From: a virus
Lineage: Duplodnaviria; Caudoviricetes
Virus record (IMG/VR): IMGVR_UViG_3300025848_000042
Location: 1-61,121 of that record
DNA length: 61,121 nucleotides
Direction: 5' to 3' (one strand)
The position numbers and the translations under genes are program-made. Numbering within the stretch: the stretch's first letter is position 1; each line of letters starts with the position of its first letter. Below, one piece after another: positions 1 to 61,121 of this stretch. A model generated the notes under the pieces. That model saw nothing but the letters and a program-made list of their open reading frames with translations, ran no database searches and was not told the origin of the DNA.

Positions 1-1
1 T

Positions 2-718
2 TTATATGTAAATTCTATTGGATCTGGAGAAACTGCAAAAATTATTATAACATTAGATGAGGGTTCATCAATTAAATCTGGTGGTGGTGGAGGTGCTAGA
101 GGTGCGGATGGTTGGACTGGTCCTAATGGACCTTGTTGGGTAAGAAGAACATATACTACAGGATCTAATTGTAACTGTGAATGGTATCCGAGTTGTGGAA
201 ATCCAGATAATCCTATTACAATTAATAATGTAACTTATAATTCTCGTGATGCAAGGAAAATAGGAGGAAATAACAGTAATGGCGGATGTGCTTGTTTTAT
301 TTGGTGTCGTAAAACTTGCATTAGTAAAACTGAGTGTGAAGTTTATGATCCAGTGAATATAGTTGGAGGTCCTGGTGGAACTGGTGGTAATGGTGGGTTA
401 GGGCAAGGTTATAATCAAACAAGGTCAGATTCAATTATAACACTGGATGCAACAAATGGTCCAACATCAGGAACTCTTGCAAGTTGTCCTACTTATGCAA
501 CAACTGGCGAGAATGGAAAAAAAGGTGGCAATGGTGCAGATTGGGCAAAACAAGGTGGAGGAACTACAAGAAATGATATTCAATCTATGTTAAATGCATA
601 TTACGTTGGACCTGCTTCTGCCTATTATGGTTCTGATGGTGGTAGTCCTGGAAGAGCAGTCACTGGATCTAATTATCAAATCAGTGGAAGAACCGATTTA
701 ATATTAGGCGCTAAATAA
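2..718 (+). CDS. 3' part of a Gly-rich virion structural/tail-fibre-like protein (5' truncated by the window)
   Basis: Frame is open from base 2 to TAA at 718. It has GGGGG, GGxGGxGG and GxxGxxG runs and a Cys-rich insert. Confidence 0.6.
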   Translation, partial: LYVNSIGSGETAKIIITLDEGSSIKSGGGGGARGADGWTGPNGPCWVRRTYTTGSNCNCEWYPSCGNPDNPITINNVTYNSRDARKIGGNNSNGGCACFIWCRKTCISKTECEVYDPVNIVGGPGGTGGNGGLGQGYNQTRSDSIITLDATNGPTSGTLASCPTYATTGENGKKGGNGADWAKQGGGTTRNDIQSMLNAYYVGPASAYYGSDGGSPGRAVTGSNYQISGRTDLILGAK

Positions 719-741
719 ACCAGTTATTTTTTAATTTATTC

Positions 742-1071
742 ATGGAAAAAAAATATCCTTCTTTGATTGAACAAGGTAAAAATTTATCTAAATTTACTTT
801 AGATGTAATTAAACACCTTAATAACACAGAAGGAAAAAACTTATTTGCAGACGACAATCTTTTTAACGAAAGGATGGAGATATGTAAAAAGTGTGACAAA
901 TATGATTCAGAACAACAAAGATGTTTTGAATGTGGATGTTTTTTAGAGACTAAAGCAAGAATTATCCTTGATAGTTGTCCACTGAACAAATGGACAGAAT
1001 CATTAGATGGTTGGGAAAAGGCATTTGAAGAAATGGTGATTGAAATAGAAGAAAATAATAAAGAGACTTGA
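742..1071 (+). CDS. Small Cys-rich protein, probably metal-binding
   Basis: ICKKC...CFECGCF...CPLNKW pattern, preceded by late-type CTAAATA at 711. Confidence 0.6.
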   Translation: MEKKYPSLIEQGKNLSKFTLDVIKHLNNTEGKNLFADDNLFNERMEICKKCDKYDSEQQRCFECGCFLETKARIILDSCPLNKWTESLDGWEKAFEEMVIEIEENNKET

Positions 1072-1218
1072 CATAAGTGCTCTAATACTGCTAGACTACC
1101 TTTGTCTCCTTTGAAGATGAGAGTTTAAGCTTATATAAGACACTTTAAGAACTGTCCACTTCATCCCCGAAAAGGGGATTTTTTATTGCTATAATATCAG
1201 GACAGTCAACCAAAGACC

Positions 1219-2445
1219 ATGATTCAACTTCGTCCTCACCAACAGAATGCCATTGATAAGATGAAGAAGTACTCTAAGGGTATTATCTGTGCAGTCACAG
1301 GTGCAGGTAAGACTCTGATTGGAATTTACGACTCTATCAAACAATTTGAACAGTATCAGAATCAAACTATTGTTGTAGTTTCACCAAGATTGATGCTTGC
1401 TAATCAGTTGTGTTCTGAATATATGGAGCACATTACCAATGCATCTGTATTTCATTGTCATAGTGGTGATACTTCTTATGAATCATCTACGAATGTAAAA
1501 ATCATTCGTAATTGGATTGAGAATACATCTGGACATAAGATTATCTTTACAACTTATCATTCACTTCATCGTTTGATTGAGGCAGATATCATGATTGATA
1601 CTGTTCATATGGATGAGGCACATAATTCTGTTCGTAAGGACTTTTTTCCGTATGTAGAAAAATTGTCAGAGATTTCCAATCGTTTCTACTCTTATACTGC
1701 AACTCCTAAGTATTCTACGAATCAAAAACCAGGAATGAATTGGAGTCATGTATATGGTCAGATGATTGTGAATATTTCTGGATCCGACATGGTATCTCAT
1801 GGTTTTATTGTTTCACCTAAGATCACAACAAAACAGATTGATTCAATTCGTGATAAGGAATTTGCCGCAGAGCGTGATTGTATGACTCTTCTGGATACGA
1901 TTCTGAATGAGGATAATATGCAGAAGGTTCTTGTGGCAGCACCAAACACTAAGGTATTGATTCGAATGCTTGCAGAAACAGATTTTATGACCGAAGTGCA
2001 ATCTTATGGTTATGATGTTCTGTGGGTGACATCAAAGTATGGTGCATTCATTAACAATCGTAAGGTGAATCGTGAAGAGTTCATGAATACTCTGAAAGTA
2101 TATGGTGCAGATCCAGAAAAGAAATTTATTATTCTTCATTATTCGATCCTATCAGAGGGTATTGATTGCCCAGGATTGACCTCCTGTGTGCTCATGAGGA
2201 ACCTCGACATCACGTCTATGGCGCAGACTATTGGGCGGGTGATTCGCCTCCATCCAGACGATTCTAGGCGCCTCTCAGAGGGTTCTCTGACTCCTGGACA
2301 GTTGGACAACTATCACAAACCTCATGGATTCATTCATGTTCCCGTGTATAATAACACTGGTATCTCAACTGCCCGACGACTTCAAAGTGTCTCTGACACG
2401 ATTTTTGTTCAGGGTCAACCTGTAGTTTCTACCATTACTAAGTGA
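1219..2445 (+). CDS. Superfamily 2 (DEAH-box) helicase
   Basis: LRPHQ Q-motif, Walker A TGAGKT, DEAH, TAT motif III, LSEGIDCP motif V, QTIGRVIR motif VI. Confidence 0.9.
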   Translation: MIQLRPHQQNAIDKMKKYSKGIICAVTGAGKTLIGIYDSIKQFEQYQNQTIVVVSPRLMLANQLCSEYMEHITNASVFHCHSGDTSYESSTNVKIIRNWIENTSGHKIIFTTYHSLHRLIEADIMIDTVHMDEAHNSVRKDFFPYVEKLSEISNRFYSYTATPKYSTNQKPGMNWSHVYGQMIVNISGSDMVSHGFIVSPKITTKQIDSIRDKEFAAERDCMTLLDTILNEDNMQKVLVAAPNTKVLIRMLAETDFMTEVQSYGYDVLWVTSKYGAFINNRKVNREEFMNTLKVYGADPEKKFIILHYSILSEGIDCPGLTSCVLMRNLDITSMAQTIGRVIRLHPDDSRRLSEGSLTPGQLDNYHKPHGFIHVPVYNNTGISTARRLQSVSDTIFVQGQPVVSTITK

Positions 2446-3806
2446 GTTTATTATGAAACATCGTGTAACATGCATGGTAAGTGGACAGACATTCTATGTG
2501 GAATGTTATGCTCGGGATCGCCAAGAAGCGATTCGGGTTGCTCTTGCTCAATATCCAAATGCCCGAGTAATGTCCTCTACGATTGTATTTTAATGAACAT
2601 TCAAAATGAAACTCTATTGAATCCTACTCCAGGAGATCCAAACGGATTTGTGAGTAAGGATATGGAATGGGCGGCAATTCCTTGTGGTAATAAGTATATT
2701 ATCGTCTATAAGGGACAACAGGTCCATACCGCAAACAATTATAAGACGGCAAAATCTTATATTGATAAGCAAATCAAGATATCAAGAAAGAAGGCAACAA
2801 CAAATTTGGAAAAATTTTTATGAGTCAAACATTTAAATGTACATCTGATACTCCTTATGATAGACACAACTACGAAGTTGTACTGAAAAATGGTAAAAAG
2901 TTATTTTTCAATGATTGGGAGGACGCTCAGGGATATTGGTTCGTGAATTCTCAAATTCCAGATTTTTTGGATTTTATTATTGTTAAAGATAAGAAAAAAA
3001 TAAAGAGTGAAGGATTTGCACGATAAATATTTTTATACATAGGGAACAGTCCTATGGGAACTCTACTTCTCACAACAATTCTATCCTGCAAACAGGTCAT
3101 AGAAATTTCAAATCGTCTGATTGATATTTCATTATTAAGTCCAAAACAAAAAATGGAAATTATCAATGAACTTCGTAAGACGGTTCCTTCTTGCCCGTTG
3201 ATTATCAAACCAAATAATTTAAAACAATGAATGCTTCTTATATCTACTTTATCATCTTCTTTTGTATTGGTTATTTGATTCTTACAGATTCTTCAATTGC
3301 AAGAGGATTTTATCTATTGACTCAATTAGTACAAGTTCAATATGAGAAGGTAAAGTGGTGGGCACTTCATTCACCAAGTAACTTTATTGTTCGTTGGTTA
3401 ATTCATAGAAGATCTATGAGACTTGCCGAAGAATTAATGAAAGAATTTGACGAAAAGAACAAAAAGGATTAAAATAGTAAAGTAATTGAGGATCGGATTA
3501 TGTCCAGAACCTGGCGCAAAATTGATTACATTGGTAAGTGTGCTCTTCGACATCCTAAAACATCAAACGAACGAAAGCACTTGATTGGAATTCTTCAGGA
3601 TAATCAGTATGAGGACTATCAAATTTCGGGGTTGAATCATCTTCATCATCGTCTTACCAATTGTCCGACTGCGAATTATGATCGTGTGGTTTCAGGATAT
3701 CTACAAGAAGATTATAAAATGATCTGAACCACTTCCCAAACCGTCACAGACCCTCTTGACTTTTGCTCAAGAGGGTTTTATAGTATGAGTATTCAAACAA
3801 CTTCAA

Positions 3807-4478
3807 ATGACTTTCACTGCGAAAATCAAAATTCAATACACCTCCAAGTGGGATTCTAAAGGTGGTATCTATGATAACGAAGAACTACCTGCTGAGAATG
3901 TTATCTTTGAGGTTCCTGCAGAAGACCTGAATACGGTTCAACTCTTCAAACTGTTTCATAACTTTATGCTTGCGATCGGGCATAATCAACGAGGAATTGA
4001 TAAGGGTGCAATGTCTCTTGTCTTCAATGAAATGCGTGATATTGAAGATATGCGTAAGGTTGCAGAGGAGTATGACCTCAAATTGCAAGAAGACCTTTCT
4101 GTGGATGAAAAGTGGAACGAACAGAATAAGGTTGAACCCAATCACTGGGAACATCGGTATTGGGAACTTCGTAGTAGCACTGGAAGACAAATCACTGATT
4201 TGAAAGCAAAACTTTCACGAGCATTAAATCCGAATAATCCTAATTATACAGAATCTGAAATTGAAGCAATGTGTGATGCTGCCGAAAAGGAAGAACTGCG
4301 AAAGAAACTTGAGAAAGCAAGTGTAGTGTGTTTTGATTGTGGTAAAAAATATGGAGAATATCACGATGGAGTATCATCGGTCTGGGAAGGAAAATGTAAT
4401 GTTTGTGGTGAAACCAAAAGCATTACCGAAAGTAGGGATTTTAACTATCTTATGAAAGGCATTCGGGAGTTGGGTTGA
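3807..4478 (+). CDS. Hypothetical protein with C-terminal zinc ribbon
   Basis: CFDCG...CNVCG near the C-terminus; follows an early module. Confidence 0.65.
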   Translation: MTFTAKIKIQYTSKWDSKGGIYDNEELPAENVIFEVPAEDLNTVQLFKLFHNFMLAIGHNQRGIDKGAMSLVFNEMRDIEDMRKVAEEYDLKLQEDLSVDEKWNEQNKVEPNHWEHRYWELRSSTGRQITDLKAKLSRALNPNNPNYTESEIEAMCDAAEKEELRKKLEKASVVCFDCGKKYGEYHDGVSSVWEGKCNVCGETKSITESRDFNYLMKGIRELG

Positions 4479-6795
4479 TGAAAGTAAACACTTATGTGAT
4501 AATGGAACGAGCAGTAGAAGAAGGTACTCGTCTGGGTTATAGGAGAGCATTCAAGCATAATGAAAATCCAACAGAAGGTGCAATCGTGGATGCAATTACA
4601 GAAGCAATTATGTTGAGTGTGAGTGAAGTATTTGTATTTCAAGAACAAGGAGATAGTTATTCGTGAAAATTCTTGATTGCACTAAAAAAGAAGATTATGG
4701 AGTGAATTATGTATTCACTCTACTCAAAGGTAAAAGACGGTCATTTCTTCAACTTGATTTGGGTTGGAATGAATATCCTTCTGGTGTTTATCTTCAAATT
4801 GCCTTTGGAAATAATCGGTTGATTGATATTCTGTTCTGGTGCTGGAAATTTTCTTTTGCATTAGAATTGTTAGGATTTACTTGGGTAAGATGGGATGAGT
4901 GAAGATATGCCGTGGGTTCTTGGATTGACTGATGAAGAAGTCCAAGAACTCCGTAAGAATAAGCAACAACTCACCGAGTATGGTAAAGAAAAACTGAGAA
5001 AACTTATGAATAACGAACCTACACAAAATGTAATTACTGCAAAAGTATCCAAAGAAGATTATCAAAAAGTTTTGGATGCTGCTAAACAAGGTATTGAAAA
5101 ATACAAACCAGCAATAGAGGAACTTGCAAAAGATGACTGAAAACTATCCTGATTATATGTTTGAAGAGGCAGCACGTAGAGAAGAATACAATAGAATATG
5201 GGCAGCAATAGATAAATTTATAAAATTATCTGACGAAAAATTTTTGGATGCTGCGAAAGAAGAGAAAGTTCTAAACATCGCAAAAAACATTATGGAGGAA
5301 AACAAAGAAGCATTCCAACATCTTGCTGCGATTGAAAGAAAGGAACTTGCAGAAAAAGATTTTGAAGACCTCACCAGAGAGCAAAAGATTCAACTTGCTC
5401 TGGAAGAGATTGATTGGATTGTGATTGGTGGTCAAGATGGTCAAGAGTTTTATGGTTCTATTCAGTTTCTTCGTAAAGTATTGAGGAGTTTGAAATGACT
5501 TATAAACTCAACCCAGAAGCAAAATCTTTCAGTTATACTCGTGAAGAATTATTTCAATGCGTAAAAAAGATTGTTGCCCATCCTCACACACATCTAACAT
5601 CTCATGATGAAGCAAGAGCATTAGCAATACTCTTGGTCTTTGATGATTATCTTGCTAATTTTACTCATAGAGATGGTGATGGAGAATATTATATTCCAGA
5701 GTGTGATGAATTGGACTTTTTGGATTTTGTAAGGTTCAAGTTGGGTATTAGTGATTATGATGGTGTTGATGTTGATGAGGTATTGAAATAATGGATAGTC
5801 ATCCTGTTTGTAATTATTGTGGTGGTAAAGGATGTGAGAAGTGTCACGGTGGATGGGAATGCACTGGAGAAGGTTGTAATAAATGTGAAATGGGTTGGGA
5901 ATTAGGACAACGACGGAGAGAAACTGATGAATTAGAGACATTATGATTGATAAACACATAGATTATGTAAAAGTATCACAACATCTTAAAGAATGGTATG
6001 GGTGTGATAGAATACTGATTGATTTTCTTGAACTTGAAGGAAAAATAGTAGTTCATAAACATTCTTTTCTTCCTGATGGAAAAATACGAATGGGACAAAA
6101 AACTTCTTATGATTATAGTTCTTTTGAAAACATTACTAAAAGGTTGGAAAAGTGAGTAGATTTACAGAAAACCCAGACGAAATTGTGCTCCAAGACATTC
6201 AAATGTTTCACCTGGAAAGTATGAATGAGAGGACACTTTGGATTGGTGTATATACAGAAGATGATAAAATCTATCACTTGAACATTTCTGCAGATGGTGA
6301 TAAACTGAAATACTATTGGAGTGATGAGACAGTTGAAAAACCGTCACAGGACATCGCACAGCATCCTCGTGATGCCCTATAATACTCTCATACACACAAA
6401 GGACTGATGGACTATCAAATCACCAAAGAAATCCGTATTCACCACGAAGATGGTTGGTTCTACGAATTCACCGATGATGGTGAAGGTTGCATTGAAATTG
6501 AGTATTATGAATTGATTGGAAATGTTGAAACCAAACAAGGAAGTTCTTTTTCCATTCCCAAAGATTGTATTCATCAATTTATTAGTGTTCTGGAGCAACT
6601 GAAATGACCGTCGCAGAATGGATTGAAAAACTCAAAGAGTTTCCACTTGACCAAGAAGTAAAAATAACTGATGGACACAAGTATCACTTTTACGAAGGTG
6701 ATTTTGACTTCCAACTCTTTGAGGATGTTGATGGTTCTACCTTTGTGGATATTGGTATTGGTGGATTTGAAGGAGATGAAGAATGAGGTTTCGTA

Positions 6796-7092
6796 ATGAA
6801 ATTTGAATTTTCGTTCGTGAAGAAAGGGGTGTTTGACCTTCCAGAAATCGATCATTGGGGTTTCACTCCCGAAGATAGTATCGAAATTCAACCACACTGG
6901 AAGATGGAGCATCTTGCCGTTGAAGCAGAACTGTTTCCGTCATTGGGACAAGCAAGAAAAAACGGTTGGTCTGGTGATATTCCACAAGGATACACAGAGA
7001 AAAAGAGAATTGGTAAAATGAAGAAGAGTATTTTTATTCATAATGCTCCTGATGATTTTATCAATGACCCAGAGTGGGGTAAGGACACTTGA
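6796..7092 (+). CDS. Hypothetical protein, possibly an S4-like RNA-binding fold
   Basis: LAVEAELFPSLGQARKNG...IGK loosely resembles the C-terminal S4 domain of TyrRS. Confidence 0.35.
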   Translation: MKFEFSFVKKGVFDLPEIDHWGFTPEDSIEIQPHWKMEHLAVEAELFPSLGQARKNGWSGDIPQGYTEKKRIGKMKKSIFIHNAPDDFINDPEWGKDT

Positions 7093-7160
7093 AAAACCGT
7101 CACACCAGGGCACCTATGAGTGCCCTTTATGGTCTATAATACTCTCATACACAACAAATC
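7083..7160 (+). promoter_or_regulatory. Early module copy
   Basis: GGACACTTGAAAAACCGTCACA, hairpin AGGGCAC/GTGCCCT, TATAAT 7135-7140. Near-identical to the copy at 23824. Confidence 0.85.
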
Positions 7161-7437
7161 CAAATGAACACTCTGGATATTATCAAGTTTTTTGTTCCAT
7201 ATGCCGATAAAAACGACAAGGGAGAAGTCATCAGTTTGAATATTCCTTGGGGGTTTTTTATTCTTGTAATTATTGCTTCTCTAATCTAATGAACTTCACT
7301 AAACGACAACTCATTCTTCTTCAAACAGCACTCACAGTTTTTTATGATGAAATTGCAAAGACGGCACCATCTAAAATGAAAACAGAAGTAATGGAAATCG
7401 CACAAATGGTTCAGGATTCTTATGAGGAGGCACCGGT

Positions 7438-7662
7438 ATGACTGACGAAAAAATGAAAGTATTCGTAGTGATTGAGGACTTTGATTCTGGTCCTGGATAT
7501 GCAAGTTATAACATTTGTGATATCTTTTTGACAGAAAAACAAGCAATTGAGGAGATGAACCGACTTATAAAAGAGTATGAAGATATTTGTGGAATGAAAA
7601 TGGAAGATATGCAGAGTTGGGAACAGTGTTCTTATCGTGTACTTGACTGGGAGGTAAAATGA
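7438..7662 (+). CDS. Hypothetical protein, paralog of 14401-14607
   Basis: Shared MKV.VV.ED.DSGPG.AS.NIC.IF...YEDICG. Confidence 0.75.
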   Translation: MTDEKMKVFVVIEDFDSGPGYASYNICDIFLTEKQAIEEMNRLIKEYEDICGMKMEDMQSWEQCSYRVLDWEVK

Positions 7663-7997
7663 CTGACGAACAACTGCTTGAAGAATACAATAAGGAGATA
7701 TTCGATTTTGACGGTTCGGGTCCATGGACAATGCTACAAATCCTTGCCCAGTCTCGTCAGTTTAGGGAGCATTCTAAAAACTATCGAGAAATTTATGCAA
7801 AGGCGCATCAACTGGGTTATGAAAGAGGGGTGGAAAAGGCAAAAAGAGATTATGTCAAACTTGACGACCTTCGCAAAATGACCATTCAAGAACTTGCAAA
7901 CCTTATTGGAGAGGACACCTGACCAACTGGCACACTGAGGCACCTCCGGGTGCCTTTTTTGATGTATAATAGTCCTATACAGAAAGGAGGAAGACCA

Positions 7998-8276
7998 ATT
8001 TCAGGAGGACACTTCAACGACAACGGGTACGTTTACTACAAAGTCGCACAATTTGCTGATGAACTTGAACACGAAATCAGCAACAATCATGTAAAAAATG
8101 AGTGGGGATACACACCCAATCATACCCGAGAAGTCATCGAGTATCTTAAAGAACAGATTCCTAAGATGCGTAAGATGGCAGAGATTATGCGTGCTTGCGA
8201 TTATTTGTATTCTGGTGACTACGGAGATGATTCTTTTATGGAAAGAGTTAACCAAATTAATGAGGATTATGACTGA
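7998..8276 (+). CDS. Hypothetical protein, probable ATT start (MSGGHF...)
   Basis: AGGAGG at 7985-7990 lies 7 nt before in-frame ATT. Upstream ATG/GTG codons fall inside the promoter. Confidence 0.55.
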   Translation: MSGGHFNDNGYVYYKVAQFADELEHEISNNHVKNEWGYTPNHTREVIEYLKEQIPKMRKMAEIMRACDYLYSGDYGDDSFMERVNQINEDYD

Positions 8277-8538
8277 CCTTCTCCAAAAATATAAAACCTG
8301 GACTTATAAACAAAACAGTAAATACTATAGTGAATATGATGAATGGTTTCAACCTCATTTCAGGTGGAACATTTTTGATGATAGGAATGATTGGCAACCA
8401 GAATGGTTGAGAGAGTATATGTATGGGTGGAGTGGAGTTAGTTATGCCTGGGAGTGTTGGAGTTATTGGATGAGAGATAAAAAGTATTCTTATGAACTAC
8501 CAAATGCTTTTTGGTTGGAACTGAATGGGAGTAGATGA
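8269..8538 (+). CDS. Trp/Tyr-rich small protein, paralog of 12031-12300
   Basis: Near-identical LLQKYKTWTYKQNSKYY...FWLELNG. Confidence 0.8.
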   Translation: MTDLLQKYKTWTYKQNSKYYSEYDEWFQPHFRWNIFDDRNDWQPEWLREYMYGWSGVSYAWECWSYWMRDKKYSYELPNAFWLELNGSR

Positions 8539-8879
8539 TGGACTTTCCTGTATTTCTAAACAAATGGGTGATTGGATTCAAACTAATTCGTTATACTCCG
8601 TTTTGGTTTTGGTTTCGTCTCATCAACCATTCTAATTGGAGAATGGACGACCACCAAAGATATTGGGACTTCTGGATGAGTATTAACAGAGGTTACGATG
8701 ATATGCAGTATCAATGGGAGTTTGAAAAAGTTTGGGGCAAAAACGCACAACCCGAAACAATTATTCTATCGCAAGAAAACTATGATGCTCTTGTTGAAAG
8801 ACTAAATGAACCACCCGATCCAAAAGTAGTTGAAAGATTGACTGAAATTTTACGAAAATCTGCTCCCTGGGACACCTGA
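8535..8879 (+). CDS. Trp-rich small protein, paralog of 12817-13155
   Basis: Shared MDFPVFLNKWVIGFK...YWDFWMSINRGY. Confidence 0.8.
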   Translation: MMDFPVFLNKWVIGFKLIRYTPFWFWFRLINHSNWRMDDHQRYWDFWMSINRGYDDMQYQWEFEKVWGKNAQPETIILSQENYDALVERLNEPPDPKVVERLTEILRKSAPWDT

Positions 8880-8950
8880 CCAACTGGCGCATCCCCCCAC
8901 CACAAGGGGGGATTTTTGCTGTATAATGATCTTATACACAAAAACTTTAA

Positions 8951-9169
8951 ATGACTGAACTTCGTTTATGTAAGGATTGTAAGCACTACAAGAAATCTTG
9001 GGTCGAACATCTTATTTTTGGTAGTGATGCAGACGATAAATGCCTTCATCCAGTATTGAGTGAAAATCTGGTGACTGGAAAAGTCAAAGGTGGTCGTTAT
9101 TGTACTTTTATGAGAATGTATGGTGGTGGATGTAGTGAAGAAGGTAAGTATTGGGAGGCACGAAAATGA
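8951..9169 (+). CDS. Cys-rich small protein, paralog of 13550-13771
   Basis: Shared C.DC..YKKSWVEHLIFGSDADDKC...GCSEEGKYWEARK. Confidence 0.8.
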   Translation: MTELRLCKDCKHYKKSWVEHLIFGSDADDKCLHPVLSENLVTGKVKGGRYCTFMRMYGGGCSEEGKYWEARK

Positions 9170-9330
9170 GTTCTTATATTTCGTGCTATAATCAGGAAAC
9201 ACGAGAACTGGAACACTACAAGGTTCCTTACGATGTTTCTGTGTATATCCAACAACTGGAATGTGAAATCAAGTATGGTTCTGGTGGTGTGAAAAGACTT
9301 TATCCTTTTAGATTTGGAGAGGAAGAATGA
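9166..9330 (+). CDS. 54-aa hypothetical protein, paralog of the ORF ending at 14423
   Basis: Shared YISCYN...ELEH.KVP..V..Y..QLE.EIKYG.GGVKR.Y.FRFGEE. Confidence 0.7.
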   Translation: MSSYISCYNQETRELEHYKVPYDVSVYIQQLECEIKYGSGGVKRLYPFRFGEEE

Positions 9331-9489
9331 TTGAAATGAGAATTGTTGAAATTGGTGATGGTTGCCGTCCAGAGTTTCAGTATCGGTATAAACTACCAGA
9401 AAATGAACAGTGGTTGGATTTTAAAGGTGATTGGGTTGAATGGAGTTATTGGGAAACTGCTCCTTATGTAAATTTGATGGAGATTGAAA

Positions 9490-9666
9490 ATGACTGAACC
9501 AACAGACACAGAAATCCTTGAGTTTCTACTCAATCAGTTCAAACCACATTCTCTCAAAATGAATGGTGAGAGTGATTGGGTGTTTATTAATAGTGGATTT
9601 CCTATGAATAGAGCAAAAGGTAAAAGTGCCCGTGATGCTGTGATTAATGCTATGGAGGCAAAATGA
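9490..9666 (+). CDS. Hypothetical protein, paralog of 17243-17422 and partly of 10044-10289
   Basis: Shared EPTDTEILEFLLNQFKPHSLKMNGESDW. Confidence 0.75.
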   Translation: MTEPTDTEILEFLLNQFKPHSLKMNGESDWVFINSGFPMNRAKGKSARDAVINAMEAK

Positions 9667-10820
9667 CTGATATAAAAACCAAAGCAGATAAAGTATTATC
9701 TGCTTATTATGATGACGAAGCACACGACCCTGCCTTCCACCTTACTGGTATTCTTCGTGAGGTGATTAATGTTCTTCAAGTGTCTCCTGGTGTGATTATG
9801 TGTGCTGATATGTTAGAATTATGTGAGGAACTTGAAAAATATGACTAACAAAAACAACTACAAACAAGGTGTTGGTATTTTTGAACTTCTTACAATTATC
9901 TTTGTTGTTCTCAAACTGACTGAAACAATTGATTGGACTTGGTGGCAGGTATTTTCTCCTTCTATTATTGCTCTCTCTGCTGGTTTTATTGAAGGTGTTA
10001 TTGAAGTTATTGTTGAGTATAGTCAAAAGAAAAAGGAGGAAAAATGAATAACGATTGGAAACCAACTGAACAGAACATAGGACAACCAGTATTGAAAGAA
10101 AACACTAAAAATTCTAACGAACCATCAGACACAGAAATTCTTGAGTTTCTGTTGAACCAATTTCAAATGCACTCTCCTAAAATGAACGGACAACATTCTT
10201 GGAGATTTATGAATGATTATTGTATGAAATTTGCAGTACCAAAGTTTCAAAATACTTTGAGAGTGCGACGAAAGCAAAGAAATATGTAAATCACATTCAT
10301 AATTCTGGTCTGGTGCAAGAATATGATTATGTTAGAATGGAAAAAACTTGGTGTTACCGAGAGCATCATCCGAAGCACAAATGGTTTTATATTTCGGAAA
10401 AACCTGATACCTTTATTTGTGTGGAAAAATACTAATGACTAAACTATCTATAGAAAAAATCAAAATAGAAAAAGTAAATGTTTCTGGTGAAGGCAAAGCA
10501 AAATTAAGTGGAGAATGGAAAGTAGAAACAGTAACAACAGATATTATAATTAATCCAAAGGTTTATAAGTATCTTGAAAGAAAACTGTGCAAAAAAATCA
10601 AACGCAGGATTCTTTATGAAATTTCTTGGTGGTCTTGCGAGAGTAGGAACACAAAATGTTTCTATAGTGCCCAAAAAATGAGGAAGTTTGTCAATGAACT
10701 TCATTCGTGGTATAATGATTATATTGAGATTGAGAAAACTTGGTGTTATAGGGAGTATTCACCAAGGCACAAGTGGTATTACATTTCCTTTGAACCAAAT
10801 CAGTTTGTTTGTGTAGAAAA

Positions 10821-10994
10821 ATGGTAAAATACAATCGTAAAATGAATTTTTGGGAGAAACTCTACGCATCTTGGTGGTGGATAGGACAAATCTTTGAAGA
10901 ATGGTGCTGGACTATGACTCACGATGATGGAGAGTTCTTCAACTATCTTCAAAGTGATTACTGCAAATACGAAGAAGATATGTATTATGACTAA
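10821..10994 (+). CDS. Trp-rich small protein, paralog of 18176-18352
   Basis: Shared KYNR.MN..EKL.A.W.W.G.IF.EWCWTMTHD. Confidence 0.75.
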   Translation: MVKYNRKMNFWEKLYASWWWIGQIFEEWCWTMTHDDGEFFNYLQSDYCKYEEDMYYD

Positions 10995-11760
10995 CCTCCT
11001 CCAACAATATACCCTTGAAGATTTCGTCAAGTGTCGTAATCAAAAAGAATGGGTTTGTGATAGATGTATGAAATGTGGTGATAGGGATTGTTGTTCTGGT
11101 AATCACATAATGTTTAGAGTTCCTAAAACTGATGACTGTCTTTGTTCTATTTGCTTGGGGGAACTAAAATGAAACCTTTCTATAAACTCAAACAGTTTTG
11201 GATACGAAGATATATGTGGAGGTGGTGTTTTGATTGGTGGTTTAGAGTAATGTATCCTCACATTTATTATAGTGAATATGATGAAAGGTATGAGGAATAT
11301 ATGAGTGTTGATGATATGTGGTGGTTTTGGGAGTATCTAAACAATCTTGGAGGAGTAAATGATGACTGATACCTGGAAAAAATGGAATATCTATACATCC
11401 ATCCATCTCTTTGAGTATTGTGTTTTCTCTTGGAGAAATCTGATGTGGATGCACCTTGACGGATTCAAAGATGAAGATAGAATGAGAGAACTATTCTGGT
11501 ATTATTTGAACTACGGGAATATCAATACTTATTATGAGTAAGGAAGAATACTACAAGTGGATAGAAGAAAACGATACATACCCAGAACATTCACATCAGT
11601 GGATTGTGAAAACTTATATTGATAATCAAATGTTCTATCGCAACTTCGGTCCATTTGAAACCAAAAAAGAAGCAAAAGAATGGATTGTAAACTATAAGAA
11701 AAAATATACAACCAAAGGATTTATTACAAGGTATAGTATTCAAGCATTATGTGAGGTATT

Positions 11761-11961
11761 ATGAATAAACTCAAAATACTCTGGAATAACAGAAGCACTT
11801 GGAGAAATGCTTTTGATGTTTGGTATATTCTAATGTTCCCTCATTTGTACTATACTAAATGGGTATGTGAGAATAATTTAATTGATGTGGAAGAGGATGC
11901 TTGGTGGTTTTATGAAGCACTGAATAATTATGGTAATATACATGATGATGAGGACACTTGA
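11761..11961 (+). CDS. Trp-rich small protein, paralog of 18345-18545 and related to 12297-12473
   Basis: MNKLKILWNNRSTWRNAFD...WWFYEALNN. Confidence 0.8.
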   Translation: MNKLKILWNNRSTWRNAFDVWYILMFPHLYYTKWVCENNLIDVEEDAWWFYEALNNYGNIHDDEDT

Positions 11962-12030
11962 AGAACCGTCACACCACTTCCCACAAGGGAGTGGTTTTGC
12001 CTTATAATACTCTCATAAGCAATCAAACCG

Positions 12031-12300
12031 ATGACTACTCTCCTCCAAAAATATAAAACCTGGACTTATAAACAAAACAGTAAATATTATGGTGAGTATG
12101 TTGAATACTTCCAACCTTACTTCAGGTGGAACCCTTTTGATGATAGGAATGACTGGCAACCAGAATGGTTGAGAGAGTTTATGTATGGATGGAGTGGAGT
12201 TGGTTATGCTTGGGAGTGTTGGAGTTATTGGATGAGAGATAAAAAGTATTCTTATCAACTACCAAATGCTTTTTGGTTGGAACTGAATGGAAACCGATGA
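12031..12300 (+). CDS. Trp/Tyr-rich small protein, paralog of 8269-8538
   Basis: Direct sequence comparison. Confidence 0.8.
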   Translation: MTTLLQKYKTWTYKQNSKYYGEYVEYFQPYFRWNPFDDRNDWQPEWLREFMYGWSGVGYAWECWSYWMRDKKYSYQLPNAFWLELNGNR

Positions 12301-12655
12301 ATAAACTTAAAATCTTTTGGAAATCAAGAAAGACTTGGAACTATGCTTTTATTGAATGGCAGTACACAATGTTCCCACATCTATTTCCTAAATGTTGGGA
12401 TGAGGTTGATGGTTCTTATTGGTTCTGGGAGGCACTAAACAACTATGATGGAGTATTTGAGGAATGGTTATGACAAAAAAACAAATTGAAATGTTAAGAG
12501 GACTGATACAGGCAGAGATTGACTATGCCATTCAAGATTATGTTAATAAAAATCCTTGGTCTTATGAAATAAAGAAAGATAATGATGAGTTTTGGGAACA
12601 ATTCGCAGAGACTTTTAACTCAACTTCCACTGAATCTTTGGAGATTGAGGTGTGA

Positions 12656-12736
12656 TGGAGTTATTTGATGAGAGATAAAAAGTATTCTTATCAACTACCT
12701 AATGCTTTTTGGTTGGAACTGAATGGGAGTAGATAA
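12656..12736 (+). pseudogene. 3' fragment (third copy) of the 8269/12031 gene
   Basis: Encodes only MRDKKYSYQLPNAFWLELNGSR and is a mosaic of the two full copies. Confidence 0.7.
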
Positions 12737-12815
12737 AGGACACTTTCCAAACTGGAACATATCACTTGAAAACAGGTGCCCTCTGTGGTATGATAATCTC
12801 ATAAACAATCAAACT
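12735..12815 (+). promoter_or_regulatory. Early module copy at a site that is empty in the paralogous locus (8527-8545)
   Basis: GGGAGTAGAT[81 nt]GATGGACTTTCC here versus GGGAGTAGATGATGGACTTTCC at 8527. Confidence 0.85.
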
Positions 12816-12816
12816 G

Positions 12817-13155
12817 ATGGACTTTCCTGTATTTCTAAACAAATGGGTGATTGGATTTAAACCGATTAAATATACTCCATTCTGGTTTTGGTTTCGTCTT
12901 GTAAATCATTCTAATTGGAGAATGGATGACCACCAAAGATATTGGGACTTCTGGATGAGTATTAACAGAGGTTATGATAATATGACTTACAAACATAATT
13001 TTGAAAATTTTTGGGGCAAAAATACAAAACCCGAAACAATTGTTCTATCTCAAAAAAATTACGATGCTCTGGTAGATAGGTTGAATGAACCACCAGAGTA
13101 TAATGAAAGGATTGCTAAACTATTACAACGAAAAACACCTTGGAGTGAAGAATGA
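12817..13155 (+). CDS. Trp-rich small protein, paralog of 8535-8879
   Basis: Direct sequence comparison. Confidence 0.8.
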   Translation: MDFPVFLNKWVIGFKPIKYTPFWFWFRLVNHSNWRMDDHQRYWDFWMSINRGYDNMTYKHNFENFWGKNTKPETIVLSQKNYDALVDRLNEPPEYNERIAKLLQRKTPWSEE

Positions 13156-13549
13156 AAAAACCAGAACCTCCCAAACCACGGATAATCCGTGAAGATTTTC
13201 TACCAGAACAAGATCCACTAATGAATTATCGCATTAAAAAAGTTACAAAACCTGATGGTAAGGTTTGGTATTATCCACAGAAGAAGTTTTTGTGGTTTTG
13301 GTGGAGTATTGGTGTTGGTGTTACTCTAGAGTATGATGATGAAAGATGGGCACAAGAAAGAGTTTTTGAGGATTACAACAAAACACTCAAAGATGAGGTA
13401 GAGTATCTTGCTCCTGATATTTCTAAAACCATAACCGCAGAACATAATCCTCCACCCAAAAATCCATAAGGACACTTTACGAACTGGAACAGGAAACTTG
13501 AAATCAGGTGCCTTTTCTGGTATGATACTCTCATAGATAAAAACTTTAA

Positions 13550-13771
13550 ATGACTGAACCTATTCGTCTCTGTTGCGACTGCCGTTTTTATAAGAAATCT
13601 TGGGTGGAACATCTTATTTTTGGTAGTGACGCAGACGATAAATGCTTTCATCCAGTATTGAGTGGAAATTTGGTGACTGGAAAAGTCAAAGGTGGTCGTT
13701 GTTGTAGTTTTATGAGAATGTATGGTGGTGGATGTAGTGAAGAAGGTAAGTATTGGGAGGCACGGAAATGA
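13550..13771 (+). CDS. Cys-rich small protein, paralog of 8951-9169
   Basis: Direct sequence comparison. Confidence 0.8.
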   Translation: MTEPIRLCCDCRFYKKSWVEHLIFGSDADDKCFHPVLSGNLVTGKVKGGRCCSFMRMYGGGCSEEGKYWEARK

Positions 13772-14400
13772 GTGACAAAATTATTCCCAAAACCGCACTG
13801 ATTGAAATTGATGGTGCGATTGATGATTTTTATGATGAATGGGAAGATAATGGAGATAACATTGGAGTTTTACCAACTCAAGATGATTATGATAACTGGT
13901 TGTTCTCCACTGCTATGGGGTTTTTTGATAGACACCGATTTGAATTGGACAACTATCTGAAACTTAAGGAGAACCAGAAATGAATAAACCTTATTTGCTG
14001 ATTGCTGGGGAACATTTTTACCCTTCTCCTGATACTGGTGATTACTTGGAGGATTGAGAATGTATAAAATAACTTATAAAAGGATAAACGGAACTCCTAC
14101 ATCACAAACACGAAATACACTCCAAGAAGCAGTTGCTTATGCTCTTATTCTTGAAGCAAGAGAAGACTTAAATGTGAAAGTTATGTCTATTGAGAAGATT
14201 AAAAATGATTGAAGAACACAAATCAATTGAAGAAAAATCCAGTTCCTTCTACATTTCGTGTTATAATTATCAAGGAGAATTAGAGCACTTCAAAGTTCCT
14301 GAACCAGTTTATACTTATGTTCTTCAACTGGAAAATGAAATCAAGTATGGACTTGGTGGTGTGAAACGACGTTATGCTTTTAGATTTGGAGAGGAAGTAA

Positions 14401-14607
14401 ATGAAAGTTTATCTTGTAGTTGAAGATTATGATAGTGGTCCAGGAATTGCGAGTTTAAATATTTGTAATATCTTTTCAACAGAAGAACGAGCAATTGAGA
14501 AAAGAGATGAAATTATCAAACATTATGAAGATATTTGTGGTATAGATTATGTTGATGAATATTTGCGTGAAAATGTTCGGGTAGAAGAATGGGAAGTAGA
14601 AGAATGA
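14401..14607 (+). CDS. Hypothetical protein, paralog of 7438-7662
   Basis: Sequence comparison; flanked by the direct repeat ATGAAAGTTTAT (14401 and 14604). Confidence 0.75.
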   Translation: MKVYLVVEDYDSGPGIASLNICNIFSTEERAIEKRDEIIKHYEDICGIDYVDEYLRENVRVEEWEVEE

Positions 14608-15025
14608 AAGTTTATGATTACCGAATTGTAGAAGACCTCAATTTAAAAACTTTGAAACCTTATTTTTTTATTCAAAGATATAATATTAAGGACCAAAAGT
14701 ATTTCCTTTATTCAGATGCTACATTCCAAACACTTCAAGAAGCACAAGAAGCAATACGACTACTGAGAAAATACAACGAACCTTTATATCATTATGTGGA
14801 GTGATTGAAAATGATTGAACTAACACAAGAACAAATCAAAACTCTTGAAGATGCAATTAATTCTCTTCCAGAAAAATTGAGAACTGGAAAATACAGAACG
14901 ATGGAAGGAATTGAAGAACAACTTGCGAGTGGTGCTAAAATCATCTTTTATTTTATATGTGAAGATAAAGTTGATAAGAATGGTGAATATAAAGAATATG
15001 AAATAAAGAGTATGAGGTTGGAAGA

Positions 15026-15613
15026 ATGACTGAAAGATTAAATCATAATCTTAATGTAGATACAATCAAAACAATCAAAGATGTGAAGAATATCTTTGAT
15101 ACTATGGAATTGGTTGCTTCTATGGATAAAGATAATCCAAAATATGAAGTCGCAAAGGAATACTTTACCATTCCTTATGTTGCACCTGAACTTAAATTCT
15201 CAACACCACGCAAGAGTATTGAAGAAATCCAACAAGAACTTGAAGATAAGATTGATGCTCTTATAAAGACAACAAAAGAAAAGTTTGAGTATTCCAAAGT
15301 AGTTGCCGAAAAAAGATACAAATACAAGTTTGATAAGATTTTTGAGAACTTTCTGTATGCTCGTGATAAAGGACAGTTTCCACCCAAACTCACTATTACT
15401 ATTGGAGATGGATTGTATGGGAATAATTATGTGACTTCTAACTTTGTGGAAAGTTCTCTTGTAATCAAACAGGGGAAAAAACACGACGGTTATTATACAA
15501 ATGGAAATCGTAGATATTTGAGGTATTATATGCCTGATAAACCAAATGCGATTGTGAGGTTCTTTATGAGAACTTGTCTGGGTTTTTATTGGGTTGATGA
15601 GAAGGACACTTGA
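15026..15613 (+). CDS. Hypothetical protein, paralog of 17419-17997
   Basis: Shared MTERLNHNLNVD...YYMPDKPNAIVRFFM.TCLGFYWVDEKD. Confidence 0.85.
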   Translation: MTERLNHNLNVDTIKTIKDVKNIFDTMELVASMDKDNPKYEVAKEYFTIPYVAPELKFSTPRKSIEEIQQELEDKIDALIKTTKEKFEYSKVVAEKRYKYKFDKIFENFLYARDKGQFPPKLTITIGDGLYGNNYVTSNFVESSLVIKQGKKHDGYYTNGNRRYLRYYMPDKPNAIVRFFMRTCLGFYWVDEKDT

Positions 15614-15680
15614 AGAACTGGCACAGGGAGACCCCACAAGGTCTCCTATTGGTCTATAATACTCTCATACACACAGAAAC
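15604..15680 (+). promoter_or_regulatory. Early module copy that supplies the stop codon of the upstream ORF
   Basis: GGACACTTGAAGAACTGGCACA, hairpin GGAGACC/GGTCTCC, TATAAT 15655-15660. Confidence 0.85.
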
Positions 15681-15683
15681 TTG

Positions 15684-15866
15684 ATGACCCCCCTATCTGC
15701 TCTACTTTGTTTTTTTGCTCCTCTTGTTGGTTCTTATGTTGGAGTAAAACTCTTTGAGTATTTTGATAAACCTTATGTTCTTCCTCAACCAAAACGAGAA
15801 TCTATTGACCCAGAAGACCCTTCTTGCTGGAACTTTTCACAAGCACGATTGATGAGGATGAAATGA
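15684..15866 (+). CDS. Small membrane-anchored protein, paralog of 22828-23010
   Basis: Hydrophobic N-terminus; shared EDPSCWNFS.ARL. Confidence 0.75.
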   Translation: MTPLSALLCFFAPLVGSYVGVKLFEYFDKPYVLPQPKRESIDPEDPSCWNFSQARLMRMK

Positions 15867-16010
15867 CTAAAGAATATAAACTATTGATTAGTATTAATTT
15901 TCCTCTTATTTCTCTTGATGATAAAATAATTGCTAATGCTCTTATAGGAGATGTTTATGAGGCATTAGAAAAATATAAACTTGATGTTTCTGGTGTTGAA
16001 TGGATTGATT

Positions 16011-16097
16011 ATGACTAAACTAAACCTCTTTAACGCATATTCCACACTAATTTTGTGTTGGGGAATTGTAATTGTTTTGAACCTTATTCCTAACTGA
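16011..16097 (+). CDS. 28-aa hydrophobic peptide, paralog of 23007-23093
   Basis: MTKLNLFNAYSTLILCWGIVIVLNLIPN; the frame is conserved in both copies. Confidence 0.6.
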   Translation: MTKLNLFNAYSTLILCWGIVIVLNLIPN

Positions 16098-17242
16098 AAT
16101 GATTGACCTCTCTCAACTGACCGAAGAACAAATCAACGAACTTGAACTTCAAATCCAAAAACATAAGGAAGAACAAAAACACAAAGATAATCTAAAAAAT
16201 CTAAAAGGTTATAAAGTGACCTTTTATGTGAGGTTTGACCCTGAAAAGCATAAGGATGATGATATGCTTGCAGATAACGGAGAACTTGACCCCAACATTT
16301 TTGCTGATTATCTGTGCGATAATCTTGTTACAGACCTGATTAGGGGTTTTGATTTGCGTGGTTATGAGGATGTGAGTTATCCTAATGTGGAAGTAGCAAC
16401 CCAACAAGATATTGAAGGGAAGTTTTGAGGACACTTGAAGAACTGGCACAGGGACACTCCAAAGCCCCCTGTGATGCCTTATAATACTCTCATAAGCAAC
16501 CAAACCGATGACTAACTCAATCACTCCCAAAGTAGCATACATTCCTCTGGAATATCATATGTCCGTTGAAGATTTCTTGGAAGTTTGGAAGGATATGGGA
16601 ATGGAAGATGAACCAACCCAAGAAGATTATGATACTGCTGTTCTTGATAGGGCACAATCGTATTTTCACGATATGAGAGGAATGTTTGAAAAGTATATTC
16701 GTTTGGAGAATGCTTGATTATGACTGAAGAACAAATCCTACAACTTGCTGAAAATCACCTAACTCTTGAAAAGTGGGAGGACATTTGTTGGAGGGCAGAT
16801 ACTTTACAACTCTTGAAGTTTGCCCGAGAACTTTATGATGAGGGTTATACAAAAGGTTTCAAAGTAGGACACGATGCTGGTTGGGAACTAAATGACGAAG
16901 TATCACGCAGAGGATTATGACTAAACTCACAGCACTTGACTTAATGGTAATCGCAGATACTTTAAGTAGAACTCTCAATATCGCAGGATTTGGGGGAACT
17001 CTTGGTGGATATACAAAAGAAGCAAGAGAAAATGTTGCTAATAAAGTTCAAACAATTTTGAGTAATATGGAAGTAGAACTATCTGTGGAGAAAACTGATG
17101 CCTAAAATGACTTATGAAGAATGGAGTGAAAAAAATCCAATTGATTGGGATGAGATTGAAAAAAATGATAATCCAGATATGTTGATTACTAAAACAGGTG
17201 TAGAAATGATGCATTATCAATGTTATTTGTGGGAATGTAAGA

Positions 17243-17422
17243 ATGACTAACGAACCAACAGACACAGAAATCCTTGAGTTTCTACTCAATCAGTTCAAAC
17301 CACATTCTCTTAAAATGAATGGTGAGAGTGATTGGGTGTTTATAAATACTGGATTTCCTATGAATAAAGCAAAAGGTAAAAGTGCCCGTGATGCTGTGAT
17401 TAGTGCTATGGAAGCAAAATGA
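17243..17422 (+). CDS. Hypothetical protein, paralog of 9490-9666
   Basis: Direct sequence comparison. Confidence 0.75.
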   Translation: MTNEPTDTEILEFLLNQFKPHSLKMNGESDWVFINTGFPMNKAKGKSARDAVISAMEAK

Positions 17423-17997
17423 CTGAAAGATTAAATCATAATCTTAATGTAGATGCAATCAAAACAATTAAAGATGTGAAGAATGTCTTTTATACTATGG
17501 ATTTGGTTGCTTCTATGGATGAAGATAATCCAAAATATGAAGTCGCAAAGAAATACTTTACCATTCCTTATGTTGCACCTGAACTAACATTCCCAGCACC
17601 ACGCAGGAGTATTGAAGAAATCCAACAAGAGTTTGATGAGAAGATTGATGCTCTCATAAAGACAACAAAAGAAAAGTTTGAGTGTTCTAACTATTTTGCT
17701 GGAAAAAGATATAACGAAAAGTTCAATAGGATTATTCAGGACTTTGAGTATGCGAAGGAACACGGAAGTTTTCCTAAAATTCAAACACTTACTCTTGATT
17801 ACTCTCAGTTTGTTGCGACTGGTAGTTCTGTGGAAAGTTCTTTTGTAATCAAACAGGGGAAAAAACACGAAGGTTATTATACGAATGGAAACCGTAGATA
17901 TTTGAAGTATTATATGCCTGATAAACCGAATGCGATTGTGAGGTTCTTTATGAAAACTTGTTTGGGTTTTTATTGGGTAGATGAGAAGGACGGATGA
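17419..17997 (+). CDS. Hypothetical protein, paralog of 15026-15613
   Basis: Direct sequence comparison. Confidence 0.85.
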   Translation: MTERLNHNLNVDAIKTIKDVKNVFYTMDLVASMDEDNPKYEVAKKYFTIPYVAPELTFPAPRRSIEEIQQEFDEKIDALIKTTKEKFECSNYFAGKRYNEKFNRIIQDFEYAKEHGSFPKIQTLTLDYSQFVATGSSVESSFVIKQGKKHEGYYTNGNRRYLKYYMPDKPNAIVRFFMKTCLGFYWVDEKDG

Positions 17998-18175
17998 GAT
18001 ACTACGAAACCAGAACTTACGAGCACCAGTGTGATTTTGATGCTAAAAACAGAGCAGAAAAAGCATCACAAGATTACTACAAAAAGTGGATAAATCTTCG
18101 TAAAGAAGTAAGAGAACTGGTAAAAACTCAAAACATTTCTATTACACCTGAATTTGCTAAACTGATTGGACTGAA

Positions 18176-18352
18176 ATGAAATACAATCGTCCTATGAATG
18201 TCTTTGAGAAACTCCAAGCAGGTTGGTATTGGTGTGGTGAAATTTTTGATGAATGGTGCTGGACTATGACTCACGACCATACTGATGGAGAGTTCTTTCA
18301 GTTTCTTCAAACTGACTATGTTGCTTATGAGGAGGATACTTATTATGAATAA
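18176..18352 (+). CDS. Trp-rich small protein, paralog of 10821-10994
   Basis: Direct sequence comparison. Confidence 0.75.
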   Translation: MKYNRPMNVFEKLQAGWYWCGEIFDEWCWTMTHDHTDGEFFQFLQTDYVAYEEDTYYE

Positions 18353-18545
18353 ACTCAAAATACTCTGGAATAACAGAAGCACTTGGAGAAATGCTTTTGA
18401 CTATTGGTATATTCTAATGTTCCCTGAAAGATATTATACAAAATGGGTGTGTCAGCATAGATTGATTGATGTAGAAGAAGATGCTTGGTGGTTTTATCAA
18501 GCACTCAATAATTTTGATAACTTATTTGATGATGAGGACACTTGA
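18345..18545 (+). CDS. Trp-rich small protein, paralog of 11761-11961
   Basis: Direct sequence comparison. Confidence 0.8.
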   Translation: MNKLKILWNNRSTWRNAFDYWYILMFPERYYTKWVCQHRLIDVEEDAWWFYQALNNFDNLFDDEDT

Positions 18546-20882
18546 AGAACTGGCACAGAGACACTCCAAATGCCCCTGAGAATGCCTTATAATACTCTCA
18601 TACACAACCAATCCTATGAACCGCAAATCTTCTTCTCTTGACCTTTTCGGTCTTATTCCTATCTTTATGATTTTTGTGGTTGCTCTTATGTTTGTGGGAA
18701 TTCCTCTTACTGGTGTCGGCAGAGTAATCGCAACTCAACAAGCACTCAACCAAGAATGTAAGACCAACTACAACTTCCTTCAAGTTGCTTTTGCTGGTGA
18801 TAATCTTGCTCGTCTTTGCCAAATCAAAAATCAAACGGTGACTATCAAATGACTAACCTTTCCCCCCAAGCACAAGCAATCGTAGATGCTTTTGATGCTG
18901 AATACTATCAGAAAGCAAGAAACCGACAAGATGCTCTTGCTGCTGTTCTTCGTGTTCTTGCTGATAATGTTGCCCCTGATGATTATAAGTGTTTTTATGG
19001 GGACAGAGAATACGACGCAGGAATGGAAGGTCGTAATGATGAAATTCGTGAGGCAATTTTGAGTATTGCTACTGAATTGGAGGCAAACTGATGAAACTCT
19101 ACCGATACAAAAAAGACGGATGCCTCTACAATCTTTATGAGATGTTGATGCCCTATTATGAACTCAAAGCAGTTCCCTATTTTCCAAATCAAGGTATTCT
19201 TGCTAAAAGTAAAAGGAGTATTTCTATGAATGACTTTGAGGTAGTTGCTGAACGATGACTGACGAACAAAAACTCAAACTGCTTCTCAAAGTTCTCAAAG
19301 ACTACGCAGAGATGAAGCACTGCTATAATAAGTATGGGGATGATTTCGATCCAAATGATTATACTAGTGGTGATGTTGCCTTTGATACTGGTGCTGAATG
19401 GGGTGAGATTACCTTTGCCCGCACACTTTTAGAACAAATTGGTGTAGAATTTGAGCATCCTTGTATGAGTGAAGACAAATGACTGAAATTGAAGAACTGA
19501 AAGCACAAATCAAAGTATTGGAAAAGAAACTCTCATTCCTTGAAGAACTGGAAAAAACAAAATCACCAGTAGAAGAAGGATATAAGAAAGTTTATGGTTA
19601 TTATCCTGCTCCTTATGGAGAAGATTGTTATTGGGAATATTTCCAAAATGGATATAAACAAGCACAAAAGGATTATAAGGTAGGAGAGTATCAAGAAACC
19701 GCACAAGAACGAGGAGAACGACTTCATAATGAAATGGAAGAAACTATCAGAATTCACGATGGTTATGGTGTAGTTGATTACAAACCAACTCCAAAAACAC
19801 CAGTAGAAGAAGTATATATGAAAGTTTTTGGACATCCACCTGAATGTGCTCAACGTGGTGTTTGGGATGGTTTCCAAGCAGGTTATAATGCTGCTTATGA
19901 AGAAAAAGTAGTAGAAGAACCAGAAGAGAATGAATGGAAATCTGTTGCTCTTCGTTTTGGTGAAAAGTTGAGTGGATATTTGAGTGATGGTTATTATGAA
20001 CTTTCTCCTGCTGCTTGGTTTAGGTGGGCAGTATTTACTTATGGGAAAGGACAACAAATAAAGAATGCTGTCCGTGAAAGTGTAAAATGGTGTGAAGAGC
20101 ATCCCGAGGAGAGTGTGGAAGATTATTTAACTCCAAGAATGAGGACACTTTGAAAACAGGCACAAGGGCACTTTACAGGTGCCCTTTTTTGATGTATGAT
20201 ACTATTATAGATGAAATCCAAGATGACTGAAACTATTCAACAACTCAAAGAGGATATTGCTATTCTTCAAGAGAAACTACGAAAACTTGAAGAACAAGAC
20301 CCTGAAATGCTACTATTGCGTCAAGGTAAAGTAGATATTGTTGATTACAATCATAGAACTCATTATAGAATTGAATACACCGATAGTTTTTCTGGTGTTT
20401 ATAAGTGGTTTGTGCGAAAATTGGGAGAAATTCCTTTTCTTGAAGAAGTTAGGGATGTAAATGTTTATGCTCCTCTTGAAGAACTTTACCAGAAAGAAGT
20501 AGTGAAACAGAAAGACGATTATCCTTATAAAAAATACACACCAGAAGAAACAGAACAATCCCTGAAAAAAGCATTTAGAGAAGCAGTCAAGCAAGGTGTG
20601 GTTTCGTCTGTTGAGAAACCTACTGATGAAGAAGATAATGATAAGAACTTCAAGAACTCTCTTGACCTTATCAAAGAATGGGGTGAAAAAAATAAACCAA
20701 AAACACTTTATCAAATTTGTATGGAGTGGTGGAATGAAGTGTTTGTAAATCAAATGGACGATAATATTTGTGTTGATGTCCTGGTAAGTAAAATTGATAA
20801 AGAGTTTATTCCACCTTCTTACGATACTAATGATTATCAGTGGAATAAATGTTTGAAAATTATGAGGGATAAGTTGAGGTAG

Positions 20883-20890
20883 TATAAATA
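20883..20890 (+). promoter_or_regulatory. T4-type late promoter
   Basis: Exact TATAAATA. Confidence 0.75.
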
Positions 20891-20894
20891 CAAA

Positions 20895-20953
20895 TGTCTA
20901 TGTGAACCGCAATTCTCTACAGACAAGATTAGGTGCTCTTTGGGGCACCTTTT
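20895..20953 (+). ncRNA. Putative ~58 nt RNA antisense to the leader of the downstream endonuclease gene
   Basis: Lies between a late promoter and terminator AGGTGCTC-TTTG-GGGCACCT-TTT (20931-20953). 20897-20913 is complementary to 20978-20994. Confidence 0.55.
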
Positions 20954-20967
20954 CTGTTATAAACTAT

Positions 20968-20975
20968 TATAAATA
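20968..20975 (+). promoter_or_regulatory. T4-type late promoter for the endonuclease gene
   Basis: Exact TATAAATA 25 nt before the ATG. Confidence 0.8.
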
Positions 20976-21000
20976 GTATTGCGGTTTACATAGAATAACG

Positions 21001-21840
21001 ATGACTTCACAAAGTCCAAGAATTTACACATATAAAATTACCTTTGAAGAAGTTCCATATTACTATTATGGAGTTCATAAGGAAAAGAAATATAATGAGT
21101 ATTATATGGGTTCTCCTGTAACAAACAAATGGTGTTGGGAATTTTATACTCCAAAGAAACAAATACTTCAACTTTTTGACTTTACAGATAAAGGTTGGTT
21201 AGAGGCAAATTTAGTTGAAGATAGATTAATAAATCCATTCTATCAAACTGATAAATGGTGTTTGAACGCAAGTTGTGGTGCTAAAATATCTTTAGAATGT
21301 TTAAGAAATGGTATAAAAACCCAGCAAAAATTAGGTTTAGGATTATTTGGATTAACAAAAGAAGAAAGAAGTAAAATATCTAAAATAAATTATCAAAATG
21401 GTGTTGGTCTTGGGGGACTTACTTTAGAACAAAGAAGTGAAGCAGGTAAAATTGGTGGTGTTATAGGAGGAAGAAAAAATGTTGAAACAGGTCACATACA
21501 AAGTCTTGGTTTAATATCTGGAAAAAGGAATTTAGAAACTGGGTTTATACAAGAACTTGGTAAAAAATGGGGGATAATACATAAAGAAAATAAAACTGGA
21601 ATTTTTTCTCAAACACCAGAGGAATTAAGTGAGGCAGGTAAAAAAGGTTCTTCTAAAAATAAAAAGAATGGAGTTGCTATATTTGCTCTTACAAAAGAAC
21701 AATTAAGTAATCAAGGTAAAAAAACTAACGCACAAAAATGGATGTGTCTTGAAACTGGTTTTATTACTAATCCAGGAAACTTAACAAAATATCAAAAAGC
21801 AAGAGGTATAGACACCTCAAAGAGAAAAAGAATATCATAA
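21001..21840 (+). CDS. Free-standing Seg-like (GIY-YIG-related) homing endonuclease
   Basis: N-terminal IYTYKIT...YYYYGVH...YMGS, then repeated G(L/I)FxLTxEExSxxGK and KNxETGxIQxLG modules. AT-rich relative to neighbours. Confidence 0.7.
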   Translation: MTSQSPRIYTYKITFEEVPYYYYGVHKEKKYNEYYMGSPVTNKWCWEFYTPKKQILQLFDFTDKGWLEANLVEDRLINPFYQTDKWCLNASCGAKISLECLRNGIKTQQKLGLGLFGLTKEERSKISKINYQNGVGLGGLTLEQRSEAGKIGGVIGGRKNVETGHIQSLGLISGKRNLETGFIQELGKKWGIIHKENKTGIFSQTPEELSEAGKKGSSKNKKNGVAIFALTKEQLSNQGKKTNAQKWMCLETGFITNPGNLTKYQKARGIDTSKRKRIS

Positions 21841-21921
21841 GGACACTTCAAAAACTGGAACAAGGGCACTTGAACCTGGTGCCCTGATGCCCTATAATAC
21901 TCTCATACACAAAGAACTCTA

Positions 21922-22557
21922 ATGAACATCAACGGATACGAAATCAAACCCTTTGCTGACCTTGAGGGTGCTTACCTTAAGGGTGCTAACCTTTGGTGTG
22001 CTAACCTTCAGGGTGCTAACCTTAAGGGTGCTAACCTTAAGGGTGCTAACCTTCAGGGTGCTAACCTTCAGGGTGCTAACCTTAAGGGTGCTATCCTTAA
22101 GGGTGCTGACCTTATGAGTGCCAACCTTAAGGGTGCTAACCTTGTGGATGCTAACCTTTATGGTGCTTACCTTCGGGATGCTAACCTTGTGGATGCTAAC
22201 CTTGTGCGTGCTAACCTTTGGTGTGCTATTCTTGTAGGTGCTAACCTTGTGCGTGCTGACCTTCAGGGTGCTGACCTTCGGGATGCTAACCTTTGGGGTG
22301 CTGCACTTGTGTATGCTGACCTTAAGGGTGCTGCACTTGTGTATGCTGACCTTAAGGGTGCTAACCTTTGGTGTGCTAACCTTAGGGAGGTTACTTTTGA
22401 GGGTGCTGACCTTGAGGGTGCTAATCTAAAGGGAACTATTCTTGAGAAGAAAAAAGAACCTCAGGATGATAAAGACCTGAAGATTAAAGAACTTGAAGAA
22501 GAACTGAAGAAATATAAGGATACTCTTAAGGCACTTAAGGCACTTCTGGACACTTGA
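21922..22557 (+). CDS. Pentapeptide repeat protein with C-terminal coiled coil
   Basis: About 33 A(N/D)Lxx repeats followed by [13 protein letters not shown]. Confidence 0.95.
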
Positions 22558-22827
22558 AGAACTGACACAGGGTCTCACCACAGAGACCCTTTTTGGTTTA
22601 TAATAACCTCATACACACAGAAACCTGATGAAACTTCTTGTAGTCAATCTTCAAAATCCCAACGAAACAAAATACCGCAATCCAAAGGATATTAGTGCTT
22701 TTATGTGGGGTCGTCGTCTTTCTAACTATCCTATGTTTGCTGTGAGTGAGAATGGTGAAATGAAACAGATTGTTCTTGATAGTGCTGATGTTATGGAAAT
22801 TGAAAAGCAAGTAATGGAGGCAATCAA

Positions 22828-23010
22828 ATGACCCCTCTATCTGCTCTACTTTGTTTTCTTGTGCCTTTTATTGGTTCTTATGTTGGAACCAAACTCTTTG
22901 GGTATTTTGATAAACCTGATGTTCCTTCTCAACCAAAACGGGAACCGATTGACCACGAAGATCCTTCTTGTTGGAACTTTTCAAAAGCACGATTGAGGAT
23001 GATGAAATGA
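22828..23010 (+). CDS. Small membrane-anchored protein, paralog of 15684-15866
   Basis: Direct sequence comparison. Confidence 0.75.
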   Translation: MTPLSALLCFLVPFIGSYVGTKLFGYFDKPDVPSQPKREPIDHEDPSCWNFSKARLRMMK

Positions 23011-23905
23011 CTAAACTAAATCTCTTCAACGCATATTCAACAATAGTTTTGTGCTGGGGAATTGCAATTTTTTTGAACCTTATTTCTAATTGAAATAAAA
23101 TGAAATCAATTCATCTTTTATTTAATTCTTTATTTTCTTGTTCTCATAAATGGGAAATTGTAAAGAGTTTTCCAGTAAAAGAAACAGTTTGGTATGAACT
23201 TGAACCACGATATTATATTGCTGATAAATTGAAATGTATAAAATGTGGTGAAACAAAAATAAAGAAATATGATGGTAAAGATAAAAAGGACACTTGACGA
23301 ACTGGCACAGGGACACTCCAAATGCCCCTGTGATGCCTTATAATACTCTCATACACAAAGGAACTTCAAATGACTAAATGCGTTCGTGACGGAAAAAAAG
23401 ATAATGATTATTGGAATGTTGCTTGATTAACCGATGAGAGAAGAAACACAATCCTTTATTATTGTTGGAGTAATTGTTCTGGTGTTTATTGTTCTGTTTG
23501 CTTTTAGTTACAACTATGAGAAAACTGAATGTCTTGCCGAAGGTGGAAAATGGATTTCTGGTATGATTGGTGGTAATTATTCTTATTTTTGTATTCCAAA
23601 ATGAAATTCCCTAATTACGCACTTGGATTATTCACAGGTTTCTGCCTTGCAGGTCTGTACTTTATAATTCCTGGTATTATTGAAAGTTTTCAGCATTCAC
23701 CAGAACCACAAAAAATGCAGAGTACCTTTCAGGTTGTTGATAATTATGAAGGATGCGATGTTGTCCGTTGGAACAATCCTATGCTTGCTGAGTACAAGTA
23801 TTTCGTAAAGTGCCCGAAATGAGGGACACCTGAAGAACCGTCACACCAGGGCACCTATGAGTGTCCTTTATGGTCTATAATACTCTCATACACAAAGGAA
23901 CTCTT

Positions 23906-24463
23906 ATGAAAGTCAACGGTTACAAAATCAAACCCTTTGCTAACCTTCAGGGTGCTAACCTTTCTCGTGCTTACCTTGAGGGTGCTAATCTTGAGGGTGC
24001 TAACCTTGTGAATGCTAACCTTGAGGGTGCTTACCTTCGGGGTGCTAACCTTCGGGGTGCTGACTTTTATGGTGCTAATCTTGAGGGTGCTAACCTTATG
24101 GGTGCTGAACTTGAGGGTGCTAACCTTAGGGGTGCTATCCTTGATGGTGCTGACCTTAGGTATGCTATCCTTGATGGTGCTGACCTTAGGTATGCTATCC
24201 TTGATGGTGCTGACCTTAGGTATGCTATCCTTTGGAATGCTAACCTTCAGGGTGCTAACCTTCAGGGTGCTAACCTTTATTGTGCTAACCTTCGGGATGC
24301 TAACCTTGAGGGTGCTAACGTAACTGGAACCATTCTTGAGAAGAAAGAAGAACCTCAAGATGATACTTCACTTTCTCAAAAGGTCAAAGAACTTGAAGAA
24401 GAACTGAAGAAATATAAGAACAAATTCAATCAACTCAAAGAACTCTTAAATGAAACTCACTGA
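23906..24463 (+). CDS. Pentapeptide repeat protein with C-terminal coiled coil
   Basis: A(N/D)Lxx repeats with the same end caps as 21922-22557 (NGY.IKPFA, GTILEKK.EPQDD). Confidence 0.95.
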   Translation: MKVNGYKIKPFANLQGANLSRAYLEGANLEGANLVNANLEGAYLRGANLRGADFYGANLEGANLMGAELEGANLRGAILDGADLRYAILDGADLRYAILDGADLRYAILWNANLQGANLQGANLYCANLRDANLEGANVTGTILEKKEEPQDDTSLSQKVKELEEELKKYKNKFNQLKELLNETH

Positions 24464-27400
24464 AAAAGCACAAATCTATCGTAATGTATGGTGCTGTGCT
24501 TATCAACGAAGGTTTCTATATAAAGGAACTCCAAGAGAACGAAGAGAACACGAAACCATACTAATGTGTCTTAAAATGAAGAATGCAAAATGGTGGGAGT
24601 TTGATACAGAAAAACCGCATTTTATAGAACAATGAACTTCTCAAGACCACTACTGGGAACTGATAAAAATAAGGTGAAGATGTCCTGGTTGGAATATATT
24701 CTCTTTTCTTGTATTCAGCAAGGATGGATGAATTGTTGGTATGCCTTTCAACACTGGGGAGACCTGATGGGTAATAACTATCAGGATTATGCACTTCTAA
24801 AAACTGATGACCCACTAGAGCAGTGTATCTTATACTTTTGGGATAGTTTGGAAGAGGACATTTATCCCAAAGAGTTTATTGAGAGTTTGATGCAGATGAG
24901 TGAAGATGTAAGAACTGGTAAGGTAGAAACGGTTCCATTCACTAAAGATATGTTTGATAAACTTGATGACCTTGTGGGCGATATGATTGATGTTGATTTG
25001 AATGAGGAACTTAAAGATGAATGACGCTCATTATGGTCAAATAATCAATCATCATTATGATTGGATCAATATGCTTTCACGAATGAAAGATAAGAATCCA
25101 GAACGATTTAATAGTTTTAAATATTCCAACGAAACAATCTATCATTACATTGATAAACTTCAACACGAGCAGAATGTTTATGACTGATTTTGACGATTGG
25201 TTCTATGAAGTTATAGGTTATCATCTTCGTGCCGAAGAATTTTGGGATGATTTTGATTCCAAAAACCGTGATCGTATGATAGAATGGATGAAAGAAAGTT
25301 TTGATGCAGGGAGGATGTCTAATGGGACGACCAAAGAAAACTGAAAAAGTAGCACAAAAAGATCCTGCAGAAGAGTTTCCGTTTGATTTATTCCCTTGGA
25401 AATTGGTTTATAAGGACGGAAATGAACTGAAGAAGTGTTATTTTGATACTGAACACAATCGTCAAAAGCACATTGACCGATACAAACTCAAAAAAAGTGA
25501 AATCAAACTCTCATACAAATATGAGTGATAAAAAGGCAATTGTTATTTTTCTGATTGGTCTTGTAATACTTGACTTTATTATAATCGGTGGTATACTATG
25601 GAAGGGACACGCAAATTTTATTGAGGTTTATAAACATCTATGACTGAACGAACTTTTGTTGATAAGAATGGAAACTCCTGGAGTTTTGAAGAAACTCCCG
25701 AAACCATTCAGGCACTTAAGGAACTACATCAAACTGTAAAGGAAGTAAATGAACGAAAAGAAACTAATCGATGACTGCTTCTACATTCAAGAGAAAAAGT
25801 ATGGACTCTGGGACTCAACCGACCTTGAAGGCAATGGATTGGTCACATCTCTCACTGAAGACCAATGTATCGCAGCGACGAGATTTTATCTTAAAGGACG
25901 GCAGGAGGGTTTCCCTGAATCCCAAACTTATGAAGGGCAAGTAGGAGGTAAATTATGAGTGATACTGACCCAACAGCACCCTGGTACGAATTTATCTCAT
26001 ACATTAGGTCTTGTGAAAGTCTTGATATCGCACCATCTCTTCAAAGATATATGGCATATAGACGATATCTTAAATCTGTAGGTGTATTATGATTGCAACA
26101 AACTGGTTTCAAAAGAAATGGGGATTTGACGAACCTCTTATAATGGATGAACTCTACAAAAGAGTTTATGAGTTAGAAAAAGAAGTCATCACTCTCAAAG
26201 AGGAAAACATTGAGACCACGAATGTTCTTTATGAGATTATGGAAAACATTCGTGCTCTTGATGCTCGCATAGATATTGTTGCGAATACTGATAGTAAAGA
26301 TGTATAGTGACCTCAATGACTTTGAAAAAGCACTTTCACACTTTGGTACAAGAGTTGATATCATCATTGCCCTTGAAATGGGTGGAAAAATTGACTCCTT
26401 ATCTGCCTATAAAGAAATCAAGGCAGAACTCAAAGAACTCAAAAAGGCAAAGAAGCAATACGGAAAGGACATGTAGTAAATGTGGTGGGACAAAACCATT
26501 AGATTTGAATAATTTTCAAAAAGTTAAGATCTTTAAAGAAGGATTTAGTTTTTATTGTAATGACTGTGCAAAACCAAAACCAAGAGATTGATTCTCTCAA
26601 AATTTCACAAAACGAAGATGGGTCTTATACAATGGATTGGGACTCACAAGACCCAAATTGGAAGTGGTTGAACGGGTTGACCTCAAAGGAAATCCAGGTT
26701 ATTATGGAGCAAGCAATCAAGGACTATCACAATGAATGATTACAAAAAGTATTCTCTTTCCCAACTTGAAAACTGGGTTTATGATGCACTCTCTGCGGCA
26801 GAGGCAACACCACATGAAATTTATGATGTAATTAAAGGAGTAGTTGAAGAAACTTATTATCATCATAAGCATCATGCTAGCATTTCATATGAACTTCTTG
26901 CACTATTGAATGGTAATGGAAAAGGACACATCAGTTCTTATGAGAAACCTTTTGTATGTGATAAGGATGACCCATCACCAGAATGTAAAGGTGCCTGGAA
27001 TGATTTTTGGGAAAACAAATCCTCTCAAGACGAATATAAAGGTTCAACTGTAAGTAGTGTTCAAAATATAGAAGAAAAATGTCGTGAGTATAACCTGAGT
27101 GAGGCAGAGTATTATGATAAGCAAGCAAAACTTTATATGAATTATCAAGAGGCAATTTCCTCTGGTTGGAAAATGACTGATGATGGTTTTTGGACTCCAC
27201 CAGAGAAAAAAAATAAGGTAATGAAATGGCAACTTCCTGTTGAAATGGATCCAAGTGGTGAATATTATGTTCTATTCCCAGATGATCTTCTAGAAGCAGC
27301 AAATCTCACTGAAGGTGATAAAGTAGAATGGATTTCTAATGATGACGGGTCTTATACTCTTCGTAAGATTACAGAACCAATTTCAATGGATGAGTGTTGA

Positions 27401-28687
27401 TGATAGAGTTTTTACTCTGTTGGAGTAACATTTTTTGTCATATAAAAAATGTTAATACCCAATCCCAGACGAACCAATCTGTGATAAAATACTATGAGGC
27501 AGGTAAGTCCTGTTATGTAAACGGAATCTTTTATACAAAATGTGAGGAATCAAATGGCACTAAGTGAATCAGTTACAGAAAGTTTGAAAGATGCAGAGCA
27601 ATCTCTGCGAAATTCTCTTGCTTATGCTGCAAGGCAAGAACGACCTATGGTATGTTTTGTGATTGCTGACTTGATTAGTCGCATTGAATCTCTTCAGGCA
27701 ACTGATTCTTTGCTTGATAAATTAGAAACTCGCAGACCAGGGGATTCGGGATTTTTTGGTACATTTTTTAATAAGGAATGAAATGAAAACTAATTTATTT
27801 GATAAAATTTTTGAGATTCAAAAAAAGATTGATGCGGTTACTCTCTCAAAATATGAGGGTGTAGATCAGGGAATGTTTGTTCCTCAAGAAGACCAAAATA
27901 CTTATTGGAGAGACAATTCTTATTGGAATGATGAAGAGACTGTATATTCTTTTCGTTTTTCAACAAATGGTGATTATGAGGGAGATCTACCACCTGATTG
28001 TGCATTAGATATCATGATGATTTTGGAGTCTTATAAGAAATGACAGAACCTAATCAATTTGGAAAGGCACTTCAAGAATGGTGGGACAGTGATGCCTTCA
28101 AACAACTTCAAAAAGAAAATGAGGAAGCAAAGCAACGTGCTGTAGGAAAGTATTTTATGCTTCCTGAGCAAGATAAACTTGATATGGTTCAGGCAATCTG
28201 TTTGATTATGTGTAATGCCGAAAAGGAAGGTTGTAGTCACAGAGGTCTAATGGATAAACTTGGAATTTATCCTAGCGGTTTTTTTGTTTCTGAATTAATG
28301 ACAGTACACAACTCACTCTGGGGATATTATCACGATAAGAAAGTAGAAAAAGAACTCAAAGATGATCTTGATGCTCTTGAAGATTTTGTAAAGAAAGATT
28401 AAGCAATCCCAAAGAAAGTGTTAAAATAATACATAATTATATGCTTAAATGCTAACATTGGGACACATCGCAAAAACACTATGACGCTCTCAAAAACAGG
28501 AACTGCCGAACTGACGAAGGAAGAATGGGACGAACTTGTAGCACTTAAAGATGCTATAACTTACCGTCCACAGTCAGTTTCTGCTGAAAAAATGGAAAAA
28601 TTCACTGAACTAATGGTTCGATCTCTTGAGGGTAAATGCGATCCACCTGCACCAAAAAACTGGAGAGGATCTTCTCTGAGTGAATAA
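24450..28687 (+). other. Cluster of short hypothetical CDSs (e.g. 24450-24635, 24632-25024, 25749-25958, 26089-26307, 27554-27781, 28040-28402, 28481-28687)
   Basis: Coupled + strand ORFs. This stretch contains no early modules. Confidence 0.65.
26732..27400 (+). CDS. Hypothetical protein with C-terminal AbrB/MazE-like DNA-binding domain
   Basis: GEYYVLFPDDLLEAANLTEGDKVEW...GSYTLRK fits the swapped-hairpin pattern. Confidence 0.6.
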   Translation: MNDYKKYSLSQLENWVYDALSAAEATPHEIYDVIKGVVEETYYHHKHHASISYELLALLNGNGKGHISSYEKPFVCDKDDPSPECKGAWNDFWENKSSQDEYKGSTVSSVQNIEEKCREYNLSEAEYYDKQAKLYMNYQEAISSGWKMTDDGFWTPPEKKNKVMKWQLPVEMDPSGEYYVLFPDDLLEAANLTEGDKVEWISNDDGSYTLRKITEPISMDEC

Positions 28688-28716
28688 AAAATAAATAGAT
28701 TATACGCAATAAAACT

Positions 28717-28929
28717 ATGGAAAACATCGACCAACACATTCAAAAAGACAAAGACATTCTTAATGACCCCACAATTTCACCACAAGCAAGAAGACATACA
28801 GAAGAAGAACTTGAGGCATTGAAGATTTATAAAGAGAATCATCCTGGTGATGACCATGATCCCACTGCACTTGAACTCTATTGTGACACACATCCTGATG
28901 CTTCTGAATGTAGAGTATATAACGACTGA
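28717..28929 (+). CDS. cp12: CP12 Calvin-cycle inhibitor (auxiliary metabolic gene)
   Basis: C-terminal LELYCDTHPDASECRVYND is the CP12 signature. Late-type AATAAATA lies upstream. Confidence 0.85.
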   Translation: MENIDQHIQKDKDILNDPTISPQARRHTEEELEALKIYKENHPGDDHDPTALELYCDTHPDASECRVYND

Positions 28930-29012
28930 GCGGGACACTTTAACAACTGGCACACGGAGGGTTCTCAGGTCACTGGGAACCCTTTATAATATGAGCAGTT
29001 CACAAGGAACCA

Positions 29013-29366
29013 ATGACCACCACCTTCGCTGATTACTCCGCTTCTGCCGAGGCACGGAACACCATCCATCTTAATATTGTTAAGTATGGTCTGATGCTGT
29101 GTGATGCTCTCCAGCAAGATGCTCCTGATGGTTATCATTACTCTCTGGACTCTTCTGGTCGTAAATATCATAAAATCTTTATGCATATTGGTAATCGTCG
29201 TGATAGTATTCATGCCTTCATTGACAAGAAAACTGGTTCTGTATACAAACCTGCAAGCATTAAGGCACCTGTTAAGGATGAGCGTTACAATGTATTGATT
29301 ATCAACTCCCGTGAACAAATGCTTGAGAATGCAACATGGCACGGATCCTACCTTTACAAGCGATGA
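29013..29366 (+). CDS. Hypothetical phage protein
   Basis: Clean ORF after an early module; GRKYHKI...HAFIDKKTGSVYKPAS motif. Confidence 0.7.
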   Translation: MTTTFADYSASAEARNTIHLNIVKYGLMLCDALQQDAPDGYHYSLDSSGRKYHKIFMHIGNRRDSIHAFIDKKTGSVYKPASIKAPVKDERYNVLIINSREQMLENATWHGSYLYKR

Positions 29367-29651
29367 AAACTTTACTTCTTCTTTCTCTTACACTCCTCCC
29401 ATTACCTGCATCCGCAATCACATGGGGAGAGTTCTGGGCACCATTTACCTATGATCGTGTTCCCACAAGGTATTATGAACCCATGTGTCGGCGTCGTATC
29501 TATCATGAAGAGTACATTCCTGGTGATCGATGGAATCCAGGATATGTGAGATCGTGGTCTGAATGGATTTTTGTTCCTTGTGATTATTGATGACTACATT
29601 TGATAAGATTATTTTTCTTTCTTCATTCATTTTATTTTTGCATTGGAGTTC

Positions 29652-30128
29652 ATGTCTAACATCATTCATTATGGATACGGTTATTCTAAACGCCTCTGTG
29701 AGGATGTTGCCTGTTGGTTTTTCAATCAATTTCTAACAGAATCAAATGTGATTGTAGATATTCAACATCGTGGCATGAAGCGTGAGAGTGCTTATGGATA
29801 TTGCAGTTATGATGGTGAAATAGGCATCTTTTCACAATACTCAATTGAACTTGATACTCATATGAATAAGGAGTTGTATATAAAATCTCTTTTTCATGAA
29901 CTAACGCATATGAAGCAATGGGAGGATGGTTCTCTGCAGATGTGTGATGGAAAAATGTGTTATTATAAAGAACCAGTGGATAATTACCGATATGATCATC
30001 AACCTCATGAAATTGAGGCACGGGAACAAGAAGAAACCTTATATCTGGAGTACATGAAGTATAAAAACCTTGTGCCAGTTGGAAAAGTGGTACAGTTCTT
30101 CCCCAACCGCCTGATGCAGGCAGTATAA
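29652..30128 (+). CDS. Putative zincin metallopeptidase
   Basis: HELTH (HExxH) plus downstream PHEIEA. Confidence 0.65.
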   Translation: MSNIIHYGYGYSKRLCEDVACWFFNQFLTESNVIVDIQHRGMKRESAYGYCSYDGEIGIFSQYSIELDTHMNKELYIKSLFHELTHMKQWEDGSLQMCDGKMCYYKEPVDNYRYDHQPHEIEAREQEETLYLEYMKYKNLVPVGKVVQFFPNRLMQAV

Positions 30129-30589
30129 TTACAAGGTAATCAAGAGAACTCAATGAAACCCATTTCATTCACCTCTGGGCAACTTCTGGATATTATCGCC
30201 ATTCTTGAAGAGAAAGAGAATGATCTCTTTGATAATGGTGATAAGGCACTCTCCATCTACTATATGCAGATGGGTATGCAATTTCAGCGTATGTACGATC
30301 GTCTGCAGAGTCTTCCTGGCGAACATCGTGTTGCCGAACTGGTGATGCCTACTTCCGAAAACACATCCAACTGAATTATGTCACTCTCCAATCAAACTAT
30401 TAACAATCTTGCATCCGCTCTGACTTCTGAAGTGATTGATTATATCTATCAGGATGATCGGTGGTGTGATTTTATGCATGAGATTATTCCTGATGCTCTG
30501 GATGACAAACTGGGACCAATTGATGAGGACTTGAAATATGAACTTGCTGTGTGTATAATGGATCGTATCTGTTTCAAAAAAGTTTGATC

Positions 30590-30904
30590 ATGATTGAAAC
30601 TTTGATTGCTGGACTGACCTGCGGAATCACCACATTCTATGGATTGGGTGATGGTTTTCATGGACAGCGTACTGCAAATGGTGAAACCTTTAATGCTTAT
30701 AATTGGACTGCTGCTCATCCTTACCTTCCTATGGGAACTAAGATTAGAGTTACAAACCAAGACAACGGAAAACAAGTCATTGTAAGAATCAATGACCGTG
30801 GACCATATTCTCATGCTGATCTGGATCTGTCTTATGCTGCTTTTGCTCACATTGAATCAACCCGAAAAGGAAATGCTACTGTTTGTTGGAGAGTGATTGG
30901 ATGA
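30590..30904 (+). CDS. rlpA: RlpA-like double-psi beta-barrel lytic transglycosylase
   Basis: GFHGQRTANGE, TAAHPYLPMGT, VRINDRGP, DLS..AF. Confidence 0.85.
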   Translation: MIETLIAGLTCGITTFYGLGDGFHGQRTANGETFNAYNWTAAHPYLPMGTKIRVTNQDNGKQVIVRINDRGPYSHADLDLSYAAFAHIESTRKGNATVCWRVIG

Positions 30905-31272
30905 AAAAACTACTTCTTGCTGCTACAATTCTTATTGCGAATCCTGCATTTGCAACACCAGAACAAACATATCGACCATTCACTTATGAGACTCCATGTG
31001 CTCTGGAAAATAAAGATGAGTTTGTGATGGACATTTGTAAGGTTGTTGAAACTCGTGAAAAAGGTGGAGCACTTCGGACTCGTAATATTTTCAGCAATCG
31101 GTTTGCACTAACTATCAAAGGACGATTTGATAAAGAAAAAGGGTATATGACTTGGGATTCTCATAACAAGTTTGAATACAAATGGGAATATAAAGTCGGT
31201 GGAGTTGACGGTATTGGTGCCTGGACAATGGTAATGCCTGGGGTTCTTGTGCAGAATGTGAGTTGGGATTGA
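30901..31272 (+). CDS. Hypothetical protein with signal peptide
   Basis: MKKLLLAATILIANPAFA leader. Confidence 0.65.
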   Translation: MKKLLLAATILIANPAFATPEQTYRPFTYETPCALENKDEFVMDICKVVETREKGGALRTRNIFSNRFALTIKGRFDKEKGYMTWDSHNKFEYKWEYKVGGVDGIGAWTMVMPGVLVQNVSWD

Positions 31273-31351
31273 AGACACTTAAAGAACTGTCACACTACCT
31301 CTTCACAGGGGTGGTGTTTTGCCTTATAATACTCTCATACACACAAAGGAA

Positions 31352-32461
31352 ATGACTATCCGCAAACTCGCCAGCATCGCTGAAATCACTTACATCAAAC
31401 CTATCGAAGGTGCTGATGCTATTGAATGTGCCATCGTGAATGGTGGATGGCCCGTAGTGGTCAAGAAAGGTGAGTATCAAGTTGGTGATGTTGCCATCTA
31501 TCTTGAGATTGATAGTTGGGTGCCTCACGAACTTGCTCCTTTCCTGAGTAAGGATAAAGAACCCCGTGAATATAACGGTGTGAAGGGTGAGCGTCTGAAA
31601 ACTGTAAAACTCCGTGGTCAAATCAGTCAGGGTCTTCTGCTTCCTCTTACGATACCTTCCAACTATGATGAAGAACCTGCTTACGTCCACGAACCTGTTG
31701 GAGACCAAAGTAGGTGTTATATTCTTTATAACAATCTTGGTGATGATGTAACAGAAGAACTGGGTATTCAGAAGTGGGAACCACCTATCCCTGCTCAACT
31801 TCAAGGCACGATGAAGGGTAACTTCCCTCACTTCATTCCTAAAACTGACCAAGAACGTTGTCAGAATCTTCGTAAGGAAATCTTTGAGGAACACAAAGGT
31901 GAAACTTATGAAGTAACTACCAAACTTGATGGTAGTAGTATGACTGTGTATGTCAAGAATGGTGAGATTGGTGTCTGTTCGAGGAATATTGACCTGATTG
32001 AAACTGAGGGTAATAGTTTCTGGAAGGCAGCACGGGAACAGAATATCGTTGATGCTTTGCTGGAAATCAGTAAGGATAAAGGGGAAGAGTATGCCATTCA
32101 AGGTGAACTAATTGGTGAGGGTATTCAGGGTAATCCTGAGAAACTCAAAGGTCAACGTTTCTACCTGTTTGACATCTACAGTATCACTGAGAGTCGTTAT
32201 CTGAAACCTCAAGAACGATACAGCATTATGGATAAGATGTATCTCAACTATGATGCTGATGTTGAACATGTCCCCTTTATTGACACTGTTTGTGGTGTCA
32301 CTAACGAATTCAGCACGATTGATGATCTTCTGGCATTTGCCGAAGGTCCATCGCTGAACCCTCAAACTAAGCGTGAGGGTCTGGTATTCAAGTCGTATGA
32401 TAGTGATTTCACTTTCAAGGCAATTTCTAACTCGTATCTTCTGAAGCACAAGGATCGCTGA
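31352..32461 (+). CDS. ATP-dependent RNA ligase (DRB0094/Rnl2-like) with N-terminal OB-like domain
   Basis: Motif I KLDG, IQGELIG, FYLFDI, REGLVFK, FKAISN.YLLK. Confidence 0.9.
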   Translation: MTIRKLASIAEITYIKPIEGADAIECAIVNGGWPVVVKKGEYQVGDVAIYLEIDSWVPHELAPFLSKDKEPREYNGVKGERLKTVKLRGQISQGLLLPLTIPSNYDEEPAYVHEPVGDQSRCYILYNNLGDDVTEELGIQKWEPPIPAQLQGTMKGNFPHFIPKTDQERCQNLRKEIFEEHKGETYEVTTKLDGSSMTVYVKNGEIGVCSRNIDLIETEGNSFWKAAREQNIVDALLEISKDKGEEYAIQGELIGEGIQGNPEKLKGQRFYLFDIYSITESRYLKPQERYSIMDKMYLNYDADVEHVPFIDTVCGVTNEFSTIDDLLAFAEGPSLNPQTKREGLVFKSYDSDFTFKAISNSYLLKHKDR

Positions 32462-33259
32462 GGACACTCAGAGAACTGGCACACTGAGGCACTCACGGGT
32501 GCCTCTTGTGGTCTATAATACATTCGTACACACAAAGGACTGATGACTGACCCTACCCCACTCTCCCCCGCCGCCCAGGCGGTGCTGGATGCTGCCCATG
32601 ATGTCATCCCTGACACTTCCGCTGGCGAAGTGCGTGCCATCGCCGCCGCCCTGCGTGCTGTTGCCATGGAAGTCGTACTTAACAAGTATCAATACGCCGA
32701 TTGGCAGATGGCGGAAATGATTATGCAAGAAATTCAAGCCATCGCTGACGAACTGGAATCTCAATGAATCCTAAGTATCTAATCTTTACCATTTCCGCTC
32801 TCATTGTAGTATTTGGATTTAATGCCTTTCTGATTCAAAGAGACAAAAAACTCTTTGAATCTTACTACAACGGACAATCAGAGTATTGTAAAACGATTGG
32901 TTGCGAAAACGAAAAACTTTACTCCCCTGCAAAATGAGTTCTAACGACATTCAACAGTTTTTTAATGCACTCAAAGACTTCCTCCAACATGCTGAAACTG
33001 AATTGAATGCTTATGAGAAGCGTCAAGAGGCATGTAAGTATTCTGAAGAAGTCTGGGATAAAGAAATTGAATATCTTGCCGCAAAGTATGAGGTAACAGC
33101 GGACTACATCATTGAGGAGTTTATGATTTGACAGAAAAATCAAAACTTCTTCTTGCCCTTCAGCAGATTGAAAGTCTTTTGACTCTTTTGGAAGGCAATG
33201 AGTATCAGCGTCATCTTTATTCGCATCTTATTTCAGTTCAGGTTGAATTGAATCGACAG

Positions 33260-33288
33260 TTGACAAATCAATCACATTCATCTAAAAT
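33260..33288 (+). promoter_or_regulatory. Host sigma70-type promoter
   Basis: TTGACA-N17-TAAAAT before ORF 33312. Confidence 0.7.
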
Positions 33289-34571
33289 CAAGGAGTAATT
33301 TACACAAACCAATGAAGTATCTTTACATTGTTGACCTCTGGATTCCATATCCTGCTGCTGATACTGGACTTGTAACTCTAATTGCAGAATCTGATACAGA
33401 GGCATTTGAGATTCTGGCAAATTCAGAAGAATTCGACTCAACTTATACGAATTTGATTATGCCAAAGATTATGACATCTCAAAAGTTTGCGCTGGTTGAT
33501 GATTATCAATCCGGCATTGTGGAGGCACTAGTTGTATGAATCAACTGTATCGTATTGAAGAACTGTTCACGAATGGTTGGGAACTCATTGATGAATCCGC
33601 TCAGAAACTGACAAAAGAACAGTGTGATCTCAGACTTCGTGATTATTTGAATCAGGGATATAATCCAAACTATCTTCGGGCAGTGATCGATGTACATTCC
33701 GAAGATCAATGATTATGTAAAATGGTCTAAGGGTGTTGAAGGTTGGATTTATTTCAAGGATTCTGACTACATTACGATCGAAGTTCTTGTCAAACCAAAA
33801 GATGAGATTAACTACAAAGCCTCACCGATTCATGCAAACAATCGTCTTTTGGTTCTTTGTTATTCAAATCAGTGGCACGAACTTCATTATATAAAATCCA
33901 GAGAATCAATTTATGAAGACTAAAAATGCCTGGAGATGGTGGGCAAAGGCAATTGGTGAAAAGGCATCAAAGAATGATAAGGAATCCGATATTGTTGCAA
34001 TCATTCGTACAGTCATCTTTGCCACCTATTTTATTACAAACTCCTTCATTGTTGCAGGTGTGATTCGACATTGGAACGATTCTAAAGTTATTGAAATTCA
34101 TTATGAAATACCAGGTTACTTACAACAAAATCAAGAAAAAGGGACAATCTAAACAGAGTGCGGTCTTTTATAAAATTGAAGATGCCTCCATGTGGGAAAA
34201 ACATGTCATTCAACAGGGTTGTATTAATGTCGAAATTGTTCCAATCTTCTGATTTCAAACTTCTCATTATCTGTTTCATGGTCGGTATTGTTCTTGCATT
34301 TATTTTTTGATTCTTATGGAAACTCCAATGATTGAACTGAATGAAAACAATTATTGTGATCAAAAACCCATCATAATGTCGTTTTCATTTGAGGAGCACG
34401 ATCTTCTCAATAGTATGCTGAATCACTTTCTTGACATTTATGATTTTGTCGGATATGGGGAGATTTATGATCTGCCAGAGAATTCAGAACTCAAGAAGCG
34501 TTATAATATGATTCTGGAAATGAAAGAACGCTCTCATGTTCTGTGGGCACATCGTTTTGATCATCCTCCTT

Positions 34572-35006
34572 ATGACAATGGCAACCAAATCTCCTCTAAA
34601 AACTGAAATTCTACAACAGGCGATTGCGGTTGCCATGTCTTCTGATGCTCCAAAGAAAATTGGTGCGATTCTTCTCAAAAGAAATCGCACCATTTCATGT
34701 GCCGTCAATGATTATAAAAGAACTCATCCGGTTCAGTACTGGGCGGCACAAAGCGCGGCAAAGATCTGGAATAATCCACATCTTGAAAAGAAGGTATATC
34801 TTCATGCCGAAATTCTAAGTTTAATCAAGGCAAAGGAAGATGCCGATACGATTATTGTTTGTAGAGTTGGTGGACATCACGGAAATGAACTTCGTATGAG
34901 TCGTCCATGTGTGATTTGTTCTGAATATATTCGAAATTGTAGTCATATTGTTCATGTTCATTATTCCACCGAGAACGGATTCATGTATGAGTACTGGGGA
35001 TCATAA
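34572..35006 (+). CDS. Cytidine/dCMP deaminase-like zinc protein
   Basis: HAE and PCVIC motifs. Confidence 0.75.
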   Translation: MTMATKSPLKTEILQQAIAVAMSSDAPKKIGAILLKRNRTISCAVNDYKRTHPVQYWAAQSAAKIWNNPHLEKKVYLHAEILSLIKAKEDADTIIVCRVGGHHGNELRMSRPCVICSEYIRNCSHIVHVHYSTENGFMYEYWGS

Positions 35007-35009
35007 ATA
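35002..35009 (+). promoter_or_regulatory. Late promoter (second copy at 35198-35205)
   Basis: CATAAATA directly before ORFs 35020 and 35229. Confidence 0.7.
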
Positions 35010-35019
35010 TCAATAAAAA

Positions 35020-35202
35020 ATGAAAACATTTTCACAGTTTCTTGAGGATACTGGTACTGGTAACTATGGTTCTTATGTGGATGAAAGAAAAAGACGAATA
35101 ACAAATAAACCCTCTCCAACACAAGAATATAAGGAAAGAAGATTGGCATATATGCTTCAAAAAGACCTACCTCCACCAGAGTATAGGTCATCTGCAACAT
35201 AA
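35020..35202 (+). CDS. Putative internal head protein
   Basis: N-terminal MKTFSQFLE resembles the T4 capsid-targeting sequence. Confidence 0.6.
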   Translation: MKTFSQFLEDTGTGNYGSYVDERKRRITNKPSPTQEYKERRLAYMLQKDLPPPEYRSSAT

Positions 35203-35228
35203 ATATCTAAAAAGTATTTGTGTAAAAG

Positions 35229-36215
35229 ATGTTAAACGAAGGAAACAAGCGTGACGAATACCTAGAAAAGAAAGGTGAAAGCACTAAAACCACTGCGATG
35301 AGAAAGTCCAGTGAAAGAAGAGGGCGTTTTAGTTCTGGTGACACTCATCAAAGCGCAAAAAGAGAAAATATCACCTGGACAAGACCTGGAACAAGAGGTT
35401 ATGATGATTCATTAAATCGTCAGAGAAAAAGTGCTCATCGTTCAGGAAGAGGCAGAACAAAACCTCAGGCAGGTACATCATCAGAACAAAGAAGGACCGA
35501 TGCAATTTGGCAAAGTAGATTTCCAGAGGATCGTCCAAAAGGGAAATATGAAATACTTCAAGATAAAAAACAAAAAGGTCAACCAACTGGTATTGAAGCA
35601 CAAAAACAAGGAATAATAAGAAAAGGTGAAAGAAGAAGAGAACTTCGCACTCAGGCAGTGAATGCAATTCGCAGAGCAGTTGGTGGTGGATATGTGAATG
35701 AAACAAAGACCTTTGAAGAGTTTATGGTCGAAGCACATATGATTATGGAAAGACCCTATCAAATCTATGGACCTGATCCTCATGGACCTAGTGATTCTGA
35801 ACCACAACCACTTGGTAAACCTTATAAAAACAAAAAGAGAGCAAAGACAAGAGCAGATAAGTTAGATCAGGAAATCGGTGGTTATCGCCATTTTGTTCGT
35901 AAAGTGGATGAAGAATTTAAAGACCTAACGCCAGAAAAGGAAGAAAGAGTTATGAATAGAGTCGGTGAACTCGCAAGAGATCTTCAAGTTCAATCCGGAA
36001 GAATGAAACAATTAAATAAAAAACCATTTGGTAAGTACAGACCCAAAGTAAAGAAAGAAAAAGAGGCAATTATAAAATCTGCAAAAAAGAAACAAAATTT
36101 GGTTCAAAATGCTTCTGATGCATTGATTCGAACCGGTGTGAGTCGTCAAGCAAAAATAGTGAAAAGAATTCATGATATCAATCAAAAATTAAGAGATCTT
36201 GGGGAAGAACCATGA
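35229..36215 (+). CDS. Very basic, probable internal head (poly)protein
   Basis: K/R-rich with an internal TKTFEEFMVEA motif; late promoter. Confidence 0.55.
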   Translation: MLNEGNKRDEYLEKKGESTKTTAMRKSSERRGRFSSGDTHQSAKRENITWTRPGTRGYDDSLNRQRKSAHRSGRGRTKPQAGTSSEQRRTDAIWQSRFPEDRPKGKYEILQDKKQKGQPTGIEAQKQGIIRKGERRRELRTQAVNAIRRAVGGGYVNETKTFEEFMVEAHMIMERPYQIYGPDPHGPSDSEPQPLGKPYKNKKRAKTRADKLDQEIGGYRHFVRKVDEEFKDLTPEKEERVMNRVGELARDLQVQSGRMKQLNKKPFGKYRPKVKKEKEAIIKSAKKKQNLVQNASDALIRTGVSRQAKIVKRIHDINQKLRDLGEEP

Positions 36216-36838
36216 AAACATTTTCAGCGTTCATTACAGAAGCAAATCGCAGAGCGCAAAGAGCATCCAAAGCAGGAAGAAAACCCAAGGAAGGTGAAAA
36301 ATCAACATCCACCGAAAAACCATCTGCAGTTGTAACAGTTGGTCTTCCTGGTTCTGGAAAGTCAACCATCGCCAAACACATGGTATCGAAGGGTAATACT
36401 GATCAACATGAATTAGATAAATCAAGGCAGGCACTTGGAAAAGGTCCTGCCTATTTTGGTTCTGATATTGTTCAACATACTTATTCGGGTGCAAAGAAGA
36501 GTGCGGCGCAGGGTAAAAACACTGTTCTTTCTAATACATCAATTCCAAGACAACATCGCCAGGATGCCATTAATAAACTTAAGGACTCTGGATATGATAA
36601 GGTGACTCCAGTTCTGTCACCAGGGTCAACAAAAGCGGCGATGAGACGCAATCGTAAAAGAACCGGATCCAAACCAGGTGAGGGTGCTGTTCCTCAATTT
36701 GTGATGAATCGTATGGCGCAGGGTATGCAACAAATGAGTCGTGATGAAAGAAGAGAGTTGAGATCAAATTATAAGAAACTTCATAAAAAAGAACGATTCA
36801 CTAAACCTGCAATGAGAAGATCTGGAGCAATTCGATGA
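36212..36838 (+). CDS. P-loop kinase (polynucleotide-kinase/AAA_33-like) with capsid-targeting-like N-terminus
   Basis: MKTFSAFITEA, Walker A GLPGSGKS, lid RRNRKR, VP..V..RM. Confidence 0.75.
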   Translation: MKTFSAFITEANRRAQRASKAGRKPKEGEKSTSTEKPSAVVTVGLPGSGKSTIAKHMVSKGNTDQHELDKSRQALGKGPAYFGSDIVQHTYSGAKKSAAQGKNTVLSNTSIPRQHRQDAINKLKDSGYDKVTPVLSPGSTKAAMRRNRKRTGSKPGEGAVPQFVMNRMAQGMQQMSRDERRELRSNYKKLHKKERFTKPAMRRSGAIR

Positions 36839-37872
36839 AAACATTCTCAGAGTTTATTGAAGAAAGTTCAACTCCAGAAAGAGGGAGAAGAAGATTATCA
36901 TCACGCGGACCTAAGAAAGATAGTTATCAAAGAGGAAAAGACAGAGAAGAGACTTCGAATAAAATAGCGGTCAAAAAAGCAGGATTTAAAACCAAATCAC
37001 AAGATGGTCCACATGGTTCTTCTGACCATTATCATAGTAGTTCTAGGCATCATTCCACAAATATCGCATCTCATAAAACTCAGGCAGATTATGCACTTAG
37101 CACAGTAGATAGAAAATACGATAGATTTTCTTCTAGCAGAAGAGTTGAACCAACATCATCCAGAGTTTCTGGATTAAAAAAAATTCGTAGATTATTAAAA
37201 ACAACAAGAACTGCTAAACCAGTGCATGATATTTCAATTCACTCTGATGAGAGTGGTATTTCTAAAAATGATAGCAAAAGATTGATTTCAAGAGGAAAAA
37301 GTTTTAAGAAAGAAAGAAGAGGAGTTTCTGATGCTCTTAAGAATGCTGGTGCAAAAACAGGTGATTTTGCGGTAGGTGAACCTTATGGATCAATGCCACA
37401 TGAAAATCCAGAAAAAGGTAAAAAAGTAAGAGCAAAATTATATGGTAAAGATTATGGTGTAAATCTTGATAAAAGAACTGGTAAAATGGTTGGTAGAGTA
37501 GGCACTTTTGAAGAGTTTATGGTAGAATCACAACAAGTTCTGAATAAAATCTCCAGAAATTACGGAAAAAGATATCGTGGTGTGAATGTGAATATCACTC
37601 ATGATCCAAAGACAGATAGTATTCGAGTCAATCAACTTTTTGTTCCACCAGAACTTCGAGGACAAGGAATTGGAACCAGAGTGATGAAGGGTCTTGGTAA
37701 GTATGCTGATAAAATAAATAATCGAATTACATTGACACAAGATCCTGATAAGGGAAAGAAAGCAAAATTAACAAAGTTTTATAAGTCTCATGGATTTGAA
37801 CCAAATAAGGGTAAAAAAAGAGACTTTACCACCAGAGACACTCATATTCGTCAACCCAAGAAAGACACCTGA
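36835..37872 (+). CDS. Basic protein with C-terminal GNAT acetyltransferase domain
   Basis: MKTFSEFIEE, internal GTFEEFMVE, acetyl-CoA motif VPPELRGQGIGT and FYKSHGF. Confidence 0.75.
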   Translation: MKTFSEFIEESSTPERGRRRLSSRGPKKDSYQRGKDREETSNKIAVKKAGFKTKSQDGPHGSSDHYHSSSRHHSTNIASHKTQADYALSTVDRKYDRFSSSRRVEPTSSRVSGLKKIRRLLKTTRTAKPVHDISIHSDESGISKNDSKRLISRGKSFKKERRGVSDALKNAGAKTGDFAVGEPYGSMPHENPEKGKKVRAKLYGKDYGVNLDKRTGKMVGRVGTFEEFMVESQQVLNKISRNYGKRYRGVNVNITHDPKTDSIRVNQLFVPPELRGQGIGTRVMKGLGKYADKINNRITLTQDPDKGKKAKLTKFYKSHGFEPNKGKKRDFTTRDTHIRQPKKDT

Positions 37873-38403
37873 AGAACTGTCACAACACCCCTCCTCCTGC
37901 CCCTACAACACCCTTATAATATGGAGGTAGTCAAGCACACCTCTCATGATCACCGACACCACCACAGACGCTCAGATCCGTCGTACAATTCAAAAAACCA
38001 TTGAAACCGAGATGCCTCTGCGTCTTCTGAAGCGTATTGTGTATGAAGTACGCTGTGAAGAACTTGGTATTCTGCCCGATTCCTGGAAACTGTACTCTGA
38101 GGAGAACTGAAAAGAGTATGAAGGCATGGTTCAAACATCAAATTGCACAAAAAAACAAATGACTGACAAAGAAAAACTTTTTGCTCTCACTGAGATCATG
38201 GGTGATGTGATACATACTCTGGAAATGAAACAGTATGACATTGAAAATCCTCACCTATCTTATGAATGTGTGATTGAGGCAGATAAGTTTCATCAACGAA
38301 TGCTAGACATTCTTCACTCTGAGGACAGTTGAGGCACTGGCACAAGAGAACCCACAAAGTTCCTGAAAGTGCCCTATAATACTCTCATACACAAACAACT
38401 ACC

Positions 38404-38772
38404 ATGAACGAAGAACTCCAAAAACAACTTGCTCAGGTCATTAGTTCTATTGTGACTTCTGTTGGAGAAGTCAAAGACTTTTCAGTTTCTCAACTTCCTG
38501 ACATTGCTCAACAGTACATCAATTATGGTATTGTGAGCAGTGCCGTTTGGGTTGTGCTATGTACCATTATTGCAGCAGTTTCCATTAAGGTTCTGTTTTT
38601 TTCATTCAAAAAATTGAATGAACCTTATGACAATGGTGCGTACATTGCAGTCGCAATTTTTTCATTCTTTGTTTCCACTATCTTCTTCTTAGTCAACCTT
38701 CACGACCTTATTCTGGTCCTAACTGCACCTAAGGTTTGGTTTATTCTGAAAATCAAAGAACTTCTTGCTTGA
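38404..38772 (+). CDS. Membrane protein with two predicted TM segments
   Basis: Two long hydrophobic stretches. Confidence 0.65.
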   Translation: MNEELQKQLAQVISSIVTSVGEVKDFSVSQLPDIAQQYINYGIVSSAVWVVLCTIIAAVSIKVLFFSFKKLNEPYDNGAYIAVAIFSFFVSTIFFLVNLHDLILVLTAPKVWFILKIKELLA

Positions 38773-38776
38773 AACT

Positions 38777-39184
38777 ATGACTTACACACCCGAACAAATC
38801 CCTCAAATTGCCCTCAAAGAACTTAAAGAAATTGAAGAACCAAACATTATGGACCTATCTCCAATAGAAAAACGTGATTTAGCAAAGAGCACATCTTCAG
38901 CAAATATTCTAAGGTCTCTGGCGACTGATGAGGATTTTTGGGTTCGATACTGGGTCACATATAACTCCAACACTCCAGAAGATGTTATAAGAACTCTAGC
39001 AAAAGAAGAACTCAAAAAAACACTTGCTAAGGAAATCGAAGAAGATGCAATTAGATATCCTTTCAGTCATGGTTACAAACCAGAACCATACAAAACACTG
39101 GAACTCACTAAGATACAATACGATGCGATTAAGCAATTGATTGACTCTTGCAAAAACTCTGACCTTCTGAACATTAACCTTTGA
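38777..39184 (+). CDS. Protein with a leucine-rich-variant/HEAT-like repeat
   Basis: LRSLATDEDFWVRYWVTYNSNTPEDVIRTLA. Confidence 0.55.
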   Translation: MTYTPEQIPQIALKELKEIEEPNIMDLSPIEKRDLAKSTSSANILRSLATDEDFWVRYWVTYNSNTPEDVIRTLAKEELKKTLAKEIEEDAIRYPFSHGYKPEPYKTLELTKIQYDAIKQLIDSCKNSDLLNINL

Positions 39185-39616
39185 TGACTACCAAATCTCA
39201 ACTCCAGTCTAAAATCGAAGAACTTGAGAACGAACTCAAAATGAACAAAATCACTGCATCAGAAGCAAAACAAGTTTCAATTCAAATGAGGAAAGAACTA
39301 GAAGTCAAGTTCTTCTCAAATCAACTGAGTCTTGTGTATGACAAAATCAATCAGAGTAGTCATGAAGGTTATCTACGTTGTGAGTATTCTATTCCCAGTG
39401 GAAATGTAAACACTGAGGGTGTTCTTGTCAAAATTGAATCTATTTTAAAGGATGATGGATTTATCGTCAGTCATAGGGATTCCACATCTCATCATCATGA
39501 CTATGTGCTTTCTATTAGTTGGTCAGAAGACACTTAAAGAACTGACATAAGACCCCTTGCGGTCCAATGGCATCTGTGACATACTACTTACATACATGCA
39601 TGAGGTACCTCATCAA

Positions 39617-39967
39617 ATGTCTCTTGATTTTTACTTGACTATTAAAGTTGATACTGGAGCACCTGAACTTCATACAGTTGAATTGTATTCTGGGAATATT
39701 ACTCATAATCTGAATACAATGGCAGAATCGGCAGGAATCTACAAGTGCCTTTGGCGCCCTAATGAACTTTGGGATAATCCAACCGCCGACAAACTTATTC
39801 CACATCTTGAGGCAGGACTTCTAAAACTGAAATCCAATCCAGAATATTTCAAGCAGTTCAATGCTTCTAATGGTTGGGGGACTTATGATGACTTTGTACC
39901 TTTTGTGGAGGAAGTATTGAATGCTTGTAAGGAACATCCAAAAGCAAGTGTTGATACTTGGATTTGA
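39617..39967 (+). CDS. Hypothetical phage protein
   Basis: NITHNL..MA..AG and NGWGTY motifs; follows an early module. Confidence 0.7.
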   Translation: MSLDFYLTIKVDTGAPELHTVELYSGNITHNLNTMAESAGIYKCLWRPNELWDNPTADKLIPHLEAGLLKLKSNPEYFKQFNASNGWGTYDDFVPFVEEVLNACKEHPKASVDTWI

Positions 39968-40030
39968 TTGACTGACACACTGAGACCTCTTCTACTCTAT
40001 TGTACCTTTAAACATTAACAACAAACTCTT

Positions 40031-40429
40031 ATGACACAAACCATTTACGTTCTGACTGAAGGTAGTTACTCTGATTATCATATCATTGGAGTTTATTCCA
40101 CTGAAAAACTTGCAAAAGAAGCAAAAGAATTCGCATATCCTTATGCCAATGTTGAAGAATACGCATTGAATCAAATTCCAGACCATCCTCCAGGTATGAA
40201 AGCATGGTATGTAAGGTTTTGCAATGGGACACTTAACTCCGCTATTCAAGCATCAAGTAATTATTTTGATGTACGAGAAAATGAATATATTCAAGAAGTA
40301 TCAAAATATAATCCAGAGAGAAAGGTATTTTTTGATGTCTATTGCTGGGCAGTAGATAAAGAACACGCAGAAAAGATTGCGCTGGATAAGTATTATCAAC
40401 ATCAAGCACAAAAGTCAGGTATTGCCTAA
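40031..40429 (+). CDS. Hypothetical protein
   Basis: Clean ORF (YVLTEGSYSDYHIIGVYST). Confidence 0.7.
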   Translation: MTQTIYVLTEGSYSDYHIIGVYSTEKLAKEAKEFAYPYANVEEYALNQIPDHPPGMKAWYVRFCNGTLNSAIQASSNYFDVRENEYIQEVSKYNPERKVFFDVYCWAVDKEHAEKIALDKYYQHQAQKSGIA

Positions 40430-40690
40430 GGTACCTGTGACACCCTAAGAACTGGCACACCAAGTCCCCACAGACCCCACCTGACCCCTTATCATAGTCC
40501 TATACGCAAACAACTCTTATGAACCAAGAAGATTATCTCAACTCTCTAAAAACTTGGGTCAAATACTCTCCTTGGGAATGGGTGAGTGATTATTGCGATG
40601 AACAAGGTCGTTGTTGGTTTGAAATTATGGAAGAGTGGAAACTCATCAAACCTCAAGATGCATACAACACTGTTACTTGTCTTCCTTATT

Positions 40691-41257
40691 CTATGAAGAA
40701 GAATTCTGTATCTGAAACATAATCTTCTTCAGACCAAATCTATTCACATACTCATCTAGAGATTCATTCAAAATCTTATGAAAGAACTCATAAGTATCAC
40801 CTACAGGAATGTTCTTCTCTAATGCAGAAAGATGAACTAATTTAATATAATCACTCATCTCTTTACTTAAAACCAATCGGTCAGTATCCAGTTCAATCGT
40901 ACCATTGATTTCTCTTTTTCTACCAATCCACTCAAGATTAGATAAGGCATTATTGGATACATCACCATCCTTATGTCTTACTTTTTTTGAGTTGGTATGA
41001 TTGGGAGTAAATGACTCACATACTAATCTATGGACATAATAAGACCTATGCTTACCCTTACCGTTTGATAATTGAACAACTTTATAGGATGGTCGATGCT
41101 TACAGTTTGACCAGTATTGTTTTAGTTTTTTTATTTTTTTGTATTTGTTTGAATAGACTTCACCTTCACTTGTGACATAATAAAATTTGTAATCTTCCAT
41201 TCCTGGTAGTTTGCAAATCTCTTTGGTGAGGACTTTCATTCTATTGGTGTTTCTCAT
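40691..41257 (-). CDS. HNH homing endonuclease; the only credible minus-strand gene
   Basis: YYVTSEGEVYS, YVHRLV..SF, VRHKDGDVSNNALSNLEW. Confidence 0.85.
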   Translation of the reverse strand: MRNTNRMKVLTKEICKLPGMEDYKFYYVTSEGEVYSNKYKKIKKLKQYWSNCKHRPSYKVVQLSNGKGKHRSYYVHRLVCESFTPNHTNSKKVRHKDGDVSNNALSNLEWIGRKREINGTIELDTDRLVLSKEMSDYIKLVHLSALEKNIPVGDTYEFFHKILNESLDEYVNRFGLKKIMFQIQNSSS

Positions 41258-41355
41258 AGAAAGTATGTATGAGATTTTTTACCAAAGTTTTGTGTTCAAA
41301 TCCACATTAATTTATGTTAATATGATATAACGATTGTGTTATGTTGTTCTAAACT

Positions 41356-41400
41356 TTATGGAATACCATTAGAACCTTATGGAATACCATTAGAACCTTA
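41356..41400. repeat. 21-bp tandem duplication
   Basis: TTATGGAATACCATTAGAACC occurs twice. Confidence 0.9.
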
Positions 41401-41638
41401 TTAAATGTGTCTGGAACTTCTTTGAGTCTTATGAAATGTGTTGGGGTCTTGTGAGTTTTGCCTGCGACTCATAAGACTCACACCCCTCACAGGACACTTC
41501 GAGAACCGGCACAAGACTCCAACATCACTATATAACCATATAACACTATCGTTATACAAAAAATCTCGACGGACCCCCTTGCGCTTTCGTCGAGATTATG
41601 CTACGATACCTATGTCCCTTCAGGAATCTCGACGAGTT

Positions 41639-41791
41639 ATGTACGACGACTACGATTTCGACTATTCTTATAGCAACGACTCTAATCTCGACGAGGACAC
41701 ATATGCCGATCATGGCACATCAGATCTCGACGAAGATTATGCACGAGACACACAAGACTACGAAGGTCTTGCATATCGCCACTACGCATGA
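41639..41791 (+). CDS. 50-aa highly acidic protein
   Basis: MYDDYDFDYSYSNDSNLDEDTY... Confidence 0.6.
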   Translation: MYDDYDFDYSYSNDSNLDEDTYADHGTSDLDEDYARDTQDYEGLAYRHYA

Positions 41792-42094
41792 GGATTATGA
41801 CAATCGCACAAAAACGAGTAGTTCAGGTCACACTAGACATCGAGTGTTATGATGACCTTGACATTGAGAATATGGACTGGAAAGAACTTCTAGAACTTGA
41901 AGGTGACGAGAAGATTATCTCTACAACAATTAAAGACCTAGACCCATTCCTCTATTGACCCATAAGACCCCTCTACGTCTCATAAGGTGTCTACCCCTAT
42001 GCCAGTTCATAAGGCGGCACACAGAGGCACACAGAGGGGTCTCAGAGTCTTAAGGTATTTGGAGTCAAATATTTGTTTCTTATAAATAATAACA

Positions 42095-42300
42095 AGAAGA
42101 ACATTTGAATTATAAGTTTTTGAGTCTTCGCACAATACCTTCCCAGAAGCATCGACAGGCGGTTCACCCGATGAGTATAAGACTTCGCCAGTGGATTAAA
42201 GGCATTCCCTGCATCTAAGACTCGAAGAGTATAAGACAAATTGAATTCTTAAACCAAACTCAAACTTAATAAAAAGCAGGACGATTCCTGACAGATTTTT
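42095..42300 (+). ncRNA. Putative structured late RNA
   Basis: TATAAATA at 42081 with no + strand ORF after it; four nested stems across 42119-42226. Confidence 0.45.
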
Positions 42301-42429
42301 TATGTTAAAAATTTGTCACTTAGGAGTCATATTTTAGTGTTTATGTGACAGTGGATGAAGTGGCACATAAGGTATTGCAGAAGACCCTGAGACCCTGTTA
42401 CATTACATTCGTACCTGAGACACCACCTC

Positions 42430-42690
42430 ATGACCACTGCATCCAAATCTCTTCGCATTGCGGATTCAATTTCCAGCGAACCCTATGCTTTTCCTGGTGG
42501 GTATCCTCGGTTCGCTATTCTTTCTGATGGAGAGTGTCTCTGTCATAAGTGTTGTGAAACTGAACGCAAATGGATTGGTACGACGACTGGTTCCGATGGA
42601 TGGACCGTTGTATCTGATGCCATCAACTGGGAAGATTCAGACCTCTACTGTGGGCATTGTGGTGCTCAAATTGAATCTGCCTATGCTTGA
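42430..42690 (+). CDS. Small zinc-finger-like protein
   Basis: AFPGGYP, CHKC and CGHCG. Confidence 0.65.
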   Translation: MTTASKSLRIADSISSEPYAFPGGYPRFAILSDGECLCHKCCETERKWIGTTTGSDGWTVVSDAINWEDSDLYCGHCGAQIESAYA

Positions 42691-43207
42691 GACACCCTAA
42701 GAACCGTCACAAGGGGTCTTGATTCCGCTCAAGACTCCTGCCATACTACCTTTGTTCCTGAGACACCACCTCAAATGCTCATTACTGGTGATGACATGAT
42801 TCATTTCATTAGATACGTTCATGATTTCTATGGACCCAATGGAATCTATGATATGAATGTCACAAAGGACATGATTATGAATGCAACCATGAAGTATCTG
42901 ACTACATCAGGTACTAGATTTAATGGTGATAGTTATGACCGTGAGATGGTACGTGATATTATGATTGAAACCTATAATCTGGTAGCAGTCTAAGAACTAA
43001 TCCAACAAATCTTTATCATTTTCTTCAATCATCATGAGCATCTACACTGACAATGGTTACGCAAACCGCGAAGAGTATCTGAATGAACTCCGTGAAGAGT
43101 ATGGTGCTGATCTGGTCAACACCCTGATCACGGTTCTGCCTGCAAGTGAGGACTTTGACGGTCTTATCACTTCGCTGGAAGATGCAATGGACGGTTTCTA
43201 AATAATA

Positions 43208-43261
43208 GTGCTTATGTGTCGCAACTAAAGCAACATTGAGGGGCAAAAATGCCCCTCTTTT
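43208..43261 (+). ncRNA. Putative ~54 nt RNA antisense to the leader of the downstream endonuclease gene
   Basis: Follows TCTAAATA (43197-43204) and ends at terminator GAGGGGCA-AAAA-TGCCCCTC-TTTT. 43212-43223 is the exact complement of 43276-43287. Confidence 0.55.
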
Positions 43262-43296
43262 AGCATAAATAACTATGCGACACATAAAGTAGAACT

Positions 43297-43917
43297 ATGG
43301 TAAATCCTAATAGGTATTATACTTACGCATATTTGCGGGAAGATAGAACTCCTTATTACATTGGTAAAGGATCAGGAAAACGATTATTTTATAAGTATGG
43401 AAAAAATTGCAAACCACCAAAAGATAGAAGTAGAATAATTAAACTCAAACAAAATTTAACTGAAGCAGAAGCATTTAAGCACGAGAAATATATGATTGCA
43501 GTTTTTGGTAAAAAATATGATGGAACTGGTATTTTGATGAACATTTCTGATGGTGGTAATGCTCCACCTATTATTTGTGGAAACAATCATCATATGAAAA
43601 CTGAAGAATATAAAAAAAGAGTCAGTGAAAAACTTACTGGAAGAAAAGGACATCCTGCTTGGAATAAAGGTATTTCCATTAAAGAAGAAATGAGACAAAA
43701 AATTACAGGAGAAGGTAATGGTGTTGCTCAGTGGTGGAAACTTACATTCTTTGATGGTAGAGAACTTATAATGTGTGGATTATCTAATTGGTGTAAAGAA
43801 AATGGATATGATAAATCAAAAATTTCTGAGGTATATTATAAAAAAAATGGAAGAACTAAACATAAGGACATTGTGACAGTTGAGAAACTGGCACACCCAC
43901 CAAACCATACCATTTGA
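43297..43917 (+). CDS. GIY-YIG-like homing endonuclease with NUMOD3-like motif
   Basis: YYTYAY...PYYIGKG, L.N..DGG, PAWNKG. Late promoter CATAAATA at 43264-43271. Confidence 0.8.
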   Translation: MVNPNRYYTYAYLREDRTPYYIGKGSGKRLFYKYGKNCKPPKDRSRIIKLKQNLTEAEAFKHEKYMIAVFGKKYDGTGILMNISDGGNAPPIICGNNHHMKTEEYKKRVSEKLTGRKGHPAWNKGISIKEEMRQKITGEGNGVAQWWKLTFFDGRELIMCGLSNWCKENGYDKSKISEVYYKKNGRTKHKDIVTVEKLAHPPNHTI

Positions 43918-43957
43918 ATCCCTGTTACATTGCATTTGTTGATTTGAGGAACCTCCC

Positions 43958-44422
43958 ATCGGTACTCGTTCACGCATCGGCATCGAAATGCCTGACCACA
44001 CCATTGTTTCAGTGTATTGCCACTGGGATGGTTATGTTGAGCACAATGGTAAGATTCTGGTGGAGCACTATCAGAACCGTGAAGATGTACAAGAACTGAT
44101 TGATGGTGGCAGTATGTCATCACTTCGTACAACTCATCTATGGGAAACTGCAGCAGTTCGGGATGAGAATGGTGAAATTGTTCGGGATGAGAATGATAAC
44201 TGGTTGTATTCTCCAACTCGTGATCCTCAACCACTCTATCATTCCGAACGGGGTGAGGTGAATGAACCTTATCACACCAGTTTTGATGAGTTTGTTTCTG
44301 GCGATTGTGGAGAGGAGTTTGCTTATCTGTACGATCTGAATGGTAACTGGAAAGCATGGAAAATCGGTTGGGGTGAAACTAACACTCAAAGTGTTGAGAT
44401 TCCTGGGTATGTGACAGCATAA
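43958..44422 (+). CDS. Hypothetical phage protein, probable ATC start (MGTRSRIG...YCHWDGY)
   Basis: GAGGA lies 7 nt before in-frame ATC. The first ATG is at 43988. Confidence 0.6.
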   Translation: MGTRSRIGIEMPDHTIVSVYCHWDGYVEHNGKILVEHYQNREDVQELIDGGSMSSLRTTHLWETAAVRDENGEIVRDENDNWLYSPTRDPQPLYHSERGEVNEPYHTSFDEFVSGDCGEEFAYLYDLNGNWKAWKIGWGETNTQSVEIPGYVTA

Positions 44423-45207
44423 GAACTGTCACAGGGGCATCTAGGATCGCCTGGAATGCCCCTATACTATGAGAGTCAACCAACCCACCTAATCACATGG
44501 AAGACACCTTCTGGGCGGAAATACAGGATGCTCCTGGCGAGATTTGGGATCTCGACATTCCAGAACTTCGTGAAGACGAAGATGAGCAGACCTGGAATGA
44601 TTTTGTCAACAGCAATGTGACACTCTGATGACATACAAAGAACTTCTGTCTCACATTCAGAATCTCACTGAAGAACAACTGAATCGTGAGGTGATTCTCT
44701 ATAACTTTGAGGAGGATCTTCTTCTTGATAATGAAGTGACTGCACTTCGTTCGGCACAGTGTGATGTTCCTGGGTTGATCTCCAAGGATACACCTTATCT
44801 GGTGATGTGACACTCTGACAACTGGCACATCAGGGGTTGCAGAGTCCTGTGACCCCATGCCATACTACCTTTGTTCCTGAGACATCACCTCATGTCCCTC
44901 CTGTTCGATAAGTACAACCTGTTCAATCAGACTTCCGAGCATGATTGGAAGATGAGTGAATGTGCTGAATGGGTAAAGCACTACAACAACTTTCTGTCTT
45001 GGACTGCAATTACAACTGAGGAACAACGTTCTTTCTTTGAGGAAGAACTCCAAGAATACCTTTGTTATGATGTTTGATGTGACACTCTGACAACTGGCAC
45101 AAGTCACTTGACTTCTCCTCACTGACCACTTAAACTCTTAACAGTTCACTTGGAATGGCAGCGCCTTAAAGACTCTTAATCAACTTACGTTTCTCTAGAA
45201 TCTCATT

Positions 45208-45537
45208 ATGACGACTACCACTGCTTCTCTTTCGACCATTGAAATCAACGGTGTTACTTATGCACCCATTGGTTCTACTCCTACTGGCAACCGTCACGTT
45301 GTTGTAATTGACCGTGGATGGATTGTTGCCGGTGACGTGAGCACCGATGAAGTTACCAAGGAACTTGTTGTTTCCAATGCTATTCATGTGTTCCGTTGGG
45401 AATCCATTGGATTCGATGGTGTTCTCAAAGACCCCAAGAGTTCCAAATTGACTCTTAAGACTCTCCCGTATCCGGTGAAAGTTCCTCAATGTTCCGTTAT
45501 CTTCACTGTACCTGTTCCTGAAACCTGGGGCGTTTGA
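45208..45537 (+). CDS. Small beta-rich protein, possibly Sm-like fold
   Basis: VVVIDRGWIVAG...LVVSNAIHVFRW; sits directly upstream of the Gly-repeat genes. Confidence 0.55.
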   Translation: MTTTTASLSTIEINGVTYAPIGSTPTGNRHVVVIDRGWIVAGDVSTDEVTKELVVSNAIHVFRWESIGFDGVLKDPKSSKLTLKTLPYPVKVPQCSVIFTVPVPETWGV

Positions 45538-45597
45538 TTGTTTGTTTATGGGGGGTGGGTAATCATTGCCTCCCTTTTTTTATTCAGAGGTTTTAAG

Positions 45598-45897
45598 ATG
45601 ACTGAATACTTTTATCCCGTAGGTTCCGGTTACGGTAACGGTGACGGTGACGGTTACGGTAACGGTTCCGGTGACGGTTACGGTGACGGTTACGGTGACG
45701 GTTACGGTTTCGGTTCCGGTTACGGTAACGATGACGGTTACGGTTACGGTGACGGTTACGGTTACGGTTACGGTAACGGTTACGGTTACGGTGACGGTTA
45801 CGGTTACGGTTACGGTAACGGTTCCGGTTCCGGTGAAGGTTACGGTTACGGTTACGGTGAGGGTACAATCACCACAAGAACTCGTCGGAGGTCTTAA
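45598..45897 (+). CDS. Gly-Tyr/Asp/Asn repeat protein 1 (99 aa)
   Basis: MTEYFYPVG-(GX)n-TITTRTRRRS; SD GAGG upstream. Confidence 0.7.
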   Translation: MTEYFYPVGSGYGNGDGDGYGNGSGDGYGDGYGDGYGFGSGYGNDDGYGYGDGYGYGYGNGYGYGDGYGYGYGNGSGSGEGYGYGYGEGTITTRTRRRS

Positions 45898-45898
45898 G

Positions 45899-46162
45899 AT
45901 GACTGATTACTTTTATCCCGTAGGTTACGGTAACGGTGACGGTTACGGTAACGGTTACGGTGACGGTTACGGTGACGGTTACGGTTACGGTTCCGGTTTC
46001 GGTTACGGTAACAGTAACGGTAACGGTTCCGGTTTCGGTTACGGTTACGGTAACAGTAACGGTAACGGTTCCGGTTTCGGTTACGGTTACGGTGACGGTG
46101 ACGGTTACGGTTACGGTGACGGTTACGGTACAATTTCCACAAGAACTCGTCGGAGGTCTTAA
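45899..46162 (+). CDS. Gly-Tyr/Asp/Asn repeat protein 2 (87 aa)
   Basis: MTDYFYPVG-(GX)n-TISTRTRRRS; SD GGAGGT lies inside the previous gene. Confidence 0.7.
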   Translation: MTDYFYPVGYGNGDGYGNGYGDGYGDGYGYGSGFGYGNSNGNGSGFGYGYGNSNGNGSGFGYGYGDGDGYGYGDGYGTISTRTRRRS

Positions 46163-46163
46163 G

Positions 46164-46343
46164 ATGACTGAATACTTTTATCCCGTAGGTTACGGTAACA
46201 GTTACGGTGACGGTAACGGTAACGGTTACGGTTACGGTTACGGTTACGGTAACGGTAACGGTAACGGTGACGGTGACGGTGACGGTTCCGGTTTCGGTTA
46301 CGGTAACGGCACAATTTCCACAAGAACTCGTCGGAGGTCTTGA
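46164..46343 (+). CDS. Gly-Tyr/Asp/Asn repeat protein 3 (59 aa)
   Basis: MTEYFYPVG-(GX)n-TISTRTRRRS. Confidence 0.7.
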   Translation: MTEYFYPVGYGNSYGDGNGNGYGYGYGYGNGNGNGDGDGDGSGFGYGNGTISTRTRRRS

Positions 46344-47062
46344 AACTCATGAACATTCTAATTACATCAATGCCCGACACCTATCAATTTTTTGGCAATG
46401 CTAATACCTACGTTGGCGCTGTTGCCCTTTTTGCGACTCCTGTGCTTCTTTATTGGATTTTCCGTTCTTACTGGCGGAGTCCTTATCGTCGCTAAGACAC
46501 TTTGACAACTGGCACAAGGGCACTGGACTTCTCTCTGGTACCCTGTCATACTACATTCGTACCTGAGACTCCCAATGGAAACTGTAATTGCGTTTTCTGA
46601 TGAGTTTGAGATTGTTCAAGATTCATCAGACTTTGTTCACATCATGGATGGTGAACAAACTGTCCGTCTTTCCATGCCTCGGAAGATTCTGGATGACATT
46701 GTGAGTCAAATCCACAGCAGGGTAGATTTCCACTTCTGAAACTGGCACAAGGGGGCACCACCTGCCCCCAATCATCCACTAGACTACATTCGTACCTGAG
46801 GCACTTCTGATGTATCACATCGCCATTGTTCATTCGGAAGAAGACTACTTTGAGTCTGTGGCATCATTTAAGTCTTATGATGCTGCTGATGCAGAGTTTG
46901 ATGACTGGAGTGAGAAACTGCCTCATGCCTGGTTGGAGATTGTGACACCAGATAAAGTGGCACAAGGTACCGTGACAGTTCCTGATTGATGAACTAAGAT
47001 AATTATGGGAATGTGGGTGCCCTAAAAGACCGCATTGTTAACAATTACTTTTTTTGATTATT

Positions 47063-47275
47063 ATGTTCAAGTTTACTTCTTCTGCCATTGAGAACATCAC
47101 TGAAGTTCAAGATGGTCAGGTTACGATCACCTTTAGTGGTGGTCGGGATTATACTTACAAGGTTGCAGAACCTGAGAACTTTGTTTCTCAACTGAATGAA
47201 GTGATTCAACAGGAACAGTCTGTTGGTCGTTTTGTCAATTCTGCAATTCGCGGTGAACAACTTGTGACACTCTGA
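47063..47275 (+). CDS. KTSC-like domain protein
   Basis: SSAI...ITFSGGRDYTY...SVGRFVN pattern. Confidence 0.55.
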   Translation: MFKFTSSAIENITEVQDGQVTITFSGGRDYTYKVAEPENFVSQLNEVIQQEQSVGRFVNSAIRGEQLVTL

Positions 47276-47286
47276 TCACTGTCACA
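47263..47286. promoter_or_regulatory. Perfect form of the module palindrome
   Basis: TGTGACA-CTCTGATCAC-TGTCACA. Equally perfect arms at 44410 and 48666. Confidence 0.85.
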
Positions 47287-47883
47287 TCAGGGGTTGCGGT
47301 TCTCGTGACCCCATGTCATACTTAAATCGTTCAAGACATTTCTACTTCTTATGGACAAAGAAATCATGACCACACTTCTCGATCAAGCAGCGGATGGCAA
47401 CGGCATTCTTCAGATTCTTGATGCACTGTATGATGGGATGGACAGTGGTGAATCTAGTCAAGATTTTTGCCCAACACTAGACGAGATTCAGTTCTAAAAC
47501 TCGACGAGGTGTGCCACATCATCTAGTGGTACACCTCTCTCGACGAGTTCAGGTACATCAACTAGATTACACACATCTCGACGAGGTTATCATGCAAACA
47601 GCATTTATCACACCAATCTCGAACAAGGCAAAGAATCGCTTTGCCAATCTCATGGATCACAATGATGAATGTATCATTGAGCAACACAAAGGTAACAAAG
47701 TGTTTCTTACATCCATGAACAAACGCAATCATTTCTGGGTACATCTTGACAATGACCCAGACTGGATGATAGACTTTTAAAATAAGGGAGGAAGGGGTTT
47801 GCCTCCCAGACGATTCAGAAAAGTCACCCTGCGCGTAAGAAAACAGATAATCATAGCATGGTTAAAGGTGATGTGGGTTCTTG

Positions 47884-47913
47884 AGGATCGGGGTGGTGCC
47901 TGATCCTTTTTTT
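47884..47913 (+). terminator. Rho-independent terminator
   Basis: AGGATCGGG/CCTGATCCT stem followed by a T-run. Confidence 0.7.
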
Positions 47914-47920
47914 CTTGTCT

Positions 47921-48000
47921 TATTGTATTATTTTATGGTAGGATCAGTGACGATGTATTGTTCAGTAGGGATACCCTTCCCCCGTTGGTGCTGGTTGTTC
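47921..48000 (-). ncRNA. Divergent copy of the 103-bp non-coding repeat (putative sRNA)
   Basis: Shares GTGACGATGTATTG, the TACCCT loop and GTTGGTGC with the 50734 and 51767 copies. Confidence 0.45.
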
Positions 48001-48142
48001 ATTTAAGATACAGCATCACAGACCCTAGAATGACCCTGATGGACAGTTTTGATGGTGGCACAAGATCGCTGGTACTGGTCGGTTCTGGGGTGCCATACTT
48101 CCACCAACGGCGCACCACTGACGCCGCCTCGCCTCTCTAATC

Positions 48143-48670
48143 ATGAGCACCACCACCTTTGACTTCTCTGGTTTCTCTGATGATCAAGTGCGGGCGCTGA
48201 TGCTTCTGGCACAGCAACAGATCGAATCCCGTAAGGTATCCTTCGACGATCAAGTTTCTGTTGTTCAGCAACAGCGTATGAATGATCGTATGAAAGAGAT
48301 CGAGCGCAATGTTGCTCAGATCGAAACAGTCAACGCTGCATTTGAGGTCTGCCTGAATGAGATTCTGGGTGACATCAATGAGTCGCGTTGGATTGTATCT
48401 CAACTCGACAAGTGCCGCCGTGAGAATGACTTTCGGCGCATGAATACGGTTTACTTTAAGTATCGCGGAAAGGATCTTAAAGTGGAAGAGATGCTGAAGA
48501 CTCTCTCTGCAGTGTATCGTCTGAAGTGCAAAAATTACAAGAATCCTTCTGATAAGTCTTGGGATCGTGGTATTGTTCGCCATGAGATTCGCTGCCCTCA
48601 TTGTGGAGAATACGCCAAAAAGTTGGTAGAGTTTCTTGACATTAAAGGGATTCGCTGGGCGGATCTGTGA
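48143..48670 (+). CDS. Hypothetical protein with coiled coil and CxxC
   Basis: Clean ORF after an early module; CPHCG. Confidence 0.7.
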   Translation: MSTTTFDFSGFSDDQVRALMLLAQQQIESRKVSFDDQVSVVQQQRMNDRMKEIERNVAQIETVNAAFEVCLNEILGDINESRWIVSQLDKCRRENDFRRMNTVYFKYRGKDLKVEEMLKTLSAVYRLKCKNYKNPSDKSWDRGIVRHEIRCPHCGEYAKKLVEFLDIKGIRWADL

Positions 48671-49181
48671 CAATCTACTAAGTGTCACAAAAGGGGTTGT
48701 GGTTTATCCCAACCCCATGCAATACTTACATTGTTTATCACCTGAACTTCTCATGAATTACTCTGAACTTCTTGCTAAACTTCAACAACTCAATGAAGAA
48801 CAATTGCAAGAACCTGTGATTGTTATGGATCTTTTCAAGGGTTATGGGTATGATGATGTTCAGTTTGATTCTGAGAATCTTTGTTTCACGTTTGGCGAAG
48901 ACTGAATCCTAATCATCACCTGAACCATGATCACAATTCAATCCAACAGCATTAAAGAGTTCTTCACCGATTCTGAATGGGATTTGATTTTTAATCTCTT
49001 GAATGAGAATCGTATGGTTATTGATGAAGACCATCCTTATCTGGAGGAGAATTATACTGCTCTGGATAAGATCCGCAAACTGTTTCAGGACTGATAGGAC
49101 ACTTCTCTAACTGTCCACTGGGGCATCGGATCCTGCCTCTGATGCCCCTATACTGATCTCAGTTCACCACTGAACCACACC

Positions 49182-49922
49182 ATGCTGAACTTCTCCAAGG
49201 GTAACGCCAAACTGGGCAAGCACACTCTGATCTTTAGTCTTCCCGCTGGTAAGACTTGTCCCGGTGCAATGTTCTGCAAATCGTTTGCTGTTGTTGATGA
49301 GAACGGCAACCGTAAGATTCAAGATGGTCCGCACACTGAATTCCGTTGTTTCGCTGCATCTTCTGAAGTCTTTTATACTACCGTATATGAAAGTCGTGCT
49401 CAGAATCTTCAACTGATTGTTGATGCTCTTCAGAATGGATCTGCTGCTGATTTGATTCACAATTCCATTCAACATCACCGCACTAAAAAGACTCAACTGG
49501 TCCGTATTCATGAATCGGGCGATTTCTTCTCTGGTGCTTATCTTGATGCTTGGATTGAAGTTGCACACCGAAATCCCGATCTTAAGTTTTATTGCTATTC
49601 CAAGAGTCTGCAACTGTTTCTCAACTTCAAATTGCCCAATAATTTTTATATGACGGCATCATATGGTGGCAAGTTTGACTATTTAATTGATGAAGGATAC
49701 TTCACTCGTTATAGCAAAGTTGTACTGAATCAGGAGGATGCTGATAGGTTGGGTCTGGAAGTTGATCACGATGATTCACACTGTCTAAAAGATAAACCTT
49801 TCGCCCTTTTGGTTCATTCAACCCAACCTAAAGGTTCTATCTATGGGAAGGCAATTTATGCACGAAGGAAGAACAATGAGTTTTCTGGTTACAGTAAGAA
49901 ACCAGTAACTGTGACGGTCTGA
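49182..49922 (+). CDS. GP88-like phage protein (radical-SAM-like pattern)
   Basis: GNAKL, FSLPAGKTCPGA...C...CFA, RIHESGDF. Confidence 0.7.
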   Translation: MLNFSKGNAKLGKHTLIFSLPAGKTCPGAMFCKSFAVVDENGNRKIQDGPHTEFRCFAASSEVFYTTVYESRAQNLQLIVDALQNGSAADLIHNSIQHHRTKKTQLVRIHESGDFFSGAYLDAWIEVAHRNPDLKFYCYSKSLQLFLNFKLPNNFYMTASYGGKFDYLIDEGYFTRYSKVVLNQEDADRLGLEVDHDDSHCLKDKPFALLVHSTQPKGSIYGKAIYARRKNNEFSGYSKKPVTVTV

Positions 49923-50714
49923 CAACTGTCACAAGGGGTCTTGATTAGGTTCAGGATCCCTGCAATACTACCTTTGTTCCTGAGGGATTCCCCACCATGG
50001 CATACATCGACAATCCAGTTGATTCTAACAACTGCTGGGATGATTCTGATTTTGTATCCTACTGGAATGAGATTGAACATTTCAATGAGAATCAAGGTTG
50101 GGATCATGGTGAAATGCTTGAAATGATCATTGATAAGTATAACGATGGTTGGTCCACTGATGAGGCAATGAATCAAATTGAAGCATACTTGAAGGATAAC
50201 GATTGATTCTTAAGGTCTCATCTCTTCACCATGAAACTCTTTCCATTCTTCTTCTGTCTCTTTTCTGTTTGGACTGGTCTACAGGTTCTGAATGCACAAG
50301 CAACAGTGAATCAAAATCAGGAGAATCGCGCCGAGATTCATTGTAATGAAAACCCTTCACTCTGCGGTCTGAAATGATCAATTTTCTTACCAAATCTCGA
50401 TCACCTCAACTGTATCATGCCATGATGATTCGCATTCTGTTAATCTCGACGATACTGTGGATTTCATGGGATCACATCAAACCAGCAAGAAATCTAGTTT
50501 CTGATGCAATGATTCAAATCTCGAACATCATTCGAGACTAAATCTCGATCAAATCATGAATCCTTTTCTCGACAACATTCAAATCGAAGAAACATTCTTT
50601 GATGATGATCTCGAACAACAATGTTTCATTGATGATTATAGTGATGATGGCGAAGCATTAGCATCAGCAGGATTTGGAACTGATGAAGATTATGGTGGAT
50701 AAAGTATAATGATC

Positions 50715-50739
50715 AAGGTGGAATCATTCCACCTTTTTT
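50715..50739 (+). terminator. Rho-independent terminator
   Basis: AAGGTGGAA/TTCCACCTT stem followed by a T-run. Confidence 0.7.
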
Positions 50740-50836
50740 ATAGTTTATTGTGTATTATTTTATTGCGGGTTCGGTGACGATGTATTGATCAAGCAGTTAC
50801 CCTACTGCTGTTGGTGCCGATTGTTCCTAGAGTCTA
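50734..50836 (-). repeat. 103-bp non-coding repeat, copy 1 (putative sRNA)
   Basis: Three mismatches versus 51767-51869. Confidence 0.85.
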
Positions 50837-51477
50837 CAAACCCTTAAGACCCTTTTGACCCTGCCAGTGTGCCAGTTTGCCAACTGTCCACGATCGGTGG
50901 ACACTGCCCCGGATCTGCCTGTATTGTGATCTCAGTTCACACCACTGAACCATGTTCCGAACCTTCCGCCCCGTTTGTGACACTGAAACCCGTCAGATTC
51001 AGTGGGCAGTGTTTAAGAATGGTGTTCCACAGAATCAGACTCTAACTGCGGTGCAAATCTCAGGGCATTATGCTGAGAAGTATCGTGGTGACGCTAAACC
51101 GCTGCGCTGCGCTGATTAACAATTGTAACGGGGGATCCCCAGCGGTCCCCTCCATGCTGTAGGATTCTCTCAGTTCACACCACACCACTGAACCATGATC
51201 ACGCCATTCGATTACCTGTCTGTTCTGAATAGTTACGTTGATCCTGAGAACGGAACCGTAAGTTTCTGGCACGCAAGAACGTGTGCCAAACTTATGGGAG
51301 TTCTTGATAGTTTCTCTGCAACTTATGATTGCATGATTGGTCAAAGGGTTGATCTTGGAGAGTATAGGGCATGGGCGTTTAATGCTCTCTATGGTTGATT
51401 GTTAATGATTGTTACAGGGGACCCCTCAACGGTCCCCACCATGCTGTAGGATTCTCTCAGTTCACCACACCACTCCG

Positions 51478-51735
51478 ATGAACCTCGCCACCCTGATCAA
51501 AACCGCCGTTCGCGCCACCCTGATCCAGAACGGACCGCAAACATGCTCGGATATTGTTCGCGGTATGGGTCTGGATCCTTCCCGCCATAAGGGTACTGTT
51601 CATGCCGTTATGGTTGATCTTGAAAAATCGGGTATTCTTGGCGCTACGATGAAAGGTAGCCGCCGTGATCTGTGGTTCATTTATACCGATAAAATCCGCA
51701 AGCGTGACCGTATCATCGCTGCAATGATCGGTTAA
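51478..51735 (+). CDS. Putative winged-helix DNA-binding protein
   Basis: GPQTCSDIVRGMGL...TVHAVMVDLEKSGIL fits a wHTH pattern. Confidence 0.55.
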   Translation: MNLATLIKTAVRATLIQNGPQTCSDIVRGMGLDPSRHKGTVHAVMVDLEKSGILGATMKGSRRDLWFIYTDKIRKRDRIIAAMIG

Positions 51736-51766
51736 TTTAATCGGGGGGAGGTTAAATCTCCTCCTC

Positions 51767-51869
51767 TTTTTTATAGTTTATTGTGTATTATTTTATTGCA
51801 GGTTTGGTGACGATGTATTGATCAAGCAGTTACCCTACTGCTGTTGGTGCCGATTGTCCCTAGAGTCTA
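51767..51869 (-). repeat. 103-bp non-coding repeat, copy 2 (putative sRNA)
   Basis: Three mismatches versus 50734-50836; follows terminator 51744-51772. Confidence 0.85.
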
Positions 51870-52291
51870 ATCACGCCGGAGACCCTTCCGTGGATTGTGA
51901 CAGATCAGCAACCCTTATCAGTCAAAGGGTTGACGTTGGCACCGATTCCGGCAATACTGGTCTCAGTTCACACCACTGAACCATGATCCGCCGCCACGCA
52001 ACCGCCGCAGACTTCACCCGATGGGAGCAGTCTGCCGCAGTCATGACCGATGCTGAACTGATCTATGCTGCTGCAGACTGCCGTAAGGTTGAGGCGCTCT
52101 GGCGGGGCGTAGACGGCATGGTAGAGGGGTTTTACAGTGATCAGGCGGCAACCTATGGCACCGAACTGTACCGTCGCCGCCAGAACCACCGCTGATTAAC
52201 AATTGTAACGGGGGACCCCTCAACGGTCCCCACCATGCTCTAAGATTCTTTCAAGCGGGACGGACCCGCACCATCCACACCCTGAGGCATC

Positions 52292-52609
52292 ATGCGTAAG
52301 ATTGAAACCGCCATGAATCGCGCCATCACTGATGGTATCGACTGGAAGCAAGACAATACAGAGGTCGTCTATTCTCCCGAGCGTGACGCTTCCTATGTTC
52401 ACCTTCACGGCAATCATATTGCCACGATCGGTGAGGGATTCATCGAACTTTATACTTGTGGGTATAAGACAAACACCACAAAATCGCGCCTCAACGCTAT
52501 TCTGAGAGAGCACGGCAATGGCGACGGCATCTTTCAGAAAAACTATGAATGGTTTGTAGAAACCAACGGTGAGATTGTTCCATTCTCGGAGGGTATGATT
52601 CTCCGCTGA
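52292..52609 (+). CDS. Hypothetical phage protein
   Basis: MRKIE..M..AI...LHGNHIA...TTKSRLNA; followed by terminator 52621-52648. Confidence 0.7.
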   Translation: MRKIETAMNRAITDGIDWKQDNTEVVYSPERDASYVHLHGNHIATIGEGFIELYTCGYKTNTTKSRLNAILREHGNGDGIFQKNYEWFVETNGEIVPFSEGMILR

Positions 52610-52758
52610 TTCTTACAATCGGGGAGGTTAAATCTCCTCCCCTTTTTCTTATGTTCTTTCTCACTGAATCAGAGCAAACTCTTCTAGATTCCGTTGGATT
52701 CTTAGAGGTTACTGATGATCTACTAGATCGCATGTTCCCCGAAAATCTCGACGAGAAT

Positions 52759-52814
52759 ACACACAAGAATCTAGACTAGATCACACACAAGAATCTAGAC
52801 TAGATCACACACAA
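52759..52814. repeat. 24-bp tandem repeat containing palindrome ATCTAG-A-CTAGAT
   Basis: ACACACAAGAATCTAGACTAGATC, 2.3 copies. Confidence 0.9.
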
Positions 52815-53307
52815 ACAATCTCGATCATTATCTGAAATGTTCACGATTCGCTACTTCCGTCCTTACAAACAAGAATGGAAATTTCAGTCTTTTAATACAA
52901 TTGAAGAGGCAGAAAGAATGATCAGATTCTATCAGTCTTGTGGTAGTCCTGCTGGGATGGTATAAAGAAAGACTGAGACTTAATGTATAAAGAATAGAGA
53001 ATGAATCTGAAGTAGTTTTCTATTCTTTATACTTTTTAATTCTTATTTGATTCTTTATTCTAATACTCTCCATTCAGAAGTGCATTGTGATTCTTATAGT
53101 CAGTGGTGTGGTTAATTCTAATCACAATGCACTTCTCAATGGACAGTTATTCTTTATACTTTGCACTGTTTTAGTTTTTTATGCTAACTGCCCCTTGTGC
53201 CAATCCCGAAACCGTCACAATCCCCCGTTGCTAGGTGCGCTCTGCCCGTGGTATTGTTGTTTCAACGGATCGGAAACGACCTTTCACCCGATCCGCACCT
53301 AGGACCC

Positions 53308-53619
53308 ATGGAGACCCTCATTTCCGGTCAAGTTGAGACAATGCTTCCCGAACTGTTGGAGGCAATGGCGCAAGCGGAATCAGCAAAACAGCGGGTTGAT
53401 TCTCTCAAAGCGCAGTTAGTTTTGGTCATTGAACAACCCCAAACGGTTAAGACTTGCTGGGGTTCGGTTACATTGAATAAAGGAAGGCGCACCGTTAAGG
53501 TTACAGATCGTGCGCTAAATGCACAGATCACACTACTTAAAGAGCAGGGAATCGCTCAGGGTAAGTGTGAAGAATCGGTGGGAGATCCGTTTATCACTGT
53601 TCGCAAGACTGATCGCTGA
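53308..53619 (+). CDS. Hypothetical coiled-coil protein
   Basis: AGGA SD before the ATG; follows module 53196. Confidence 0.65.
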   Translation: METLISGQVETMLPELLEAMAQAESAKQRVDSLKAQLVLVIEQPQTVKTCWGSVTLNKGRRTVKVTDRALNAQITLLKEQGIAQGKCEESVGDPFITVRKTDR

Positions 53620-53680
53620 TTAACATTTAGGGGCAGTCAATTCTGCCCCTTTCTTTCCACCTTCACCCCCTAAACTTATT

Positions 53681-54010
53681 ATGACCGTTCTTGATTTGCA
53701 ACCCTACGTGATCCCTTCTCACTGGATCTGCGCTCTAGTTAATGATGATTTCACTGGTTTAGATGATAAAGAGGACGCGATTGTTCGGCAATTTATAGCA
53801 GATTTGGGCAAACGTTACCTGTTCACTGTACCCGATGATGAGGATTCCTATTTCACACGCTGCCATGATGCACGACAGTATGGTATTCTTGCCTGCGATT
53901 GTATGGCAGTTCAAATGGCGTTTTCTCCAGAACCTGAACCTGATTATGATGCAGATGATGCCATTTGTAACCGTTACAACATCATGGTACTAGAGCAGTT
54001 TATGGATTAA
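53681..54010 (+). CDS. Acidic hypothetical protein
   Basis: Clean ORF (P.HW..ALVNDD.TGL.D.E). Confidence 0.65.
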   Translation: MTVLDLQPYVIPSHWICALVNDDFTGLDDKEDAIVRQFIADLGKRYLFTVPDDEDSYFTRCHDARQYGILACDCMAVQMAFSPEPEPDYDADDAICNRYNIMVLEQFMD

Positions 54011-54257
54011 GGGTTAGTTAGTGGGCGGCAGTTCTTTATACTCTGCCGCCCCTAATCACGAACGATTAGAATACCTTATTCGTTCGTGTTTGACAGTTAA
54101 GCGATCCTGATGGGTGGCGCGGTTCGGGGTCATGGGGGATGCGATATAAAAATCAATGGGTCCCTGTAAACTATAAAGTGTTACGGAAGGCAACTAAATT
54201 GTATGCTAAAATGAACTTACAAAAACTCTGAAAACAAAAAAAATTCCGAAAAAAATA

Positions 54258-55121
54258 ATGACCTATAAAGATCCGCAAAAAAGAAAAGAATATAAGAGAG
54301 AATGGGCAAAAAAGAAAGCACTAAAAAATTCAAGTCCTTTAAATTTTCCTCCCATAAAAATCCCAGAGAATATGAAAGAAACCCAGTATTCTGGATATTA
54401 TATTACAGAAGATGGAAAAGCCTATCGAGTACCTGGCAAATATGACAGATATGGTCAGCACGGCAAGATTAATGAATATGGATTAATACATTTAAATCCA
54501 GGATTCAGAGGTCATCCAGGTCGTCCAGAGTATCAATATGAATGCATTAATATTTCAATACGGGATGAAAATGGAAAATTTCTGAAACAAATAAAAAAAA
54601 GTATTCATCAATTAGTTGCAGAAGTATTTGTTCCTAATTTTGAGGGACATAATGAGATATTGCATATTGATGGGAATAATAGAAATAATCATTATAAAAA
54701 TTTAAAATGGGGAACACATGAAGAAAACATGAAGATGGTTGGTTTGCCAGAAGGTACAATTAAAGAGCATAAAAGATATGGTAATTCCCAAAACCCAACA
54801 AGGTATATCAAGAAAGATGGTGAATGGATTTTAATTCCGAATAATAGACCTCCTTGGAATAAAGGATTAAAAGGAAGTTCTTGGAACACATTACCTGATG
54901 GAACTATTACGACAAGGAAGGTAAATGGTTTTCCTGCAAAGTTTATTAAACAAAATGGTGAATGGATTTATCAAAGAAAAACACCCAAAAGAAAGACACC
55001 TAAAAGAAAGAGTCCAAAAAAAGAACCATTACCTGATGGAACTATTAGTATCCGTGCTGATGGTACTACATGGATAAAGGAAAATGGTAAATGGATTTAT
55101 CAAAAAAAATCCCCTATATAA
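54258..55121 (+). CDS. HNH homing endonuclease with three C-terminal repeats
   Basis: YYITEDGK, IHQLVAEVF, ILHIDGNNRNNHYKNLKWGTHEEN. Confidence 0.85.
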   Translation: MTYKDPQKRKEYKREWAKKKALKNSSPLNFPPIKIPENMKETQYSGYYITEDGKAYRVPGKYDRYGQHGKINEYGLIHLNPGFRGHPGRPEYQYECINISIRDENGKFLKQIKKSIHQLVAEVFVPNFEGHNEILHIDGNNRNNHYKNLKWGTHEENMKMVGLPEGTIKEHKRYGNSQNPTRYIKKDGEWILIPNNRPPWNKGLKGSSWNTLPDGTITTRKVNGFPAKFIKQNGEWIYQRKTPKRKTPKRKSPKKEPLPDGTISIRADGTTWIKENGKWIYQKKSPI

Positions 55122-55145
55122 AAATCGAAACTTTATATACACCAA

Positions 55146-55319
55146 ATGAAAAAAAATTTTTCAGAAAATTTTCAACTTCTACAGGTTGATCCAATTACTG
55201 GGGACTACTATATCATCATTCCAGAAGAATTTGTAAACGAACTCTCATGGTATGAAGACACAGAAATTCTAATGAAACTCGAAGGTTCCGATCTAATTCT
55301 TTCGGAGAACTCTCATTGA
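55146..55319 (+). CDS. 57-aa AbrB/MazE-like protein
   Basis: DPITGDYYIIIPEEFVNELSWYEDTEI...LIL. Confidence 0.6.
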   Translation: MKKNFSENFQLLQVDPITGDYYIIIPEEFVNELSWYEDTEILMKLEGSDLILSENSH

Positions 55320-55344
55320 CAATCCCTAGATAATACTGTATGAT
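55316..55344 (+). promoter_or_regulatory. Host sigma70-type promoter
   Basis: TTGACA-N17-TATGAT. Confidence 0.8.
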
Positions 55345-55367
55345 ATTATCGTAGATTTATTAATTTT

Positions 55368-56126
55368 ATGGCGCGTGGTTTTACCGTAAAAGCAAAGGCA
55401 CCCATTTCACAATCTCAAGAACAAGAATGGGACTATAATTTAGCAAGACAAATGGTGAATGGAAAATCCATCGTATTCTGTCTTCCAGGACGAGGAGTTT
55501 CTTATACCTATCTCAAGAGTTTTGTACAACTCTGTTTTGATCTTGTTCAGTCCGGAGCAAGTATTCAAATTTCACAAGACTATTCAAGCATGGTGAATTT
55601 TGCCAGATGCAAATGTCTGGGTGCAAATGTTCTTCGTGGTCCAGATCAAATTCCCTGGGACGGAAAACTTAAATATGATTGGCAACTCTGGATTGATTCC
55701 GACATTGTTTTCAACACCGAAAAGTTCTGGCAACTGATTCTGATGGACAAGGATATTGCCGCAGGATGGTATGCAACAGAAGACGGACATACAACCTCGG
55801 TGGCACACTGGTTGGATGAGGAAGACTTCCGTGGTAATGGTGGTGTCATGAATCACGAAACCGTCGAAAGTATCTCAAAGCGTCGTAAACCATTTACCGT
55901 TGATTATACCGGGTTTGGTTGGGTTCTGATTAAAAACGGTGTTTTTGAACATCCAGAAATGAAGTACCCCTGGTTTGCACCAAAAATGCAGGTCTTTGAA
56001 TCTGGAGAGGTTCAGGACATGTGTGGAGAAGATGTATCATTCTGTTTGGATGCAAAGGAAGCAGGATTTGAGATTTGGTGCGATCCTCGTATTAGAGTTG
56101 GTCACGAAAAAACCCGGACAATTTAA
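55368..56126 (+). CDS. GT-A fold glycosyltransferase-like protein
   Basis: WIDSDIVF (DxD), TGFGWVLIK, GEDVSFC, VGHEK. Confidence 0.7.
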   Translation: MARGFTVKAKAPISQSQEQEWDYNLARQMVNGKSIVFCLPGRGVSYTYLKSFVQLCFDLVQSGASIQISQDYSSMVNFARCKCLGANVLRGPDQIPWDGKLKYDWQLWIDSDIVFNTEKFWQLILMDKDIAAGWYATEDGHTTSVAHWLDEEDFRGNGGVMNHETVESISKRRKPFTVDYTGFGWVLIKNGVFEHPEMKYPWFAPKMQVFESGEVQDMCGEDVSFCLDAKEAGFEIWCDPRIRVGHEKTRTI

Positions 56127-56132
56127 TAGAAT

Positions 56133-56321
56133 ATGAAAGAACGATATAATATTCTTTGTAAGGGTCGCAGAATTTATACAGGACTCTCAGAAGAAGAATA
56201 TTTTGATATTATGGAAGACCTGTCGATCGAATATTATCAGACAGGTTCTCCGAATCCCTCGGATTTAGAAACAGAAATTTTAATGGAGAATCAATTATGG
56301 CAAAAGCAAAAGGTGGATTAA
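56133..56321 (+). CDS. Hypothetical protein
   Basis: ORF coupled to its neighbours. Confidence 0.6.
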   Translation: MKERYNILCKGRRIYTGLSEEEYFDIMEDLSIEYYQTGSPNPSDLETEILMENQLWQKQKVD

Positions 56322-56449
56322 ATAATAAAAGTTCTTATATTCCAGGTCCCCCGAAGAAAACTCGGCAGGGTGACGGTGACGGAACAAAATATGCATCTAG
56401 TTCTCGCAATGGCGCACGAAAAAAATATAGAGGGCAGGGTAAAGGATAA
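56297..56449 (+). CDS. 50-aa basic protein
   Basis: MAKAKGG...PKKTRQG.G...RKKYRGQG; GGAG SD. Confidence 0.65.
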   Translation: MAKAKGGLNNKSSYIPGPPKKTRQGDGDGTKYASSSRNGARKKYRGQGKG

Positions 56450-57039
56450 TGTATCACCTAGATGGAAATGATGAATGGGCAAATATACATCCATCAGACC
56501 TCTGGGTTTATAATAAACTATTTTTAAGTCGGGTTTTGGGTTATACATGTGGTCCTATTGGGACTACTGTTCCCAAACCCGACTTTTATATTGTTCGACC
56601 ATCCTTTAATTTACTTGGGATGGGGAGGTTTGCTCGTAAAGAATGGATATATAAGTACACTGATCACATTCACCCAGCAGAATTTTGGTGTGAAATCTTT
56701 CAGGGAGATCATTTAAGTGTAGATTTTAAAAATAAGAAATCAGAATTGGTTGTTCTTGGAACTCGTGATGAAGATGATCCTTACTATAAATGGAAAAAAT
56801 GGGAAAAAATTGACTTGAATGTGCAATTTCCACAAATTTTGGATGATTTAAAGGGTGACTATGAGTACATTAATTGCGAATTTATCGATGGAAGACTAAT
56901 TGAAGTTCATTTTCGTCAAAATCCTGACTTTAGATACAACAACACCATGGCAATACCAGTTTGGAATGACGAAAAAGTAGACAATATGACCTTTATTGAA
57001 GATGTTGACTACTATCGAAAGGGTTTTTACATCAAATAA
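56449..57039 (+). CDS. Hypothetical protein, possibly ATP-grasp-like
   Basis: VRP..NL.GMG, E.F.G.H.SVD, INCEF...IEVHFR. Confidence 0.55.
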   Translation: MYHLDGNDEWANIHPSDLWVYNKLFLSRVLGYTCGPIGTTVPKPDFYIVRPSFNLLGMGRFARKEWIYKYTDHIHPAEFWCEIFQGDHLSVDFKNKKSELVVLGTRDEDDPYYKWKKWEKIDLNVQFPQILDDLKGDYEYINCEFIDGRLIEVHFRQNPDFRYNNTMAIPVWNDEKVDNMTFIEDVDYYRKGFYIK

Positions 57040-57078
57040 ATAAATTTTTTGCATAAAACTGAATTGGAACAGTATTCA

Positions 57079-57405
57079 ATGGGCAAACACCTGCTTCTAG
57101 AAGTGTATGATGTTGATTTTGAAGCGATTAATGATGTGGAATCGCTTCAAAATGCAATGATTAGAGGTATAAATCGTGCAAAAATGACGATTTTAAACAC
57201 TTTTTCCCATTGTTTTGTCCCTCAAGGATGTACAGTAGTCATTGCATTAGCGGAAAGTCATGTTTCGTGTCATACATGGCCTGAAAATGGATGTTTAGCA
57301 GTTGATGTCTATACTTGTGGAGAGGGGAATCCAAAATTAATTGCACTAGAACTATTAAAATATTTAAATTCCGACAATTATAATCTCAGAGAACTAAATC
57401 GTTAA
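57079..57405 (+). CDS. speD: S-adenosylmethionine decarboxylase-family proenzyme
   Basis: MGKHLL, LAESHVSCHTWPE self-cleavage motif, DVYTCG. Confidence 0.9.
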   Translation: MGKHLLLEVYDVDFEAINDVESLQNAMIRGINRAKMTILNTFSHCFVPQGCTVVIALAESHVSCHTWPENGCLAVDVYTCGEGNPKLIALELLKYLNSDNYNLRELNR

Positions 57406-57472
57406 ATACTGTTAGGGAGATAGCAACCTCCTTTATAAAAGTTCTGTTTTATTCACTAAAACAGGAGCTAAA

Positions 57473-57712
57473 ATGTCTAATTTACCAGTAGATAGAAGTA
57501 AAAATTACATGTACGAAATGTGGGGAACCACAAAATTGATTACGGATTATCAACCAGTTCAAACAAATCGCATCATTCAAGAGGTTATACACGATCTTGC
57601 ACCCAGACATGATCTCAAAAAACAAACCGATTTGCATGAAAAAATTCGTAATGATAATGATTATGATGACTGGGAATATGGAACAGAACCTGGATACGGA
57701 ATTTCCTGGTAA
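57473..57712 (+). CDS. Hypothetical protein
   Basis: AGGAG SD; clean ORF. Confidence 0.7.
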   Translation: MSNLPVDRSKNYMYEMWGTTKLITDYQPVQTNRIIQEVIHDLAPRHDLKKQTDLHEKIRNDNDYDDWEYGTEPGYGISW

Positions 57713-57746
57713 TGGAATAAATAATCATTAATCCATATATGGGTTC

Positions 57747-58154
57747 ATGGCATCAGAAATTACTCGAATTTCAAGATCATTCAGAGATATTAGTCTTTCA
57801 TTTGAACCTCATCCGATTACAAAAGATTTGCCGATTCTTCAAAATCAAAACTCGATTAATCGATCAATTCGTAATCTAGTAGAAACCATTCCCACAGAAA
57901 GATTCTTTAACTCAACAATTGGATCAAATATTCGAGGTAGTATATTTGATATCATTGACTTTGCATCATCATCGATTGTTGAAGATCAAATTCGAATTTT
58001 AATTTCTAACTATGAACCCAGAGTGAAAGACACAAAAGTTCAGGTGGAACCTCGTCCTGATTTAAATGAATATGAAGTCACAATTACCTATACCATTGTT
58101 GGTCAAGAAATACCATCTCAAGAATACTCCTTCATACTAGAGGCAACAAGATAA
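57747..58154 (+). CDS. gp25: Baseplate wedge subunit gp25
   Basis: DISLSF..HP, SIRNLV.T...ERFF...G, YEPRV. Late AATAAATA upstream. Confidence 0.9.
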   Translation: MASEITRISRSFRDISLSFEPHPITKDLPILQNQNSINRSIRNLVETIPTERFFNSTIGSNIRGSIFDIIDFASSSIVEDQIRILISNYEPRVKDTKVQVEPRPDLNEYEVTITYTIVGQEIPSQEYSFILEATR

Positions 58155-58155
58155 A

Positions 58156-60069
58156 ATGCCGTTCACAAAATTTTCAAACCTGGATTTTGATCAGATTAAG
58201 ACATCGATTAAAAGTTATCTGAGAGCAAATTCAAATTTTACGGATTTTGATTTTGAGGGATCCAACTTTTCAATTCTGATTGATATGTTGGCATATAATA
58301 CCTATATCACGGCATTTAATGGAAATATGAGTGCCAATGAGGTCTTTCTTGATTCTGCGGTTCTTCGTGAAAATGTCATTGCCAGAGCACGAGAGATTGG
58401 ATATGTACCCGACTCCAAAACGGCATCAAATGCCGTGATATCCTTTGCGGTACAACCAAAAAGTACAACCAAAACTCTAACTCTACAGGCGGGATTGGTA
58501 TGTACTGGAAATGCAAATGGCACAAATTATGTCTTTTCAATTCCCGATGATACAACGGCAACAGTAATTAATGGTACGGCAACATTTAGTAATCTAATTA
58601 TCAGAGAAGGTACTCTTCTCAAAAAACAATTTGTTGTGAACGGATCACTGGATCAAAAATTTGTTCTGAATAATTCATATATCGATACAAGTACGATTAG
58701 AGTTCATGTAAAAGGATCCAGTGATAATGGCATTGGAAAACTCTATAATCAGGTGGACAATATTTTTGAAATTGATTCAACATCTGAAATTTATTTAATT
58801 CAAGAAATCTTAGATGAAAAATATGAGATTCTTTTTGGAGATGGGAGATTTGGGAAAAAACTTGAAAATGGAGCAATCATTACAGTTTATTATATGATTA
58901 CCGATGGTAAATCGGGAAATGGCGCCTCCGAGTTTTCATTTGCAGGAACATTTAAAAATGAAAATGATGTTTTAGAAATTCCAAACAATACAATTACCAT
59001 TCAGACTCTACAATCATCTCGAAATGGTTCTGATATTGAAAGTATTGATTCCATTCGAAATTATGCTCCCAGACTTTATGCATCTCAATATCGTGCCGTA
59101 ACATCCAGAGATTATGAATCCATTATTAAATCAAAAATTTATAAGAATGCCGAATCAATTTCTGTTGTGGGTGGAGAAGAACTCGTTCCCCCTCAATATG
59201 GAAATGTTCTGATTAGCATCAAACCTAAAAATGGAACATATATTTCTGATTTTGATAAACAATATATCAAAAATAAACTCAAACAGTATTCGGTTTCTGG
59301 AATTAATCCTCAGATTATAGATCTGAAAATTCTTTATGTTGAAATCGATTCATCAATTTATTATAATGATTCCATGACTTCAAGTTCGAATGATCTCAAA
59401 ACTCGAATTATTTCAAATCTAAATGAATATTCACAGACAACTGATCTGAATTCATTTGGAGGAAGATTTAAATACAGTAAAGTTCTTCGTGTCATTGACA
59501 ATACGGATACGGCTATTACTTCAAATATCACGAAAGTCAGAATTCGTAGAGATTTGAAGGCATTAATCAATACTCGTACACAATATGAAATTTGTTTTGG
59601 GAATAAATTTCATGTGAACCCCAACGGAAAAAATATCAAATCAACAGGATTCAAGATTCAGGGCGAAAACGACCTTGTATATTTTACGGATACTCCAAAT
59701 TCGGATCTTAAAAAAGGTATCATATCTATTGTAAAGGAGATACCCGTAAGTAAATCAGGAGAACTTAAAACTCCAGTTATTGTACAATCTGCAGGAATCG
59801 TAAATTATGAGACAGGAGAGATTTCTCTGAGTCCAATGATCATTACATCCACTGTTTTATCTGATGATATAGTTGAAATTCAGGCATATCCAGAATCAAA
59901 CGATATTATTGGACTTCGTGATCTCTATCTTTCTTTTGACATTTCAAAAAGTACAATAAATATGATTAAAGATGTGATAGCATCCGGGGACGATGTTTCC
60001 GGAACAGTATTTTCAAGTTCGGACTATTATAGATCGAGTTATTCAAACGGAGAACTAAAGAGGTTGTAA
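58156..60069 (+). CDS. gp6: Baseplate wedge protein gp6
   Basis: LDFDQIK...FTDFDFEGS...LAYNT, FGDG..G, RAVT..DY; syntenic with gp25. Confidence 0.92.
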   Translation: MPFTKFSNLDFDQIKTSIKSYLRANSNFTDFDFEGSNFSILIDMLAYNTYITAFNGNMSANEVFLDSAVLRENVIARAREIGYVPDSKTASNAVISFAVQPKSTTKTLTLQAGLVCTGNANGTNYVFSIPDDTTATVINGTATFSNLIIREGTLLKKQFVVNGSLDQKFVLNNSYIDTSTIRVHVKGSSDNGIGKLYNQVDNIFEIDSTSEIYLIQEILDEKYEILFGDGRFGKKLENGAIITVYYMITDGKSGNGASEFSFAGTFKNENDVLEIPNNTITIQTLQSSRNGSDIESIDSIRNYAPRLYASQYRAVTSRDYESIIKSKIYKNAESISVVGGEELVPPQYGNVLISIKPKNGTYISDFDKQYIKNKLKQYSVSGINPQIIDLKILYVEIDSSIYYNDSMTSSSNDLKTRIISNLNEYSQTTDLNSFGGRFKYSKVLRVIDNTDTAITSNITKVRIRRDLKALINTRTQYEICFGNKFHVNPNGKNIKSTGFKIQGENDLVYFTDTPNSDLKKGIISIVKEIPVSKSGELKTPVIVQSAGIVNYETGEISLSPMIITSTVLSDDIVEIQAYPESNDIIGLRDLYLSFDISKSTINMIKDVIASGDDVSGTVFSSSDYYRSSYSNGELKRL

Positions 60070-60070
60070 T

Positions 60071-61121
60071 ATGAGTCAAGCCGATTTTGAGGCAAGAGTA
60101 AAGATTCAACAAATTATTGAGAATCAACTTCCTGAATTTATACTGGATGAAAGTCCTCTTACATCAGAATTTTTAAAACAGTATTATATTTCACAAGAAT
60201 ATCAAGGAGGTCCAGTTGATATCCTTGAAAATATAGATCAATACATCAAACTCGATAACTTGACACCAGAAGTTATTGTAGGTTCAGTTGATCTGGCATC
60301 TAATATTTCTTCATCATCTGGAATTATTACTGTTACTTCAACCAAAGGTTTTCCTCAAAATTATGGATTACTAAAAATTGATGATGAAATTATCACCTAT
60401 ACTGGTATCACAACAAATACCTTTACAGGTTGTATTCGTGGATTTTCTGGTGTTAGTAATTATCATCAAAATTTAAATTCATCTGAACTTGTATTTTCCG
60501 AGTCTTCTGCAACATCTCATCAAAAAAATGCAGAAGTTCAGAATTTAAGTTCATTATTTTTAAAAGAATTCTATAAAAAAATTAAATATTCCCTGACTCC
60601 TGGGCTTGAAAATATAGATTTTGTTTCCGATTTGAATGTTGGGAATTTCATAAAAGAAGCGAGAACTCTTTATGAGTCCAAAGGTACAGACGAATCATTC
60701 AGAATTCTTTTCAATATTCTTTTTGGAGAAAACCCCAGAGTCATTGATCTCGAACAATTTTTAATCAAACCATCAGGAGCAACATATCTAAGAAGAGATG
60801 TTGTTGTTGTTGATGCAATTTCTGGTAATCCATTAAATCTTGAGGGTCAAACTATTACCAAAAATGGTGATCCAAAAACTACAGCATCTGTTTCCGAAGT
60901 TGAAACAATTGGTCGTAATGGAAAAACATATTATAAACTCCTTCTTTTTGTTGGTTATGATGAGGCATTTCCATCAATTACTGGAAATTTTGATATTACT
61001 GGAAGTACTAAAAACACCAAAGAAGTTTTTACCAGTGATACAGTAATCACAGTTGATTCTACCATAGGATTTCCGGAATCTGGTAAGATTTATTCTGGAA
61101 ATAATACCATAACATACACGA
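60071..61121 (+). CDS. gp7: Baseplate wedge initiator gp7-like (3' truncated by the window)
   Basis: Starts right after gp6: VKIQQIIENQLPEF...FLKQYYISQE, then Y.SKGT.ES..ILF. Confidence 0.7.
   Translation, partial: MSQADFEARVKIQQIIENQLPEFILDESPLTSEFLKQYYISQEYQGGPVDILENIDQYIKLDNLTPEVIVGSVDLASNISSSSGIITVTSTKGFPQNYGLLKIDDEIITYTGITTNTFTGCIRGFSGVSNYHQNLNSSELVFSESSATSHQKNAEVQNLSSLFLKEFYKKIKYSLTPGLENIDFVSDLNVGNFIKEARTLYESKGTDESFRILFNILFGENPRVIDLEQFLIKPSGATYLRRDVVVVDAISGNPLNLEGQTITKNGDPKTTASVSEVETIGRNGKTYYKLLLFVGYDEAFPSITGNFDITGSTKNTKEVFTSDTVITVDSTIGFPESGKIYSGNNTITYT

Follow-up and report, generated by a model that had tools for sequence, protein, structure and literature searches.

Homology ends at start codons and PeSL-like cassettes in the small-gene array of a putative T4-like cyanomyovirus

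Results

Small genes and cassettes of the early region

We analysed 61,121 nt of viral DNA (IMG/VR record IMGVR_UViG_3300025848_000042, positions 1 to 61,121), called the window below. Judged from its sequence, it comes from a T4-like cyanomyovirus, of which it is the hyperplastic early region. Megablast matches to the early regions of the Synechococcus phages S-SRM01 and S-PM2 were only patchy (86-88%). The curated gene list shows that the joints of its small-gene array (Table 1) are nearly all stop/start overlaps or cassettes. Among ten micro-genes tested, nine had no Pfam and nine no PHROG family match, and the Rfam search gave zero family matches. Values of dN/dS were between 0.17 and 0.88 in 12 of 12 paralog pairs; therefore we take the micro-genes to be real, and the ratios indicate purifying selection on both copies.

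We aligned 17 copies of a cassette of 70-85 nt with covarying hairpins, a PeSL-like form of a published shuffling element that the earlier note on this DNA had missed. All six cassettes that were folded had GC stems of 7-10 bp at the variable segment, with differing stem sequences, and terminator-like hits were found at 7937, 8891, 11973 and 22569. The -10 box of the alignment, TATAAT or TATGAT, was nearly invariant. A -35-like hexamer in the hairpin loop (TTGAAA/TTGAAC), at 17 nt, was scored in three cassettes only (12766, 13498, 21870), and a conserved TTGAAG lay about 39 nt upstream of the -10 box. Like PeSLs, the cassettes are repeats of about 70 nt that unite a predicted stem-loop with a predicted early promoter, and they stand between small ORFs of the hyperplastic region, beside indels and replacements. 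Fourteen copies were in 6.3-23.9 kb. A module of cassette and gene 16508 was common to the window and S-SRM01 (95-99% identity). The cassettes probably act as promoters and terminators.

Table 1. Positions of the features in the window; F, paralog family; numbers in gene orders are gene starts.
Feature	Position	Strand	Description
Helicase	1219-2445		
Small-gene array	5791..25643	+	About 75 genes, 23-279 aa (curated); ORF lists, curation
Array copy A	8269..12035	+	F2 (8269), F3 (8535), cassette, F4 (8951), F5 (9166), 9327, F6 (9490), 5 more genes, F7 (10821), 10987, F8 (11169), 2 genes, F8 (11761), cassette 11952; self-blastn, blastp
F4 gene	8951..9169	+	Probe; 23 related loci
Partial intragenic copies	10114-10189, 10323-10430		
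Array copy B	12031..18619	+	F2 (12031), F8 (12297), 12464, F2 remnant, cassette, F3 (12817), 13152, cassette, F4 (13550), F9 (13768), 14060, F5 (14205), F1 (14401), 14604, 14811, F10 (15026), cassette, F11, 15863, F12, 16099, cassette, F9 (16508), 3 genes, F6 (17243), F10 (17419), 17994, F7 (18176), F8 (18345), cassette 18536; self-blastn, blastp
F2 remnant	12649..12741	+	93 nt, 3' end of an F2 gene; scar, not a clean start-codon junction
Gene between direct repeats	14401..14603	+	12-nt repeats ATGAAAGTTTAT (14401, 14604)
Reference cassette	15604..15687	+	GGACACTTGAAGAACTGGCACA - variable GC hairpin - T-rich tract - TATAATACTCTCATACACAA - about 10 nt - ATG
Other cassettes (starts)	6314, 7083, 7913, 8870, 11952, 12736, 13470, 16429, 18536, 21841, 22548, 23288, 23824, 31270, 32460, 38322		
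Whole-gene indel	15863..16010	+	148 nt between 9-nt direct repeats ATGACTAAA (15863, 16011)
109-aa gene	16099..16428	+	Probe; 34 related viral loci
Pentapeptide-repeat paralogs	21922-22557, 23906-24463	+	Two genes, cassette ahead of each
Second F11 and F12 copy	22828..23096	+	60-aa and 28-aa genes; paralogous to 15684-15871 and 16011-16100
HNH_3 gene	54258-55121		
gp6 baseplate domains	58156-60069		Close the window

Duplicated arrays and single junctions

According to the earlier note, at least 11 small genes occur twice, in scrambled order. Self-blastn and blastp within the window gave 13 paralog families, which comprise 29 of the 75 curated genes. The order turned out to be colinear instead: F2-F3-F4-F5-F6-F7-F8 and a cassette occur twice in tandem. 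These seven families follow in identical order in copies A and B, which differ by whole-gene indels. The two copies are adjacent and colinear, as in a simple tandem duplication, and dN/dS between them was 0.17-0.88. Their dS was uneven, from 0.09 (F6) to 0.93 (F7), and does not fit duplication in one event; this spread requires later gene-wise exchange or the joining of two diverged arrays.

All five junctions quoted in the earlier note are present in the sequence exactly as given. The sequence common to 9663 and 17419 is ...AAAATGACTGA, after which they diverge; 9166 and 13768 have AAATGAGT in common, and 10987 and 18345 TATTATGA. ORF 15863-16018 is, as proposed, cleanly absent from the second copy, where the paralogous segment holds one ATGACTAAA and no ORF at 23007. 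ORF 14401 is indeed flanked twice by ATGAAAGTTTAT, and in one related locus (L050) a 14604-like gene directly follows F5. The claim that identity ends at start codons held for the quoted junctions and for 38 of 64 homology ends, and failed at some unclean boundaries, namely the F2 remnant and the partial intragenic copies. The remnant and 12213-12290 are 95% identical over 78 nt and bracket, as a direct repeat, the two inserted genes 12297-12655.

Related loci showed the same genes with many neighbours. Downstream of the 109-aa gene, its 34 loci had either a cassette or one of at least 13 different genes, in every case joined via TTTTGA-GGAACTGAAATGA; the F4 gene was followed in its 23 loci by at least 8 different downstream neighbours. 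We also observed three-way junctions. S-SRM01 17007 equals window 16508-16717 (39/40 nt upstream, then ATGACT) and continues as window 18849 onward, and locus L039 joins the 3' end of F4 to window 9841 from its ATG.

Homology ends at start codons

We compared the distances between breakpoints and start codons with random expectation. The window had 51 HSPs within itself. We first removed 23 that were pentapeptide repeats and 12 that held a cassette only, and the 16 kept gave 64 ends. The ends were enriched at starts, since 38 of the 64 lay no more than 10 nt from a curated start, while random placement gives 7.8% and shifting of the HSPs gave 5.0 +/- 2.1 ends (maximum 14 in 5000 trials). Start codons annotated by others gave the same picture: 16 of 46 ends in S-SRM01 were at independently annotated GenBank starts (random 6.9%, P = 4e-8), as were 7 of 20 ends in S-PM2 (P = 3e-4). 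Alternative joints in an estuary metagenome had 30 ends, 19 of them at starts and 6 at cassettes. In 43 non-redundant related sequences, 1451 of 2342 homology ends were at starts (7% at random). The population breakpoints (n = 1171 junction pairs, which are non-independent events) were at starts in both sequences in 642 cases, in cassettes in 169 (about 14%) and elsewhere in 209.

The position of the ends was resolved to the nucleotide. In the 43 sequences left homology ends peaked at offset 0, the A of ATG (300), and at -1 (110), and right ends at +4 (197), +6 (83), +8 (60) and +9 (51). The right-end peaks fall just after ATGA, ATGACT or ATGACTRA; therefore adjacent homology blocks overlap by a stretch of ATGA to ATGACTRA. 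These tests against random positions are silent on mechanism, since any selected gain or loss of a whole gene puts homology ends at gene boundaries.

Overlap classes and the ATGACTRA motif

In the window, 4-nt overlaps account for 28 of the 74 junctions, 8-nt overlaps for 15 and 1-nt overlaps for 2. The corresponding numbers in the GenBank annotations were 22, 11 and 4 of 71 for S-SRM01 and 18, 5 and 1 of 55 for S-PM2. Co-directional genes thus have the stop/start overlaps (ATGA, TGATG) of coupled pairs, and these overlaps are likely to give translational coupling. An integron-like cassette array, with an attC-type site behind every cassette, was considered and rejected: 45 of the 74 junctions overlap by 1, 4 or 8 nt and hold no intergenic DNA.

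The word ATGACTRA consists of a start codon and stops in both other frames. The earlier note had called ATGACT(G/A)A the common start, and it is a real, enriched start motif: the window has 36 sites (34 on the + strand, 2 on the reverse strand), against 9.6 +/- 3.3 in shuffles. The sites cluster, with 27 of the 34 in 7.4-25.7 kb, 26 of 41 S-SRM01 sites in 50.8-75.9 kb and 24 of 35 S-PM2 sites in the first 23 kb; S-SRM01 has none and S-PM2 three on the reverse strand. The 8-nt overlap class is one recurrent word, ATGANTRA, which holds the 4-nt stop as well. When both members of a homologous pair started with ATGANTRA, 24 of 31 pairs differed in junction class (4-nt, 8-nt or no overlap). One start motif is therefore found with different upstream genes and overlaps, and junctions of the coupling type survive the swaps.

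The third-frame stop was frequent also where it is unused. At 4-nt junctions TRA was present in 31 of 68 cases, about four times the background of 0.116 (P = 3e-12), and at other overlaps in only 1 of 23. Genes that are first in their operon, after a cassette, had TRA at +6..8 in 13 of 53 cases, which is above background and would suit equally well a preference that concerns initiation or the N-terminus.

Microhomology at the junctions

In 12 of 31 cases the partner junctions had at least 6 nt in common beyond the A of ATG, where chance gives 19% (P = 0.008). Common prefixes of at least 8 nt were non-significant in the three-genome set (4/31 vs 0.07, P = 0.17). Of the right ends between +4 and +12 (n = 511), 28% reached at least +8, while 9% were expected. 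Overall, junction microhomology was 2-3 times chance, and the X7 joints had 4, 6, 7 and 9 nt in common. No excess of identity was observed upstream of ATG, where at least 2 nt were common in 10 of 39 cases (vs 0.18, P = 0.14). Motif families had more partners (effective 6.7 vs 3.4), yet they are also larger, and partner diversity per copy did not differ between motif and other families (0.65 vs 0.52, P = 0.06; at tight junctions 0.67 vs 0.66).

The earlier note had proposed that the motif is a micro-homology connector which exchanges genes and keeps coupling. The start-codon breakpoints, the enriched motif, its reuse across overlap classes and the prefixes of at least 6 nt bear this out in part; the missing excess upstream of ATG and the unremarkable promiscuity of motif families per copy do not. 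Selection for intact genes after random joining would give the same enrichment, so that the motif may, but need not, be the cause of exchange.

Discussion

We favour, with a probability of roughly 0.6, the interpretation that the micro-genes are independently assorting modules, exchanged by recombination in cassettes or in microhomologies of start junctions, with the products passing selection. Each module would begin at its ATG and extend as far as the ATGA that opens the next gene (often ATGACTGA or ATGACTAA), and its 3' end would hold the Shine-Dalgarno sequence of the neighbour. Duplication, deletion, insertion and the exchange of genes between co-infecting relatives would all stem from recombination within short shared sequences of two sorts. 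One may be the 70-85-nt promoter/terminator cassette of the PeSL type. The other may be the bases common to initiation junctions (GGAG of the Shine-Dalgarno sequence, ATGA, ATGACT, ATGACTRA; 4-9 nt in total). Because the word ATGACTRA joins a start to stops in both other frames, a recombinant made in it would end the upstream gene in any frame and keep the stop/start overlap, and would therefore pass selection.

Selection might also do all the work, which we find possible but clearly less probable: joins would be random and illegitimate, and the survivors would be those with both neighbours intact and coupled. It is equally doubtful, to our mind, that ATGACTRA is common only because Met-Thr-(Asp/Glu/Lys/Asn) and A-rich codons favour initiation or reinitiation, with no part in recombination. 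The lack of microhomology upstream of ATG would agree with selection only, as would the partner diversity of motif families, which is no higher per copy, and the scars and partial copies, which show joins at places other than start codons. Enrichment of the motif extends, moreover, to cassette-following genes (13/53), which need no upstream stop. Against this, overlaps of 4 and 8 nt leave a random join a target of about zero bases, yet there are hundreds of clean junctions. Partner junctions also have longer common prefixes than random pairs, indels are bounded by direct repeats of 9 and 12 nt, and the unused third-frame stop is in excess at 4-nt junctions and nearly absent from other overlaps. 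We infer that microhomology guides the joining, beyond a filtering of random joins by selection. A bolder extension, which we hold only tentatively and rather doubt, is that evolution has shaped ATGACTRA, or ATGANTRA in the wider sense, into a docking word that works in any frame, re-couples translation to any upstream partner and is the preferred recombination microhomology; the early region of these cyanophages would then work like an integron without an integrase. Each exchange within the word would regenerate it, and the word would therefore spread.

The duplication itself might be an artefact, in which A and B are orthologous arrays of two co-occurring strains that the assembler joined at a shared cassette at about 11952-12035. 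The window is a single contig of the metagenome type, its colinear copies with gene-specific divergence would suit two mosaic strains, and the A/B junction was spanned by none of the contigs examined (the listed unitigs were at most about 1.5 kb). We nevertheless regard an artefact as quite improbable, because in each of three runs, which come from three studies, the unique unitigs of the two copies and of the flanks were equally deep (X2 9.2-11.2, X1 8.7-16.1, X5 5.5-10.5). An independent contig of 58 kb (L040) has 10435-like, F7, F8-like, F2, cassette and F3, the order across the A/B junction of the window, and paralogs inside one array were found also in the contigs L037, L040, L043, L046 and L052 of the group; the start-codon breakpoint pattern is in any case independent of the duplication. 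Even less credible, at close to negligible probability, is a dedicated cassette system, for example one in which a homing endonuclease or a site-specific recombinase of the integron kind would move the micro-genes. The array looks cassette-like, the window has an HNH_3 gene, and HNH and NUMOD3 genes are annotated inside the S-SRM01 array. However, most junctions hold no intergenic DNA and leave no room for an attC-like site, the micro-genes tested were nearly devoid of Pfam and PHROG matches and gave none in Rfam, and a scan of 10 large ORFs showed no integrase.

It is an old question whether mosaic joints at gene boundaries are guided by short conserved sequences or are random and then selected. 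Botstein is said to have put forward in 1980 a modular theory with linker sequences at gene-boundary joints, and the Hendrix group reportedly explained mosaic joints by illegitimate recombination and selection. This cyanophage group is an unusually clean and abundant test case, with hundreds of junctions placed to within a few bases, and the recurrent 8-nt word, with its double role as a start and two off-frame stops, leads to a specific prediction. S-PM2 and S-SRM01 are culturable, so that unselected junctions can be counted. The exchange of modules would explain how 'ORFan' early genes turn over quickly without breaking operon expression. It is a sharp example of gene-by-gene reshuffling of a phage genome, where dozens of micro-genes, each like a cassette of its own, are duplicated, lost and placed beside new neighbours exactly at stop/start overlaps or at short promoter-terminator repeats.

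Deletions in T4 and amplifications of its gene 17 arise at short homologies near initiation regions. In general, short direct repeats lead to deletion and duplication (Albertini et al. 1982, as cited in part of PMC4122927). The 9- and 12-nt repeats flank whole-gene indels in the same way, and one copy stays in the shorter form. The difference is that the repeats here are the recurrent start motif and not random, and the products are therefore in-register gene junctions. Mosaic phage genomes (excerpts of Martinsohn et al. 2008, PMC2327257, and related work) likewise exchange whole genes with boundaries at gene ends, under the same debate on guiding short sequences. In contrast, the modules here are genes of 28-200 aa and have no intergenic space, the common sequence is the stop/start overlap itself, and breakpoints are placed within 0-9 nt in hundreds of junctions.

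PeSLs are the promoter-early stem-loop cassettes of T4-type phages: in the excerpted descriptions, a GC stem-loop and a sigma-70-like -10 box form one repeated unit that stops immediately ahead of a small early ORF's start codon (Arbiol et al. 2010, PMC2839356; Comeau et al. 2014, PMC4122927). The window cassettes resemble these in their density in the hyperplastic region and their place beside indels and replacements, and they differ from the described elements in sequence: a conserved 5' block, GGACACTTGAAGAACTGGCACA, precedes TATAAT by about 39 nt. Breakpoints of the window group also fell mostly at gene-gene overlaps rather than in cassettes (642 vs 169 of the 1171). The excerpts of both papers make no mention of cyanophages. 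Cassettes of this type, known from coliphages and vibriophages, occur densely in the early regions of at least some cyanophages. Puxty et al. 2015 (PMC4503421) report, in the sections on the S-PM2 'ORFanage', few PeSLs in that phage, freshwater relatives and poorly conserved synteny; they favour mispackaging and independent acquisitions, and judge PeSLs unlikely. The window has homologous genes at the corresponding place of the genome, upstream of gp25/gp6; start-codon breakpoints, paralog arrays and the ATGACTRA motif are not described in those sections.

The ATGA and TGATG overlaps are reported, in excerpts, to couple genes by termination-reinitiation (Huber et al. 2019, PMC6728339; PMC10666635), and 4-nt ATGA overlaps prevail here too (28/74). 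In the usual order, as given in part of PMC3887535, overlaps of 4 nt are followed by those of 1 nt; in the window, unlike that order, overlaps of 8 nt (15/74) are far above those of 1 nt (2/74).

Breakpoints and start codons

We compared the array of small genes in the window with itself. The gene list used for this purpose was curated by hand (the automatic chain had several starts misplaced) and comprises 75 genes on the + strand between 5.8 and 25.6 kb. Self-blastn and blastp assigned 29 of these 75 genes to 13 paralog families (numbered from F1). The earlier note had claimed at least 11 small genes occurring twice, and the five junction details which it quoted were all correct in the sequence. 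It also stated that identity between copies ends just after the next start codon, and a concentration of breakpoints at starts was borne out. We found 51 intra-window HSPs and kept 16 of them, having dropped 23 internal to pentapeptide-repeat genes and 12 consisting of a putative promoter/terminator cassette only. Of the 64 HSP ends, 38 were no more than 10 nt away from a start in the curated list, while random placement gave 7.8% and shifting of the HSPs gave 5.0 ± 2.1 ends (maximum 14 in 5000 trials).

Since our own curation could be circular, we repeated the tests with GenBank starts and, on 43 sequences, with an automatic chain. In HSPs of 100 nt or longer, ends within 10 nt of GenBank starts amounted to 16/46 against Synechococcus phage S-SRM01 (random 6.9%, P = 4e-8) and 7/20 against S-PM2 (P = 3e-4). 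The window at 16508-16717 was identical to S-SRM01 in 39 of 40 positions through ATGACT and unrelated beyond, where S-SRM01 continued as the window does from 18849 onward. The matches of 18176 and 14401 extended through ATGA only and that of 13768 through ATGAGT.

The all-versus-all set (43 sequences, 458 kb, 17 redundant ones removed, starts from a fixed automatic script) yielded 1171 unique junction pairs, which are not independent events. A start was present within 12 nt in both sequences in 642 pairs and in one sequence in 151; 169 pairs fell in cassettes and 209 elsewhere. Altogether 1451 of 2342 ends of these non-independent pairs were no farther than 10 nt from a start, where chance placement gives 7%. 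Counted from the A of ATG, the left ends of the homologous stretches peaked at offsets 0 (300) and -1 (110), and the right ends at +4 (197), +6 (83), +8 (60) and +9 (51). Therefore a homology block begins at the ATG of its gene and takes in the ATGA, ATGACT or ATGACTRA with which the following gene starts. These results confirmed that the gene-wise start-codon pattern is much more general than the window alone. P values against random positions are silent on mechanism, because any process that gains and loses whole genes under selection also ends homology at gene borders. The scar and the partial copies given in the table call for caution as well.

The ATGACTRA start word

Among the 74 junctions of the array, 28 were 4-nt ATGA overlaps, 15 were 8-nt and 2 were 1-nt overlaps. 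The curated genes started with ATGACTGA or ATGACTAA in 24 cases and with ATGANTRA in 37, and ACT was the second codon in 26. ATGACTRA combines a start codon with stops in both other frames, TGA in +1 and TGA or TAA in +2. Both stops serve upstream genes (11 starts in 4-nt overlaps, 9 in 8-nt overlaps). There were 36 sites in the window, compared with 9.6 ± 3.3 in shuffles, of which 34 were on the + strand, 27 of these within 7.4-25.7 kb. S-SRM01 carried 41 sites on the forward strand and 0 on the reverse strand (26 inside 50.8-75.9 kb) and S-PM2 35 and 3 (24 inside the first 23 kb), while a reversed control word occurred 9-10 times per strand in this complete-genome comparison. The enrichment per gene start should be lower than per kilobase, because motif-rich regions are also gene-dense.

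Where homologous genes are followed by non-homologous neighbours, we compared the starts of the two neighbours. The common prefix was at least 6 nt in 12/31 cases (null 0.19, P = 0.008), at least 5 nt in 14/31 (null 0.27, P = 0.02) and at least 8 nt in only 4/31 (null 0.07, P = 0.17). No excess identity was observed 5' of ATG (at least 2 nt in common in 10/39 vs 0.18), and the junction profile there had only a weak purine-rich SD zone; a long conserved linker was rejected as a general feature on these grounds. Of the 511 right ends located at +4 to +12 in the population set, 28% extended to +8 or farther, where 9% were expected.

In 24 of 31 homologous pairs with an ATGANTRA start in both members, the two junctions belonged to different classes (examples in the table). 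TRA at +6..8 was present in 31/68 genes in 4-nt overlaps, where this stop is unused (P = 3e-12 vs the background of 11.6% in the same codon phase inside genes), in 13/53 genes separated by more than 12 nt from the gene before them and in 1/23 of the other overlaps. Families with the motif had more upstream partners (effective number 6.7 vs 3.4) and were also larger (14.9 vs 8.4 members); the raw difference was significant but confounded by size, and calculated per copy it was gone. The earlier note regarded the word as a micro-homology connector which exchanges genes, and this interpretation is partly supported. The word is real, reused in both overlap registers and over-represented at exchange points; that it acts causally, as the recombination substrate, is what we infer.

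Codons 3-4, directly after ATGACT, were hypervariable among orthologs and paralogs of 19255, 10987, 8269 and 9490 (e.g. GACGAACAA, GACACCGAA, AACGAAGAA, ACCGAAGAA, then conserved AAACTC), and the remainder of the gene was conserved. This has the appearance of a scar left by joining or of an adjustment to the stop of the upstream partner. The gene at 7998-8276, which follows cassette 7913, has ATT in place of the ATG of its conserved MSGGHF N-terminus, and the ATG is present in 8 orthologs (S-SRM01 and 7 IMG/VR loci). A perfect AAGGAGG lies 6 nt 5' of the ATT; the gene either uses the rare ATT as its start or has lost its start codon.

Exchange of neighbours in related viruses

The 109-aa gene 16099 was detected in 34 loci of IMG/VR, with no fewer than 13 different genes, or a cassette, downstream of it. 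It has its own 13-nt linker, GGAACTGAAATGA, and every downstream join passes through TTTTGA-GGAACTGAAATGA; on its 5' side there was a cassette tail or various genes. Gene F4 had at least 8 different downstream neighbours in 23 loci, and several other contigs also contained paralogs inside one array.

Three-way junctions show crossovers within the initiation region. Locus L039 joins the F4 3' end to window 9841 at ATGA. The 17098-like gene of L048 has ATGACTAA where the window has ATGCCTAA, and the A gives F4 its TGA stop. In L050 the join sits in the GGAG of the SD. Direct repeats of 9 and 12 nt stand on either side of the indels at 15863 and 14401, respectively. Contigs of the estuary run X7 connect distant places of the window. 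The 15 joints listed had 19 of 30 ends within 10 nt of curated starts, 6 of 30 at cassettes and 0-9 letters in common, and they are weak, as the shorter side is just 20-30 nt.

The linker 3' of gene 16099 (GGAACTGAAATG) is similar to the cassette head (GGACACTTGAAG; window 16428/16429), and L028 carries a hybrid, GGACACTGAAATG, just past its 16099-like gene. These hint that linkers and cassette heads may interconvert.

Coordinates of features in the window
Feature	Position	Detail
Array A	8269-12035	F2 to F8 and terminal cassette
Array B	12031-18619	F2 to F8 and terminal cassette
Further paralog pair	7438/14401	
Further paralog pair	13768/16508	
Further paralog pair	15026/17419	
Further paralog pairs	15684+16011/22828+23007	
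Further paralog pair	21922/23906	
Overlap classes, 9663 family	9663	4, 8 and 4 nt in the three genomes
Overlap classes	11761/18345	4 and 8 nt
Overlap classes	16011/23007	8 and 4 nt
X7 joint	16507 to 17243	9 letters in common
X7 joint	11166 to 13978	7 letters in common
X7 joint	16507 to 16720	6 letters in common
X7 joint	9165 to 9841	4 letters in common
Indel direct repeat	15863	9 nt
Indel direct repeat	14401	12 nt
78-nt direct repeat (scar)	12649-12741 (remnant), 12213-12290	around two inserted genes
Partial copies	10114, 10323	
Hydrophobic micro-gene	16011-16097, 23007-23093	28 aa
Pentapeptide-repeat genes	21922-22557, 23906-24463	cassette precedes each
DEAD/ResIII helicase	left end	
RNA ligase, GNAT domain, HNH gene	between helicase and gp6 domains	
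gp6 baseplate domains	right end	

Arrays A and B

The scrambled order of the copies described in the earlier note was not confirmed. The order F2-F3-F4-F5-F6-F7-F8 followed by a terminal cassette is colinear in arrays A and B, which form a tandem pair with whole-gene insertions or deletions in each interval.

Such a pair could be an assembly chimera. Logan contigs mapped to 7000-24500 were short unitigs (up to about 1.5 kb among those listed) which end where paralogs have words in common, and none of those listed spanned the A/B junction. All 30 of 30 bins were covered in each of the four runs mapped, and runs from several studies contained the region almost word for word. Against a chimera, the depth of unique unitigs was equal within a run, whether they came from copy A, from copy B or from the flanking parts (X2 9.2-11.2, X1 8.7-16.1, X5 5.5-10.5), and an independent 58-kb contig, L040, has a 10435-like gene, F7, an F8-like gene, F2, a cassette and F3, the order found across the junction of the window. 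Real arrays could come from a single duplication, but dS between paralog pairs spans 0.09-0.93, and therefore a single duplication without later change does not account for them. Either later gene-by-gene exchange or the joining of two already diverged arrays would give this picture. Both members were under purifying selection in 12/12 tested pairs (dN/dS 0.17-0.88).

Listed unitigs with 0-1 differing letters came from freshwater-labelled (two studies, 2017) and marine-labelled (2024) runs (X1, X2, X5), and the estuary run had abundant diverged relatives with alternative joints. The two copies of the hydrophobic micro-gene share 82% amino acid identity (dN/dS 0.25) and probably encode a small membrane peptide. 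The repeat output was dominated by the 15-nt periodic DNA of the pentapeptide-repeat genes.

Putative promoter/terminator cassettes

We aligned 17 copies of a 70-85-nt unit, 14 of them in 6.3-23.9 kb, which the earlier note did not include. In order, it consists of GGACACTTGAAGAACTGGCACA, a GC hairpin that varies, a tract rich in T, TATAATACTCTCATACACAA and some 10 nt before the ATG. The hairpins vary in sequence and had 7-10 bp stems in 6/6 copies folded. A terminator-like score was obtained for some of them, and in three cassettes a -35-like hexamer stands 17 nt 5' of the -10 box. The GGACACTTGAAGAACTGGCACA block (e.g. 15604-15625) lies about 39 nt 5' of the -10 box with the hairpin between, which is too far for a normal -35. 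Its TGA is the stop of many upstream genes (...ACTTGA at 7092, 11961, 15613, 18545, 22557 and 23297). Cassette 11952 forms the joint of arrays A and B. A module of a cassette and gene 16508 is common to S-SRM01 (95-99% identity), bounded on the left by the cassette and on the right by ATGACT.

In their layout, the cassettes agree with the PeSL elements of RB49/phi1, T4/PST and KVP40/nt-1, which were shown in PMC2839356 and PMC4122927 to mediate shuffling and formation of mini-circles. Cyanophages are mentioned in neither paper, and few PeSLs were reported for S-PM2 by Puxty et al. 2015 (PMC4503421). The published PeSL mechanism probably accounts for an additional share of the events.

Layout of the window and literature

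The window is the entire assembly, a single contig of 61,121 nt. Megablast of 8000-23500 against phage genomes gave only patchy matches of 86-88% identity, which covered 17% of the query in S-SRM01 and 4% in S-PM2. The two phages are T4-like cyanomyoviruses, and the matches lie in arrays of hypothetical proteins. The layout of the window agrees with that of S-PM2, where ORFs 002-078, called the 'ORFanage' by Puxty et al. 2015 (PMC4503421), lie upstream of gp25/gp6. In Pfam and PHROG, 9 of 10 micro-gene proteins tested per library had no family and only the pentapeptide-repeat paralogs matched (PF00805 for the protein of 21922-22557, E = 1e-51). Neither tRNAs nor Rfam matches at gathering score were obtained for the window.

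Searches of the main texts of the literature for ATGACTRA (ATGACTGA or ATGACTAA) gave only unrelated matches. These searches, and others on start-stop overlap with coupling and shuffling or on duplication in hyperplastic early regions of cyanophages, yielded no description of start-codon-resolved shuffling in cyanophages.

The stretch 44000-54000, without tRNAs or an Rfam match, had few long ORFs and a G+C content of 0.44-0.46 vs about 0.36, and it carries internal repeats of its own (45584-46341 and 47904-52253).

Follow-up and report, generated by a model that had tools for sequence, protein, structure and literature searches.

Homing endonucleases need enough expression to spread and not so much that the carrier genome is damaged, and the known answer in T4-type phages is a hairpin that silences the endonuclease message in cis. 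The locus described here, from a T4-like cyanophage, raises the question of whether cis silencing is the whole answer, since a second promoter and a terminator in its leader would turn one arm of the helix into a separate RNA. A preliminary description of the sequence had proposed that such an RNA acts in trans, like a type I antitoxin, to limit a toxic nuclease. We therefore examined the leader, its relatives in IMG/VR and the published accounts of similar elements, and weighed a purely cis mechanism against one with an additional small RNA.

Results

A mobile endonuclease cassette with a two-box leader

Within the window (the whole stretch of DNA analyzed, 61,121 nt), positions 20883–21840 on the plus strand make up a mobile, free-standing homing-endonuclease cassette. 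From 5′ to 3′, its leader consists of a late-promoter-like box (P1), a 5′ arm lying within a stem–loop (H2), an intrinsic terminator (T1), a second late-promoter-like box (P2) and a 3′ arm, which pairs with the 5′ arm to form a long-range helix (H1). The features at this locus, together with a second copy of the module, are:

20211–20882, + strand: upstream gene, TAG stop at 20880–20882; its end is the left junction of the inserted cassette, judged by comparison with the empty site L095
20883–20890, + strand: P1, late-promoter-like box TATAAATA, the first bases of the cassette
20895–20925, + strand: stem–loop H2, TGTCT (20895–20899) with AGACA (20921–20925), its loop enclosing most of the antisense segment
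20896–20955, + strand: predicted small RNA of about 60 nt, from P1 to the T1 U tract, both ends predicted
20897–20913, + strand: 5′ arm (antisense segment) of H1
20931–20955, + strand: T1, intrinsic terminator hairpin and U tract, from the terminator scan and covariation
20968–20975, + strand: P2, late-promoter-like box TATAAATA between the arms
20978–20994, + strand: 3′ arm, spanning −23 to −7 of the translation start region
21001–21840, + strand: endonuclease ORF, 279 aa, with a putative divergent GIY-YIG-like N-terminal domain, a repeat-rich middle and a conserved C-terminal domain
21841–21898, + strand: repeated PeSL-like element (GGACACTT..GGAACAAGG, hairpin, TTGAAC-17-TATAAT), resident flank outside the cassette, driving the next gene
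43178–43917, + strand: copy 2, GIY-YIG-like endonuclease (206 aa) different from that of copy 1, found with covariance model R1 (65.7 bits, E 3.6e-9)

Every position that the preliminary description had given for P1, P2, the arms, the ATG and all other elements holds. The arms pair as it had proposed, through 16 Watson–Crick pairs and one G-U, with 6 nt between the 3′ arm and the ATG at 21001, and the TGTCT/AGACA-closed loop around the antisense segment is present. An intrinsic terminator between the arms, also part of that account, is called by the scan at 20931–20950 as a hairpin of 8 pairs (5 G-C) with a loop of 4 and the tail TTTCTGTTAT. The leader of copy 2 has the same layout as that of copy 1, with CTAAATA at 43198, an arm, a terminator, ATAAATA at 43265, the other arm and an ATG at 43297.

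The gene beginning at 21001 had been taken for an endonuclease, and its 279-aa product matches PHROG 314, ‘homing endonuclease’ (E 4.8e-9), with 207 relatives in IMG/VR. That its N-terminal domain is GIY-YIG-like is a lead only. Pfam returned 0 families both for this protein and for its relative L197, the GIY-YIG catalytic domain going unmatched, and the profile of alignment A1 gave 0 hits against PDB sequences at E up to 10. An AlphaFold2 model built on A1 had a mean pLDDT of 64.7, with the N-terminal domain below 50, and Foldseek with this model, poor in that domain, returned nothing from the PDB at E up to 0.001. The lead comes from the ESM Atlas, where the nearest named clusters, the 10 best hits, all fall in GIY-YIG/SegE families (score 0.95) at a TM by query of 0.70–0.76, with one row reaching the PF01541 bar.

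The cassette's mobility is visible in presence/absence polymorphism at its own insertion site. Among 20 loci carrying the upstream gene, 5 have a leader and an endonuclease and 15 have neither, the endonucleases, that of the window included, belonging to three nuclease families. One cassette-free locus, L095, has both flanks of the window without the insert, and the upstream-gene homologue there terminates ...ttgagg TAA ggacactt. The box at the junction is absent from all 15 cassette-free loci, L095 among them, which indicates that the cassette itself carries P1. The PeSL-like element at 21841–21898 is present at L095 as well and thus belongs to the resident flank; it occurs in 19 copies in the window (0 expected), and the window scan places a sigma-70-like site within it at 21870–21898. 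On the other side, a sigma-70-like promoter at 20172–20200 precedes the upstream gene. Transcripts from that promoter would meet T1 between the arms, so that only read-through RNA would hold both of them. In the RNA-library runs, one contig of X2 joins 20882 to 21882 through 39 other letters and resembles a relative's empty site, a weak hint only, as it was placed at low likeness on a side of 30 letters.

Long-range pairing is conserved and covaries

Chance was considered as the origin of the arms and their fold, and it is ruled out by counts of the arm, the folding energy and the covariation of H1. Allowing up to 3 mismatches, the 17-mer arm matches the window twice (itself and its reverse complement) against 0.14 expected, and at least two matches arose in 1 of 100 shuffles. 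The region 20883–21030 folds at −47.7 kcal/mol compared with −22.7 ± 3.3 kcal/mol when shuffled (z −7.6, 0/200). A scan of the entire window found 0 Rfam families at gathering score, and 20800–21100 gave only chance microRNA-precursor matches.

The same layout recurs in more than 100 distinct IMG/VR leaders ahead of at least six nuclease families, and the consensus CCTTTTCT-NN-TATAAATA in at least 120 IMG/VR stretches. Among cultured phages, S-SRM01 carries 6 such leaders and B23 carries 3, and the marine S-B68, which grows on Synechococcus WH7803, shows the full architecture. Leaders of this type were compared in two alignments, one made with MAFFT from 74 unique leaders (A2) and one fitted to the model (A3; 129 matches, 114 distinct rows). 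RNAalifold predicted no pairs on the MAFFT alignment because indels offset the arms in it, and the structure was supplied by hand and a covariance model used.

The preliminary description had staked its idea on covariation of the arms in homologues, and that covariation is very strong. In A2, 81.8% of H1 cells are paired compared with 69.2% when shuffled and 36–53% in slid controls, and cells with changes on both sides number 249 compared with 97 (0/500 shuffles). In A3 the paired fraction is 87.0%, with both-side changes in 23 of 25 pairs. The central pairs take three to four pair types with 0–2 unpaired among 114 rows; the pair 48/134, for example, is CG in 60, GC in 30, UA in 22 and AU in 2, with 0 unpaired. 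From this comparative evidence we conclude that H1, a helix with very strong covariation, is real. Its length is 14–17 bp across leaders, and the 3′ arm ends 6 nt upstream of the ATG in 98 of the 114 distinct rows. No GGAG-like Shine–Dalgarno sequence lies at 20976–21000 in the window's leader, and other leader clades carry AAGAG at about −12; in the window, then, ‘RBS sequestration’ is argued from distance to the AUG only.

The two smaller structures covary as well. The T1 helix is 93–96% paired, with both-side changes in 7–8 of its 8 pairs (96.2% and 8/8 in A3). For H2, paired cells amount to 90.7% in A2 and 89.8% in A3, which was not fitted to H2, and pair types in A3 include CG 63 / UA 36 at one pair and AU 44 / GC 28 / GU 22 at another. 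A hairpin acting in cis only would give H2 no role, and H2 is in competition with the base of H1; that it nonetheless covaries counts for a free small RNA.

Both boxes resemble late promoters

The P2 hexamer TAAATA is invariant (74/74 in A2; 114/114 distinct rows in A3) and sits 2 nt before the first 3′-arm column in 109/114 rows. P1, as [AC]TAAATA, is found in 73 of the 74 family leaders and, when leaders are picked by their T1–P2 sequence alone, in 101 of 102; in those pattern-chosen leaders it lies 63–76 nt upstream of P2. Its spacing to H2 is 5 nt in 109/113 rows, and its A and C variants in A2 are those of P2. The CTAAATA form, for which a search found no published description in Syn9, we take to be a late-promoter variant on the present data.

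In the window, TATAAATA itself is not enriched (4 found, 3.4 expected). The heptamer [AC]TAAATA occurs 15 times on the plus strand and 0 times on the minus strand; 12 of the 15 are intergenic though 82% of the window is coding, and 8 lie 17–43 nt before an ATG. A late promoter named for cyanophage S-PM2 is NATAAATA (PMC2984593). From the motifs we infer that P1 and P2 are active, that T1 terminates and that the small RNA exists. At this level the leader has what marks a T4-type control element, a helix over the initiation region and a late promoter between the arms, and also what marks a trans-acting small RNA, namely its own promoter, its own terminator and complementarity to an accessible mRNA site.

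The candidate small RNA and its predicted duplex

Late transcription of the T4 kind starts about 6 nt downstream of the promoter box, and the start of the small RNA was placed by this rule. The predicted RNA, 20896–20955, folds into two hairpins at −20.0 kcal/mol (z −3.6, 0/200 shuffles), and the homologous predicted P1–T1 RNAs, of 48–61 nt, do so in 90 of 90 cases. The 5′ 60 nt of the predicted P2 mRNA are unstructured (−3.0 kcal/mol, z 0.1).

Duplexes between a cognate arm and leader are predicted at −19.1 to −27.0 kcal/mol (mean −23.5, n = 90), compared with a mean of −11.4 kcal/mol for non-cognate pairs. The duplex begins at nucleotide 1 of the predicted P2 mRNA in 90/90 leaders and ends about 5–6 nt before the AUG in 59/90 predicted pairs, a position inside the ribosome footprint. 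In its own predicted fold, the small RNA has on average ∼58% of its duplex bases paired and 42% unpaired. Net binding is predicted at −20.1 kcal/mol for copy 1 and −13.3 kcal/mol for copy 2, compared with −6.9 and −5.3 kcal/mol crosswise. RNA-library runs matching the stretch numbered 2, with shares of 0.05–0.06, and contained only assembled contigs of relatives, 85–99% alike.

Co-resident cassettes have arms that do not cross-pair

Of the 100 ordered non-cognate pairs between cassettes that share a locus or genome but not their nuclease family, none reaches −17 kcal/mol, compared with 7.6% of non-cognate pairs between genomes (binomial 3.5e-4), and 14 of 2000 permutations are as low. The fetched stretches were counted as genomes in this test and the pairs are not independent, many being supplied by S-SRM01 and L126; population structure could also contribute. 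Arm orthogonality greater than expected mildly favours trans action.

The arm cores differ at 0.31–0.59 of sites between cassettes whose synonymous codon differences are 0.08–0.17. Diversifying selection on the arms was considered as an explanation and rejected, because leaders recombine relative to the coding sequence, as in L036 and L042, whose coding starts are 97% identical and whose leaders are unrelated; with such shuffling, rapid divergence of the arm core is no evidence of diversifying selection.

Discussion

Very likely cis silencing, with a candidate late RNA in trans

Pairing of H1 would bury the endonuclease mRNA from −23 to −7 and keep ribosomes from starting. An RNA that enters from upstream, or that begins at P1 and passes T1, would hold both arms and stay silent, and only RNA started at P2, without the 5′ arm, would be translatable, which is the known T4-type logic. 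We consider it very likely that H1 blocks translation in cis on read-through RNA in this way. The leader probably acts in trans too, as its motifs suggest: P1 and T1 would delimit a late RNA of 48–61 nt with two hairpins, made from the same type of promoter as the mRNA, and the antisense segment displayed in its loop would pair with the P2 mRNA at its unstructured 5′ end, thereby limiting late translation. Each cassette would have its ‘private’ arm sequence.

The combined reading, cis silencing plus a late RNA in trans, builds on the established anatomy and conservation of the leader, the covariation of H1, H2 and T1, the cassette-borne P1 and the specificity of the arms for their cognates; from these we infer that the small RNA accumulates and represses translation by pairing. 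That P1 is carried by the cassette and kept, that H2 covaries and that co-resident arms are orthogonal all fit a discrete small RNA, and we put the combined reading at about even. Slightly more tentative is its general form, in which the modular leader, ahead of any nuclease family, would encode a late small RNA whose only partner in trans is the mRNA leader of the same cassette, the arms being hypervariable and orthogonal within a genome, such that a selfish gene would bring along a repressor matched to its own dose.

The strongest alternative is that the leader works in cis only, a reading that we regard as quite possible although short of probable. Here the helix would silence read-through RNA as in I-TevI and mobE, T1 would end the upstream operon and P2 would give the late mRNA; P1 would be kept for another reason (as the end of the cassette, as a supply of stop codons, or as a promoter that is weak or of no consequence), and a short RNA from P1, if made, would have no regulatory effect. 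This mechanism is known for phage homing endonucleases (PMC2988022), which agrees with the preliminary description's remark on hairpin control of I-TevI-type genes, and the leaders of metagenomic cyanophage-like endonucleases have been interpreted in the same way (PMC2677866). Cis action alone explains H1, T1 and P2, which counts against the trans part, and in the minimum-energy fold of P1 read-through RNA (−47.7 kcal/mol, as above) H1 forms with T1 nested inside it. Moreover, S-CREM2, a phage in culture, retains strong arms together with T1 and P2 despite one mismatch in its P1 box, and the hairpin of Sf-CH5 is of the classical short form, its loop containing TATAAATA, in a leader that lacks both T1 and P1. 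Keeping the helix therefore does not require P1, which in the window, L001 and L002 lies against or across the stop codon of the upstream gene. However, stop codons could be supplied by TAA, TAG or TGA in any arrangement rather than by one invariant hexamer, and a cis-only leader leaves unexplained why [AC]TAAATA is present in 101/102 leaders at a fixed 5 nt from H2 when the window otherwise avoids this heptamer outside promoter-like positions, why H2, which exists only when H1 is unformed, covaries, and why co-resident cassettes avoid arms that cross-pair.

Promoter interference is unlikely. Polymerases from P1 would pause or terminate at T1, occlude P2 and lower transcription of the endonuclease, with complementarity mattering only in cis; the tandem arrangement suits this, the boxes being 63–76 nt apart and T1 abutting P2 with a U tract that ends 5–18 bp before it, but interference gives no reason for a covarying H2 loop that displays antisense bases or for orthogonal arms. 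Less likely still is that the small RNA pairs with the mRNA 5′ end as an activator or timer, stabilising it against 5′-end-dependent decay or guiding its processing: protection of mRNA against RNase E by an antisense RNA is on record in cyanophage infection (PMC3113571) and the duplex does begin at nucleotide 1 of the predicted mRNA, but its other end, 5–6 nt before the AUG, falls in the ribosome footprint, where blocking is the simpler outcome.

Relation to known systems

Control by a late promoter within a hairpin is known for I-TevI, I-TevII, I-TevIII, T4 segB and Aeh1 mobE (PMC2988022, PMC3014915). The leader combining cis silencing with a putative late RNA shares with these an inverted repeat that buries the start region, a TATAAATA-type promoter between the arms, a late RNA without the 5′ arm and a homing endonuclease as its target. 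It differs in having a ∼65-nt loop with a strong intrinsic terminator, and a 5′ arm with its own upstream late box and a separate covarying stem–loop; a loop terminator, an upstream box and a 5′-arm stem–loop are not described in the available portions of those accounts (PMC2988022, PMC3014915). Among 16 5′ regions of metagenomic cyanophage-like endonucleases of different types, Dassa et al. (2009) reported hairpins in 15, with TATAAATA in ten of these, and a stem formed by two conserved motifs (PMC2677866). These hairpins are very likely the same leader family or a sister to it, and were read purely as cis structure; the text of PMC2677866, in the parts considered, mentions no second upstream box, loop terminator or small RNA, and its figures may show more. 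To judge from these partial sources, a hairpin with an internal late promoter was already known, and what appears new here is that P1 and T1 bracket the 5′ arm.

Our literature search found no described small RNA of this kind, and several known RNAs resemble it in part. The c4 RNA of phages P1 and P7 and the CI RNA of P4 are same-strand antisense RNAs of temperate phages, cut from an operon transcript, that control immunity. Like the candidate, they lie upstream of their target on the same strand and pair with the ribosome-binding region of the downstream gene through an inverted repeat; unlike them, the candidate would start from a promoter of its own and end at its own terminator, late in infection by a lytic phage, and would control a mobile nuclease. 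StxS is a short regulatory RNA made from a phage late promoter and an immediate terminator (PMC7547250), although, as portrayed in the available part of that paper, it is an antitermination by-product in a lambdoid prophage with host targets, whereas the target here would be the leader of the adjacent gene.

Type I toxin–antitoxin systems offer a further likeness: in these, an antitoxin RNA base-pairs with the start region of a message that encodes a product harmful in excess. Such systems are defined by a small hydrophobic peptide and an overlapping or divergent antisense RNA, and the cassette has neither. Of the earlier proposal, therefore, the promoter and terminator around the 5′ arm are real and conserved, whereas ‘type I antitoxin-like’ stands as an analogy only, because the target is a 279-aa site-specific nuclease rather than a small membrane peptide and the RNA is encoded in tandem with its target, on the strand of the target gene.

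S-PM2 also has a non-coding RNA associated with a cyanophage homing endonuclease gene, CfrI, of ∼225 nt, which runs on the opposite strand across psbA and F-CphI (PMC2984593). The S-PM2 F-CphI leader was considered as a member of the present type and rejected, having a terminator and TATAAATA only, with no arms and no R1 match.

A 2010 review, in the part available, stated that no small trans-acting regulatory RNA from T4 had been functionally characterised (PMC3014915). Trans action, if true, would give T4-type phages, and homing endonucleases, the first family of small regulatory RNAs acting in trans to be described for either. If the RNA is real, the cassettes would provide a natural set of short orthogonal RNA–leader pairs, and a mobile element with a repressor matched to gene dose. 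If only the cis part holds, the covariation would still place H1, a structure absent from Rfam, among the regulatory RNA structures with the strongest support in cyanophages.

A leader with two late-promoter-like boxes and complementary arms

On reading positions 20700–22000 of the window, all of the coordinates in the preliminary description were borne out, namely those of an endonuclease gene preceded by two late-promoter-like boxes (P1 and P2), two complementary arms and an intrinsic terminator (T1). The features of this cassette and the nuclease of a second one (copy 2) are as follows:

20211–20882, + strand: upstream ORF, with its TAG stop at 20880–20882
20883–20890, + strand: first TATAAATA (P1), directly after the upstream TAG stop
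20968–20975, + strand: second TATAAATA (P2)
21001, + strand: endonuclease ATG, the 3′ arm ending six bases before it
21001–21840, + strand: homing endonuclease ORF, 279 aa (PHROG 314 'homing endonuclease', E 4.8e-9)
43297–43917, + strand: copy 2 endonuclease ORF, 206 aa, GIY-YIG-like, different from that of copy 1

The arms at 20897–20913 and 20978–20994, which would form a long-range helix (H1), are 17-base reverse complements save for one G-U, and a search of the 61 kb at ≤3 mismatches finds this 17-mer and its complement alone (0.14 matches expected). TGTCT (20895–20899) is able to pair with AGACA (20921–20925) in a small stem–loop (H2) holding the 5′ arm, and 20931–20955 contains a hairpin and its U tract (20931–20950 as called by the terminator scan). 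The predicted folding energy of the leader region is −47.7 kcal/mol, that of shuffled sequences −22.7 ± 3.3 kcal/mol (0 of 200 as low). The TATAAATA octamer is not enriched in the window (4 against 3.4 expected), so the case for the boxes depends on other evidence, that is, their conservation and position. Directly before P2, at 20956–20967, is a 10-nt insertion (TTATAAACT-like) that resembles a partial duplicate of the P2 box and is present in a subset of leaders (retrieved loci L008, L009, L018, L028 and others).

Conservation and covariation of the leader

The best 80 of 207 protein relatives in IMG/VR were kept (an earlier search had given 19), and 90 gene copies with at least 160 nt upstream yielded 75 unique upstream sequences. 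The same order of leader parts is found in all of these except one locus, L017, which was left out before aligning the other 74 with MAFFT. Minimum-free-energy folds of the first 17 loci and the window contain the long-range helix in 17 of 18 cases. Across the 74 rows the P2 hexamer TAAATA is invariant and every column of the P1 hexamer is conserved to 90% or more, P1 being present in 73 rows and missing from L075, with no conservation upstream of P1.

RNAalifold returned no pairs on the MAFFT alignment because indels put the arms out of register, and the window's own structure was therefore imposed for pair counting. Counted this way, H1 and T1 are 81.8% paired, compared with 69.2% when shuffled and 36–53% in slid controls, and double-change cells number 249 against 97 shuffled (0 of 500), while H2 is 90.7% paired. 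A covariance model of the leader gave 129 matches from 100 sources (938 kb), or 114 distinct rows, in which H1 and T1 are 87.0% paired, with both-side changes at 23 of 25 pairs and central pairs of up to four types with 0–2 rows unpaired, all figures biased in favour of these helices since the model alignment is fitted to them. H2, to which it was not fitted, is 89.8% paired, with such pairs as CG 63/UA 36 and AU 44/GC 28/GU 22. Covariation of the arms in homologous leaders, proposed earlier as a check on the pairing, is thus seen in both alignments. Spacing is nearly constant too: P1 and H2 are 5 nt apart in 109 of 113 rows, P2 and the 3′ arm 2 nt apart in 109 of 114, and the 3′ arm stops 6 nt short of the ATG in 98 of 114. 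Rfam holds no such leader family.

One leader, different nucleases

A scan of IMG/VR by the terminator–P2 consensus alone, with P1 outside the selection, found at least 120 stretches and 105 unique leaders. An ORF of at least 50 aa begins 22–30 nt past the box in 93 of them; at the remaining 12 the stored DNA ends or the downstream genes are decayed. The 93 N-termini fall into six clusters (27, 24, 22, 17, 2 and 1 members). Represented are the window's own family, two GIY-YIG-like groups and one HNH-like group, a group with a Pfam HNH match and a lone sequence with a Pfam GIY-YIG match; NUMOD3 repeats occur in four of the six cluster representatives. P1 is present in 101 of the 102 leaders with sufficient upstream DNA, 63–76 nt ahead of P2. 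Cognate arm–leader duplexes range from −19.1 to −27.0 kcal/mol (n = 90), compared with a mean of −11.4 kcal/mol for non-cognate pairs, 20% of which reach −15.

The covariance model also recovers a second leader in the window at 43178–43299 (65.7 bits); the cassette (43178–43917), presumably the 'copy 2' of the preliminary description, has the leader architecture of copy 1 with different arms. A 14.4-kb stretch of an IMG/VR contig (L126) carries seven model matches inside ∼12 kb, an array of endonuclease cassettes.

The 279-aa protein has no Pfam match, and tblastn against GenBank phages gave 10 records, with full-length relatives at 44–46% identity in S-SRM01, B3 and B23; its last ∼49 residues match S-PM2p181, the ORF directly after F-CphI. 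Thirteen relatives, when aligned, share an N-terminal domain (∼97 residues) and a C-terminal one (∼45 residues), both conserved, on either side of a middle part with a variable number of repeats. The structural model was of poor quality and gave no Foldseek match, nor did a profile search of PDB sequences with the family find one. The ESM Atlas neighbours of residues 1–100 are GIY-YIG/SegE clusters (score 0.95, TM 0.70–0.76), a lead towards a divergent GIY-YIG-like free-standing homing endonuclease.

Comparison with cultured phages

Before related endonucleases of cultured marine and estuarine cyanophages, the leader takes a graded series of forms:

S-B68 (L245): full architecture, P1 included
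S-CREM2 (L249): arms, T1 and P2, with P1 mismatched
Sf-CH5 (L248): short hairpin of the classical type, its loop containing TATAAATA
ACG-2014f (L246): box only
S-N03 (L247): none of the parts

In S-PM2 (530–600 of the retrieved locus), a terminator hairpin and TATAAATA stand before F-CphI, and complementary arms were not found there. A hairpin with an internal late promoter controlling translation of a phage homing endonuclease is of a known kind, to which the present leaders add an intrinsic terminator inside the loop, a late-promoter box that opens the cassette and a stem–loop of the predicted free RNA (H2) that covaries. This cyanophage variant is kept in front of six or more nuclease families. 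No description of the nested terminator, cassette-start box or stem–loop was found in the literature covered, which includes the text of PMC2677866, a paper whose figure or supplement might show an upstream box. The original observation stands much extended, to more than 100 leaders, with covariation, six nuclease clusters and mobility.

A putative promoter, probable cis silencing and a candidate small RNA

Counts of the heptamer [AC]TAAATA over the whole window are 15 on the coding (+) strand and 0 on the − strand; 12 of the 15 are intergenic, though 82% of the window is coding, 8 lie 17–43 nt ahead of an ATG, and each of the two cassettes contributes one as its P1 box. The heptamer is thus avoided save where a promoter is sensible, a strong strand and position bias, and P1 is a putative promoter. 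We take the CTAAATA variant to be a late-promoter box from the present data and general background. The late promoter of cyanophage S-PM2 is given as NATAAATA (PMC2984593). One of the 15, an ATAAATA box at 42082, opens ∼350 nt in which no ORF reaches 45 aa before the next ATG at 42430; this interval, which has no Rfam family at gathering score, could be a late non-coding transcript.

Control in cis, by a helix on one read-through RNA, is established for T4 I-TevI/II/III, segB and Aeh1 mobE (passages of PMC2988022), and has been proposed for TATAAATA-bearing hairpins upstream of metagenomic cyanophage-like endonucleases (text of PMC2677866). Silencing of RNA that carries both arms is very probable here as well.

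A discrete late small RNA running from P1 to T1 is also likely. The cassette brings a conserved P1 with it, H2 shows covariation though it forms only in the absence of H1, and the predicted 48–61 nt RNA folds into two hairpins in 90 of 90 cases. In all 90, its predicted duplex starts at base 1 of the predicted P2 mRNA, whose 5′ end is predicted to be unstructured. In addition, the arms of co-resident cassettes (one locus or genome, different nuclease families) are orthogonal: of 100 non-cognate pairs, none is as strong as −17 kcal/mol, compared with 7.6% between genomes (14 of 2000 permutations as low, the pairs not being independent and the genomes partial). Since co-resident leaders share their terminator–P2 sequence, avoidance of DNA repeats fails to explain this arm-specific difference. 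Against a free small RNA, S-CREM2 retains arms despite its mismatched box, and the hairpin of Sf-CH5 lacks T1 and P1.

Whether such an RNA would also repress the P2 mRNA in trans is, judged from sequence, an evenly balanced question. Predicted net binding in the window is −20.1 (copy 1) and −13.3 kcal/mol (copy 2) for cognate pairs, against −6.9 and −5.3 crosswise. According to a 2010 review (PMC3014915), T4 had yielded no functionally characterised regulatory RNA of the small, trans-acting kind. That the arms diverge faster than synonymous sites was set aside as support, being confounded by recombination.

Mobility and insertion site

Among 20 IMG/VR loci with a homolog of the upstream gene, five have a leader and endonuclease directly past its stop, three of the window's family, one GIY-YIG-like (L097) and one HNH-like (L098), so that one site hosts three nuclease families. 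Leaders at this site, after the '...KLR' gene (L097, L098, L100–L102 and the window), are alike in kind with arms individual to each. The other 15 loci are without a cassette, and none has a box at the junction. One locus, L095, has both window flanks and no insert: its upstream gene ends ...ttgagg TAA ggacactt..., and downstream of the junction lies the promoter element that the window has too, then a pentapeptide-repeat gene. This comparison places the insert at 20880/20883 to 21837/21840 of the window; it runs from P1 to the final codon of the endonuclease, and the element to its right (21841–21898) is resident rather than part of the cassette.

That element is a repeated intergenic one with 19 copies in the window against 0 expected (including 15604, 16429, 18536, 20143, 22548 and 23288), consisting of GGACACTT-N4-AAC-N-GG-N-ACA-NGG, a hairpin and a sigma-70-like TTGAAC-17-TATAAT. 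It resembles the promoter–terminator 'PeSL' cassettes of T4-type phages (PMC4122927; PMC2839356). Because cassettes of the window's endonuclease family often lie directly 5′ of such an element, it is a possible landing site or target for them. The pentapeptide-repeat genes at 21922–22557 (Pfam PF00805, E 1.1e-51) and 23861–24463 are paralogous, with similar charged C-terminal tails.
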